This document shows, piece by piece, positions 1 through 64,000 of a stretch of DNA of 64,000 bases. The DNA comes from Trichosphaerium sp. ATCC 40318 (Eukaryota; Protista; Tubulinea): contig JALMLS010000448.1 of the NCBI GenBank assembly GCA_038496445.1, positions 248,001-312,000 of the forward strand. Reading direction: 5' to 3'. Numbering within the stretch: position 1 is the stretch's first letter; each line of letters begins with the position of its first letter. The notes below the pieces were generated by a model, which was not told the DNA's origin, made no database searches, and saw only the letters and a program-made list of their open reading frames with translations. A program made the position numbers and the translations under genes.

Positions 1-1620
<1,620 letters not shown>

Positions 1621-1715
1621 GGTACAAACAAAACGAAATACGCTGTTAATATGTATTCACAGATTGGGACTTATGCCACCAGTACTTAATTGGCACAAAT
1701 TTTATAACGGTAAAC

Positions 1716-1723
1716 TTCCCGCC
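1716..1723 (+). promoter_or_regulatory. E2F-like element TTCCCGCC immediately upstream of the NDC80 ATG, in a ~100-bp bidirectional promoter
   Basis: Resembles the TTSSCGC E2F core and NDC80 is a cell-cycle gene; motif only. Confidence 0.3.
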
Positions 1724-4267
1724 ATGTCATACGTGCCGTTGCAAGATATATCCAACGAACCTGTTAACAATCGCCGGGGCTCAATTAGCGGTAAACCGCG
1801 CAGAAGAACTGTTGCTTCGAGAAATGATCGCAGACAAACCATATCAACCTTTGCACAACGTAATACAAAAGCACGAAAGCGCTCTAATAGTAAAGGAAGA
1901 AGATCAAGACAAAGTACTCGTCCTGTAAGCAATTCAAACAGACGCCCTTCTCTCAGCAGACGCGCAACGCTATCTAGAAAAGTACACGACCCTCGAAATT
2001 TAAAAGACAAACGAACAAAGCTGAAATACATCAAACTGGTCAGACGTTACCTCGCAGCGAAAGGAGGACCAGAATTAACGCAAGCGCAACTAGCTAGAGG
2101 ACCTAGTACTAAAATGTGTTGGTGTATAACGGAATTTCTTTTTCAACAAGTGAACGGCGGAGCACAGTTTTCAGATGACGATAAAAAACGACCTGAAGAA
2201 CTAACGGCTCTAATGCAATTATTCGGGTACACTTTTCTACTTTTGGCGGCTTTTTTCTTCTTTTCAAATGTTTTGACGGTTTTTTTAACAGATACCCTTT
2301 CAACATACCAAAAGCCACATTAAAGGCTCCAGCTACACCTCACGCATGGGTACAATTACTCAGCTTCCTTGCATGGCTCGTACAAGTACTTGAGGTAACG
2401 TAACACGCTTTTTTCGAATTATATTCTAACGCGTTCTTTTAAGTGCTCTGAAGAATGTCAGGCTGATGAAGATATTGATAGTGGTGATATGTGGGATGAT
2501 ACATATTTTCTAAAGTTCTTGGCTCCAGCTTACCGTAAGTCTTGCGCATTCACTTTATTCTCGTTCATCGTTCGCTAACCTCCTTCCTTTCAGTTGATTT
2601 TTTGCGTACTGGAACAGAAGACAATGAAGGCCTTGCTCCTGTACTACAACACCTTGATGAGAGCAAAGCAGATTGCGAGAGTCAAATCCAAGTTTATGAA
2701 ACAGAGGAAGCGTCTATCAGAGACACTATTGAAGTTCTGAGGACCTCCAACGTAAGTACCAAAAAATTTTCAATTGTTTTGTCACGTGATTCTGATGTGG
2801 TTTTTTAGGAACGTTTGAGTGTCTATGAAGCTGCAACAAAACAAATGCAACTAGACCAAGCTAAATTTCGCGGTCTTTGTGAAGAACTTGAAACGTACTG
2901 CGTTCAAGGAGAAGAAAAGTATGAAAAACATAAGCTAAGACTACAGGCACGTCAATTGCAATTTCTTTGTACTGTCCGCTTATATAGAATCTCTAGGAGG
3001 CGAAAGCAATCAACCGACAACTACTTGAGCGACGCGAAAGAGCTGAGAAAGCATTAAAAGCTCAAAAAGCCCAAGAAATCAACGCTGAGCGTATGTTGAA
3101 AGAGCGTACATCTCTCAAGCAAGCTTTGGCTACTGTACAAGACAATAAGGTACCACCTCTACATTTGTTGCTTTTATGCTTTGCCCTCTTTGTTTCTGGA
3201 AACCGCACGTGTTTATCACGTGGATTTCTTTATTTATTTCCGTGCCTCGAACTTAACTTTTTTTTCAAGCAAAAATTGAATAAATACGCCTGGGAAGAGG
3301 AAATGCTTGTTGCACAACGTTACCAAGATGTCGAAGAATTGACAAAGACCTATTCATTTAAGGCTAGTGAATTGAGACTTATTCCTAGCACAGCAAAGTT
3401 TGCCGATGGCAAGAACTTTGAGCTCAAGTACGTTTTTTTTTTTCGTTTCATTTTATAGTTTCATCAAAAATCGCTCTTGTGCTAATGTCTCTTTAGGCTC
3501 CAACCAAACAAAGACCCTATGCTCAGCCAAGATGTTAAAAAAGTCCTCCAACCTCAACTGAGGGAACACCTTGCAACCCTACAGTACGTTGATTTTCTTG
3601 TTTTTTTCGTTTTTATCCTATAAATAAGTACTAAATCCATTAATTTAGAACTACTATCCAAGAATTGAAAGAGCAATTAGTTGACCTAACAGCGCAAGCT
3701 ACTGACCTTGAAGAGGATAATGGAATAAAAGAGCGTGAATATCAGCAGATAGCTGATAAGGAATCACGTCTACAAAAACAACTTGTAAAGGTACAAATTG
3801 TTCTTCACGCTACATGTGTCATGTGATTCTTCTTTTTTTTGTGATAAAAAAATGTACTCACACTAGTATGTTAGTTGCGAAGAGAACATGAAGACACTGT
3901 AACCCATAGCAAATCTAAAATTGAAAGACTCAGGTCTGATACTAAGAATGCTCGTGCTCAAATGCGTTCAGACGTAAAACGAAGCTCTGATCAAGTTGAA
4001 CAAGCAGAGAATGCGTATGTCAACCTATATTTTCCCTTGTGAATGACACTCGTTCTCATGAATTTATTTAGATTAAAAGAGACGCAACAAACATGTCGTA
4101 AAGAACGTGGAGAGTTTGAAAATATTTTGACTATTAAGATTGATTTATTGACCAATCATAAGGCTTATATTGAGGATTGCTTGCGTATTCTTCACCTTCG
4201 TGTTAAGAGTGTATACGATAGGGTTTGTCCTGATGAATCACAACATGAGTGCCTCCGTTCTTTCTGA
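1724..4267 (+). CDS. NDC80: Kinetochore protein NDC80/HEC1 (about 11 exons)
   Basis: Arg/Ser-rich basic N-tail, then DPRNLKDK...GPSTK...FGYPF...APATPHAWVQLLSFLAWL (Ndc80 CH domain) and a long coiled coil. Likely start MSYVPLQDISN at 1724; stop TGA 4265-4267. Confidence 0.88.
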
Positions 4268-4426
4268 GAAAAAAAGCAAATGCACGTGTACAAAAAAGTT
4301 GTAAATAAAAAAGTTCAGTAGACGTTTATAAAAGTTCCCACTGCAAGACGTTAGTGGTTTGTAACTAGACTTATTGTGGTCGTTCTTGTAGCGTCAAGAA
4401 ACAATCTAGATTAACAACACTGGCAG

Positions 4427-4678
4427 TGCCAACATGTGACAGATGATGGTATTAGAGAGTAAAGGGGTGCGCATACTATTTCCCTTGACAACACCCAGGT
4501 GACAGACAAAGGCGTCATTTAAAAGGTGTACATAAAATTAATCTTGCACGTTGCAATGTTACAGATGAAGGCATTAAAAGGTGTTCATACTATTTACCTT
4601 ACTAGCACTAGGGTGACTACAGAAGGTATTAATACACTTGAAGGTGTTCAATCAATTTGGATTAGTGAGACACATTGA
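4427..4678 (+). pseudogene. Decayed intronless leucine-rich-repeat gene fragment (~21-aa LKGVHTIxLxxTxVTDEGI repeats)
   Basis: Translation CQHVTDDGIRE*RGAHTISLDNTQVTDKGV/HLKGVHKINLARCNVTDEGI/KGVHTIYLTSTRVTTEGINTLEGVQSI, with one stop and two small deletions. Confidence 0.75.
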
Positions 4679-4819
4679 CAAGAAAGACATTGATTGGACT
4701 GTACTTTCTGACGAAATTTTATAGTGAGAAATCATCTTAAAATCAAAATAAACTTGTCACATATAGGTTGAGTCGAAAAGTTGCTAGAGAAAAGTGATAG
4801 TGATGTATTTCGCTGTACA

Positions 4820-7800
4820 TCAAGGTCCAGGTGGTGGATAACAAGCTATGGATCCTCCAATAGCCGTAAGGTCAACACTACTTGATAAACTTAATGGATC
4901 ACCGTTATAAACCACTAGATTTGCTAGTGTATTAGATGCAATACGTCCAACTCCAAAAGGCAAGCCGAAAGCACTTTTGAGAACAAAAGTTAGCAACACA
5001 ATTAATGAAGCAACCCTCGTACTCTGCAATTGTAGATGTTATTGAAGCTATAGCATCTTCACGTGATAATCCTGAGCGCACATGTGCCCAACCTGAGGAA
5101 AGTTAACAAGATTGGGGTTTTTTTGTAGCTTACCAGCTCCAAATCGCAAATTTCTGACTGTTGAAGTGCCCGTGATGGCATATCCGACCTTAGTTTAAGT
5201 GTTTAGAATTGTCACTACTAATATCACTTACTTGTACTCCTGCTGCTACCAACTCTGCAGTCCTTGTAATATCACATCTGTACGCAGAATTAGATGTAAA
5301 TAATATTGTACAAACTACTTAAACGAATGAGTACCTGGAAGTGTGGAATGTGCTTGGTACACATCTTGTGCTGCCACCACCCGTCAATATAACAATTGTA
5401 TTAGTTGCTGCTAGTTGTGATGCAACCAGGTATGCCTCAGATCCACCAAAGATGACAATATTAAGGTTTGGATAATCCGTCTTAAACCGAAGAAAACGAG
5501 AAATATCATCAGCATTGTTAACACGTACAACAAGAGGAATCTCTCCACTGAATACTTCAGAGTAAATGCCATCAGTATCATTGAAGTGTTGAGAGAATAG
5601 AGAACGAAGAGACGCAAACTATAAGACCATTACAAAATGAAAAAAAGTAACAGACAATTGTACCTGTCCAGAAACAGATGAGCGAAGACCTGAACCTCGG
5701 TAGCTAGAACCAACACCGATTTGAAGCGATGCCTCAGTTTTTATAATCATAGAGTCGTCTAAGACTGGTGTTGTCCCATATAAATACCAAGCAACACTTG
5801 CTCCTTGGACTTCACCTCCACCTGTCAAGAATGTAACAGAACTAAGAACGCCTCCACCCTTATCCAAAAAATAAGAACCACGTGCTCATGAAACACTCTT
5901 TGACTCACCCATGCAAAAGGTATCTTTTTGCCTTCAAGTTTAATACCATCTTCTGGGTGCACTGATGTAACATCTCCAGAGGCTGTACCATCTTGAAATG
6001 AGGTCTATATTGACAAGAAGTTAAATACGAACTATTTCTCAAATTAAGTCATACCTCGCTTGATAGCTCAACAAGGCCCAGATTATTTCCAGCTGAAACA
6101 ACTCTACAACACAAAAATGGTCAGTGCGCAGAACAAGAAAGGCTTATTGAGTACATACCCAGGCATTACAACACCTTGATTTTGAAGATCAAAGGTAGGT
6201 ATACCAGGTGGAGGATCACATGTAGGTCCAGCACATACAATCGTTCCGTTAAATACGTGAATTGCACCTGATGTTACTGGACCAATGTTATCCCAGATTT
6301 CAAAAGCGTTGATGATTCCATATTCTATTTGAGGGAAAAATTAGATCATCAAATAACAATAATAATTGACTCTTCGTACCTGCTAGAGGTTCATCAAATC
6401 GAGTGGAGTTACACTCAATATTAATAGGAACCATCACAGGCGTAGGTTGAGAAACTGAGAAATGCTCTGGTGAGTATGGATAGTCATAGTGTACTAGCAT
6501 TTCTCCCTTGTTGAAGACATCAATTTCGTCAATGATTTTTTGAACTCTGTACCTCAATAAAGACTTTGGTTGGAATAGCTCCAAGTGATAGGGGGTGCCT
6601 ATCCCAAACGACTACATCGGCGTCCTTAAAACAGAACAAAAGTTAGGAGGAAAAGGAAGGAGACTGGTCCACATTGCCACGTGATAATGTGAGAACAAAC
6701 TGAACTTAAAATGAGGAAAATGGTACGCGTGGCTCATATCACATCGCGATAAGAACCAATCTTCTAAACAGAAAACAGTTTCTTTGATGCAAAGCGTTGG
6801 TTACCTTTCCAAGTTCAAGTGTTCCAATACGATCACTCAAACCCATGCGGTACGCTGGAACTGATGTAACAGCCCTCAAGGCAGTCTATATATAATCTGT
6901 TATGCTTATAAAAAAATCCCACTTACATTTGCAGGAGTGCCGTAATGATATGCTTTTTGAGCTTCGTAAATAAGCTCACGTCCATAAAGAACCTAAGGCA
7001 GTTGATGAAAACCACAATTGGCGTTCAATGCACATACAGGGTGATCTGTCTTGTAAACTAAATCAACTCCTGCTTCATTCAATATCTTTCCTACAATAGA
7101 GAATTAATAAGTATTCTTCAAAGTGTTCGACATGCCAGCCAGCACAGAAGCGTTGTATGCTTCCATTTTAAATCCCCAATTATCAGCAAAGATAGCGACA
7201 CTATGTGAAGAGTTATAAGGATTTAATTGAGACTGATGATAGAGCACCTAATGCCATTCTCTTTTAGTTCTTTAGGTATTCTCCAAGCTTCGACAGCATG
7301 ATGAAAAGCACCTACAAAACGATAAGCAACCAATTCTAAAAGAAATACGCATTAAGCAGTTTGTTAGACTTCAACATAAAATTGGCGTTAATAGCATTGT
7401 GGGTTTTGGTTTTCGTACGAATTTGAAAGCCAAACTCTTTAGATACACGGATGGCCATTTGCATGTCTCTTACAGTATAAGAATGTATATTCACTAATGC
7501 GTTTCCACGAAGAACATCAACAAGATTGCTCAGTGACATGTCATAAGGTATGCTATAAAAAGTTAGTGTTTCACTGAAAAACGTTTTACAAATTGAGTTT
7601 TAACATACCCTCCGCCTGCTGATTCGTCACTACAATAATTGTCTTGTAATTTTTTTAGTCTAAAATTAATAATTAGCATCTTAGAATAAGGCTAGCTAGT
7701 CTAGATTTAAAGCAAGATTTGCTAAAATACCTTCTAGCTTCATCAAACTTTTTACGAAATTGCCATCCTACACCCATTCTTGTACTTGGACCGCCAGGTT

Positions 7801-9118
7801 TGGAACCGTAACTACGTTTCGGATTCTCTCCACACGCCATCTTAAGAGCAATTGGAGCTACGTAAAAGTAAAAAATGGAATACATTTTATCCTTTTCTTC
7901 TGGTTACCATTCTTAATCCTCATTTCTTCAACAGAAAACCCTCTCATCTTTAGTGAAATAGCTTGCCCACCCTAAGTAGTTAGCCTTTAGTACTTTTTAT
8001 GCCATTTAGGTATTGTTCTAACAAGGTGATTTTAAAGCACTTGCCATAACGTTTGCCGAACCAGGAAGGACTAAAGAACTTGTAACACCTCCTTCTCGTA
8101 TCAAAGGTATTGCGAGACCATCTGCGTCTATGGCATCAATTGCTCTCACCTTTAATTCCATTGTTTAGCGTATTTTGGATACAAGGTTTTCAGTACTTGA
8201 GGTAGAGTGGGGTCTGTAGCTTCATTACCATCAGAAGTACCAAAACCTTCTGGCCACCTAAAATGTGTCAATAAAGGGTACATAAAAAAACATTGTACTT
8301 ACGCAATAATACCCGCATGGGAGTGTTGATCAACAAGCCCTAATTATGTTAAATATACGCAATCATAACTTGAAAGTAGGATTCCTAGGATTACATACCA
8401 GGAGTTACCCATGTGCCCTAGTAAAAAATGAGTTTACCAGAAAAAAATGAAAAACGGTTGCTAACATACTTGAACATCGTATACATCCCACTCAGGTTCA
8501 GCTACAATATCTACTTCAATCATGCCTATCTTACCATCTTTTAGCAAAATATCATATCCGTCAAGAGTTTCATTGTGGTAACCAGTCCAAATTGTTGCAT
8601 TTTTTATTAGCACCTGTTGTTTGTCGGAGTTAAAAAAAACCGCTTTGTTTCAACTGTGAATGGCCATAAGACTCACTGTAACATGTTCGTTGTAAGTTAC
8701 TTCTTCTCTTCGTGGTGTAAAATCGCATTCTCCCTGTATTCGTTTATGAGTACGAATAAAGAAGGAAAGAAAGAAGACAAAAAACCCAAAACAGAAAAAA
8801 AAGTCAAATCGGAAAAGTCGGTTTTAGGCTCACCTCCAATTTTGGATTGCTGTTACGATCAGGTGATGCTATGATAGCCACTGCTATTACCTTTTTACAT
8901 ACATTTAGCATATTTTGATTAAGACAACACTAACGCACAAGGCCAATGGTTACGACAAGTAAAATCGCTACTAAGACAACCAAAAAGCTTTTTGAACAGC
9001 ACAATAGTGATCCTGGGCTGTTTTTTGGCAGTAAAGCGCTGTTGTCATCCACATCCATCCTAAAGATATCGTTAGACTTAGTATAAGTGTAGCCATACTC
9101 GTTTTGGACGTCAGTCAT
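4820..9118 (-). CDS. Type II membrane-anchored amidohydrolase-superfamily protein with two tandem amidohydrolase domains (second degenerate); many introns
   Basis: N-terminal TM (FLVVLVAILLVVTIGL), then VLIKNATIWTG, TPGLVDQHSHAG (HxH), GGVTSSLVLPGSANVM, ALKMACGENPK, VNIHSY, FHHAVE, KTDHP; C-terminal ANLVVYNGDPL. Confidence 0.85.
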
Positions 9119-9436
9119 TCAATAGTAGGAAAAACCGCCTAAGTGTTTAGTAAGTGGGAAAGGTGTATCCACAAACAAGGCTTTGCTTTGTTTCATCATG
9201 TACCTGGTTTTTTTTTTGGCTTATGTTGCCAATTAACGGTTTGTATTCTCTTTTTTTTTGGGTACGTCAATTATGTTCAAGAGCACGTGATATCACTCAT
9301 TCTTAGCATTTTCTTGAGTCAGCTAGTACAAAGACTTTGGTATTTTATGACATTGTGAGGCAGCCGAGCATAGCCACGCCAGTACGCTCAAGAACTTCTT
9401 GCTTTACGAAATGGTTACATTAAAGTACTGTTACAT

Positions 9437-11458
9437 TTATTTTAGAGATTTGTCGCTATGTTTAGAAAGATAATCACGAATGACATCCTTGTTTGGATTA
9501 TCTCTCCAATTTAGCATTCTGAATTCTTCTACAAGCTTGAGAGCAATACCAATACGTTTACCGGATCCCCATGAGAACCATTCTATAATATCTTTTCCAG
9601 TAATCATTTGTGGCATTTTCAAAACTAGCAAACAGATTAACTCTCGGGACACTTTGTATAACTTACTGTTTTCTGGCATTCCTGACTCTTGTAAAGACGT
9701 CACAAAGGAAATAGCATACTTAAGAGAACTAGGAGTATCACCGTAGTTTAAAAAAAAAGAAAGAGCGGCCATGTAAGGCCATCGTTCTTTGCATTTTTGT
9801 ATAAAAACACCTGTAGATACTGCGTGTTCTTTCGTTGCTGTATCAACGTTTTGTTGATTAGATAATTCTCTGTTGTACTTAATATCATCAAGAAATGACC
9901 TCGAGCGGCTATGTAATAATATTGGTCAGTAATAGTACAAAGCAGCATAAGCATACGTTAAGCACAATGACATAAAGTTAAATTCTTTCTTTGTTATTCC
10001 AAAAGTTTCAATAACCGATTCCTCTGCATCTATCATTGTTTCACCCTTGCTTAGCATTGTAGTAATAAACATTGATATGATAGTGTGATCATCTACTCCA
10101 TTAGGTTTAAAACTCTTACAGAATCTATTAAGGATGTCAGCACATCTTCACCTCCTTTCAACATTTTCGTACTCTTCCATGTATTGTATACGAATAAATG
10201 GTGCTAAGCTTGTGCTAGGAACCCTCAGCATTGCTTGGAGTAAGTTACTTGAATAGAACTAAATAAAATACGTTGGTAACAACAAAGAAGAGCCTGGACA
10301 TACCATTTTCAGTGCAGAGAAAGGTGATGGACCTTTGAATATTTTATTCATTTCACTGCCAATACGTTGTTGAGCAACCTTTGTTTTAATACCAATATGT
10401 GTTGATTCATGGCTAAGTGCATCCCATAACTCATTATCAAATGAAAAATTTGGTAGACTTGACCTAAATCTAACAGCACGAACAGCACGAAGTGGATCAT
10501 CCGTAAGACTTTCAAAAGGTTTCAAAGGAGTTCTAATAATCTTGTCTCTCAAATCATTCAATCCCTATCAAACAAGTTAGAACTAAATCACGTGATGAGC
10601 ATGTGTGACAAAACCATTTTAGTAAAATCCTCAATTTCTTTTGTATTTAGGTTGTAGAATAGAGCATTTATTGTAAAGTCACGTCGAAGTGCATCTTCTG
10701 TAGGTGTACCAAACTCCTTTAATAAAAAAAGTTAGAACTTGGTTTTTCTTATAATATTCTTCTCGCAACTCTGTACGTACAACGTTTGGAATTCTAGAGT
10801 TTGTTGTATAGGTTTCTTAGGATTTAATAAGTCAGTATTGAAAGTTATTGGAAAGGTTAGCGGTGAACCTGAACGGAGGTGAACAAAGTTAAGCTCATAT
10901 GCTTCATCATTATCTTCATTTTCTTTGTAATACACAATAGCGGTCTCCAAGTGTTTTGATTTTTCTGGATTAGCTATGACACGTCCTACGCTTGACATAC
11001 CATCCCACCCAGCCCTAATAACAGTGAATCAAGAGTCAATACAACGCAGGTTCCGAAAAACAATTCAAACAAGGAATGACATACTTTTGGAGAAGATTAC
11101 AGTACTTTATGCCTGTCATTGTGTCAATGGCAATGTCAATATCATGAGAAGTTCTATTAAGAAGCTCAAAAATGGTGTTAGAGCGTTAATAAGTATAAAA
11201 CACGCTAATTACCTTATCTCTAACCCATCCTCCGCATACACGTAGCGTACAGTCGATATTTGCGTTTTTATTAATATTTAACAGCTATTATCGCCGTTAA
11301 CGCGTCTGTGGATGAAATTGACGCGCCTGATCGAATAATTTGCGCTCAACTGGTGTTATATCGATACGGTGCGCTTCTGAAGCAACCCAGCGCTTTATTA
11401 CTCTAATACGGCGTGTGCGTGTACTTACAGCTAATATTGAGCGCTTTGCAGCTAGCAT
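9437..11458 (-). CDS. CCA1: tRNA nucleotidyltransferase (CCA-adding enzyme, class II NTase) with Arg-rich putative mitochondrial presequence
   Basis: RVCGGWVRDKLL, HDIDIA, ANPEKSKHLETA, LRSETYTTNSRIP, FGTPTEDALRRDFTINALFYN, DDPLRAVRAVRF. Confidence 0.9.
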
Positions 11459-11728
11459 ACGCCGTCGTTTGAGTGGTCAACTTTTTTATCAAAAAGTGTG
11501 TTCAGTGATTGTACTTTGTTGTAGTTGTTGGTATCTTAGCTTTGACACGCGTTGGTATAAGGCATATACGTCAAAGTTCAACAAGCAGCACAAGCGTTTC
11601 TTTTTCATCTTACTTTTTTTACACGTGAAAACTGTTCAACTGCAAAAACAACATATTATGGATGTAATGGACATAGTTTGATTTGATTGGTTTCTATTTA
11701 TTTTTGTTAAATAAAGCAACAGTTTGAT

Positions 11729-14700
11729 TTACAATAGAACTACCAGAATACCTAATAAAATGAGTCAGAATAGAATCAACAATAAACTTAAATCATTCAA
11801 AGACAGTACCAATTGTGATAAGCAGGCTCATTGCTTGTTGAATACCAGAGCTTGGTGGAACAACACTTGGTTGTTCTGTTGAAATCGGTGTAGCAGTAGT
11901 GAGTGTTGCTGGCGGAAGTGCAGAAGGTTCAGACTAAAAAGAAATTAACACGTATTTCAATGAATTCAAACAAGTGACTTGACGTACAACTACAGTTAGC
12001 CCAGCGCTTTGTACGGCCATATTTGTAAGAGTAATTTTGGCAGGATCGTTAAGGTATGAAGTTACGATTTGAGCGAGTGGTGTACTGTCAACAGAATTAC
12101 TATTAACAGTAACAACAACTACAGTTTGAGACTGGCGCTTTGTTGAATCGAAAGGTTGCTGGGAGAATGTTCCATCACCAGTTCCAAGTCCCATACCAGA
12201 TAACATAACACCGCCAATATTTTGAACCAAATTTATAGGAGCTGGGTACAGTTGGGATATTGTAATACCAATCTCAAAACCTTAATAAAAACACTTAGAA
12301 GAATCAAAAATAAAACAAGCCCACCTGTTGTAGGACACTCTGTTGCTGGGTTACCACCACCAAAAGTTACGGTACCGCCCTAAGTATTACCGTAAGACAT
12401 ACTATTGGAAGACAATGTGTAAAAGAAAGACGTACACCAAGAGTCCATTGTGTTTGCTGCCCATCAAAATCATAAGGGAAGTTTACATTAGGATAGAAAG
12501 ATGAGGATCCGGTAAAAGTTGTAGGCAGTTGGGATGCTCCCAAATCGTTATTAACACCCCTCGGTACTGTAATTGATATTTCCTGTACAAGTTAAAGGGT
12601 GTTCAGCGATTGTTTACAACTTACTGGCGTGGTCCAACCTAGGAACGCTGTAAAGGTGCCATCTGCATTAGCTACAACGCAGTCACTTCGGGGGACGATC
12701 TAAGGAGGAAAGGTTAGTATCAAAGTGCATAGCTTATTGAAACATACATTTGGAAATCCTATTAGAGTTGGAGAACCTGTAGGTGCTACAGTATTCGGTG
12801 CTGTTGGAGATGCCGTAGTAGGCGCTATCGTAGGAGACGCTGTCGTAGTTGGCGCTGCCGTAGTTGGCGCTGCTACAGTTGGTGCTACTGTAGTTGGCGC
12901 CATGGTAGGTGGTTCTGTAGTTGGTGGCAAAGTAGTTGGTGGGTTGGTTGTAGGTGGCAATGTAGAAGGTGGTGTTATTGTAGGGGGTGCCGTTGTAGGG
13001 GGCGCTGTTGTAGGGGGTAAGGTGCTTGGAGGTATTGGTGGGTTGTAGTTGAAAGCTGAGATTGCATCAGTAACACCAATAAACTCTGTTGAAATGGTGG
13101 CAAGAGTTGTAGCGTTAAAATACGCTAGGTTTTGATTTTGGCAAGAAGCGACAATAATCTCACTTGATATTGCTGTTAGCCCTATTTTTCCATATGTGAA
13201 TACGAGTGGAAATATTACTTAAGATGCTGTACCTCTCAAACCATTACAAGATGAGGAGACATCAATTCTTTCTTCATCAGAACAATCACCCGATAAAAAG
13301 AATGGTGCTTTAGATAGTACTCCACTTGCACCACCAACATATAGAACGCCATCGATTAACATGACTAACAATGAAGTTAAAATTTGCTTAAGAAGCCAAC
13401 AAAGTGAAAAAAAAAACACAAAAGGTTTAACGAGGCATACCACTACTGGATGATTTCATCTGATCTGTACAGTATGTTGAAACCAAGCAAGTTTCCAAAT
13501 CTATCTCTACTATTACGGTACCTGCAGCCTCCCCAAATACTCTACCACTTTCTTTATCTACCATCAGCCCAACGATTCCGCCAACTGTAAGACATGACTT
13601 TTCCTAAACAAAATTGTAAGTACCAAACGAAAAAAAAACTAGCGTACTATTACACACGTGTACGGATCAACTACGAAAAGCTTGCTGTTTTTGTTTAGGT
13701 AGAGAACTTTACCCAGAACGGTACTATATTCTAAACCTGTAGGATCATAATTAAGCTCTGGTATGGCACAACCTAAAGAAATGTTACAACATGTTTCACA
13801 TCACGTGCAATGGAAAAAGAGTAACGTACTGCCAACTATTTGACTTGCATTCGAAATCAATCTGTAATCGAATCCTGGCACGTTCAATCCTTTACCCACA
13901 ATGAATACGTTACTTACACCTCCATCTGGCGCCGTAGTAGGTTGTGGAGTAGCTTCAGTGGGGGATATTGTAGTAGGAACAGAAGGGGCAACTGTAGTTG
14001 ATATATCGTAGTACATAGATACAATAATGCTCGGCTTAGGTATCTCTGTTATAAAATCTGCTGTTGTCAAAGAAGTCAGATTCACTTTTGAGTGCGCGCT
14101 TTGTGTCGATACAATCACTTCGTCCTCAGAAAGGGCAGTAACAGCTAGTAAAATAATAAGAAAAGAAACCCACAATTAAAAACAATGGAGTATCCTTTTA
14201 CATAGATTCTGCTTCAAAATAAGCTTACCGACAATAAAAGACCCAGAACCAACACTAACTGATGGCAGTGCAAATGTGTCAGGAGCGCAATTAGATTCAG
14301 AAAAAGTAGTTTTTCCTACTTGTCCAAAGAAGTTAGCTGTTATCAACGTCGTATCAAAAAATGCCACTGTTAAAACAAAGTTAGTTCTGATTGAATGGTT
14401 ATTACAACTTTAAGTGAAGCACGTACTATAACCAGCATATTTATTGGCCTCACAGACTACATTTGAAACTAAATCACAAGTAGAATAGTCTATTTCTATA
14501 ATTCTTCCAAGGAAAGATTTTGCGGTAGTCCTAATACCATACAATTTCTCTGTTATTGGATGTACAGCGAGAGCTAAGAAATAGCTGGTAAGGGTACAAT
14601 TCATCTAAAAAACAAAGTTAGTTCTGAGAACAAGCCAGTTACGGTCACGTAAAACAAAAAACAAGTGTTTTGAAATTACTAAAAAACTTCCGGAATCCAA

Positions 14701-15073
14701 ACGAAGTAAATTATCTGTACTAGTGCACACCTTAATTTCACACGAATACGGATCCATAATAAGAAAGTTCGGAGTAGCAGCGCTTGAACTTTGAGACCAA
14801 TAAACAAAAAGAATGTTTTTAGACGGTAAATACGTCATAGATTTAATACTGCCCTTTGAAAGGATATTCAAACATTCTAATAGTATTTTTAGACCACGCT
14901 ACCGAAATCTATTGAAACTGCCTACCATGTACTACAACGCTGTCGTTTGTGGTTAAACGTATAGAAAAGCCAGTGTCCGAAAGACCAGTAGTAATTAATG
15001 CATTGTGATCTTGAGCGGATATTAACGATAGCATAGAAGCCATAATTAATGAAATAACTAATGAGTACGCCAT
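11729..15073 (-). CDS. Secreted, probably GPI-anchored surface glycoprotein with beta-rich repeats and a Pro/Thr mucin stalk
   Basis: Signal peptide MAYSLVISLIMASMLSLISA; PT-rich repeats; C-terminal PSSGIQQAMSLLITIGILVVLL* (GPI-like signal); exons join through GT-AG introns. Confidence 0.75.
12780..13045 (-). repeat. Coding 15-bp-period Pro/Thr repeat (PPTTx / APTTx)
   Basis: Pentapeptide repeats PPTTN, PPTTL, PPTTE, APTTA in ORF 12700..12960. Confidence 0.85.
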
Positions 15074-15639
15074 GATGCACTACGCAGTAAGAGAATAATA
15101 AAAAGCCTAGTTTGTTTTTTGTCAAGTCACTTTTGTCATTTCAGTGAATCGTACAGTTAAGTGACGACCCAAGCACACTTTCACTTCCTGGTATCGTTGA
15201 TTAAAATTTACTCAATGTGGTTTTAAACAAACAATGTGACATTACAAAATCTTACTTTTAGTCGAGGGTTTTTTTTGGTTTCGGCGAAAGAATTTGTCGA
15301 CACGTTTCGTTCCCTTACTTGTTTACAAATTCAGTAGGGTGCTGGTATACATAGTCTCGTTGTGTGACAAAAAAGGAGAAACACAAAAAAAGAGATTATT
15401 GAAATTGGGTTCAGCACAAATTTTTCAAAAGTTCAGGAAAACTGTGTTTTGACACACAATCAACTTTTTTAATAAAATAGAACGGAATAACTATTTTTAC
15501 CTCGTGAACTCGGATTCTACGCAAGAGCAGTTTCGCGATGGAGTACTAACATCTGCTCGACAGTCGATCAAATTTGAATTGAAAAAAAAAATGCACTATC
15601 CATTTTGTTGTGCTCTCCCAACCTATTTAACCTTATCCC

Positions 15640-16910
15640 AGTCAGTGGAACCACGTTGTTCTACCATTCAACATTATAATAACAGTGGGTTTTTTATTAT
15701 TACATCAATGCGGGATGCTTATATAGCGTTCAACAAGAAGAGAAAGGGCGTACAGAGCGCTTTTGTTTTATCTACTTCCAACACAAACGAACTACCAACA
15801 TGCACTAAGAACAACAAATAACTCTTCTGTGTCGCCCACACTTATGCCAAAGTAAATACTACTTCTAATTTCGTTCCCTTCTAAATACTGCTGCTTTACA
15901 AAACCTGGAATAACGACGAACGCAGCTTGTTCTAAGACAAGTAGTGAAAGCTACCATTTCCATAGAAATCATCAATATCGTTGTACAGTTACTGCAAGTA
16001 TTACCACCAATATACGCACAGGGTACGCACTACAGATTTTAACTTGTGAACGAAGATATCGTTTAGGTGACATCAACGCTTATTTTAGCTGCTATTTCAG
16101 CATTTATAACATCACTAGGCAGGTCCGGTCTGACGCTGTATTTGTTTCTCGTAGCCTCAAATTTGCTCAAAACTTGGCTTTTTGAACGCAAACGAAAGAT
16201 GGTACGTAGTAATGTCGTACTGTGGAATCATCTAGGAAGAATAGTTGCACCAAGATCAAAACTCTTAGGTTTGAGAGAATTGTCAATAACTGCTTTTAAA
16301 ACGGACCGGACACTCGCCTACTGATGGCCTTTCTTTATAACGCTGTAGCCTTGTAGAAAGAGTTCAGTTATAGGTGCTACCTATTCCAAATGCTTGAGAA
16401 AACCAAGGTGACACGTGGAGATTTACACGTCATAATTTTATAATGAAACACAAGGTTCTTTGTTATACAGTATTACATGTCTAGAAGTAAAAGTACTTTT
16501 AAGACGTGCAAATTCAAGACTGGGACCAGAACCCAACAGTGACTGGTTCTGCTGAAGAATATTGTAAGATGTTATCATCCACCAAGGTGACGCTATGCTA
16601 ATGTAATGTGGATGACCGCTATATTCACCTCTAACATACGTAAAATCTATCAACTCTCGTTTTGTATTTGCCTGCTTTTTGGAACATTGCAAGATTAATT
16701 CGTACAGGATGGATACTATTTCGTTTCCAGTAAAATTTTGTGTGTTAAAATTCTCTGCCATGTTGATGTTATCACGTGAGTTGCCTTTTATTATCGTGCT
16801 TGCTCTTTCGTAGCAACCCTTCTTACTGTGATTATTTGGATTTTTCGCCACGTACGTGGTAATTACAGTTATGAGTTCTTGCTATTGCTACAATCGCTTG
16901 TATGTGACTA
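15640..16910 (+). pseudogene. Degenerate inverted (tail-to-tail) paralog of the adjacent MFS-like transporter
   Basis: Fragments CGMLI*RST (vs CGWVVDRLST) and VQIQDWDQNPTVTGSAEEYC match the minus-strand gene; hydrophobic remnants carry stops and frameshifts; ends approximate. Confidence 0.6.
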
Positions 16911-17716
16911 AGTCAGAGTGTTAAAATGTTAATTGACACATTGTAACTTGTTTATGTTTTTAAACAGATTTAACTAATTACAGAAGGTTGTACAACTTCT
17001 CTTACACAGTTTACTTTTATTTTATTATAAGTCAAGTAGTTCTTCGCGATAATACCAACCAAAATAAAGAGAATATACAATAGAAGCAATAAGTGCTGCA
17101 CCACCAAGTATTAATACTTCGAATTCTTTACCGAATAACTTTATAATTTGTGGTAGAGCAACAAAAACTGCAATGATGTATCTAACGAGTTTAAGTCGGT
17201 GAAAAAACAAAAGTTTTTTGGTTTGTGCTGTAAATACTTACCCCCAAATTGCTGTGAGGAACCCCATATATTGTTGGTTCACGGAAGCAAATGCAAGGAA
17301 AGAGTTAAAGTGGAAGAGGTACCATGGAATAACCTTTTGGTTATGTTAGTTCAATGAAGAACAAAAAAATACAAGTGTATGTACCGCTAAGATAGCTGCA
17401 AGTATTGTGTCGACAAGTATTGGTACATTAAAGAAAAAAAAGGATGCCATCATACCTATTACAACAGCAATTGTAGGGTATACTTTGGCAAAGTATGGGA
17501 AAGGTCTGATAACCCACAAGAATACGATAAACCTATACATAGCTTCGTTATTGTAATGGTTTTTTTAACAAACTGATATGTACCCAAATCCGAATGGAAT
17601 CTTAACAGCGTAGAGTAATGCATCCTGTAAAATTACATGAGGAAAATAGCGTCCACAATAGTCTTCGGCAGAACCAGTCACTGTTGGGTTCTGGTCCCAG
17701 TCTTGAATTTGCACGT
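16504..17716. repeat. 62-bp inverted repeat pair (16504-16565 and 17655-17716; 60/62 identical)
   Basis: acgtgcaaattcaagactgggaccagaacccaacagtgactggttctgc(t/c)gaaga(a/c)tattgt is present on opposite strands. Confidence 0.95.
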
Positions 17717-19017
17717 GTCTTTAAAAATATTTTTAGTTTTTCATTTTGAAGTTATCTTGAGATGTACTACTCTTACGCACCTGACGGTAATTACTGCTCT
17801 ATAAAATAAATACAAAAGAAGTCCGTGTGCAATACATGCAAAAGATATATTATTCTTGTATATACTCTTAAAAGCCTTTGAGAAGTAAAAGCAAACATTT
17901 CCACGCTTTACTTCTTCAGTCTATTTGAAAAAAAAAAATTGCGTTAGATTTACGTGTCATTACCATGCTTACCTCTACAACTTCTTCTATTGTTATACCT
18001 CTACTTAAAATATCATTTATACTCAGATTGAACTTTATAGCGCCATCATCTCGATAAGACTCTGTTAATCTATTGCTTAAGCTGGAATCTGAAAAAAATA
18101 AGAACGCAAATCCATGTATAAACCTGAGGGAACATACCTGCCTCCCTGGGATGCATTATATACTGTTTTGTTATAGTAAACCCAATAACAACTGCTGTCA
18201 CAGAAGCCGATAAAAGGAGTGCGTAAAGGAGGTACATTGCAGTGTCGAACTTTACTTTGCCAAGATCAATAATAACATACATGAAGACTGTTGCCAATAA
18301 CATCACAACAAGCTCGAGACATATAGCAAATATACCTCTAGATAACAGCATTAGACAAAATAGATTTCAATCATAATATTCAGTGCGTACACTGTCGAAA
18401 AAGCCTCATAATGTTCAACCAAATCGTCTCCTTTGTTGAAATAAAAGTACACCTTTTTTTTTTTGACATTAATTTTTAACGGTTTGACGAAAATGGCAAA
18501 TATTCTTTTTCTAACCTTTTGTTTAAGTAGCTTCCAAGATACGCTAAATACTAGTCCTTGCATTAGTGATCGTATTAGATGAAGTGTAATCAAAACAGAG
18601 AAGTCCCATGATTTTTTCTGTGGTAGAGCTATAATTACAATCTCTAGTAATAGTTCAAGCGAAAGAGCACTAAGCTAGTAATAGTGAGGCCATTATTTAT
18701 TATTTATTGTCTAAAATTAAATTGTGGGGTTGTATTTAGAACACACGTGCCAGTAATCCTCTTCCTTTTGTTGATAGACGGTCTACAACCCAACCACATA
18801 GAGGTAAACCCATTAATTGTACAAGGGCATCGTAAAGGAGATAATAACGATACTGGGATAAGAAATCGCAGCCTAGAGTCGTTTTTGATGTAAGTGTGAA
18901 CGTTACAACTAACTTTTCGATATCACTCTTTATCCACGATATAGCTACTAATCCAAGGATACGAAAGAAGTCTACAATAAGCATACAGTGTCTAAGGTTA
19001 TGCCGATAATGCCGCAC
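17025..19017 (-). CDS. Multi-pass membrane protein, MFS-like transporter; 5' end uncertain (may splice to 19136-19582)
   Basis: Many hydrophobic exons; GLPLCGWVVDRLSTKGR resembles MFS motif A (GxxxDrxGrr). Confidence 0.6.
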
Positions 19018-19135
19018 TTAAAATGGCTTAGGACGCGTTGTTTGTGAACAAGTAAATAAGCCGGCAGGAAAGAACCTTCAAAGGATGCACATACAAGTTA
19101 AACGTAGCAAACAAACTATCCTTTATTCAACGGGC

Positions 19136-19582
19136 TCACACTGTTTGTTTTACTAACTCGACGTTCTCCCCAATTTCACAACTTAGTGTAAGGCCATTGC
19201 ACCATCTGAGAGAGATTGCCAGTAGAACAAGAACGATAATATTAGCCGTTGCCACTACGTGAGTCAGAGAACCGAGTAAAAGACAACACGTACAAAGCAT
19301 GAAATCTATAGTTCCAGCTGTGTGCAAATTCCACTTGCAAGCCAGTAAGCCTGATTCAGAGATCCACTCTCCTGTACAGGAGCAGCACATTTTCATACTC
19401 TTTTGAAGTATTCTCTTTGCTCCAGCTGCGCACATCTGATCTCTAGACACAATGGAGCATTTGATGAAATCAACAGCTTCTGGACTTGTATCGTATACAT
19501 TACTGTCCCAAAGCATTATAGCCTTAGCAGCAATCATGAAAGCAATGGATAGAAGAAGTAGAAGTTGAAGTAAGAGGTGCAT
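19136..19582 (-). CDS. Small signal-peptide, Cys-rich single-pass membrane protein, or N-terminal exons of the MFS-like gene
   Basis: MHLLLQLLLLLSIAFMIAAKA signal, six Cys, an in-frame 39-nt gtacgt...ctgac...cgtag intron, then a hydrophobic helix. Confidence 0.5.
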   Translation of the reverse strand: MHLLLQLLLLLSIAFMIAAKAIMLWDSNVYDTSPEAVDFIKCSIVSRDQMCAAGAKRILQKSMKMCCSCTGEWISESGLLACKWNLHTAGTIDFMLCTCCLLLGSLTHVVATANIIVLVLLAISLRWCNGLTLSCEIGENVELVKQTV

Positions 19583-19788
19583 CGTTAGCTGTGTTTGAGA
19601 GTATTTGAGCACAAGTAGCCAGTGCGAAAACACGGTTCACGTGTTTCCTTTAGCTAACCGCCTATTTACACCCCAGCATGGCTGATCCGGCATCTGCTAA
19701 CGCAGACATTTGTGTGCACTTAGAGTTTGCCAAGTTTGACCGGATTTGTGAAAACTTATAACGTTATAAACCTCTCACAGCTTCACCA

Positions 19789-21347
19789 ATGTGTGACGAA
19801 GAAGATGATGAGTGTAAAGATTGCCCATGCTGTATAACTTGCGCAAATTGGACATTTATTTGTGTAAGTAGTCCCACACTGCGTTTTACTCGACTGTAAT
19901 ATAACCTATTGCCCAGATTGTTATGATAATTAAAACATTTGCTCTGGCGAGCTGGTGGGTTGGTATTGCGATACCTTGGGCGTTTCACACCACTGTGGCG
20001 GGTTGGATAAACATTATCTGCCTTCATTTCTTTTTTGGCATGATGGAGCTATCCTACTGGAAGACAGTGTTCGCTAAACCAGGTTTTACGGATATATCAT
20101 GGGTAATTGCGTTTTAAAACAATTTCTCCCTCATAATTGATTAGAAGCCTTCTGGATACACTCAAGAGGAAATGGACAAAGCCCGAAACAATAAATCAAA
20201 CCCCAGAGACAGACGGCACAAATTGGAGTTCGACCGGTGTCGCTACTGTAACTACTGTCAAGCGTGGAAGCCACCTCGTTCTCACCACTGTAAGGAACTT
20301 AAGCGGTACGTTTTACACTACAACTACGTTGCTTTTATTAACAACTATTAAAAACCTGCTTGAATTCGTTTACATTAACTACTCAAGCGTATTGATCCTA
20401 TTGGCACTTTTTTATCATCTTAATTTATTTTATCTGATTTCTTATTTCTTCAAGATGCGTTTTGCGAATGGACCACTATTGTCCTTGGGTATTTAACGTT
20501 GTTGGCCTGAGGAATCACAAGACATTCTTGTTGTTTTTATTCTACTCGACAACGTGCCTCACATACTTTTTGGTTCTACTATTATGGCGTCTTATAGACA
20601 CCATCATGCACTTGGACATAGTAAGCGACATTTTCTAATTGTAAAGGCGAAAAAAACGCTCTTCTTATCTTCCCAACTTCCGCGAATATCTCCGCCTTTA
20701 TTGTTGTTGCTTAGTTTCCTTTAGCATGAAATGATGTCACCTTTCGATTTGGTTATTTTCATTATGAACTTTGTATTAGTATTACCTGTGACTATTGCCA
20801 TCGCTTCTCTCTTTATCTATCAAGTTTCAACCTGTTTAAGGAACTTGACATCTATTGAGACATATTTATCAAAACGACACAAAAGAGCTGCCAAACGCAA
20901 GGGAGAGGTATGTTTAAGCAAACACAATGATTTAATTAGCACATTTTAATTCTGCCACTGCGCGTAGCGTATTGCACTTTACGTGCTGATGTTATCTGTT
21001 GCTGCGTTTTTAAGTTTTTTTGTAGGCTAACTACAGATGGCCTTATGATCTTGGATGGAAGAGAAATCTTCGTCAAATGATGGGTAAGACATGGCTTGAA
21101 GTATTTACGCCCGGCTTCTCATACGACTCTGATGGCTATCAATATAAGATGCGACCAGGTCACGGTAAAAAGAGCGTTCCAGGTAAGGATTATAAAACTC
21201 AAAATAATCTCTTTTTTTCAAACTACTGCTTTTTTCTATATTACTGGAGCACTAGAACACCTAACTTACTCTTCAGAAGTAGTAGTAGATAAAGGAGCAC
21301 CACAGAAGGTTTCCAAACGCTCTAATGCTGGCGGTCATAACGATTAA
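19789..21347 (+). CDS. DHHC-family protein S-acyltransferase (DHYC variant)
   Basis: RYCNYCQAWKPPRSHHCKELKRCVLRMDHYCPWVFNVVGLRNHKTFLLFLFY, NLTSIE (TTxE-like) and PYDLGWKRNLRQMMG (PaCCT motif). Confidence 0.92.
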
Positions 21348-21419
21348 ATAATTTGTAAAATCAGAAAAAAAAAATTATCGTTACAAAATGCAACAATGAG
21401 TACCTTTGTTTTATGTTGC

Positions 21420-21700
21420 ATTAAGCTGAAGACGGTTTAACTACGCGTATTACACACTTGGTTTGGTTTTTAGAACATCGCACAATCCGTATTTCTGAAA
21501 CCTTTGATCGTTGACGCGGTATACGTGTCTTACACGTAAGCGCTTTAACGTGGCAGACGTTTTCGGGCCTTGAAGCTTGCAGTATGTTATACTTCACAAA
21601 GTTAATTTACACGCCGTATAGTTCGAGCACCACGTGGTGTAAGTACGTTTTTGGGCGGTTTTACACGTTTGAAGAGTTCAGTCAATTAGGTTCTAAGGTA
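21420..21700 (+). pseudogene. Possible decayed LRR-like coding relic
   Basis: Broken frames read RITHLVW..ETFDR*RGIRVLHVSALTWQTFSGLEAC..LHKVNLHAV; weak evidence. Confidence 0.3.
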
Positions 21701-22049
21701 TTGTAACAAGAGTACCGCCCTGCGTATTCTTTTGTTATGTACAGGCGCTAGCGCAGCGATTCTATTCTTGTGCGAAATGCACGATTGCATTATACAAAAA
21801 CTCGATGAAAACGCCACTTGCGTAATGGATTAGACCTTTTACGCAACTTTCGTTGTAGCCAGTCGCACGTTAAATCTGTTTGCGATCACAAGGACGTAAG
21901 GTCGCCGTAATGCATTCAATAGCGTAATCGACGCGCCAGAACATGTTTTCCGGTATCCCGGACGAGTATCATGAAAATGGTGCTTGGATTTGTGTCAGTA
22001 CACATTTGCCGTTTACTCCGCGTTAACCGCTGTTAACAGGACTGAAAAG

Positions 22050-25000
22050 ATGGCAGAGGGTACGCAACGTCACAAAACCATAATTTTGTAGAGCTGTTGT
22101 TTGTATTCACAACAAACAAACTTTAAACAGCAAACTTGTTGGAACTCGCTTTCTAAGCACTTGTTTTTTACCACAACCGAAAGAAATCGCTTTTACCTGA
22201 TTGCTTTTTGATCGTGCTAACTGCTTTAAAAGTTCAAACTGAACAGAAGCCGGAAACAGAGGTAAAGCCAGAGGCAGTTGAAACTAAAGAAGAAACAAAG
22301 GCGCCTGCTGATGCTGAACCAAAAGAAGAGCCAAAACCAGCAGCTGAGGTAAAACCTGCAGAAGAACCAAAGGCAGAGGAACCAAAACCTGCTGAGGAAG
22401 CAAAGCCGGCAGAAGAGCCTAAAAAGGAACCTGCAGCAGCCCCAGCTGCTGAAGAGAAGCCTAAAGAGGATCCTAAACCTGCCGAAGAAGCAAAACCAGC
22501 TGAGGAACCCAAAAAAGAGCCAGAAAAGAAACCAGAAGAGAAACCTGCAGAAGACAAGCCTGCAGAAGACGCTAAAGCTGCTGAAGATAAGCCTGAAGAA
22601 ACGAAAGAAGCAGATAAACCAGCAGAAGAACCTAAAGCTGAAGAAAAAAAAGACGATGAAGCGAAACCAGCCGAGGAAGAGAAGAAACCTGCTGCAAAAG
22701 CTGGGGTACACAACAAAAAAAAACCCAAAACGTTTTTTCTTTTTTGGCACCACGTGATTTTTTTAAAAATGTATAACCATTGTGACTCGGTTTTAGGGCT
22801 TTAATCCATTCGCTGCCGCTGCTGCGCCTGCTGGATCGACGCTTGATGCGCCTTTAAAGGCCATTCGAGCGGAATCTGATAAAGACAAGCAAATTTCACA
22901 AAGTTTCGACTTGATAAGTAAAACAGGCACGTGAACACACTTTGTTTTATGTAATACCGCGATCCTGAGGTGCTCATTATTTTTTTTTCTCTAGATATTG
23001 AAGGCATGAAAGAAGCAGATTATGGTCCTTTTGGTGAGTGTCCACACGTGTGAAATTAAGTTTTCTGAGTGACTAGCTCTACTTGCAGAAGCTTTTAATT
23101 CCTTTTGCGCATTTACTTAATTTTTATTAGATGCCCTGGTCGTTCTTTACTCCGAGTTACTCACTGCTAAATATAAACCTATTGCTGATAAACTGTCCAA
23201 GTTTGCTGATAAGGTATAAAAACTATTTTTTCTGGTATTCAGGTTTACAAGTAACATTTTCTAGGCTGGCGGTGAAGCTTCAGATGATGCCAAAAAAGCA
23301 AAAAGAGCTTTTGAGAGTTTCGTTGATCCACCAGCTGGCGCTCCAATGGCTCCACCACCACCACCAGCCCCTGGTCCAGTACGTCATATTATATTAGGTG
23401 TTTTTAGTAATAACCATTTCTACTAGCCTCCACCACTTGCTATAAAGAAGAGACGTGGTGGTCCAAAGAAGGTACAGCACTTTTTAATGTAATTTAAAGA
23501 AAACTTACGTAAAATAGGGCTTCAATCCATTTGCTCCTCAAGGAGGTGCCGGTGGTAGAGGAGGTCTCCTTGCTGCTATCAGAGGAGGAGCTAGTCTTAA
23601 AAAGACATCAGCCAACCCTCGTCCTCCTCCAAAATCGAGTAAACCTTCGAACCCAACAGACTCCCTGGTTGCTATGATCGCTGCTGGTGTACGTTTTTTC
23701 TAAAAAGAGCCTTCCTCTAAGAAGCTTTAGGTTAAACTGAAAAAACGTGGTCCAATCGAAAAACGAAAGCCGGTAGAGAAGTCAGTACCAGCATGGGCAC
23801 AACGTGGTGGTTTGCGTAAAACAAAATCGACAGTACGTTTAACGCAACTTGTCTGTTTTCTTCAGCTTTTGTTTGATATTCTCATTCTTTTCTGTTTTTT
23901 TTTCTAAATTCGTTTTTTTGTTTAGTCGAACTTGGATGGATCAAAGAAGGAAGAGCCTGAGATGCCAGCTTTCGCTGGTTTACTCAAAAAGACTAAGAGG
24001 GAACCAAGGCCAAAACCAACAGAAGAAAAAGCTCCAGGATTCACATTCCAACTTCGAAAAACTCAATCATCAAGACCACCTCCAGAAAAGAAGGAAGAAG
24101 GAAGCACTCAAGTCAACTTCCTTTCTGGTTTGCGTAAAACGAACCGCACACCAGCTCCTAAAACAGATAAAAAGGAGGAAGAAAAGCCAGCCTTCTTGTC
24201 TGGCTTCAAGTTGCGTAAAGCAGGCAGCACAGCTGCTCCAGCTGCTAAAACCGAGACGAAATCTGCTACTGTTGATTTCAAAGCTGGTCTTCGTAAAACA
24301 ACGACAGCACCACGTACAGTTGAGAAAAAGCCTGCCACGTCTTCTGGCACTATCGATTTTAAAGCAGGGTTGAAGAAAACATCTACAGCACCACGTACAG
24401 TCGAGAAAAAGCCTGCTACGTCTTCTGGAACAATCGACTTTAAGGCAGGACTCAAAAAGACAACGACACCTGTTGCTAAGAAAGAGCCTGTCAAGACGAC
24501 AACGACTACAGTTGATTTTAAGGCTGGTTTGAAAAAGACAACAACACCTGTCGCTAAGAAAGAGCCTGCTAAGACTACAACAACTACAGTTGATTTCAAA
24601 GCTGGCTTGAAAAAGACGACGACACCTGTTGCTAAGAAGGAACCTGCCAAAACAACTACTACCACTGATTTCAAGGCTGGTTTGAAGAAGACTACTCCTG
24701 TTGCCAAGAAGGATGATACTGATAAGGATACAAAGAAATTACTTTCTGATCTTGGTGGTGCTCTTAGAAGTACAACTCAAGGTAAAACTTTCAAATATCC
24801 TTCCATCATTGTTTTATATTTACCCTTTCTTTTCAGCTAAGGAGGCTGGAGCGAAGACTACAACGCCTGCACCTGCAAAAGTAGAAGCGAAGAAACCTGA
24901 GCCGGCTAAAGTAGAACCGAAGAAGGCAGAGCCAGCGAAAACTGAACCTGCAAAGGTAGCTGCTCCAGCTAAGACTGAACCGGCAAAGGTAGAGCCAAAG

Positions 25001-25195
25001 AAGGAAGAACCGAAGAAACCTGAACCAAAGAAGGAAGAGCCTAAGAAACCTGAGCCTAAGAAGGAAGAGCCAAAGAAACCTGAGCCAAAGAAGGAAGAAC
25101 CTAAGAAACCAGAGCCTAAAAAACCAGGGAATACTCCAAGGAAGAGCTCCAGAGGTACTAACCCATGGGGTGTTAAGTTGAAGAGTTTGAAGTAG
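22050..25195 (+). CDS. Low-complexity actin-associated protein: E/K/P repeats, NPF motifs, poly-Pro, WH2 domains and tandem DFKAGLKKT repeats
   Basis: Exon 1 ATGGCAGAGG then gtacgc; GRGGLLAAIRGGASLKKT (WH2); two GFNPFA; six DFKAGL[KR]KT; EPKKEEPKKP repeats; ends NPWGVKLKSLK*. Confidence 0.8.
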
Positions 25196-25459
25196 ATGTA
25201 AACAAAATAAATAGATTGCAACGCCAGTTTTATAGGTTTTTTTTTCACCACTAGATCTTGGCACGTGGGTTATCTTAAAGGTTATTTTTAACAAAAAGAT
25301 AGCAAGTACCACGTGGACATTGTTTACAACTAACGCGAAAAGAAGTCAACCGCTAGTTTTAACCGAGTTAAAACTTGCTATTGCGTTCGCTTTTTTACGC
25401 TAAGTCAAGTTGACTCATTCCTAAATAATTTATTTGAAAGGAGAATAGCTCTCACAGCA

Positions 25460-28400
25460 ATGGATGATAACTGCCTTTTCTCCCTACTCCCTGCTGAAAT
25501 ATTAATACCGCTACTCGACGGGTACGTTACAAGATGTTTAACGAGTAAGTAAGTGATTTTGTTTGTAGCGTTCTTAAAACTGCATCACGTTCGCGTTTTG
25601 AAACAGTAATTGCTTGGTCATCAGTATGCAAGTGCGTTTAGTTAAAATATAAACAAAATAACGTTGTATTGTAGAACACTTAGAAATATATGTCTGGTGC
25701 ATTACTGGAGCCATATCGACCTATCGAGAGCAAGATACAGTAGCTCAGCGGCTCAGAAAATAATCCAGTCAATCTGCAAAGCTCGGTACTGCCTTACTTA
25801 ACTTAGATAAGCGAGCTAACGGAAAAGTTTTGGATAGTGCTAATGTATTACAACATCTAATCCTCACCAAACTCACCATTACTGATCCTGTATCTATTCT
25901 TAACCTTGCACCGAACCTTCATACGCTGGACTTTACAGCATGTAAAATAAAAGGCACGTTTGTTGAACACAAAAACTTGCAGCAATCTTTTGGTTTGTAC
26001 AACCTTTCATGCAGTTGAAATGACTTACAACTCTTATACTAGCTCCAAGGTACTTTTTGTTTACTCAAGGAAAGAATTTATCAACGTTATATCTCACAAG
26101 GACTAAGTGGTGTTCACGTATGTTAGCAGGAGTAAAAATCTTGCGTTGTTTTTTTTTTTGTTAACTTCTTTATGCTTAGACAGAGGTTTTATGAGTCTCC
26201 TCAGCCACGTGCCTAATCTGAAGTACTTGTATCTCTCTAGTGTTAAAATCGAAAAATACCAGCAAGACTTATACAAATTGAAATCTCTGGCACTGATTGG
26301 AAAAGCCTTGCCTTCTTTAGTAGTGCTTGTATGTTTCGGAGTTGTCAAACCTTTTTTCTTCAACCAGTTTGCTTATGGTTTGATATTGTTTACCTACTAT
26401 CTTCAGGATATAGCAAGAAGGTATGAAACAGCAACAGGATTTATATCACATGATGTTTTTCCTAAACTTCAAAAGCTGTTCTCCAGAACAGCCTTTTTGC
26501 CTGAAGGTCATGGCCGTAATATACTACCACTCACAGAATCAGACTTGTATACTGAAGACAGGATATCAAAGTCACCTAAACCAGGTTCTTTACTTCATCC
26601 TAAAGCTTCTGTTAACTCGCGTTTTATCTATTTTTAGATGCTGATAAATGCAGTCTAACAGATTCTCTAATCGCGTCTACTGTTCTGGAGCGTGTCATAG
26701 CACAAACAGTTAGTGGTAGAAGAAAAGCAAGCGAGATGATTAAAGAATTGCCTGCGATAGATAGGTACTTAAATTACGACAAGGAAGGTAGAGTTGAATG
26801 GGTACGTACAGTCTTAAATTTGGGTTTAACTGTTTGTTAAGGCACGTGATAAACTCTTTGAATGTTCTGATTGCGCTGTTTCTTCATGCCTTGGTCAACG
26901 TGAAAACGAAAAAATTATGCTTGAGTACCTTGTTGATGTTCATGGAGCTCCATGTGACTTTTTACCGAAGAAAGAGGATACAAAACCAAGAACAGCTATT
27001 TTTTTTGCTCTAGAAAAATGCAATAATTCTGGAGCACGATTTTTACTTTCTCGATGCATGAACAAGAGGAAGATTGTATGTCTCTTTTGTTTTACAAACC
27101 GTCCACAACCTGAAAGTGTGAAGAAAATTCTTAAACATTGTAGCTTCTAGTTGCTTTGCGTGAGGTGCTAGAGTGCAAGACATATAGGCACTACAATGAT
27201 GCTATCATACTGATGACCAATATTTTGAGACTAGCATCAAACTTTGATGTTGATATTAAAAATCTTGATAAAGGCAACACATTATTACACGTTGCATGCA
27301 TGCAATCTCCTGAAGTGATGAAAGAGTTTGTACACAATGCTATTCCTTGTACCTTTGTTTATTAATTTTTTAGTGTACCCATTGTTATGGTGATTTTGAT
27401 GCCCTTGATGAAAATGGCAACACAGCGCTCACGTTATGTATACAGGTATGGTCTAAGGTTCATTTTTTTCAGAAATTAGTTTACAATATCACGTGTTCAC
27501 TTTGAGTGCAGAGACACTACTTTGATAAGGCTTTATACTTGGTCAAAAAAGGAGCATCTCCAAAAGCTTCAAGAGATGTGTTGTCTGGACTCATTATGAG
27601 TTTCTCAACGCGTACAAAAAAAGTGGGTCGTATTGCGCTACTTAGGTTACTTTGTGAACGCGGTGCAGATGTTAATGAAATAAACGTTAACGGGTTTCCA
27701 CCTATAGCTCTCGCAATCAGACTAGGGTACATAAAGCTTTGCTATCATAGTTTTTTTATTACTCTAACACTTGTTGTAGGCTGAATACAATTATCTCTTT
27801 ATTAATGGAACATGGAGCAGATATGAGTATACGATTTGGACCTAAAAAAAAGCTCACTTGCTTACATGCACGTGCTTACCTGGACTTCTAGTTTTGCTCT
27901 TTTTTTCTTTTTTTTTTTTCTTCTTGCAATTGCAGTGCTCACTTTGTAAACTCTATATAGATGCTGTTTATTGAAGATATTGAAGTACCCCTCAATATGA
28001 AAAAGAAAAAAGTGGATCTTGATTGGTTTGCTACAAAGAGTGCTGACATAAAGCCATTAAAAACACCGATTATAACGTACTTTGTTCTACTTTTTTTTTA
28101 TGAACAGATTTATGCCTCATACTATTGTATTAACATGAATGTAGTGGAAGTGATATTAAAACTGAATACGCTTCACTTGAAACTTGGCAGTATTTCTATA
28201 AACTTGGGTGCTTTAAAAAACCAAAGTCTGGAGCTGACGTGCTCAACGAAATGGATGAAGCTTATGTTCATAAAAATCAAAATGCCGTAATATTTCTTCT
28301 GAATTATAGCCAGTTTGATATGGATAAAGTACGCCTTTTAACCTAACTCAGTGGAGTATCCACTAAGTTGTGCAAAACAACAAACCTTTGATTACTTTTT

Positions 28401-28991
28401 TGGGTCACTTTGCACAACACGTGCATACCACATTGTTAACAGCAAGTGTGCAGGAGTTGAGAATTTTTTTTGCTTTTTGTAACAGTTGTTTCAAAATTGT
28501 CACGTGATTAAGTAACTTGGCATAGTTTCATTTCTTTTGTTTTGATTTTATTTCTATAGGCCACTGATTGGAATGGTAACACGTTTATTCATGTGCTTGT
28601 GAAAAATGCGGTTATTGATAAAACAACGTTTGAACATTGCTGGACAACTTTAAAAAAGTCATGCAATAAGCGTAACAAAGATGGCTTAACACCTTTTTTA
28701 TTGGCTTGTTCTTTGCACTCTAGAATACTAAAGGTACATGTCGTTTAAAGCATCTATGTAACTCCCACTAACTTTACTAGTTGGTTGTTGCTTGTCATCT
28801 GAAATACAAAACAAATACAGCTAAGGAACTAATGAAAGAACTTGACTACAAAAACAATGGTCCTCATGAGTTAGCTTCATCTACAACGAGTATGTTATAA
28901 CATAGATAATTATATGCATGTATCTAGAAATAACAACTTTGTAGAAGAGACAGAGATATTCCAATCGCTAGTAGAGCAGGCCAAAAAATAG
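25460..28991 (+). CDS. F-box + LRR-like + ankyrin-repeat protein
   Basis: MDDNCLFSLLPAEILIPLL...WSSVCK...WSHIDLS (F-box); APNLHTLDF and VPNLKYLYLS (LRR); GNTLLHVAC, GNTALTLC, GADVNEINVNGFPPIALAI, GNTFIHVL, GLTPFLLAC (ANK). Confidence 0.82.
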
Positions 28992-29253
28992 TGATTGAAC
29001 CTTTTATTGTAAACAAGTTGGCATAGTAAAATAAACACTTTTTGTTGAGTTTTCTGTGCTGCACTCAATCTTCTGTATTTACATACAAGCTCCAAAATAT
29101 AATGCCCCGTTAGCAAATATCTGATTTCTTTGGATGGTAATATGGTGACGTCAGGTACGTCAAATACATACAGCCCATTTTTATGTACCTGCCAATTTTT
29201 TTTATTGGTTGGAGATAATTTGTATTAGCATTGTATTTACTCAGCTGTGACAT

Positions 29254-32200
29254 TGCCAACATGTTATTTATTTACAAAGTGTTTATTTAACATTCAGTAT
29301 GTTACTTCTATTGTATAACCCCTAATAACGGGTTTCTCTCTTCCCTGTTGTGACGAGGGCAAAAGCAATAAAATATCTTCTTGAAAAGAGGATAAAGTAG
29401 TGCTGCACACTTACCAGCAAGCATACCAATGTTGTACATTAGCGCAATTATAACTAAGAAAGAGAATACTAATTGAGCGTCTCCAATATTTTTTCTTTGA
29501 ATCTCTTGTTCATACGATGATCCTGACTTGACGATAATATCAAGTCTAAATAAAATACATTAATAAAAACCAAGAAAAAAAAAGGAAAACAACATCAATC
29601 AACAACCCATCAACTGTTTCCCCCTTTTGTTGTGTAACATTGGATGTAAGAAACAAGGGAAATGTTGAGACATATTTTGATAATTGCACTTGAGTGATGC
29701 CCAAGTAACAAGAAAATCAGGAAAAGGTGTCAAAGTTGTTGATGATGTTGGTTTGTAGATAGAACGTACCTAAAGTTGTATTCTTCCACATTTTGTAAAT
29801 CAAAACCATGTACTTCTGGAGCTTTAATATAACTATGTTTTATAATAGTATGCGCAAAGTATCCTACAACAAAGACAAAGTCACAAGTTTTGTTCAGATA
29901 ATTTACAAAAAAAAACCCACTCACCTGTAATGTCTTCATTAGTTATACGTATTATGGGAGTGGATTCTACCAACAATTCTATCTTTGCACTTGGTAGAAA
30001 TCTACCAACATCAGATATTGTCATAAGCTCCTGTGAACCTTGTAGAAAAGAAAACATTAGCACTGTCACAACCAAAACAATAATCAGCCTTAAATGTACC
30101 TTTTGTTGTAAAGTTTATCTTGATGGCAGCAAAATTGGGAGACCAACACTCTGTTGAAAGAAATGAAAAACTCATATTTGTACCATCTTTAAAGCTTTGA
30201 TCAGATTCTAGAAATTGTATAGCATATGTGTTTTCTGCATACATTTCAAAATCAACATTTTGACTGTTAGTATTAAAAGAATACCAACTGCGGTCTGACT
30301 TGTTACAATATGTAACATTCATACCGACCCACTCAATTGTGACCTCAGTGTATGAATTACTATTGGGTAAAAGTGTTATTGTTCAGAAACATGTTGAGAA
30401 GCTTACCTTTGGAGGTGTTTGTAAAAATCCAAAACATTATGAGGTGCTGATGCCAACAACTCACTTGATGTTTCTCGTAACACATTCAATGGCCTTATAG
30501 ACTCTGCTCCAATGATCATTGGTTCTCTTTCAAAGTCAAAGTAGATGTACAGCATGCACACAATACCAATAATACAAAAACCAATGGTACATATTGTAAT
30601 CAAACCTCCGATCAAGTTACCTTTTGTTTGATACTTACCATTAACAATCAGTGGTGTTTTATTCATATCCATAGACTTGAGCTTATCTAATAGCCATGTA
30701 TTACCATTTTTGGTACATACAAGTACGATCAACAGCAACAGCAAAATGAGAGAAAAATTTGCTATTGTCATCCAAGGAGCAGGTCCGTTCTTGTTAAAGA
30801 GTTGATCAAGGAATTGCTTTTGTACTGACTTTGGTGTCAACTCTGTAAAAGGGAACCTCAGTGACTGTGCTGATTCTGCTAAAGTTTCTTCATCAAAATT
30901 CATTATAGATCCAGGTGGACATGTTTTCTTTTTTTTTGGTGTACAAAGCGCACACGATGACATAGTTTCGTTTTTGTAATAACCTAGAAAAAAATAAGAA
31001 ACATAAATTGTTGATGTTCTCCTTTCAATAACACACGTGTTTCAGTTGAAGTATGATGTTTATAAAAGACACAACATTGTTTATGGTACTTGGAGAAGTA
31101 ATCTTACGTTATTCTTACCTTGTTTGCAGAAAGTGCAAGGCATGAGGTTTAGTCTAGTACTATCAACCTCTTTTCCTTGTCCGCAAGAAGCTATAAAAAC
31201 ATCATTTCCTGCATAATGTGGCCGTTGATTGAAACCAACACTAATTGTAAGACGGCAAGTTAAAATCAAAGTGTAGAAAATAACACGTGCTCTACTTTGG
31301 GCTTTGCTCCCTTCTCAATGCTTAATGATCCATTTACTGAACTTCCAATATATAAGCTTCCTTTTACTTGTACAACACGCTGTATAGGACGAGGACCAAG
31401 GGTATCACGAAATGGATAGTACGCATAATATTCAGATATTTTTTTAAGGCGGGCTTGTTTACTTGTCGGACTGCTAAGTGTCCAGCAGTACAAACAATAC
31501 TTGCTCTTTTAATAAAATTTGTTAGCACATATAGTAAGGTATTGAACATACGTAGTTAAGATCATACAGATAACAAGATAGGTGTAAATCGCAATAAGAA
31601 CCATAGTGTTCACTGGGTCGTGACCAAAGAGCAAACTCTGAATAATAAGCTTGACTAAAGCAACCAAGCGTTCTATCAAGACAAAAATAAAATGGAATGA
31701 CCCACAATACATCGTATGCACTTATTACTACAAGTGCATCGTTTTGTATTCTTTCTAACAATAATAATGAGATGTAAAACTGAGGAAGAACTTTACTTTA
31801 TACATGAAAAAAAAGTTGGTTTTCGAAACACCACACAACATTACGCTTCTAAATAACAAGTGTAGAATTTGATGAAGACTAAAATACTATGGAAAGGTTG
31901 ATTTTTATGGTGTAGTGACCCAAAAAAGGGTAAACGAAAAAAACATCAAATAAACCGTACTGGCATAGACTGTAAAGTCTTGTGGAATTGAGTATCCTTC
32001 AACCTCAATTTTATAAAAATATGACCTATTCCATCGACCATTCAATGTTTTAACCATTGATAAAATACCCAGTTCCTCGTCATTTTTAACACCAATCAAC
32101 TATGTCAGATTAATGAATCGATATTTTTTAAAGTACAAATGAAATAGAAGTTCTAACACACAACGTACCCATAGACGCTCAAGTTCATACTCATATCGTA

Positions 32201-32860
32201 TGTTTTTAATAACAAATCCTTCTTCTTCATATTCAATAAAATGCCATGAGTTAATAGTACCACCCGAAACATTAAAAGAAACAGCACGTGTGAATAAATT
32301 AATCACAACTGTATCGTTCCATGCTTCTACAATTGAATCAAAGTGGTATGATGTTCCATTCATAATACTACTCCATTTCACAGTTGACTTTTGCACAAGT
32401 TGTTTCACGTCATCCTCCCATTCCCAAATTTCTACAGATTCACGGAATGTAAAAAAGAAAGCGTCTTGCTGACACCCCAGTTAGCACGTATTCATCCCAA
32501 TTAATGGTTAAAGAAGCTTTGAAACGTACATTCACTCTAGCGACGCTTATTATGGGAGAATAGAAGCGTGTTGTGTTACAACCGAAATAACCATTGTAAA
32601 CGAATGTGGCTTTGTGCTTATTAGGTTTTGCGATAGTTTTGTATGCGTACCATTGTTATAAAGGGCTATTACGTTCTGGAATCGGTCTTGAATAAACTGT
32701 GATTCTTAAAAGGTATTAGTACGCTTAATATTAGACCATACGCCTCACCTAATGGAACCAATGTTGGTTTATCGTCTTTAAACATACATTGCGCTTCTAA
32801 GCCCTCAAAAATACTCACAGCGAGCAGAAAAACAATCAATGTACACTGTCGCTGCATGTA
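29254..32860 (-). repeat. Inverted segmental duplicate A, copy 1 (partner 50262-53982 on +)
   Basis: Long near-identical reverse-complement match including introns and 3' UTR, interrupted by divergent patches. Confidence 0.97.
29308..32857 (-). CDS. Gene A1: signal peptide, large ectodomain, Cys-rich repeat, 3 TM helices, cytosolic ExxxLL tail; unknown receptor-like protein
   Basis: MQRQCTLIVFLLAVSIFEGLEA signal; CGQG..CTFCKQG..CALC..CPPGS; TMs WMTIANFSLILLLLLIVLVC, LITICTIGFCIIGIVCMLYIYF and LVFSFLVIIALMYNIGMLA; ends EERNPLLGVIQ*. Confidence 0.8.
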
Positions 32861-33136
32861 CCTTTTACAATCAGACCGTGAGCTTAATTCGCTTAAACTG
32901 TTGCTGCTTAACTTAACAACGCCGGATTTTCCGGATTATTATCGATATGTTCGTACACCATGTGTAAGGCTATGTTGCCTCAAGAGTAATTCTATGTTAG
33001 CACACAGTTTTCATCTTACTTGTACTTCGTACTCATAATGTGAGATGTGTTGAACAGGTTTTTTACCTGAATGAACAACAAAAAGATAGCACGACTTTTA
33101 GCACCGAACGAAGAATGTGCACATGAATGTTGCTAT

Positions 33137-34150
33137 TTATTGACTATCACGCTTTGCACAGTTGCCACTGTTAGGATTGCAGTACAAGTTTGGCATTAGC
33201 CTTCCAGTCCATTTTGCTCTTAATCCAGCGATAGCATTATGGTTTGAGGATTGATCCCAAAAGCTAAATCCGAACTTTTCTCGATGAAAAAATGGACCAA
33301 CATGTCCTCCCCAGAATCCCTCAGCAATTAAAGTATTGCACAAAGAGCGAGACCACTTTAAAGACCAAGGAATGTTTGACTTTGAAGCACCAAAAGCACC
33401 TTCAGCGCCCTGTACAGTAGTACATGGAGGGTGACCAGGAGGCAAGTATGGTACTTGATCTGCAGGCGAAGGAATGAAAGTAGCACCACAGTGCGCGTTT
33501 CCAGATCCTTGGCAAGGACCGTATGCGCTTCCTGTAGTACCAGGGTATGCAGCGTCCCACATTGTAGTATGCTTACGTTGTTGGCCCCACAAGGCACGAG
33601 CGAACATACAATGATCTTTCTTCACTTGTCTATCAGCACTAGTGTATCCTAAACAACAATGTGAGCTTTTTGATTAAAACGCTACGTGATTAGAAAACGT
33701 ACCAACAAGTGCTCTTACATGGTTAATCGCAATACGATGCCATTCATCGACTTCTGCTTTGGTTGGGTTTGCATTGTCGGCAAAAGGTTGATGTTGGTAG
33801 AACACCTCGCGAATACCTCTAATACGATCGACACTTGGACAAATAGCTTTCCAGAACGCTCTTTTAGACATTGTAGAAGGGTCATACGTTGTTACACCGT
33901 CCCATTCTGAGTGACGCCATGCATTTTGTGAGATCCAACCGACGCCATCAGGGTCATGAGCGGTGTTTACTCCTGAAATCGCTTTTGCGTTCATTATCGA
34001 CCAATCTGCTTGGTCTGGGGTGTATTGTACAAGAAGTGTTGCTGCAGTAGACAGTACAAATATACATAGTAGTAACGTTGCTATCAAAGAGTTAGAATCC
34101 TCGCAGTTCATAATTCTATTTTCGTTTTCATAGGTACCGGAGGTTTTCAT
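33137..34150 (-). CDS. Gene B1: secreted Cys/Trp-rich protein, divergent CAP/SCP-like; no GPI signal (3 exons)
   Basis: Exon 1 MKTS, intron, ATLLLCIFVLSTAA signal; AINHVRALVG..AHCG..AEG..GGHVGPF..FGFSF; ends CAKRDSQ*. Confidence 0.8.
33169..34030 (-). repeat. Inverted duplicate B core, copy 1 (862 bp; partner 55283-56144 on +)
   Basis: Same-length, near-identical reverse-complement match with an identical internal intron. Confidence 0.97.
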
Positions 34151-34748
34151 TTCAGAAATAGGTGTTATCACGTGTTGTTGTTTTGAAGTGTTGTTTGTAT
34201 GATAATTGTATAAATGATATGTAGTCTGAAAAGTGTCGAGTTTTACCCGTGCACAATGTCACTGATCGCGCTATAAATAGTTGTAAATACTAAACTGTTA
34301 TTCCAATAAAATGAAGCGTGCTAGCTGTAGCTAGTGTGCCGCTATTTACATAAAAACAAAATTGGGTACTAAATATGATAAAGAATCCTGCAGTACCGAA
34401 ATAATCATCGCAATGGGTAGGTATGTTTTATTAATATGATTTATGAACAAGAAGTTTCGCAGTATGACATATTCTTTATGGATAGATTAGGAGATACTAT
34501 CACAACCAAAAACCACTTGGAAAACACGTGAACCAAACGTAAGAAGTACATCTCTTTTAGGACCACCTTCTAACGAATCTTGCGGGAAAAGATCGAAACA
34601 GTTTGTGTTTTTTTCGGACTGTTTGGGGTGTATAGTATCAGTTAGCAGCTTTGATTTTATCCATACTTGATAACCCGTTACCTTTTTAGGGGAGAATTGG
34701 GAAATGATATATTTCTGCTTGGTATCTGTTCGTGATATGCCCGCACCC

Positions 34749-34883
34749 AAACGAACGGGTCGTCACGCAAGATACAACGAAAGGGTCATTCACACAAGAT
34801 GAAACGAAAGGGTCGTTCACACAAGATGTAACGAAAGGGTCGTTCACACGAGATAAAACGAACGGGTCGTTCACACAAGAAAA
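34749..34883. repeat. 27-bp minisatellite, 5 copies (acgaaagggtcgttcacacaagatgta-like)
   Basis: Direct tandem units with a few substitutions and no spacers. Confidence 0.95.
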
Positions 34884-36543
34884 CTGCATTTTTACTGCAT
34901 TTTATAAGTTGTTAGAATAACACTCATTTCGCAGTATTTAGCATATTGACCTCTACATAATCCATGAGAGGCTTGTTGGCAACTTATTCGTTTTCGGTAT
35001 TTAGATCTGTTTTATTTTTGGTTTTCTTGTCATGTAAATAAACCTCCGTGCACTAATCTCACTGTATTTCAATAACCAGCACTGTCGCTATGATGTTCCC
35101 TAGGGCGTTATTGAGGAATGTAAAGCCAACATCCTTGAATAATAGCCATGTTATGGCTGTACACGTGTTTTACTCCGTTACAGACGTTTGGGTAAACGTC
35201 TGTTGGCTTCGTATAAATCAACAACAACATCAACCGACAAAGCTTAAACAACATGGCAAGCAGCAATCACCCACATCCCACCCAAACATTTCCGGTTCAA
35301 TTTGTTTTTATAAAACTGTAAAAACCTTTTTTTTATTTTCCAAGTGTTCTTGTATAATATAACAAATACTTGGCGCTGCGCTAGAGCCACAAGACATTTT
35401 TTATTCCTCCCAACGTCGTCCTAGTTAGTGTTCCTTGGGTAGTTGATAGAAGAAAGTCAACTGAGAGTGTTAGAACTCTAACATAATAGAAAATCAAGGT
35501 AATCGACTTCCGGCAAACAAGGTGTTGCTAGTTTTATCTGGGCTCATGGAAATTTGCCTAAAATCGTCAAGAGCACTCTCGAATATGCGGCGGTACCTGT
35601 TTCGTATTATAGTTCTGGAGTGTTTGAAAAGTCTTGGTCATCTAGCTGCCTTTTGAATTTGTGAAGTTTCCTTCCAAAGGCTGTTGCAACTTCTGTCGTC
35701 AACATCGCTCTATACAATAATGTCATAAACAATTACAGCAAGTCCATGACAGCTCTAAGCGGTTGAATAATGCACTAGATTGTAAATGGTTTATGGTGTA
35801 AGGATTCACCTGTGTACCAGCACGATCTGTTATCCATTGAATTTTGTCCTGCAACAATGTTGAAGGGCACACGAAAGATGAGAATACGTGTAAGAGAGAC
35901 GTGGCCTTAGTTGTAGGATAATAGCGTATTTATTAAAGGCATTATGTACATAATTCAGAGAAATACATATAATGTCATTATCGAATATCATTAATCTCAT
36001 GATTAAATGTAATCAGAATAGTAGCATATGCTGTTGCACGTTACATATCCAGTTTTCTGGCCTCAGTGGGTGTTGGAGTGTAAATGGTTATGTTTGAGGA
36101 CCATTTTTCATTGTCGTACATACCTTTATGCGTAGCAAAAAAACTGGGCCAAACAAGAAAAAGAAAGCTCTCTGAAAAAGGGTCAGAATTGAGCAACGTT
36201 CAGATATAAGATTGAATTGCGTAACGAATGTGAAATAGCATAGTTTCCAAATATGTAACAAGAATACTTAATACCTACTAACTACTGCCGTATACCTTAG
36301 CTACGGTTATAAGACGTTGTAAATAGTACAAGGTAAGGAGAAATCTAATTTATTAACTAACTTATATACATAGGTTTAAGTAACTTCGTTATCTGAATGA
36401 TAGCGAATGGCAAATACAACAAGGTCATATACGACAATACGAGAAATACAAAGCCTTGGTAAAATTTGCTCTGACGAGTTTAATCACAAAGACATATCAA
36501 CGAAAGATTAAGTTTATTTGTCTTACAAAATAGTAGTAAGAGC

Positions 36544-38128
36544 TTAAGCGAGGAAGCTCTCGAATACTTCGTTTTCACCACCTTCGAAGATACGAGTAAT
36601 TGGTACCCAAGCTGGTTTACCATTCTTGGCGAGGTACTCAGCAGCGTAGAACAAAGCCTTTTTCTTTTCACCAGTTGATGAATCTTTGCCAACCCAAGCG
36701 AAAACTTCTGGACCTGGAAGTAAAAGTTAATATAGTTACTCAAGTTTATGTTTGGTTACACCAAAAATAACGTACCAACATCGAAGATGAAGACATCCTT
36801 TGAGTCGAACATGTCACGCTTGATTGCGCCCTTTGCGACTTCAGTGAAAGTGAAGGATCCAGACTCGTCAGAGAGTTTGTTTAGAACACATGATACCTAA
36901 GGGTCAAGATAAGTAAATAACAAACCGCTAACATCAAAAAACTCGGCATGTGGCAGTTCACGTACACCAATCTCTTCGTCTTTTTCTACGGCATCCTTTG
37001 ACTTGATGTCTCCGGCAGCGCCTTCCAAAGCTTCGTAGAATTTGGCACAATCATCATCACCTTCTTCAATGACAACAGTAGTTGGTTTACCACCACGCTC
37101 ATCATCAATAGCACGTGTCAATTGAGCGGCTTTACCCTTTTCGGCAGCACCAGATTTTGAACCGTTCCATTGAGTGATAGTCAATCCTTGGTCAAGAATG
37201 AAAATATCACCTAAACATTTTATAATTAGTATCTTTTTTCAAGATCACGTGATTAAATTATTTTTGGTGTATCAAAAAAATGCGTACCTGAGTTCATGGA
37301 TGCAGTGGCGAGAGGTACTTCACGTACAACAACGTTGTTAACCTTACCCTTGATCCATAAGAGACGTGGTTTGTATTCCTACAGTCCATAGGTTAGTACA
37401 AGAAAAAAAACAAAAAAAATGGCGGTTGAGGAATCTAGAATCACATGCACATTTACCTTTTCTTCAACGTGGGTGAAACCGCTATCTACACCACCTTCGA
37501 GAATCTGTATTGGTGGATCGGCGAAATACCCTTGGAAGAGCTTGGATTCGTGATCCTAGCAAAAGTTTTAATTTTTGGGCGAGAAAGAAAAACTTTACAA
37601 ACCTGAACTTCACGATGTTGAACAGGAGCGCCGCCGAGCAAATCATCAAGTTCTACTGTCTATTCATTCTTTTAGCACGATAGAAGGTTAACAAAAGGTC
37701 GTACCTTGTAAGCAGCAGTACCGGCTTCGTCTTGCGTGGTGTACCTTTTCCGGAGGGTTAGTTTACAGTCTAGGCGAGGCGAGAGATGTTTTAGGCTCAA
37801 ACTTACTTTCCAAGCCAAAAGTGAACGTCGTAGCAGTCCTTGTTACCCTTTTTATAGGTTTTCAAGACAATGTATGAGTCTCCGCTGTAAAATTTACCAA
37901 TGTCGCATTTTGTGAGCTTGCGGACGTTGAACTTCTCAATTCTCCAGACTTGAAGAGGCTCTTTACCAGCACCTTGCCACTATAATAACTTTTAGGATAA
38001 AAGATACAACTTCAAGTCCGTACAGCGTCTTCGGATTCAGCGGCAGCTGTTTTGATCTTTTTTTCGATATCGCTACCGAATAGAGCGAGGTTTGTATCGG
38101 CTACGTTGTATTCCTTTTGCTTTAACAT
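36544..38128 (-). CDS. Three-domain gelsolin-family actin-severing protein (severin/fragmin-like)
   Basis: [94 protein letters not shown]. Confidence 0.95.
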
Positions 38129-38880
38129 GTTGGTGAGATGCTGAAAAATGACCGTAACGGCATCGCAAAATGTGTACTGATACACGTAACGCCGTTGGCG
38201 CTTTGTGACGCTATAATGGTGTTCTAGGATTGCACTTCGCAACGTGTTCGTTATCAGTTGCGCGTTGACACTTGAATGTGCACCATGTGCAGTTCTCAAG
38301 GTCTGGAAAAGGGCCTACGGACAAAAAAAGATCGCACAACGCAAAAAACAAAAAAATGGAAGAAACACACTGTTTTTTCCCGACAATGCGTGTTACCCTT
38401 GAAGCATCTCCTTGGAGAATAACTCTTTGACCGATTTATGTGTTTGGTGGTTTTTCCGTTATGAATTTTTTTAATATTACGCTACACGTGATAACTTCGC
38501 CCAAAAAGGCGTAATTTAGCGTCGTTTCATTTCTGTAGTCTTTTTTTAGTAAATGGTAACAAAAACTCTGCGTTTCACCTTTTTTCTAGCACTACTATCT
38601 GCTTACGCATTATTTATAGTAGAGAACACTAGAGTTCTCGTGATACAAGGCGCTAAAAAAAATATTGTGCCTTGTGTCACTATTGAAGCGCTTCTACAAC
38701 TTTAAGAATGTTGTTCTAGGCGTCGCTATGCCTGTTACAACACACTCCGGCAAGGAAAAAAACTTGTAACTCCTGTAGCATCAAGAACGTTTTTATGTAC
38801 ATTTTATTCTATTAGCATTCTTTTATACAAACCCTCTAATCTACCCATCCTCTAGAAAGCCATTTTTTTTCAAATATTCA

Positions 38881-41330
<2,450 letters not shown>

Positions 41331-41762
41331 GCCAGCACCAAAACTACTGAAAATTCACCTTTTGAATTGCGCTTGGAGTAAAATCCAAAATTGGCGTACT
41401 TAATTCAACTTAAGGCTTACTCGCCAAAAATGAAACGAGAAATGTCCTTTGATGATAAAATACTGTTTACTACTAGCCTTGCCAAGGACAACAGCGCACT
41501 GAACTTAATTATCAGTGAAGACCGTTACAAAAAAACATTTCACGTGTCCAGCACTTTATTGGTTACCATCACACTATGCCTGCTTTGATAAACTGTTATG
41601 CTGCCTATACACTGCAATCGCCATTTGATATATTATCAATGTGTATGGTGGTATATTCACATCAAGCAGCAAAGTGCAACAAAGCAAACAAAAAGTATGC
41701 TGTGCAAGTACCGTCTCAATGGGAATATGGAAGTCGCTGATTTCATCTGTTTAGTTCTAATT

Positions 41763-43095
41763 TTAGTCTGCCCAGTGTGGACCACGCTTGTGTGAAGATT
41801 TCTTTTTTCTTCGTCTGTTATTATTACGTTTATCATTCCGTCCCTTCTTGTTATTATTTTTACGTCCTTCGTCACCAGCTTGTTTCATGGATGCTTTACC
41901 AAACATTCTTATCTCATAAGCTACTAGTTGTTCCATGAATCCAATATTTGGTAAACAACGCTCGTTTCTCTCTGTCAAAAAAGCATAACAAAGATCAAGA
42001 GGTTGTTTGTATGAGTACATAAGGTATGCTAGTACTAGGGCTGATGACCTGCTGACACCTAAATATATACAATTCAATACTCTGAAATAAAATCATTGAA
42101 TGTAAATTGGGTGGGTAAAGATTGTGGTAAGACCTGACAAAAAACCAAAACGAACTCGGTTTTTAGTTGTCAGATTTTTTCCTTTTGCGTACCTCCTCTG
42201 CAATGTACAAGAGTAACACCTCCTTCTTTGCGTGCCCCATCTAGATAGTGTAAATTTATTAAAAATGTAGCGTCATAGCTTACCAATAAACCTGCAAGTC
42301 TCGTTAAAGTACTCACTTATTTTAACAAATTTTCTATCTTCTACTGGGAGATCCAAGTATGCTAATTGGTCTCTGAAATAACTTGGCTACAAGAGTTACT
42401 TAAATAAAGCCAATGTAATAGTAATAAACACATACAACAACTCCGTCTGTAGCATTGACAACATGCGTTACACCACATGACAACAAAAAAGATATTCTTT
42501 CAGCTGTTATATCTCTACCCTGAACTAGAAAAGGCGTGACTTCTTTGAGACCATACTTCCTTGTATTAAGGCTGTACTCTACACCACGATAAGTATCACA
42601 TGAAACAAGACATAAGCCTTACCTGTAGGGAAAGGAATAGGACCTGACGCCTCTTCTTCGTCATCATCAGTTGTGTCTGTAGTTTCTTCGTTGTTCAATT
42701 CCACATCATCTTCGTCTGTGTCTTCGTCTGTGTCTTGGTCTTCGTCTTCCTGCTGATCACGTGAGACTGTGAATCGAGAATTTCTAAGCGTACAACATTG
42801 AAACTAAGCCACAGTTTTATGTTATCTTTGCTTTCGGCTATGTCTTTTAGGTTTGCTTCTCTGGAATGATCTTTAGATATTTTGACGCGTGTTGAAGAAC
42901 GTACGTCACAATTTGTACTTTGTTTCCTAGTTTGTCTTCGAAGTGAATTACAATCGTTTCGTCTTCGTGTGGTAGAGCAATTACAGTTGAAATAGACGTT
43001 TTTAAGGCTTCTACCGATTCAGTAGATACATCTATGCTCTGGGAGGTGTCATTTACGTAGACTTCGCATGTGCGGGTTATAGAAGGCTTTTCCAT
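41763..43095 (-). CDS. Dual-specificity protein phosphatase with N-terminal PB1/ubiquitin-like segment and acidic linker
   Basis: THVVNAT, ISEYFNETCRFI, VTLVHCRG/GVSRSSALVLAYLM (HCxxGxxRS) and CLPNIGFMEQL. Confidence 0.9.
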
Positions 43096-43258
43096 GGTGT
43101 AATAAATGTTTAGCTGAAATTTAGTGAAGGATTACTCAAATCAAGATAGTACTACCTTCACCAGTTTTGGCTTGAGTTTCAGCTATATTCTGACAGCTAC
43201 AATGAAAATGAAATAAGTTGAGACTTAACCGTGAAAAAGTTTGTCGATTTGAAGCACT

Positions 43259-46200
43259 ATGTTTGATGCCGCACGGGCATCATTCGCTGGTACAAAGACC
43301 AAGGTGTTCAGGGAGATCCAGATCCCTGTTGGTGTCACTTCACCCAAACTCCAAGAATATTCACTCCCACAGCCACGAGATTATAATATTGAGCCAATTG
43401 CTACTGTAGCAGAAAAAGCGGGTGGATTTACGTTTGCTCAAGGCAATCGGTATATAATATGGTACTGACGCTATTGCGCGGCCAGAAGTAACAAAAAATA
43501 GGCGGGTAAGTGGACAAACGCTCCAGCTAGAAGAACTGTACGAAAATCATGATCTACACAACAGCGCTGTATCGTTGAGGTTCCCCGGTGCGTCAATACT
43601 AGGTTTTAGCACGCTTTCTGTTTATTTTTATTAGAGACGTTAGTTGGTTCAGTAGCTATATCAGAGGATCCCACAAGTGCGCACGAAGGTACAATTGTAA
43701 CAGTAGTAGCCTTCAGTGGCACAATATACCACTTTCGATTCTATCACCCCAAAGTACGCTAAAACATACACAACGCGACAACTCAACAAAATATAGTCTA
43801 TGGAAGAAAAACATTCGAGAGACGCAACACCTGACTCAATATTTGCGTATATACGTTCATCAGACTTTGCAGTACGTATTCTATGCTTTATTTAACAAAA
43901 TAAAACTCTTTTTTTCAAATTTTAGCGCGAGCTTTTCAAAAAAAAATCGAAAAAATTCAAAAACTCATTTATACTAACTCGTAATCTACTGTAGCAATCA
44001 CTGGTAAGGCGAGATGCATTAAATGGTGCTAGAGCAGTTAGTATTGCAAGCTATTCAATGTATTCTGTCGCTGTAAGCGCTAGTAATGGGTAAGATGTTT
44101 TTCTTTTGTTTTTTTTTCTTTTGTTTTTTTTTTTCAGTTGTTGGCTTTCTATTATTTATCTAATACTGCCCCTAAGGTCGGTGTTTATCATGAAGTTTCA
44201 AGTACGAGATAGTGAAAGCTTATCGTGCAATACAAAGGCTGAACTTAAGCAATCAATCCTCACATCATTGTTTCAACGCCGTTCGCCTATAAAAGATATG
44301 AAGATCCATGAGTGTACAACAATGCGTACTAAATTAATCGTAACACTGGATGAAAACCATAAACTTTGTATTTGGGATGCAGAAAGAAGAGTAAGTGAAG
44401 ACCAACATCATTCTTTGAAATGTCAAGTTCTGATTTTTTTATTTTTTTCTTAAAGGCTTGCATTACTTCAAAAGTCATTCAATGGGATTCATACGGTTCT
44501 GGTAAAGACTTACCAAAGGCACAAGGTATTAGATAATTTTTGGTGTAATTTATACTTATCACGTGCCATACACGTGAGAAAAAAGAGAATCAAATTTAGG
44601 TGTGGTAAATACTGACGCTGTTATTGTAGAAATCTTGGATAGCAGACTAGGCTTGTATTCGTTTGACAGCAACCTTTTCTGTTTGGTTGTTTATTTATGT
44701 CGTGAAGATTCTTCCCAATTTCAAATATACAGATGTGCTATTAATAATAACCAATTAAATGCACAAATTCATGCAGTATCATATTACGAACCAGACAGGC
44801 TTGTAGATTTTGCAGTAGATGATGGATTCTTATGGGCAATGTGGTGTGAAAAGTACGTACAAAATTGTGGAAGTTACATATCTCAAAAAACTAATATTTC
44901 TTGTCTCTGTAGGCACGCTGGAAATACTCTGTTCTATAACTTGAAGAGACTACATTTTGAATTATCTGATCCTATCCAAAAGATCGATTCTATGGATTGT
45001 GTTGCACACAAAGCTGTTTTAAACGTAAGTACCCTGTAATTTGATAGTATCTAGCTTTTTGTTGATGCTGACTCACGCCTGTTTAGAATTGGCATGGTGC
45101 TTCTTTATCAGAGCCTAGTGAAGTAGTAGAGCTTTTAGACGCATTATACGACGCTGAGCATCCTCCAGAAGATATGTTTTTAGAGGTAGAATATTAGCTG
45201 TTTATTAAGTATTAATTCCAACCATCAAGGCAATTTTTCATCCAAATCGCTTCTCTAAAGAATGCATATCTATCGCTTTATATGAATATAATGGTGTTAA
45301 TATGAGTGGTGCCACTTTATACATGCTACGCGAAGCTGCTGTACAAGCAGTAGCTAACAGAGTACGAAACAGCCGTCAGAAAAAATACAAAAACAGGCGA
45401 TGCTTTTGTTCGTTATTCGAACAGTTGCACTTCTTCTCCGATTTCTCTCTTACACTCAACTCTAATATATTTTTCTGTAGGTAGCAGTAGCAACAGAAAT
45501 GGGTGATTACGTTACAGGCTATGATGCATTCTTTAATCAATGGGCATCATTCTTACAATGCTGCTTAACTGCTTACCTTAAGGAATCACAACCTCTTGGT
45601 ATCTTTTGTTCGGGATCAGTTGGACCAGTTATTGTTAGACAAGGAGCTCTATCTTTTTTGAGAAACTGTAATACCTTGGAGGGATTTTATATTCAATTCT
45701 ATTGGAATAGCAATGGTGGGTTTAGTAGCGTTTCAACTGTTGAGAGATATATGCTTTCTCATGGATATGCTCATACTGAGCATATGGATTTACTTCAGCT
45801 CTTGACTTGCGCACGTGTGATTCATAGCCAGGTACCATATTTTGTGGTCAATGACGTTTGAAAGCTTGCTTACACATGTGTAGGTTGGTCATGTTGGTAT
45901 TGCTGCGTTTGAAGAAGATATGTTGTATCTTGGAGTAAGAGATGCAATAGTTAGGCCTGTAACACAACTTGTGTGTCCATCACAGTACGTCAATTAGTAT
46001 TTTTTATAGGGATGGCTTCTTACTTAAACTTGTTTTAGAGCAGACGCTGGTGATGAAAAAGGTGAACATGCTAGAGAACCTTTCTTGCCGCCTTTTATAC
46101 GTAAATTCAAGTCTATAAAAAGACCAATTGAAACTCTACGACTCATTCTTAATCTACTGGAGGACTTTGAACTCAACGGAGAGTATGCGTTTCTAACCAT

Positions 46201-49200
46201 CTTGGAAAAAGTAAATTCGCGTTAATATCTTCCTTTTGACACAAACGTGATAGTTTCCAACAGTGTTGTTAATAGCCTTGTTTTTTAGGGAACTGAAAAA
46301 CTTTGGTAATCATCCTTCAACTGCAAGCTTTTGTGATCATTGCATATCTCATGGTGTCCGTCAAATACTTCGGTCACGTTATGTGCTTAGTCTTAGTGTT
46401 GCACTTCTTATTTACCTATTGGCTCGTATTCGATTAGTGGTACCAAAAAAAAAGTTACTATAAGACATAAAGTCTAACTATTATGTTTTACAGAGTGGAC
46501 TTAGACTTAATGAATATAAAGTGGTTATGAATGAATTAGAACCAAAAGTATCAAAACTGTTGCGTACATTCTATGTTCTCAATTGGTTATCAAAGCAACG
46601 TATTGAAAATACAACAATAGAGTACGTTCCTTATTCTCTACTTTTTTCCAGGTTAAAGACATTTGTTAACCTTCATTTCAAGCTTTGATAATTTGGCTAC
46701 AATGACGAATAGACACTTAACAATGACTGGTACACGTACTAATGGTATTCAATCGTCTGCAAAGACTGATGGCATGGATTTCTTGCATCATTACTTCTTG
46801 AAGAGGAATAAAGCAGTAAGGCTTAAAATACCAGAGGATGAACAAAAACAATTTCGTTCATCCATGCAACTCATAGCACGAATGCAAGTAAAAGTATTAT
46901 TTGCTTATCACAACAGCAATACATCAGTTATTGAGCATTTCAGTGATAGCAAACAATTCACACTCATGCATGTACGTCATTTTTTTTAACAACTGTTAAA
47001 GCTTTAAAAAAAAAAACCCATACTCACAGAAGATTCTTTAGGATTTTATGTCATTGCTAGCAGACACAACTGGTTTTGGGTGGCATTATCTTGGTGAAAG
47101 TTATCTTCATTTACGGATGTATGCTAAAGCATTTGATTGCTTTGTTAAGGCGTCATGGGATGTTGGTGCGTTTTAAGAACTTATTTTTGTCAATAATTAT
47201 TTCAGCCAAATAGTAATGACTTCTCTGTAGAGAATGGACGTCCTGAGCTTTATCGTTTCCTACTCGATCGTGGTTATAAACCTAGAGCAACTAATATATC
47301 AATGGGAAAGGCTTTAAACGTACGATACCAGAGCATGAAAACAACGTCTTTGGATTCCTTTTTTTATTTCATATCTTTATTACAAACAACTATTATTCTT
47401 TAATCAATAGTATGTCATTATTGTCAATAACTTATCTATTGTTCTTAGATTATTTTGAATCACAAGGGGACAGATATTATTGATGAGACGTTACCAAAAC
47501 ATCGTGGTGTTCCATTGAGAAGAGCAAGATATACATACCTTAAACATTACTGGTATGAGGTCATTAATTTATTCGCAAGCGCAGAACAGTATTCTTTTGC
47601 TGTTCAAGCAGCTCATCGTGCGTTGATGGCCACAGACCCAAAAGACGAAGTTGCACTTGTACGCTATATATTTTTTCTTATTTTTTTCTTTCTTTTTCCT
47701 TGTACCACTTATCAAAAACTAACAAATACTGTTTTTTAGACGCAACTGTGGACTATCATATTTTTACGACAACTGGAACTTGGAGAATATGATGACGCAT
47801 ACATTGCAATTAATGCAAACAAAGCAATGTACGGGTTAATGATAACATTGAATGATGCACATCATTCAACTTAAGCACGAATCCAATTTTTTTGTTTGCC
47901 AAAAGTCAACGCAAATGTTTAACTTGAATGATACGCACAATAACCTACAAGTAGATGAGTGTAATTTCTTTTTATTAATTTTTATTGTATAGGTGTGCAG
48001 AAAGGCTTAGACGATTCCTAGTTGTGATGGCTGAGAAAGGAGAATGGAGAAAGATGATAAGGTACCCATTTTTGGGTATGGAAGATCAAGTACACAAAGA
48101 GCTATTGATGAGGTACAATAAGACACATAAAATTGATTTCCATCTCATTTTCCTCTTAGAAGCCGTAACAGCGATGTAAGCGAGCGACCTAATTTTTACC
48201 ATATTCTATACTCCTTTCATTCCGTAAGAGGAAACTACAGACAAGGTACAGTACAAATAATAATATTGAAAGACGATTGCGGGAACTACGCTGAAAACTT
48301 TCTTTTTGTACTTGCTTTTCTAAAGATGATTTAGCTGCTTCGGCTATGTATGAATATGCCGATAGGTGCTCTATTGAGACACATATGTTGGGAATAGAAT
48401 CCATGGAACGTCAGTCACAAGTACGTTAACTTTAAAATAGTTTTCTAGTTTGGAAAGCTACTCACTGGTTTATGTCTTTATTTCTCACATCCTCCTAGGG
48501 TCTTGTTTCTGCTATTAGCGCTTTATCACTTGCAAGAGATGATTTTGCATATGTACTGATGAGACCAAGAGATACACTTATAATGAAGCGACCTGTCTCG
48601 CCAAAGCGTAAATACTACGCTGGCAAAGAGTACATGGCCGAATTAGATGCAACAAAATGTACGAAAACAATTCCGCTCACTACTAGGGTTGTATCGCATA
48701 TGTGGTTTACTTATCCACCATTTCTTGTAGTTACTCCTGGCGTTGTTGTTATCACTATTGATGAGATACGGCGGAAGCAACTTATTGTTAGTTGTAGTAT
48801 AAAACTTGCAAAAAAAAATCTAAAGCAAGATGAAGACTCTCGTGCGTGTTCCCTTTATTTTTTCTTTCTTATCAAACTCTAATAAGTATCTTACGCTGTT
48901 ATGTAGCATCTATTCTGGGTAATGACAACCCATTGCATTTGTGTGATAAATTGCTTGAGCAAGGATTCATTGATGAAGCTTTTTCTATGGGCAAGTTGTT
49001 TAAGTTTAATCATGATGAAATGGCAAAGATATTCGTATATATGACGAATATTTGCTTGGAGCTTGATGGAGTTGATCTTGAGGCAATAGAATCTCCTTGG
49101 GCTCTTCGATTAGGTATGTATTTTAGCTATTTTTTGACTAAGCACGAGTCTCTTTCCCTTTGTTTTGGAGTTTCACTTTATTTCTTTTGTACTCTCGCTT

Positions 49201-49915
49201 CTGTGATTATTAACGGTTTTCGTTAGCTCGTATATACCAAAAACCTAGTGTGGTAGCTTGGATGAGGTTGAGAAAGTATTTAGAAGACTATAATTCTCAG
49301 TACACAAACTTTCAGTGCGTCCTTTATTTACAACTTTTTCTGAAGTTTTACTTGGAATTCTTTTGTTTTGTTCGTGTTCGTTTCATTTTATGGCTCTAAC
49401 TGATTTATAGCTACCACTTGGTAGCCGCAAAGAGGATACTTACAGCAGCTCCTGATACAAGATTAAAGCCATGGTTAATGAATGCGTTCAAACGTGAAGG
49501 TTCAGAAGATAAATCACATTTACTTATATCTCTTCTCATACAATTCGAGTCATACGAAGAAGCCTGTAGGCTTGGTATATATATGTTCCAAAATGCCAGA
49601 GAGGTACTTACAAATTTTGACATACACACATGCATACTAGCCAAGAATATTACGAAAAAGGGAAAAAAGACAGGCTCGAAGCCTTGTTTCTTCATTTTTT
49701 CTTCTTTTTTTTTTTATCTGATCCATTTATTTTCTTAGGCTCTAAGTGATTCTAAGACGACTTTCATATCTTATAATGTCGTTGATAATATGGAGAAACG
49801 TATCAATACATTCATGAGAAATAATACCTCTGATCAAGCAAGAAAGGATATACTAGAAAAAGATATTTGGCCTGATTACAAAGCCGCAAGAGATGCTTAC
49901 TTCAGGTCCTTGTAG
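43259..49915 (+). CDS. NUP160: Nucleoporin NUP160/Nup120 (about 30 exons)
   Basis: NRYIIWRVSGQTLQLEELYENHDLHNSAVSLRFPGASIL (Nup160 propeller start), VTLDENHKLCIWD, alpha-solenoid with LELGEYDDAYIAI, LRRFLVVMAE and AASAMYEYADR. Confidence 0.85.
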
Positions 49916-50261
49916 GGCATTCAAACAAGACTGTTGATTCAGGTGTATGATTATCCACTTGGGGTAGTTAGTAGTAACCCAACCAATAGTACAAAAAACA
50001 AAACGTTGAAAAAAACGAAGGAGCATTTAGAACCCACGTGCACCTCTTGCTGTAATTGATCTAGTGTAAGATAAAAAAATTTGATGAAAAAGTGCTGTCT
50101 TAAAAGCTTGAGGACGGGTTCATGTTGACTAGGTTTGGGCTTATAATACATAGCCATTGGACAATAGTCGAGGTTGTTCTTATCTGACTAATCCCGTATG
50201 GCTTGTTAAGTATTGACAGCTTAAGCGAATGCAAAAAAGCTGTTATCAATAATACGAACTC

Positions 50262-53200
50262 TACATGCAGCGGCAGTATACGTGGATTGTTTTTCTGCTC
50301 GCTGTGAGTATTTTTGAGGGCTTAAAGGCGCAATGTATGTTTAAAGACAATAAACCAACATTGGTTCCATTAGGTGAGGCGTGTGGTCTAATATTAAGCG
50401 TACTAATACCTTTTAAGAATCAAAGTTTATTCAAGACCGATTCCAGAACGTAATAGCCCTTTATAACAATGGTACGCATACAAAACTATCGTAAAACCTA
50501 ATAAGCACAAAGCCACATTCGTTTACAATGGTTATTTCGGTTGTAACACAACACGCTTCTATTCTCCCATAATAAGCGTCGCTAGAGTGAATGTACGTTT
50601 CAAAGCTCCTTTAACCATTAATTGGGATGAATACGTGCTAACTGGGGCGTCAGCAAGACGCTTTCTTTTTTACATTCCGTATCTGTTGAAATTTGGGAAT
50701 GGGAGGATGACGTAAAACAACTTGTGCAAAAGTCAACTGTGAAATGGAGTAGTATTATGAATGGAACATCATACCACTTTGATTCAATTGTAGAAGCATG
50801 GAACGATACAGTCGTGATTAATTTATTCACACGTGCTGTTTGTTTTAATGTTTCGGGTGGTACTATTAACTCATGGCATTTTATTGAATATGAAGAAGAA
50901 GGATTTGTTATTAAAAACATACGATATGAGTATGAACTTGAGCGTCTATGGGTACGTTGTGTGTTAGAACTTCTATTTCATTTGCACTTTAAAAAATATC
51001 GATTCATTAATCTGACTTAGTTGATTGGTGTTAAAAATGACGAGGAACTGGGTATTTTATCAATGTCTAAATCGTTGGATGGTCAATGGAATATATCGTG
51101 GTCCTACGAAATTGAGATAGTTGAAGGATACTCTATTCCACTAAACTTTACAGTCTATGCCAGTACGGTTTATATGATGCTTTTTTTTGTTTGTTTTTTT
51201 TTACTTTTTGGGTCTCTCACCCACACAACTCAAAGGTTTTCTCATGCTTTTGTTTATTTCCATCATTGATACCATGGTTGTTGTTGCGTTTATGAAAGCG
51301 TAGTGCTTTTGTAAGTGTGGTTTCAGAACCAACATGTTTACTCGATACTAAAAAAGCACAACTACTTTTTCAATATATCTATATTCTTTACGTCTCATAT
51401 TTATTTGTTTTAGAGAGAATGTATCGTAAATATGCACATCTAATTATAAATTCTTATGACGTAATTACCATAAAGCCATTTTATATTTGTCTTGATACAG
51501 CACTTGAATGCTTTAATCTAGATGAATATGCAAATTTTATTCTTTTTGACAGCCCGGATCAGTACATTGGATATTATTGTGACTTACACCTACCTTGTAG
51601 TATGTATCAAAATAGTGTACGTTCAACTAGTTTATTCAATCTTAAGGCTAACAAGTTTTTGATTAACAGAATGAGTATTGCTTGTATTGCTGGCTAAACA
51701 GTACAACAAACAACCAAATACAACTTGTTCAGATGGGTGTTTATTCACTAGGGAGAGCATTTTATCCTTCTCATGATACCCTTGGTCCTCGTCCTATACA
51801 GCGTGTTGTACAAGCAAACGGCAGTATATATATTGGAAGTTCAGTAGATGGATCGTTAAGCATTGAGAAAGGACCAAAACCCAAAGTAGAGCACGTGCTA
51901 TTTTCTAGTAACAGTGTTGATTAACTTACTGTTTTACAATTAGTGTTGGTTTCAATCAACAGTCGCATTATGCAGGAAATGATGTTTTTATAGCTTCTTG
52001 TGGACAAGGAAAAGAGGTTGATAGTACTAGACTAAACCTTATGCCTTGCACTTTCTGCAAACAAGGTAAGAAAAACGAAATTTACTCTGTGTTTTTTTGA
52101 AATCTGTTTTGTTTTGTCTCGTCAGACAGTTTTGCTTGATTACTTCCAAGTACCATAAACAATATTGTGTGTCTTTTATAAACATCATACTTCAGCTGAA
52201 ACACGTTGTGTTATTGAAAGGTTTCTTATTTTTTTCTAGGTTATTACAAAAACGAAACTATGTCATCGTGTGCGCTTTGTACACCAAAAAAAAAGAAAAC
52301 ATGTCCACCTGGATCTATAATGAATTTTGATGAAGAAACTTTAGCAGAATCAGCACAGTCACTGAGGTTCCCTTTTACAGAGTTGACACCAAAGTCAGTA
52401 CAAAAGCAATTCCTCGATCAACTCTTTAACAAGAACGGACCTGCTACTTGGATGACAATAGCAAATTTTTCTCTCATTTTGCTGTTGCTGTTGACTGTAC
52501 TTGTATGTACCAAAAATGGTAATACATGGCTATTAGATAAGCTCAAGTCTATGGATATGAATAAAACACCACTGATTGTTAAAGGTAAGTATCAAACAAA
52601 AGGTAACTTGATCGGAGGTTTGATTACAATATGTACCGTTGGTTTTTGTATTATTGGTATTGTGTGCATGCTGTACATCTACTTTGACTTTGAAAGAGAA
52701 CCAATGATCATTGGAGCAGAGTCTATAAGGCCATTGAATGTGTTACGAGAAACATCAAGTGAGTTGTTGGCATCAGCGCCTCATAATGTTTTAGATTTTT
52801 ACAAACACCTCCAAAGGTAAGCTTCTCAACATGTTTCTGAACAATAACTCTTTTACCAATAGTAATTCACAAACTGAGGTCACAATTGAGTGGGTCGGTA
52901 TGAATGTTACATATTGTAACAAGTCAGACCGTAGTTGGTATTCTTTTAATACTAACATGAAGAGTTTACACCACAACTTTGACACATACGCAGAAAACAC
53001 AAACGTTACACAAGGAATAATATCCTTTCAAAGCTTTAAAGATGGTACAAATATGAGTTTTTCATTTCTTTCAACAGAGTGTTGGTCTCCCAATTTTGTT
53101 GCCATCAAGATAAACTTTACAACAAAAGGTACATTTAAGGTTGATTACTGTTTTGGTTATGACAGTGCTAATGTTTTCTTTTCTACAAGGTTCACAGGAG

Positions 53201-53982
53201 CTTATGACAATATCTGATGTTGGTAGATTTTTACCAAGTGCAAAGATAGAATTGTTGGTAGAATCCACTCCCATAATACGTGTAACTAATGAAGACATCA
53301 TTACAGGTGCGTGGGGTTTTTTTTTGTAAATTATCTGAAAAAAACTTGTGACTTTGTCTTTGTTGTGTAGGATACTTTGCACATACTATTATAAAACATA
53401 GTTATATTGAAGATGGCCTGAGTGCTTCAGAGTTAGAACAAAATAATGAAGAATACAACTTTAGGTACGTTCTATCTACAAACCAACATCATCAACAACT
53501 TTGTCACCTTTTCCTGATTTTCTTGTTACTCGGGCATCACTCTCAAATGCAATTATCAAAATATGTCTCAATATTAACCTTGTTTCCTACACCCCATGTT
53601 ACACAACAAAAGCGGAAACAGTTTGATGGGTTGTTGATTGATGTTGTTTTCCTTTTTTTTTCTTGGTTTTTATTAATGTATTTTATTTAGACTTGATATT
53701 ATCGTCAAGTCAGGATCATCGTATGAACAAGAGATTCAAAGAAAAAATATTGGAGATGCTCAATTAGTATTCTCTTTCTTAGTTATAATTGCGCTAATGT
53801 ACAACATTGGTATGCTTGCTGGTAAGTGTGCAGCACTACTTTATCCTCTTTTCAAGATGATTTTTTATTGCTTTTGCCCTCGTCACAACAGGGAAGAGAG
53901 AAACCCATTATTAGGGGTTATACAATAGAAGTAACGTACTGAATGTTAAATAAACACTTTGTAAATAAATAACATGTTGGCA
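50262..53982 (+). repeat. Inverted segmental duplicate A, copy 2
   Basis: Reverse-complement match to 29254-32860. Confidence 0.97.
50265..53928 (+). CDS. Gene A2: paralog of A1, receptor-like 3-TM protein
   Basis: Same exon structure as A1; ATG 50265, TAG 53926-53928. Confidence 0.8.
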
Positions 53983-55157
53983 GCTGTTTAAAATACACTC
54001 TGATGCGACTCAACATTTTGATTTTGCTTCAACGTTAAACTTGTATACTTGTTCTTTCAAATACCATAAAAATATGAGCCAACATATCAGGTGCTCAATC
54101 TTATTTACTTGTTTTGTCGCGTTCAATGCGAAATCTAGCCAGTTGCGCATACTTGATAATAATCTAAGGATTACGAAAAGCACGTGAAAGTTGAAGTGAA
54201 AGTTAAAAATCCTTTGCTCGAGTAACATCACTGTCTTCCATCGAAAAACTGCCAAACGCATTACTTTAATTGATGATAAATATGAATTATACCCATTGAT
54301 GTATGTAAAGGATTGTACGCCTACTTCTCAATTGTTAGGTATTTCAAATACTCATTAAACGGGTCTTTATTCCGGTACTGCGCTAGCGACAGTACAAAAT
54401 CCGCTAGGTAGATTATTAAGGAGACTTTTTATTGTAGAGAATCTTATCCAATAAAAAGAGCGTCAGCAGTATCTTTTGAATCACGTGAGTTTTTATTTGA
54501 CAAGTCTTTTCGTATTTGTCACTCTTATTATGTACTTCTCTATTATAATTTTTAGCAATGTAGAAGCGTTCGCACTGTGCGATGTATTCTAAAGTCAAGA
54601 ACTTTACATTAACTTTTGGGCTTTGCCTTCGGGTTTTTAGCGATTATTGGGTGACTGCTGGGGGAAACCCAAAACTATTGGTCTGCTCAAAACCATTTAT
54701 AAGACAACTGTATGAGTAGACAAAGCGTTTGACCACTAGGGAGATTTTGTGTGTGGAGTTATTCACATTCGTACGTTTCACCTACAATCTTGTGTGTACT
54801 ATTTTGCGCTGAGTGGCTGTCGAATGCGTAGGCCTATTTTCCCTGTAATTGATTGTATAATAAGAGATGTTTTGATGAAACGTTTCTACCGTTTCTGATG
54901 TTCCTAATGTTTTTCTTGTTAGTAAATGAGTTTAAAGCTTCCACTGGGCGCTCTCTCGAGCATGGCAACCTTTGATTACAGCGCCTTTTTCTTCAAAAAT
55001 ACGTACGGATGTGAATAACTCCACAAATACCGCAGGCTTGTTTTATGTAACTAGCGCACTAAAAGTAAAAATCCAAACATTTTCAGAAAACTCACAAAAA
55101 ACACCATTTTTAAAACACAGAACTGACAAAACATCACGTGATAAACCATTACCCAAA

Positions 55158-56260
55158 ATGAGTATTTCAGGTCAGACATAAAGATATTTTATCTCGACAA
55201 AACTAACACCCTTTCGCTAGTGCTGCTAGTTTTTTGCCTCTATGTGTCGTCTGCTATGGCTGCAGAAAATACCCTAGGGCTCGTACAATACACCCCAAAC
55301 CAAGCAGATTGGTCCATAATGAACGCAAAAGCGATTTCAGGAGTAAACACCGCTCATGACCCTGATGGCGTCGGTTGGATCTCACAAAGCGCATGGAGTA
55401 GCTCAGAATGGGACGGTGTAACAACGTATGACCCTTCTACAATGTCTAGAAGAGCGTTCTGGAAAGCTATTTGTCCAAGTGTCGATCGTATTAGAGGTAT
55501 TCGCGAGGTGTTCTACCAACATCAACCCTTTGCCGACAATGCAAACCCAACCAAAGCAGAAGTCGATGAATGGCATCGTATTGCGATTAACCATGTAAGA
55601 GCACTTGTTGGTACGTTTTCTAATCACGTAGCGTTTTAATCAAAAAGCTCACATTGTTGTTTAGGATACACTAGTGCTGATAGACAAGTGAAGAAGGATC
55701 ATTGTATGTTCGCTCGTGCCTTGTGGGGCCAACAACGCAGGAAAACTACAATGTGGGACGCTGCATACCCTGGTACTACAGGAAGCGCATACGGTCCTTG
55801 TCAAGGATCTGGAAACGCGCACTGTGGCGCTACTTTCATTCCTTCGCCTGCAGATCAAGTACCATACTTGCCTCCTGGTCACCCTCCATGTACTACTGTA
55901 CAGGGCGCTGAAGGTGTTTTTGGTGCTTCGAAGTCAAACATTCCTTGGTCTATAAAGTGGTCTCGCTCTTTGTGCAATACTTTAATTGCTGAGGGATTCT
56001 GGGGAGGACATGTTGGTCCATTTTTTCATCGAGAAAAGTTCGGATTTAGCTTTTGGGATCAATCCTCAAACCATAATGCTATCGCTGGATTAAGAGCAAA
56101 ATGGACTGGAAGGCTAATGCCAAACTTGTACTGCAATCCTAACAATAATGGGTGTACAGGCGCCCGAGACGCCAACCAACAAAGTGCCAGCAATCGCCTT
56201 GTTTTCACTTTTTCTTATGTAGTTCTTTTCTTTGTAGCACTCGTATTAGCACACGCTTGA
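55158..56260 (+). CDS. Gene B2: paralog of B1 with C-terminal GPI-type signal (3 exons)
   Basis: Exon 1 MSIS, intron, VLLVFCLYVSSAMA signal; core near-identical to B1; tail DANQQSASNRLVFTFSYVVLFFVALVLAHA*. Confidence 0.82.
55283..56144 (+). repeat. Inverted duplicate B core, copy 2 (862 bp)
   Basis: Reverse-complement match to 33169-34030. Confidence 0.97.
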
Positions 56261-56465
56261 TGTAGTACATCTATGCTCAAATAAACCTCAAGTCACAACA
56301 CCATCTCTTTTGTTCCTTTCAATGTTTTGATGTTAACAATACAGGTTGGTTAACGCAACAGGAAATGTTGTAGAAATATACTAGTCAAAAATGCCATGTG
56401 ACTCTTTTATACAATAGTGCAAACTTAAGGGATGTCGATTAACTAGTGCAAGCTTACTTCTCGCG

Positions 56466-57348
56466 TACAAACCAGGCTACAGTGGTTTATCGCAACACTC
56501 TTATTATAGAAATGGTGTTTTCCATGGATTGTTCAAAACGTGGTCTGCTGACGGACATCTATGGCGGAATATGACTTTCGTAAACGGAATACATGAAAGA
56601 GAGTGCAGGATTTATCATTTTAATGGTTCATTGAAGTGTAGTCAATATCTTGATGGCAAACTTCATGGAGAGTACAAGAAAATGTATAGCTCTGGTAATA
56701 TACATACCCATTGTTTCTATAATATGGATAAGAGAGAGGGATCGTACAAGCAATGGAAGAACAAGGATGCTCATCCGTGTATTGAGAGTACTTACCCCTA
56801 TGATAAACGCATAGGAAGGTACAAACGAAGGTATAAAAAAGGTGAATGTGTACTACTTTGTACCTATAATCATAGAGATAAGCAAGAAGGTGATTGCAAA
56901 ATGTGGTATGGCACTGGACAATTGAAAAAACATTGTGAGTACATCAACGGGGAAAAGTTTGGCGAATCAACAATGTGATACAAAAGCGGCCAAGTGAAGA
57001 AGTTACAAAACTACATCAATGGTGTTTTAGAAGGAGAGGTCAAAGAGTGGTATGAAAGCGGTCAAGTGAAGAAACAACAAAACTACGTCAATGGTAAGCT
57101 CGGAGGAGAGAGCAAACAATGGTATGAAAGTGGTCAATAGCAGCTACACCGAAACGAAGATGAGGACAAAACGTGGTATAAAATGGTCAAATGAAATCAC
57201 ATGAGTATAGCACTGATGATAAAAGATGTTGTAAGACATGGTACGAAAATGGTCAAATACAGCTGGACATAGCATATAGCAGAAACGGAAATGGAAAAGA
57301 AGCAACACAATGGCATCAGAATGGTCAAATTAAGAGAGTTTTTAACTA
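56466..57348 (+). pseudogene. Intronless MORN-variant (MORN_2/YwqK-like) repeat pseudogene
   Basis: Repeats such as YxNGKLHGEYKxWYESGQ; in-frame TGA at 56976-56978, TAG near 57138 and a frameshift near 57180. Confidence 0.85.
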
Positions 57349-57487
57349 GCGAATATTGACAGGCTTAATTTTCTGCTAATTTTCTCAAACTTCAAACCAC
57401 AATTTTTTTTGCATTTCAAAACGTTAGACTCAAAAATGATTCCGCGTTTTGTTCCTTTGAGATGCAATTTAGAGTATAGTGCTTCAT

Positions 57488-57559
57488 CGTTTCTTGACTG
57501 AGAGGTTAAAGTAATATGCTAATAACATATTTTCGCTGGTTCGAATCCAGCAGTAACAA
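57488..57559 (+). tRNA. tRNA-Ile(AAT)-like gene, possibly pseudo-tRNA
   Basis: D-arm ACT-GAGAGGTTAA-AGT; anticodon arm ATATG-CTAATAA-CATAT; T-arm GCTGG-TTCGAAT-CCAGC; acceptor CGTTTCT/AGTAACA has two mismatches. Confidence 0.7.
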
Positions 57560-58520
57560 ATTCTAAGCACACCTCGCTATCATCTCTTTATTTTGCAGTT
57601 ACAATTGTTTGTTGGGCGTTTGCTTGCCAAATTAACTCAATGCACCAAGAAATACAATCGATTGTTGCGTTACTATTTTGCCGAGGAGAACTGCAACACG
57701 TTTATGGTTGAAGTACCTCCACAACTGCTGCGGTGCTCTTAAAGGCTGCACCAAGTCGGAGTTCCAAAGATCATTCACGGCTATTGCGGACGCACACATA
57801 CCCTATAAGCTTTGAACGGCAATGTAGCACCTCCACATGGCATATGTCACGATTGTAAACTATCCGATTGCTCAGAGACTTACTTTGAAAAAAAACCAGG
57901 TTTGTAGTGTTCAATGAATCTTCTTTAGATTGGCTAACATTGTCAATATAAGGGAGACACGCTTGGGAGGAAAGACGCTCAGTCTTTGGTGGCTCTAGCA
58001 TAGCCACACGAGCGGATTTATTCCACATTTAAGAACACTCGTGTGATTGCAAATGTGTTTGAGGGAAAATTTAGGAGACGAATATAACGTATCGTTATGA
58101 CTACCAAGCATGCAAAAAAGTTAAGAATTTTCTTTGTTGCTGCAAGAAATGTCGCACCAAGCCTACTGTACAACGGATTATGAAAATTGACGGAACCAGA
58201 GAGCGTAATGCAATTGTGAAGAAACTACAAAAAAAAAATATTTTGAAAGTGTTTTCTCTTCCATGGTCAAGGGCGAAGTCTTGAACTATGATGAAATGGT
58301 CATATGTGACACTTGCCAAGTATTTCCACTTCCTTTGTGATTGTACACTCCCTAGATTGATAAAAAAACAACTCACAGAACCAGCAACAATAAATAACAA
58401 AACGCAGGAACTTTTTTTGCATCAAAAAAATTCGCTCCTTTTCTACTTTAGCTATTGTATCATAAATATTTAGGACAGCATTTTGGTATTATGAGAAGCT
58501 TTATTAATTTGGAAAGCAAC

Positions 58521-61396
58521 TCAAGCAGAATAGTCATCAGAGTCCGAGTCATTATCTTGAAAACTAAGTTGTGTATTCTTAGTCTCTTCACGTGTTTTAC
58601 GTAAAGCTTCATCCTCTTCTTTGTCTTTCTCCTGTCTATCATTATATACTTTGAACCAGAAAGGACTTTCTTTAGTCTTATCAGCATACTTCAACAACGC
58701 TTCCCTTGGATCCTCACCTGAAGAAAAAGAAAAAAAGTCAACAAGACATCCACACAAAAAAAAACCAACAAATATCACGTGTAACAACACGTGTTATGAT
58801 ATAATATAGTAAAATATATCTAACGTACCAAACGCTTCTTTTCTGACCAACTGTTTGAGTAAATGCTGTGAAACGCTTGTTCCCAACTTTCCTCCTTTAC
58901 CCGGACCAGCAACAGGTGCTTCTGGTCTAGCCGATAATCTAGGGTCGAGTTTTGCCTTTTTTCGTTGTGTTTGGCGTGAAGGTTCATCCCTGAACATCTT
59001 TATAGCATGTGGTGTCTTGATACGAACATAAGACTTATTTGTATCCTCGATTGTTCTCTTCCTAGCTTTTTTCACAACACTCAAAAGAACACCCTTTGTC
59101 GAGTGTTCTGGAGAGTATAAACAGTGCACGTGATTATCAGCACAACCCACAAATATTTGATTAATATGGTCATTCCATGCAATAGCAATAACAGAATCCT
59201 GGGATACAGCTAAACAAATAAATCAGCACAACAATGAGAAAACAAAAAAAACACTCGCGACATGCTCAAGCGGACTGTCCATACAGTCTTTTTGATTAGA
59301 ACACGTACGTAATCGTTTTACAATCTCAAGTTTCTTCTTATCAACAAACACAAGATCTCCTGTTCCTTCTCCACGACGACAAGAAGTACCACAAACAATT
59401 AGATCATCCTTTGGACTAAACAAGCAACTACTCTCATCATAGCGATTACTCAAGTCTGAGAATGTCTCCAAAGGTCTAGTAAACTTTCTTACATCCCATA
59501 CTACAAGATACAGTAAACAAACAAATCCATTACGGACAAAAACTCCTCAAATGATGTACCTTTCAATGTGTCATCACGGCCACGAGAGATAAGTGTACGA
59601 GTATCTGAAGAGAAAGCTAAACTTGAAGTATCTGTTTTAGGTGTATGCGCTTTAAGTGCTTGCTTCTTAGCACGGGTATATGGTCCTAGAGATTAAAAGT
59701 TAATAGCTGATAGCATAAACATTGCAGACTGAAGGGGTTCTTTGAAGGGAATCGAGAGCTTCACTCTTGAGAGATTGCGTACCTTTACCAGAGTATAGAT
59801 ATATACCACCATCTTGCGATGCAGCAGCAATGTATTTATTATCTTTAGAGACAGTGAACGTAGATACAGGCACTTTAACAACGCCGCCACGATTTCCTTT
59901 TACTTTAATTACTTCTTTTTGTTTACCAGACTCATAATCCCATATTCTATCATAAAAAATAAGCCACCATACGAACACATAACGTATGGTCACCATGGAA
60001 TAAAAGAAAACCATGATGGAAACCAAAGAAGAACAAGAAAAACAAATTTCCAAAAAAAAATAAACTGTCGAATGAAACTTGGCTGTAGTTGGATATAACC
60101 TAGCTTACCTTACTGTAGAATCAAGTGACGATGTTAAACAAAGTTTATCATCTGTTGGATGCCACATACAATGTGTCAAACCGCCAATATGACCTGAAGT
60201 ATGCTTCATATCTGCAATATACATATACCCTTTCGCAAACGTCTGTACTTTCTTTCCATCGCGTGTGAATACTCTAGCTTGCATACCAGCAGGTGCCACT
60301 ATAAATCTTGATCCCTTTTTAGAGTAGGAAAGAGCTTAAAACGTTAGAAGAAAGCAAAACAAAACAAAAATATAAAATGACGATTAACGCCCAAAGCAAG
60401 CTTCTAATCGCTTGTTTTTAATTGATATATACGTATAAACACATACCTTTAATAGGTTGACCTTCCATAGGTTCCAAATCCCTGAAACAACTCAACCGTT
60501 GATCCATACCAGCAAAATTCCAAAATCGACATTTATAATCTAAACCTCCAGAGATCATACGACTCCCAGTTTTATCAATAGTCAATGCTGATACAGCTTT
60601 TGTATGACCTTTTAAAAGGACTTCATGTGTTATAGGTAAATCATAAGGATCATCTTCTACCTCTTCATCAACTTCGCCCATAATGACATCCAATCCTGTT
60701 TTTTCTCTTGGTTTTTTTCCAAAACCAGGTTCAAGTTGTGGAATTGTATCAAACCCAAACTTCAGGATTGGAGCAGGAGCTTTATTCTTTGCTATACGAC
60801 GCTCCTTTATTTCATCTTCTACTGTCTTTGAGGCTGGTACCTAGAAAGAAGCTGTGTAAGAGAAAAAAACGTCTATTTGCAATAAATGAGAATAGGCAAA
60901 AAAAAAAGTTCTCAGACGCGTTTTAATGATCGAGTTGCTATGGTATTTTTGATTAAGAGGTTTTTTAACTTACTACTTTTCTACGCCTTGTTTTTTCGTA
61001 GGCTGAATTCTTAATATCTTCAACTGTAGGTTCTTGAAAGTCTATTATTTGTGTTGCTTGCGCCATAACAGTTTTTTTAACTGGTTGTTCTGTTTTCAAA
61101 GGTTAGTTTACATTATTGGTGCTAGGAGACGCTCTTCTTCGCGAAATAAGACATAAAAAGGTGTAACGAATAATTATTTCACGTACTTGGTCGACGTCTG
61201 CCAAAACCCTTCATTTCGCGCAGTTTGCGCTACATAGGTGTTAGAAAAACAGTAGTAGCGAGATAAACGAAGCTGTCAATGAACTGTATAACACTGAGTG
61301 CGTATGAATGCACAGCGTTAACGACACGGTTTTTTGACTATTGCGTATTTGTTTCTAAAGCTTTACCATCTCTTCGAGTTCCTCTTCGTCTTCCAT
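58521..61396 (-). CDS. WDR70: WD40-repeat protein WDR70 (GAD-1-like)
   Basis: LPITHEVLLKGHTKAVSAL, GGLDYKCRFWNFAGMD, KGYMYIADMKHTSGHIGGLT, SRGRDDTLK, TPHAIKMFR, PVAGPGKGGKLG, EDPREALLKYA. Confidence 0.92.
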
Positions 61397-61960
61397 TGTG
61401 ACAATAAGATAAAACGCCTATTGCTTGCCTTTTCTAACAAAACTAAGTCAACACTGGTGTTTATTGCCCTCCGCTGTTTTTCTACATAGTTTTTTCTCGC
61501 AAGAACCACTCGCCCTCAGGAGCTGTCCGTCTCAAACGCTTATAACAGCCACGTGCAATTTTACTACTCTTTCAAAAAGTGTCTACAGTATTAGAGGAGT
61601 ACCAGACGGTATATTTGGGTCCCAAACAACATTTTGCTGTTTGTTTAAGCAACTATTTTTGTTTTGTCTAAGTCACTGAGTTTCTGAATTTTTTATTCGT
61701 AGCTTAATCGCCATCGTTTCTCGTTGTTAATTAATAGGTACGACGTCCTCACCTTCATAGTATATAGCCGCATTAGCATAAAAGCCTTTCAAATCAGCAC
61801 ATTTCTATGTATTTATTTTACTACCGCTATTGGCGTAGCGCGTGGCGTAATTTGAAGCTATTTTATGATACTTTGTATCGTTTCTCGAGATTTTCAACTG
61901 GTGTTTTAATCTTGCCTAAAATCGCTTCATATCGCTCACATCACCGTAGATTCTAGAAAA

Positions 61961-62418
61961 ATGAGCACAGAAAATCCAACAGTTGAAGGAGGTGAGGCAC
62001 AACCAGAAGGAGAGAACCGCGCCATATACGCAAAAGTATTGAAAGTTCTTGGTCGTACAGGTACAGAAAAACGCTAAAATATGAAAACAAAGCCATTTTA
62101 TGGCAAAAGTGGTATAAAGTTATAAATCTAACTGTTAAAAGGCCGACGTGGTGGTGTTACACAAGTTCGCGTTGAACTAATTTCCGAAGGCGATAAGAAG
62201 CGTGTTATGTTGAGAAACGTCAGAGGACCAGTCAGAGAAGGTTCGTTAGCCTCTAATACGCTACACAAAGCGCATTATCGAAAAAACATTTTTTGGAAGC
62301 GTCAATTCCATCAAAATTGCCTCATTTACGTTGTATTAATTGTTTAAACACTTACGTTGTGACAGGTGATATCTTATTTCTACTCGAATGCGAGAGAGAA
62401 GCACGCCGACTCAGATAA
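61961..62418 (+). CDS. RPS28: 40S ribosomal protein S28 (3 exons)
   Basis: AKVLKVLGRTG/RRGGVTQVRVEL...RNVRGPVRE/GDILFLLECEREARRLR*. Confidence 0.96.
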
Positions 62419-62694
62419 AAAACATGAAAAAAAACAGTCACTTTGTAAAATGCTGTACACAAAGAATTTTGTTCTCGACGAGAGTGTTATTCATTATTTG
62501 TTATGATTAAACATAAATTAAAGAACGAGAATATTTTTACATAAGTACAATCGTCTTGTTTTATTATTATTGAAACATCTTTGTTTGAGAGCTTTGTTTG
62601 ACGCGACTTCTAGTTCGTGCATTGTTTTGACAAAAAAAAAGAACAATGCCTTCTTTCATAAGTCGCCCTCTTTGCGTTTGATACGAGATCGCAT

Positions 62695-63135
62695 TCATTT
62701 GCGCCAACGCCATGGACTAAATATGTACATGAATTTGTTTCTACGCATCATCCAATTGTATCTTTTTTTAAATGTTAATTATCACAACGTTATGCGTGGT
62801 TATTGTTGATGCGTTTTAGCGTACCTTTGTGTTTGAAGCGTTTTTTCTAAATTATCAATTGTACCAGACAAGTATGTTTTCGCCTGTTGTTTTCGTTGGT
62901 ACTGCTTGAATTGGTCTTGTTGCATTTTTTGCTGCTGTTTGAAGGCTGCTTCAGCTGCGTCTGCTGCAGCATCAGTTTTAGGAGCTCCAGGTCGTCGAAA
63001 TCGCTGGGTGGCGTGTACTACACGATTTGCGAGGCCACGGACAAATGTTTGAAATACTGGGCTCTTTAATATCTGTGGTACGACGTACATACGCGCAGCG
63101 TTGAATAAGAGCCTGAGCAACGTCTGCTGCCACAT
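62695..63135 (-). CDS. Small basic protein, possibly mitochondrial (Mrx7/NCBP2AS2-like N-terminus); 2 exons
   Basis: MWQQTLLRLLFNAARMYVVPQILKSPVFQTFVRGLANRV; a gtacgc...aag intron leads to RYNWMMRRNKFMYIFSPWRWRK*. Confidence 0.55.
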
Positions 63136-63273
63136 TGTATTCACCTGTCACTTTACTTTGGCTTAAGCAGTGAAATCATCTTTCTTTTTGTTGAAATAAC
63201 TACTACGTGAGCTCAACAACAACAGTAGATTGTTACATTTATATTTTTTACAAGTTATTACTGTTTTGGCGGT

Positions 63274-64000
63274 TTAAACCATATCATTAATGAAGCTAAA
63301 CGTGGGATCGTAGTTGTCTAGGCTCATGCTATTGTGCAACGGCTCTAGTTCATCCCAGAAAGATTCATAGTCTGCACTATTTGTTAAACAGTCTGCAAAG
63401 GTACTATCTTGGACAGTAGACGGTTTTGGTCGCGTTGGTTTCGCCTTATCCGCTACACTCTGGTACCGCCTTCGTTTTTTAACGCGTTTTGGTTGTTTCT
63501 TTTCCTTTGCATCCTTTTTAACAGGAGCACGTTTCTTGGTACGTTTAGAGCGTGGTGCTGTCTTTTTGACACGCTTTTCCTTATTCACGTCAGTCTTTTC
63601 AACCAAGAGCACAACGTACCTTCTTAACTCCTTTTTTACACGCACTAGATGGTACTGGTGCAACCAATACTGAACCTGACGCCAAGATATGCTCTTGACA
63701 CATTGTGTCATTCGTTAAAGGTTGCGGTGGTTCTAAAAAGGCGTAAGGGAGTGATGGTACGCCATTTACAAGGTTGTATTTGTACCATATGTCAACCGCG
63801 ATGTTGAAGCGCTTCGTCCCTGTAACTCGAAGTGATGTTGTAGGGGATAATTAACATTTGTTTTTTGTTGTTGTGGTGGCTTTGTAGATTCGCACCAAGA
63901 CATAGTTCTTCTCATTTGTTGTGTTTTACGCCGTTTATTAGGTGATGAACTAAAAAGAGAAGTTTGAGCACGTGTTCAAAATGCGTAACTAAATGAAAAA
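63274..64000 (-). CDS. 3' part of a hypothetical Lys/Arg-rich (NLS-like) protein with acidic tail; 5' end outside window
   Basis: Exons join through gtacaa..ttag and gtacgt..actgac..aataag introns; KRVKKRRR; DYESFWDELEP tail. Confidence 0.55.

Follow-up and report, generated by a model that had tools for sequence, protein, structure and literature searches.

Genes and inverted repeats at the locus

In the present region of the window, which comprises 64,000 nt of Trichosphaerium sp. ATCC 40318 DNA, a repeat search and self-BLAST detected repeats of the inverted type only. Two genes, termed A and B, each occur twice around a unique core, with the plus-strand order A1 B1 core A2 B2 and each second copy inverted relative to the first. 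The inverted and interleaved layout described in the first-pass annotation is thus borne out, and so is its argument that a single mirror duplication cannot yield this order. The features of the locus are:

29254-32860, minus strand: left A arm, starting 3 nt ahead of the ATG and ending ~54 nt past the stop codon
29308-32857, minus strand: gene A1, 13 exons with an intact 836-aa ORF, modelled from RNA-supported joints and the A1/A2 alignment
33137-34150, minus strand: gene B1, 3 exons, 300 aa, with a signal peptide and no C-terminal anchor
33169-34033, minus strand: left B arm, covering the mature-protein core and intron 2
34151-50261, no strand: unique core of ~16 kb with four genes, assigned by Pfam matches on exon ORFs and the ORF list
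~36900-38314, minus strand: gelsolin/severin-type gene (Pfam match on exon ORFs)
~39815-40703, minus strand: protein kinase gene (likewise)
~41766-42618, minus strand: DSPc phosphatase gene (likewise)
~43253-49735, plus strand: Nup160 gene (likewise)
50262-53982, plus strand: right A arm (repeat search, self-BLAST and arm alignment)
50265-53928, plus strand: gene A2, with the 13-exon structure of A1
50466-50506, plus strand: A2 intron 2, which RNA contigs lack and whose removal preserves the frame (A1 counterpart 32616-32656)
50680-50681, plus strand: site in A2 exon 4 where 2 nt of A1 are missing, from alignment and translation with RNA-supported splice sites
51030-51900, plus strand: divergent A block of ~870 nt, exons 5-7 and introns 5-7, 65-79% identical to its A1 counterpart (~31256-32086)
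55158-56260, plus strand: gene B2, same 3-exon structure with a 13-nt first exon, 332 aa
55280-56144, plus strand: right B arm (repeat search and self-BLAST)

In self-BLAST, the A sub-arm pair 29254-31103 versus 53982-52138 was 93.4% identical and the pair 31104-32860 versus 52080-50262 was 83.5% identical, with sub-blocks within the A arms reaching 95-99%; the B arm pair 33169-34033 versus 56144-55280 was 97.7% identical across 865 nt. Because the coordinate sums of the two pairs are unequal (~83,200 for A and 89,313 for B, a difference of ~6.1 kb), the pairs are interleaved and not mirrored: a unique gene block lies between inverted repeats, which do not make up a mirror-image composite repeat of the yeast chromosome XIV type. 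A and B lie 0.3-1.2 kb apart in both copies. A MORN-repeat gene lies directly to the right of B2. Neither blastn nor tblastn found a third copy or relic of A or B in the window, which contains no runs of N, and the ORF lists of the region include no recombinase-like ORF, with the Pfam scan covering selected ORFs. The host DNA is intron-rich, has ~37% GC and uses GTACGT-type splice donors.

Gene A, a near-orphan in two copies

The exon lengths of A1 and A2 differ by multiples of three except in exon 4. From its hydrophobic stretches, the A1 protein is predicted to start with a signal peptide and a ~480-aa ectodomain that ends in a Cys-rich module before the first transmembrane segment, followed by a short loop, a second transmembrane segment, a ~330-aa loop rich in N-glycosylation sites, a third transmembrane segment and a short tail. 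Pfam returned nothing significant for the A exon ORFs, an Ephrin_rec_like/TNFR_c6 match remaining below threshold (E 0.007). An exhaustive HMMER search with exon 9 gave just two weak matches among 1.84 billion representative proteins, and a metagenome scan with the exon 9 alignment yielded no relative. Leads from the ESM Atlas were weak and were not used (unnamed plant clusters at 0.85 for exon 9; for exon 4, a mixture of clusters resembling beta-propellers). A is a lineage-restricted, near-orphan multi-pass membrane glycoprotein with a predicted topology.

In A2 the deletion after 50680 shifts the frame and leads immediately to a TGA stop, so that A2 is either a young pseudogene or carries an assembly error at this site; the frameshift had gone unmentioned in the first-pass annotation. 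The A2-type 5' end occurs without differences in RNA contigs of one run. At intron 2 of A, the RNA joint 50465/50507 has AC..GC borders with 4 ambiguous letters, and none of the five possible registers gives GT..AG.

Gene B and its bacterial relatives

B1 has a first exon of 13 nt and introns of 57 and 54 nt, the 54-nt GT..AG intron of B being removed in RNA contigs from two runs; in one run a spliced B1-type contig carrying the B1 tail was found. Besides its signal and, in B2, a GPI-like tail, B has no transmembrane segment. Judging from the predicted proteins, B1 looks like a secreted form, whereas B2, whose C-terminal hydrophobic tail fits a GPI signal, would be a GPI-anchored one.

All 12 of 12 named matches to B are bacterial, from several phyla and 66-78% identical, and among bacterial sequences of an otherwise bacterial family B1 and B2 cluster in a single clade (SH-aLRT 100; root unknown). 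The homologues in Marivirga, Leptospira and a metagenome contig are solitary genes with differing neighbours, none of them A-like. In the protist, the gene has spliceosomal introns, is transcribed and lies among eukaryotic neighbours (gelsolin, Nup160, MORN). B is therefore probably a horizontally acquired gene of bacterial type that was later domesticated, gaining introns, a signal-peptide exon and, in one copy, a GPI-type tail.

No significant Pfam match was obtained for the B exon ORFs and no hit for four bacterial homologues, and NCBIfam had no match for the family. The AlphaFold model of a bacterial homologue (pLDDT 85.7) matched almost exclusively CAP domains, with Z scores of 5.4-7.1 over 118-165 residues, a range (Z < 8) that may reflect just a common arrangement, and with non-significant Foldseek values (E > 0.6); the modelled fold of B may thus be weakly CAP-like. 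An iota-carbonic anhydrase assignment, from a weak PDB sequence match of a bacterial homologue (E 0.0017), was dropped as fold searches gave no confirmation, and a weak ESM Atlas lead to glycosyl hydrolases for exon 3 (0.79) was not used. The B family comprises bacterial secreted proteins that are unusually conserved (58-78% identity across phyla) and are covered by no Pfam or NCBIfam model. The family may deserve follow-up; a protist appears to have acquired one such protein and turned it into two forms, one secreted and one anchored.

Regional identity and probable gene conversion

Immediately outside the A arms, identity between the flanks drops to 46-56%, the random level. Inside them, introns 1-4, 9, 10 and 11 of A are 95-98% identical between copies, like their exons; the internal small introns of A and B overall are 95-100% identical, with 54/54 positions the same in B intron 2, and inside homogenised blocks the small introns (~97%) equal the exons. 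In the divergent A block, exons 6-7 are 65-79% identical, again like introns 5-7, and exonic indels are in-frame only. Introns 5 and 8 differ in length between A1 and A2. For B1 versus B2, the core has pS 0.058 and pN 0.026 (pN/pS ~0.45), compared to pS 0.72 in the signal exon and ~1 in the tail; homogenised blocks as a whole have pS 0.04-0.06, against 0.7-1.0 at the B ends. Both B copies keep the 13-nt first exon and a phase-1 intron, and hence their 5' ends are homologous but old.

Since identity is regional and not specific to exons or introns, the copies are best read as old duplicates subject to repeated gene conversion. Arms homogenised together with their non-coding parts, between older flanks, are what concerted evolution leaves, and conversion between the inverted copies appears to continue. 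The contrast between introns and flanks thus supports the first-pass claim of old, diverged flanks around near-identical internal tracts that imply continuing exchange. Its claim of diversifying selection is not borne out by the three sharply bounded variable patches in otherwise homogenised A exons (E5, E10 and E12), which are flanked by introns of 95-98% identity and have pN/pS of 0.35-0.9, exceeding one (1.16) in a single small window of 40 codons. The patches could nevertheless mark selection for diversity rather than escape from conversion.

Origin of the interleaved order

Our analyses argue that A and B are probably two unrelated genes, each an old inverted paralog pair around a 16-kb housekeeping block and partly homogenised by conversion, and that the locus is likely to represent a known kind of genome dynamics rather than a novel receptor-ligand or switching system. 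A would have been duplicated in tandem on one side of the core and B on the other, and an inversion of ~20 kb that broke inside each tandem pair, separating A from A and B from B, would have interleaved them. In a simulation, one inversion applied to -A1 -A2 -C +B1 +B2 yielded the observed order. As two tandem duplications and one inversion reproduce the order exactly, the circular DNA intermediate suggested earlier is unnecessary. We infer that this is the most economical history, though other multi-step or template-switching histories look alike here.

On this history the interleaved order would be a by-product, and the A-B adjacency secondary rather than that of a cassette. Non-allelic conversion would re-homogenise the parts that can still pair, namely coding blocks with their small introns, while flanks, large introns and a few diverged patches would escape it, resulting in the mosaic. 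Crossover accompanying conversion may invert the interval, as a side effect and not as a selected switch.

Template-switching events are a known source of inverted, reordered duplications. With the same gene-conversion dynamics, the order might have originated otherwise: in a single complex template-switching event that copied A and then B in inverted form across to the other side of the core, or in inverted duplication of a genuine A-B cassette and a subsequent transposition or loss from a B-A-B array. No prior tandem pairs are needed in that case, and the closeness of A and B at both sites would be accounted for, but tandem duplication and inversion are commoner event types, tblastn revealed no relic of a third A or B copy in the window, and saturation of the flanks has removed any junction microhomology. 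With only ~500 bp between the Nup160 3' end and A2, a B lost there would leave no trace. We consider these origins rather unlikely.

Proposed receptor/ligand pair and switch, and the assembly

The first-pass annotation had regarded A and B as a co-evolving receptor/ligand cassette under diversifying selection, with the repeats as a flip-flop or shufflon that makes chimeric A variants and swaps the B promoter or anchor. The two genes are indeed adjacent in both copies, both proteins have predicted signal peptides, B comes in putative secreted and anchored forms, and the variable patches, with pN/pS up to 1.16, lie in predicted extracellular parts of A. However, with a core that is 70-78% identical to proteins encoded alone in bacterial genomes, away from A-like genes, and that has changed little between B1 and B2, B does not look like a diversifying ligand. 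Moreover, the assembled A2 carries a frameshift, and B-like sequence is absent within about 3 kb of the A-like gene at the one further A-like locus found (8.2 kb). The two A-B adjacencies go back either to a single origin or to the inversion, and are therefore not independent evidence of linkage.

As for switching, the 0.87-kb and 3.6-kb arms, 93-99% identical, suffice for homologous recombination, and the structural part of the proposal holds, in that recombination between inverted arms would flip what lies between them. No evidence points to a selected flip-flop or shufflon. With the pairs interleaved, either inversion would leave the other pair as direct repeats, around A2 or B1, and invite deletion of these genes (a purely logical test), which makes a poor design for reversible switching without loss of parts. 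Nor is there a dedicated site-specific recombinase among the four core genes (gelsolin, Pkinase, DSPc and Nup160). Switching by these repeats is unlikely, and the cassette-and-switch model as a whole very improbable.

A variant, which we hold to be highly improbable, is that the interleaved pairs recombine often enough to maintain three isomers in a clonal population, one of them with chimeric A genes and another with the B promoter and signal exon exchanged between secreted and GPI-anchored tails. If true, ordinary homologous recombination would here underlie a stochastic device for surface variation, and selection would maintain the diversity of the variable A patches.

Also highly improbable is an assembly artefact, with alleles or collapsed repeats wrongly joined in cis: although the A2 deletion might be an assembly error, similarity ends abruptly at non-homologous flanks with different outer neighbour genes, where alleles would go on matching past the genes; the tails, the signal exons and the lengths of introns 5 and 8 distinguish the copies, as does the 870-nt block; the assembly has no N gaps here; and A1-type and A2-type 5' ends, as well as the B1 transcript with its specific tail, occur in independent RNA assemblies (the two 13-Mb transcript-contig sets that hold any of the 6-kb stretch).

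Comparison with known systems

The locus is a clean example of old inverted paralogs that gene conversion appears to keep partly identical, and illustrates how ordinary events can produce a permuted layout that seems impossible at first sight. It also cautions that repeated adjacency inside one duplicated locus is no sign of a functional cassette. Its interleaved inverted-repeat architecture predicts specific inversion and deletion isomers.

With the CAP/SCP/PR-1 superfamily (PF00188; PrgA CAP domain, Na-ASP-2, CRISPs, Pry1), B would share secretion and, going by the model of its bacterial homologue, an alpha-beta-alpha layout, but differs in its length (~300 aa), its extra N-terminal part and the absence of Pfam, NCBIfam or significant Foldseek matches. 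The Dictyostelium tgrB1/tgrC1 pair, whose products are both described as polymorphic transmembrane proteins in the accounts cited (PMC4404348, PMC11088635), resembles the present locus in being two adjacent surface-protein genes, an analogy that had been drawn in logic only. In contrast to the Tgr proteins, B is small, highly conserved, of bacterial type and predicted to be secreted or GPI-anchored rather than transmembrane, and the genes here are in tandem.

Recurrent inversions in mammals, such as that of the X-linked FLNA-EMD interval and human polymorphic inversions mediated by inverted repeats, reportedly arise through inverted segmental duplications whose arms evolve in concert and whose non-allelic homologous recombination flips the intervening genes undisrupted. 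The mammalian arms come in simple pairs that exceed those here in size and uniformity, with no interleaved second pair that becomes direct repeats after inversion.

The closest known case is the flip/flop of yeast chromosome XIV, where a unique block of ~20 kb of ordinary genes lies between ~4-kb inverted repeats with two gene pairs, one or more of the repeat genes evolve fast and are lineage-restricted, and inversion is the expected by-product of crossover resolution (PMC9731477, Salzberg et al. 2022). Both loci have inverted repeats, a gene block and concerted evolution and would share the same mechanism. The yeast arms, with both orientations documented, form a mirror-image composite of almost uniform identity, whereas in the present locus, whose orientation is known from one assembly, the pairs are interleaved, A2 is frameshifted and identity is a mosaic of 65-100%.

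Inverted arms flank a unique core

A repeat search of 25-60 kb yielded ten inverted pairs, merging into two arms, and no direct repeats; self-BLAST of the whole window was concordant, and there are no N runs in the window. The arms carry two copies each of gene A, for a membrane glycoprotein, and gene B, for a bacterial-type secreted protein:

29308..32857, minus strand, A1
33137..34150, minus strand, B1
34151..50261, unique core (gelsolin/severin-type gene, protein kinase, DSPc phosphatase and Nup160)
50265..53928, plus strand, A2
55158..56260, plus strand, B2

Inverted arms detected by repeat search and self-BLAST, with identity.
A arms, block 1: 29254-31103 vs 53982-52138, inverted, 93.4%
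A arms, block 2: 31104-32860 vs 52080-50262, inverted, 83.5%
B arms: 33169-34033 vs 56144-55280, inverted, 865 nt, 97.7%

The coordinate sums of the A pair and the B pair are ~6.1 kb apart, and hence the plus-strand order is A1 B1 core A2 B2 with every copy inverted, unlike the B A core A B expected from mirror duplication. Pfam analysis of exon ORFs identified gelsolin repeat, Pkinase, DSPc and Nup120/160 propeller domains in the core, and a MORN-repeat gene to the right of B2. The layout proposed in the first-pass annotation is thus borne out by the repeat search, self-BLAST and the Pfam assignments in the core. The A arms start 3 nt before the ATG and stop 54 nt past the stop codon.

The copies are not mis-joined alleles: neither their flanks nor the genes next to them on the outer sides are related, the tails, signal exons, lengths of two introns and an 870-nt block all differ between them, and independent data contain copy-specific transcripts; the arrangement itself rests on one assembly. 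Low-complexity tandem repeats at 22200-25100 (self-BLAST matches 22305-22678 and 24262-25122; ORFs) encode PAEEPK-rich and TTTxVDFKAGLKKT-type repeat proteins, and a short minus-strand tandem repeat at 34686-34920, just past the B1 promoter region, encodes VNDPFV units (ORFs).

Gene structures and transcripts

RNA evidence came from two public runs, both small transcript-contig data sets; a single run search returned these two and no DNA. A 13-exon model of A was built from four RNA-supported joints and the A1/A2 alignment. In A1 the model reads through 836 aa without interruption, and the predicted membrane topology of this protein comprises the following parts.

Parts of the A1 protein, from N- to C-terminus.
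Part 1: N-terminal signal peptide
Part 2: ectodomain of ~480 aa, with a Cys-rich module at its end (Ephrin_rec_like/TNFR_c6 match below threshold, E 0.007)
Part 3: two TM segments with 33 residues between them
Part 4: loop of ~330 aa with many N-glycosylation sites
Part 5: third TM segment and short C-terminal tail

Intron donors in A and B are dominated by GTACGT, GTACGG and GTACAT. The donor of A2 intron 7 (exon 7), at 51897, must be GC in the model, its A1 counterpart being GT. Intron 2 of A (50466-50506 in A2; 32616-32656 in A1) is 41 nt long and has been spliced out of an RNA contig without disturbing the frame; none of the five registers permitted by a 4-nt ambiguity has GT..AG or AT..AC ends. 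Either this intron is non-canonical or the contig stems from an undetected third copy.

A2 shares the A1 structure, with exon-length differences that are all multiples of three bar that in exon 4, where a 2-nt deletion after 50680 leads at once to a TGA. An A2-type 5' end was found among the RNA contigs, which shows that A2 is transcribed. Its assembled sequence either is that of a young pseudogene or contains an assembly error; speculatively, an in-frame acceptor ~50 nt downstream could rescue the gene.

Both B genes have three exons: a 13-nt exon 1, a phase-1 intron (50 or 57 nt, differing between copies), the main exon, a 54-nt intron, spliced out in RNA contigs from the two runs, and the last exon. 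B1 (300 aa) ends without an anchor, and its specific 3' end is present on one RNA contig. B2 (332 aa) has a hydrophobic C-terminal tail of ~20 residues preceded by small residues, a predicted GPI-type signal. Over 55283-56143, a spliced B contig from run X2 departs from B1 and from B2 alike at 23 of the 40 positions listed, and has a mixture of B1-type and B2-type letters at the rest; it stems either from a diverged strain or from a third B paralog located elsewhere in the genome. That run's A contigs are almost identical to the window.

Old duplicates with homogenised tracts

Identity between A1 and A2 goes by region and not by exon versus intron. It is 94-100% in exons 1-4 and 97-98% in introns 1-4, falls to 87%, 65% and 79% in exons 5, 6 and 7 and to 65-73% in introns 5-7, and is mostly 96-99% in exons 8-13 and 93-98% in the small introns there, with short divergent patches in exons 10 and 12. 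Beyond the A arms it drops immediately to 46-56%. B is likewise a mosaic, and the 5' ends of B1 and B2 are homologous in structure despite their diverged signal exons.

Divergence between B1 and B2.
Core: pS 0.058, pN 0.026; intron 2 identical at 54/54 positions
Signal exon: pS 0.72, pN 0.42; intron 1 50 vs 57 nt
Tail: pS ~1, pN 0.46; ~7 aligned codons only

From this mosaic, together with the homologous old 5' ends, we infer that the copies are old duplicates whose still-similar parts have been repeatedly homogenised, probably by non-allelic gene conversion. The continuing exchange claimed earlier is confirmed by near-identical blocks, introns included, set against diverged flanks, signal exons and tails. 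The two copies are not collinear with respect to A and B, and A by itself shows at least five blocks, so that more than one conversion event is required; several must have occurred independently.

Windowed pN/pS between A1 and A2 was 0.35-0.9 across the divergent block and 0-0.8 in homogenised windows, each of the latter with only a handful of substitutions; a single 40-codon window (the exon 12 patch) reached 1.16. This pattern fits either a relaxation of constraint or diversifying selection of a mild kind, and does not demonstrate positive selection on A. Indels in divergent A exons are in frame without exception, indicating that both copies were coding through most of their history.

A near-orphan beside a bacterial-type gene

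An exhaustive HMMER search with the 200-aa exon 9 ORF gave just two weak matches among 1.84 billion representatives, making A close to an orphan. One comes from a metagenome contig of 8.2 kb (ENA ERZ25072490, GC 44%). Exon-like ORFs at 3103-4750 of this contig are 30-40% identical to A1 residues 376-800, and the C-terminal half that they encode is A-like and collinear, at ~30% identity; a further uncultured eukaryote, at the least, therefore has the TM-loop-TM module of the A C-terminus. This contig has no B-like sequence along its 8.2 kb, and a metagenome scan detected no further A-like loci.

The last exon of B matched 187 proteins, and all 12 named matches were bacterial, with 66-78% identity (Myxococcales, Cyclobacteriaceae, Marivirga, Ekhidna, Mariprofundus, Campylobacterales, Marinospirillum and Leptospira). 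In each of three genomic contexts the bacterial homologue was solitary amid unrelated neighbours, with no A-like gene nearby. No Pfam or NCBIfam model matched the family. Its bacterial members (P0001-P0120) are secreted proteins of ~300 aa without a family name. Their conservation is unusually high, at 58-78% identity across Bacteroidota, Pseudomonadota, Myxococcota, Campylobacterota and Spirochaetota, and ~60 residues are invariant, several Cys, His and Trp among them. A consensus Cys near position 21 suggests that many are lipoproteins. Leptospira members are scattered over different clades of the tree, and the family thus looks mobile among bacteria.

An AlphaFold model of one bacterial homologue (pLDDT 85.7, pTM 0.81) had as best structural matches almost exclusively CAP/SCP domains; these were weak (Foldseek E > 0.6; Z 5.4-7.1 over 118-165 residues), and we therefore regard "CAP-like" as a supported lead and not as membership. 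A weak sequence match of one bacterial homologue (P0004, residues 154-256) to iota-carbonic anhydrase 7c5x (E 0.0017) was rejected, fold searches giving no support.

A quick maximum-likelihood tree joined B1 with B2 in a single clade (SH-aLRT 100), set on a long stem amid bacterial sequences, in a topology without a known root or firm deeper placement. Most simply, the gene would have been acquired horizontally once, then domesticated and duplicated. Judged by its relatives, B is not a lineage-specific surface ligand. The proposal of a co-evolving receptor-ligand cassette is not supported, as the B family is bacterial and has no A neighbour in the three contexts above, and the metagenomic A-like locus has no B-like sequence.

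Origin of the permuted order

The present layout could have arisen from a tandem A pair and a tandem B pair on opposite sides of the core, through two tandem duplications and one inversion; A and B would then not have been neighbours at first. In simulation, one inversion of A2..B1 converts -A1 -A2 -C +B1 +B2 (C, core) exactly into -A1 -B1 +C +A2 +B2. These event types are all common, and they reproduce the order and can account for the layout. Alternatively, template switching may have produced it, or copies may have been lost from a longer array; tblastn revealed no relic of a third A or B copy in the window, and junction signatures at the flanks have been erased by divergence. With two tandem duplications and one inversion sufficing, the previously suggested circular DNA intermediate is unneeded.

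Comparison with known inverted-repeat systems

Crossover within the inverted arms would invert the interval. Because the A and B pairs interleave, three isomers are reachable and no more: the present order and two predicted ones, -A1 -C +B1 +A2 +B2 and -A1 -B1 -A2 -C +B2. Simulation showed that either inversion leaves the other pair in direct orientation, flanking A2 or B1; such direct repeats invite deletion, which counts against a switch that is selected and reversible. ORF listing and Pfam scans of selected exon ORFs found no recombinase gene in the locus. Both points speak against the programmed flip-flop envisaged in the first-pass annotation, which finds no support here.

Such inversion is established on yeast chromosome XIV, where a 24-kb flip/flop block lies between inverted repeats of 4 kb that contain two gene pairs; homogenisation of the repeats is continual, and the block inverts recurrently, as a by-product (PMC9731477). 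The present locus resembles that region in having inverted arms around a unique block, which crossover would invert, but differs in that its A and B pairs interleave. Altogether, it adds a case to a known class of loci, in which inverted paralogs flank a unique block and evolve in concert; its interleaved layout is unusual, and one partner is an apparently domesticated bacterial gene.

Follow-up and report, generated by a model that had tools for sequence, protein, structure and literature searches.

The window, a stretch of 64,000 nucleotides, contains two inverted paralogues of an intron-rich gene (gene A), with homology between positions 29254–32860 (copy A1) and 53982–50262 (copy A2), as well as two copies of a neighbouring gene B. 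A1 and A2 are ~17 kb apart, and Nup160 and gene B sit between them. The gene models are as follows.

Gene A2, 50265–53928, forward strand: 12-exon model, 815 aa, spliced ORF open from ATG to TAG
A2 exons 1–6, forward strand: 50265–50399, 50506–50592, 50706–50951, 51021–51162, 51414–51616, 51670–51890
A2 exons 7–12, forward strand: 51944–52065, 52240–52816, 52863–53128, 53190–53306, 53371–53464, 53691–53928
Gene A1, 29308–32857, reverse strand: 12-exon model in common with A2, 809 aa, open ORF
A1 exons 1–6, reverse strand: 32857–32723, 32616–32530, 32414–32169, 32099–31961, 31754–31552, 31505–31291
A1 exons 7–12, reverse strand: 31240–31119, 30983–30407, 30359–30100, 30038–29925, 29863–29770, 29545–29308
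Gene B1 homogenised core, 33169–34033, reverse strand: partner in gene B2 at 55280–56144, forward strand

The A2 model was based on splice motifs, and its frame is backed by the synonymous bias of the differences between A1 and A2. The exons had been described as open in a first-pass annotation of this DNA, and this holds for the common 12-exon model of 809 and 815 aa. When all splice paths through exons 1–3 were enumerated, more than 1600 proved open in each copy, and the N-terminal part of the model is therefore provisional. There is also a doubtful splice feature in each copy: A2 lacks 2 nt at ~50681, in a stretch that one plausible splice model treats as coding, and A1 has GG at the position of an AG acceptor in A2, so that intron 6 of A1 must be of the GC–AG type. 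An assembly artefact or collapsed haplotypes were rejected as the source of the pair, since the match is limited to the gene bodies and other genes lie between the copies.

A1 and A2 are 96.5% identical outside a few divergent patches and 67% identical inside them, and 244 of the 344 mismatches are concentrated in 20% of the sites. Away from the patches and stretches listed below, sliding identity is 97–100%. The differences are clustered: the longest identical run is 218 nt, compared with a maximum of 140 nt in shuffled alignments (permutation test, p ≤ 0.0005). In the backbone (648 codons), dS is 0.060 and dN is 0.015 (ratio 0.24). Introns 1–3 and 8–11 are 93–98% identical, about level with the synonymous sites, and intron 7 is 90.5% identical over the aligned columns, with 77 gap columns. 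Similarity begins 3 nt before the ATG and stops ~55 nt past the stop codon; identity in the 54 nt that follow it is 98%, in line with the near-identical 3΄ UTR noted at first pass. Beyond these limits the flanks are unalignable, with an alignment identity of ~50%, which is the random level. The homogenised parts showed no GC3 excess, and the signal of GC-biased conversion was not significant.

The divergent places are the following, with coordinates of A2 unless A1 is named.

V0, 51065–51120, forward strand: within exon 4; A1 counterpart 32055–32003; protein ~172–199, N-terminal ectodomain
V1, 51163–51775, forward strand: block running from intron 4 through exon 5 and intron 5 into the first third of exon 6; A1 counterpart 31960–31406; protein ~206–308
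V2, 52957–53027, forward strand: within exon 9; A1 counterpart 30265–30201; protein 612–635, loop between transmembrane segments TM2 and TM3
V3, 53409–53447, forward strand: within exon 11; A1 counterpart 29825–29787; protein 721–733, ~30 residues before TM3
Intermediate stretch, 51766–51943, forward strand: 3΄ part of exon 6 and intron 6; 86% identity
Milder island, 53540–53625, forward strand: wholly in intron 11; 84.5% identity, versus 98% on either side

Three sharply bounded hypervariable patches had been reported in gene A. The patches are real and sharply bounded, but the first comprises two islands, V0 and V1, with 67 nt at 92% identity between them, which brings the number of islands to four. 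The peptides quoted for them are all present in the frames given, and the mismatches at 52957–53027 and 53409–53447 reproduce the bounds of V2 and V3. V0 is 72% identical and contains a single 3-nt indel (dS 0.44, dN 0.22, ratio 0.51). The core of V1 (51188–51765) is 64.5% identical, with values of 65.5% for both intron 4 and exon 5 and 72% for intron 5; only 43 of its 103 residues are identical, all six cysteines are kept, as had been noted, and dS, dN and their ratio are 0.91, 0.40 and 0.44. V2, in which 32 of 71 columns differ (dS 1.0, dN 0.49, ratio 0.48), is bordered by 24 and 71 identical bases and lies beside introns 8 and 9, which are 98% and 95% identical. V3 retains 2 of 13 identical residues and contains two compensating 3-nt indels, and introns 10 and 11 beside it are 97% and 93% identical. 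No gradient of divergence was seen at the edges of V2 (71 nt) or V3 (39 nt).

Across the islands, dS ranges from 0.44 to ~1.1, that is, 7 to 18 times the backbone value. In the stretch at 51766–51943, 6 of the 11 exon differences are synonymous, and intron 6 alone is 76% identical. The several identity levels found along the pair (98%, 92%, 86%, 84.5% and 65–72%) fit many conversion tracts of different ages. Only V0, V2 and V3 are internal to exons, and only V2 and V3 have near-identical introns on both sides, intron 4 beside V0 being diverged. Accordingly, the earlier statement that the adjacent introns are almost identical is valid for V2 and V3, and the statement that the coding patches are more divergent than neighboring introns is valid for V2, V3 and the upstream side of V0; neither applies to V1, whose introns are themselves diverged. 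Together with the island lying wholly in intron 11, this indicates that islands are not restricted to coding sequences.

Coding constraint is evident inside the islands. Exon lengths in A1 and A2 differ by 0, 3 or 6 nt in all cases, whereas intron differences include –2, 7, –1 and 2 nt, and the island codons, open in both copies, were open in 0 of 5000 shuffles. The open frames, the in-frame indels and the framework of cysteines and aromatic residues present in both versions suggest that each copy encodes a working and different ectodomain variant. The nonsynonymous share of differences was higher in the islands than in the backbone (Fisher's exact test, p = 0.002), although saturation of synonymous sites biases this test. 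The first-pass annotation had named dN/dS below 1 with saturated dS as evidence against its reading, and this is what we found in V0, V1 and V2; a ratio above 1 was obtained only in V3 (2.3), where there are just 13 codons, dS is saturated and the alignment is uncertain. With dN/dS < 1 in V0–V2 and dS near saturation, positive selection is thus not demonstrated. No common motif was found at the island boundaries. Targeted hypermutation of the adenine-specific, diversity-generating retroelement type was rejected, as all four bases are about equally mismatched in both copies, and searches of the 64-kb window with blastn and tblastn found no extra partial donor copies of the V blocks of the kind used in cassette-type antigenic variation.

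Hydropathy analysis of the gene A product yielded a signal peptide and TM segments at 457–475, 512–530 and 762–780. The predicted order is a glycosylated ectodomain of ~430 aa, a TM1–TM2 hairpin, an outward loop of ~230 aa, TM3 and a short tail. The TM1–TM2 loop is K-rich, and N-glycosylation sequons fall mostly in the two outward parts. By hydropathy, V0 and V1 belong to the N-terminal ectodomain and V2 and V3 to the TM2–TM3 loop, in agreement with their initial assignment to extracellular parts; the three TM segments, likewise described as near-identical, differ by 1, 1 and 0 residues between A1 and A2. AlphaFold models of single exons or ORFs (the loop ORF of the homologue L001 and A2 exon 9) were unusable, with pLDDT values of 41 and 44.5, respectively.

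Gene A is an orphan with a single known relative. A full HMMER search of 1.84 billion representatives brought up P0001 as the one true relative, besides a spurious repeat protein; the known relative, 30% identical, comes from a metagenome contig, and a profile search and a scan of the metagenome locus found no additional ones. A word-indexed homology search with a 191-aa exon was blank, which is uninformative given the length window of that search. No Pfam family reached threshold with any A2 exon, the A1 V1 exons or the L001 homologue, and sequence searches of the PDB found nothing beyond a weak, TM-like similarity to signal peptidase subunit 2. Atlas searches, in which recognition was low and no score exceeded 0.89, provided leads only. 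One faint lead (0.70), to Erv41/Erv46/ERGIC3 (ERGIC_N and COPIIcoated_ERV) for TM2–loop–TM3, was not borne out by Pfam, which gave no hit at E ≤ 10 with 52530–52814 and the loop exons as queries. Another (0.78) concerns an ephrin-receptor-like or TNFR-type Cys-rich repeat at protein ~364–407; the spacing fits by eye, and the halves of the repeat, scanned separately because intron 7 splits the motif, gave no hit to PF07699. The BLASTP match between A2 exon 9 and the L001 loop ORF was not significant, and an apparent insertion at V2 can therefore not be claimed.

In the gene B pair, a core of 865 nt is 97.7% identical, the signal-peptide and C-terminal parts are unalignable, and no variable islands are present. 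B precedes A at locus 1 and follows it at locus 2. Homogenization of the B pair in its core only is further support for conversion.

We propose, with about even confidence, that A1 and A2 are old paralogues homogenized by gene conversion, and that the islands have been kept by selection for different specificity. An old inverted duplication would have produced the pair, and repeated intrachromosomal conversion would then have homogenized exons and introns alike to ~97%. V0–V3, all four in predicted outward-facing parts, would carry much older divergence, since conversion tracts overwriting them would have been removed by selection (the 'peak of divergence' pattern), and A1 and A2 would differ in ligand or partner specificity. 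The gene conversion invoked at first pass is supported by the contrast between a backbone dS of 0.06 with introns at 93–98% and the high dS of the islands, and by the unalignable flanks; the island dS, these flanks and the rearranged A/B order indicate that the duplication is older than the backbone implies. That selection on specificity-determining sites keeps the islands apart is plausible.

The narrow and sharp V2 and V3 are fitted at least as well by short imported tracts or by a mechanical block to conversion as by selection. Import would mean that short conversion tracts from diverged family members elsewhere in the genome introduced V0–V3 into one copy, the backbone being that of a homogenized or recently duplicated pair, as in MHC micro-conversion or mosaic variant-antigen genes. 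The very sharp edges, with perfect identity right up to both V2 and V3, and the high dS that varies somewhat between patches would fit such a process. However, the 64-kb window yielded no third copy or partial donor, public data hold one distant relative only, and the limits of the homology, at the ATG on one side and close to the poly(A) region on the other, argue that the pair itself is old. We consider import unlikely.

The islands could also be neutral leftovers, stretches that conversion has yet to cover or in which heteroduplex extension is blocked by closely spaced mismatches and indels; selection for different specificities would play no part, and the frames would have stayed open because both copies, though redundant, were functional and under ordinary purifying selection. 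The dN/dS values below 1 in V0–V2, the diverged introns of V1, the island in intron 11, the patchwork of tracts suggested by the intermediate-age stretches (86% and 92%) and the island boundaries without a common motif are consistent with this explanation. However, the four strong islands are all in protein parts predicted to face outward, three of them lie inside exons, their nonsynonymous share exceeds that of the backbone, and islands of 39–71 nt between long converted tracts are hard to obtain by chance, so that we regard neutral retention as rather improbable. Finally, one copy might be a recently disabled pseudogene kept intact-looking by conversion from the working copy, the islands then being silent on present function; the 2 nt missing from A2 and the acceptor lost from A1 would fit, but the common model is open over 809 and 815 codons, and the open islands with in-frame indels and conserved cysteines despite dS of 0.44 or more indicate that purifying selection acted on both copies during most of the time in which they evolved separately, which makes this very hard to credit.

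If selection does hold the islands apart, V0–V3 would mark the discriminating residues of an uncharacterized surface protein family, and gene A would be a concrete recognition candidate with a short residue list. A stronger version, which we view as quite doubtful, is that A1 and A2 are receptors for self/non-self, mating or fusion recognition in which V0–V3 jointly form one specificity surface; the inverted layout would let intragenic crossovers flip the 17-kb interval, and such flips would reassort the V0, V1 block with the V2, V3 block to give new specificities. At first pass the pattern was likened to that of immune, allorecognition and variant-antigen genes, but dN/dS in V0–V2 does not show the diversifying selection expected of such genes, and a role of this kind for gene A would be hypothetical. 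For annotation, it is useful to recognize that trees of gene A paralogues would mislead.

Conversion between homologous membrane protein genes with retained differences has parallels in other systems. RHD and RHCE are oppositely oriented paralogues encoding multi-pass membrane proteins, with an unrelated gene between them, in which conversion acts in cis and differences are kept in outward-facing parts; a two-locus model is listed as reference 43 in PMC3924837. Gene A likewise consists of inverted multi-pass membrane paralogues with other genes between them and divergence in outward parts, although the protein families are unrelated and the RH case is backed by population data. Dictyostelium tgrB1/tgrC1 is an amoebozoan allorecognition locus of polymorphic membrane glycoproteins that is subject to duplication, inversion and recombination (PMC12745789). 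The sequences are not similar, and gene B lacks variable islands; the likeness is one of genomic behavior only, in that the adjacent genes A and B were duplicated together with a change of order.

In teleost clustered protocadherins, regional conversion has left part of the paralogues >99% identical, while divergence persists in the part of the ectodomain to which recognition specificity is ascribed (PMC1852091). Gene A is similarly homogenized in part and divergent in the predicted ectodomain, but protocadherins form large tandem arrays of single variable exons with a GC3 excess in the homogenized parts, whereas gene A has two inverted copies and no such excess. A peak of divergence under gene conversion is on record for several duplicated genes, exon 5 of the opsins among them (PMC3924837). 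As in the primate long-wave and medium-wave opsins treated in the model of Teshima and Innan, the gene A paralogues lie tens of kb apart, with introns and most exons homogenized and a sharp divergence peak kept in an exon (PMC3924837). The opsin peak is centered on two known spectral-tuning residues and its history is proven by orthologue comparison, whereas gene A has four islands, one of them spanning introns, and its pattern is read from the two paralogues. The pattern is an already known one, and gene A offers a clean, textbook-type protist example of divergence islands under concerted evolution.

We aligned A1 (29308-32857, minus strand) and A2 (50265-53928, plus strand), the inverted paralogues of gene A, over their whole length, and found that identity was 97-100% per 40-nt window outside a few places. 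The patches are as sharply bounded as the first-pass annotation had described, and all of the peptides quoted there were present. The mismatches were concentrated: 731 sites, out of 3573 aligned, account for 244 of the 344. The longest identical run was 218 nt, compared with a maximum of 140 nt in 2000 shuffles. The islands of high divergence (V0-V3) and the nearly identical backbone were distributed as follows.

Identity of A1 and A2 along the alignment (A2 coordinates)
50265-51064, backbone, 97.8%
51065-51120, V0, 72%
51121-51187, stretch between V0 and V1, 92%
51188-51765, V1 core, 64.5%
51766-51943, intermediate stretch, 86%
52240-52938, backbone, 98.3%
52939-53027, V2 segment (exact mismatch span 52957-53027), 69%
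53028-53398, backbone, 97.5%
53399-53447, V3 segment (exact mismatch span 53409-53447), 67%
53540-53625, mild island inside intron 11, 84.5%
53626-53982, backbone, 98.6%

Only V0, V2 and V3 are exon-internal. Near-identity of the adjacent introns, as first proposed, holds on both sides of V2 and V3 (93-98%) and upstream of V0 (intron 3, 97%; the downstream intron 4 is diverged), whereas it fails for V1, where exon 5 and intron 4 are each 65.5% identical, intron 5 is 72% and intron 6 is 76%. Because introns 4 and 5 are as diverged as exon 5, V1 is a block of different ancestry and not a coding patch within conserved introns. Its cysteines are kept, as had been noted (6/6). Intron 7 contains large indels between the copies.

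We computed substitution rates between A1 and A2 by the Nei-Gojobori method.

Silent and replacement divergence between A1 and A2
Backbone, 648 codons: dS 0.060, dN 0.015, dN/dS 0.24
V0, 27 codons: dS 0.44, dN 0.22, dN/dS 0.51
V1, 97 codons: dS 0.91, dN 0.40, dN/dS 0.44
V2, 22 codons: dS 1.0, dN 0.49, dN/dS 0.48
V3, 13 codons: dS 1.1, dN 2.5, dN/dS 2.3

Since dS in the islands far exceeds that of the backbone, their silent sites point to an age 7 to 18 times greater, and rapid replacement change alone does not describe them. Recent hypervariation by point mutation is thereby ruled out, and mosaic ancestry is required. A dN/dS below 1 with saturated dS, which the first-pass annotation had held to count against its reading, was found for V0-V2 (0.51, 0.44 and 0.48), and V3 gave 2.3. 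Nonsynonymous differences were relatively enriched in the islands (127:47 versus 22:24, Fisher P = 0.002), which is only suggestive because dS is near saturation. Exon lengths of the two copies differ, in order, by 0, 0, 0, 3, 0, 6, 0, 0, 6, 3, 0 and 0 nt, and differences among the introns include -2, 7, -1 and 2 nt. The island codons (161-166) were open in 0 of 5000 shuffles, and the islands retain half of their aromatic positions. Judging from sequence, each island has evidently been preserved as working protein in both versions.

The window has a GC content of ~37% and short introns of the GT-AG type, and is eukaryotic. Repeat finding and self-blastn identified an inverted duplication (29254-32860 versus 53982-50262) and a second, non-colinear inverted pair (33169-34033 versus 56144-55280), the latter within neighbouring gene B; blastn, and tblastn with each exon, found no third copy of gene A in the window.

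1562-3455, plus strand, Ndc80 exons (gene ~1.5-3.5 kb)
33140-34258, minus strand, gene B1
43603-49223, plus strand, exons of Nup160, a Nup120/160-type nucleoporin (gene ~43.6-49.2 kb)
55145-56257, plus strand, gene B2

The nucleoporin gene lies between both gene A copies and ends ~1 kb upstream of the A2 start. The internally repetitive region at 23843-25345 has long open frames on both strands, direct repeats of 78-85% identity and a weak Lysostaphin_N-like repeat match. Because unique genes separate the copies and the match is limited to gene bodies, misassembly and haplotype collapse are unlikely explanations.

Similarity between A1 and A2 begins 3 nt upstream of the ATG and ends ~55 nt downstream of the stop, and the flanks show ~50% aligned identity, the level of unrelated sequence. 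B1 and B2 are 97.7% identical in the mature core only (33169-34033 versus 56144-55280); no alignment is possible over their signal-peptide regions or C-termini, and of the two only B2 has a hydrophobic tail at its end. Gene B precedes gene A at locus 1 and follows it at locus 2, and several divergence levels coexist along A1/A2. Together, these homology limits, the homogenised B core, the swapped order and the several divergence levels fit an old duplication of gene A whose gene bodies would have been repeatedly homogenised by conversion tracts of varying age, gene conversion being the inferred homogenising process. No GC3 excess was found in the converted parts.

V2 and V3 are narrow and show no divergence gradient, which is compatible with more than one cause. 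Selection against intruding conversion tracts would fit both features, and we give it an even chance of being what keeps the islands. Import of short tracts from other family members would fit them equally and seems rather improbable, and a mechanical block to conversion by heterology, which also fits, seems about as improbable or slightly more so. No base-specific mutational signature was found in the A1/A2 differences, and no motif was common to the island boundaries.

A common 12-exon model is open from ATG to stop in both copies (A2, 815 aa; A1, 809 aa; protein identity 697/817), with exons 1-3 provisional (>1600 open splice paths per copy). The donor GTACGT occurs in 4 of 11 A2 introns, and GTACGG and GTACAT also serve as donors there. 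Upstream of several acceptors lies a CTAAC-like motif. At ~50681, A2 lacks 2 nt present in A1 (window 50649-50705 versus 32473-32415); in the same interval A2 has TTG at the site of a TAG acceptor-like sequence in A1. Provisionally, this indel is intronic only with 50704-50705 as the acceptor AG; were splicing to use the first AG past the branch-like motif, A2 would need the AG 4 nt further on or would be frameshifted. Through alternative AG choice here, the copies may differ by a frame-shifted stretch of ~10 residues. A1 has CAACGG at the position of the A2 acceptor CAACAG, an alternative acceptor that A1 has lost. Again provisionally, keeping both copies in frame requires intron 6 to be of the GC-AG type (GCACGT...AATTAG; window 51891-51943 / 31290-31241). 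In A2, residues 40 and 120 of the protein (window ~50382 and ~50841) are cysteines, where A1 has Tyr and Ser; in an otherwise near-identical backbone, this pair could form a disulfide specific to A2.

Hydropathy indicated a signal peptide and three transmembrane segments (457-475, 512-530 and 762-780). The 36-residue TM1-TM2 loop is lysine-rich, the tail is basic, and N-glycosylation sequons are mostly N-terminal or situated in the TM2-TM3 loop. Hydropathy, loop charge and sequons place V0/V1 in a predicted N-terminal ectodomain and V2/V3 in a predicted second outward (or lumenal) loop. A Cys-rich stretch (~364-407, split by intron 7) looks like an ephrin-receptor/TNFR-type repeat. Pfam gave no family at threshold for any gene A exon, and an Erv41/46-like identity was without sequence support. 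Structure predictions, of single exons only, gave unusable models (pLDDT 41 and 44.5).

Among 1.84 billion representatives, a full HMMER search yielded a single true relative, which is an ORF located on a metagenome contig of 8.2 kb (ENA ERZ25072490, 44% GC; matching part at 3100-4840). It is ~30% identical and matches the C-terminal architecture (cysteine repeat, TM hairpin, part of the loop, last TM and basic tail); its N-terminal part is unalignable. Profile and metagenome scans found no further relatives, and the gene A family is essentially unsampled.

A1 and A2 show the already described 'peak of divergence' that gene duplicates can display under conversion. Its textbook case is exon 5 of the opsins (PMC3924837), and protocadherins, in which homogenisation is regional, offer another parallel (PMC1852091). 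The mosaic is a real and tidy case of this already known pattern, hosted by an uncharacterised protist membrane protein family. An immune or allorecognition role for gene A is a possible, candidate reading of the sequence. The amoebozoan tgrB1/C1 locus shows structural dynamics comparable to those of the gene A locus (PMC12745789), although the two are unrelated in sequence.
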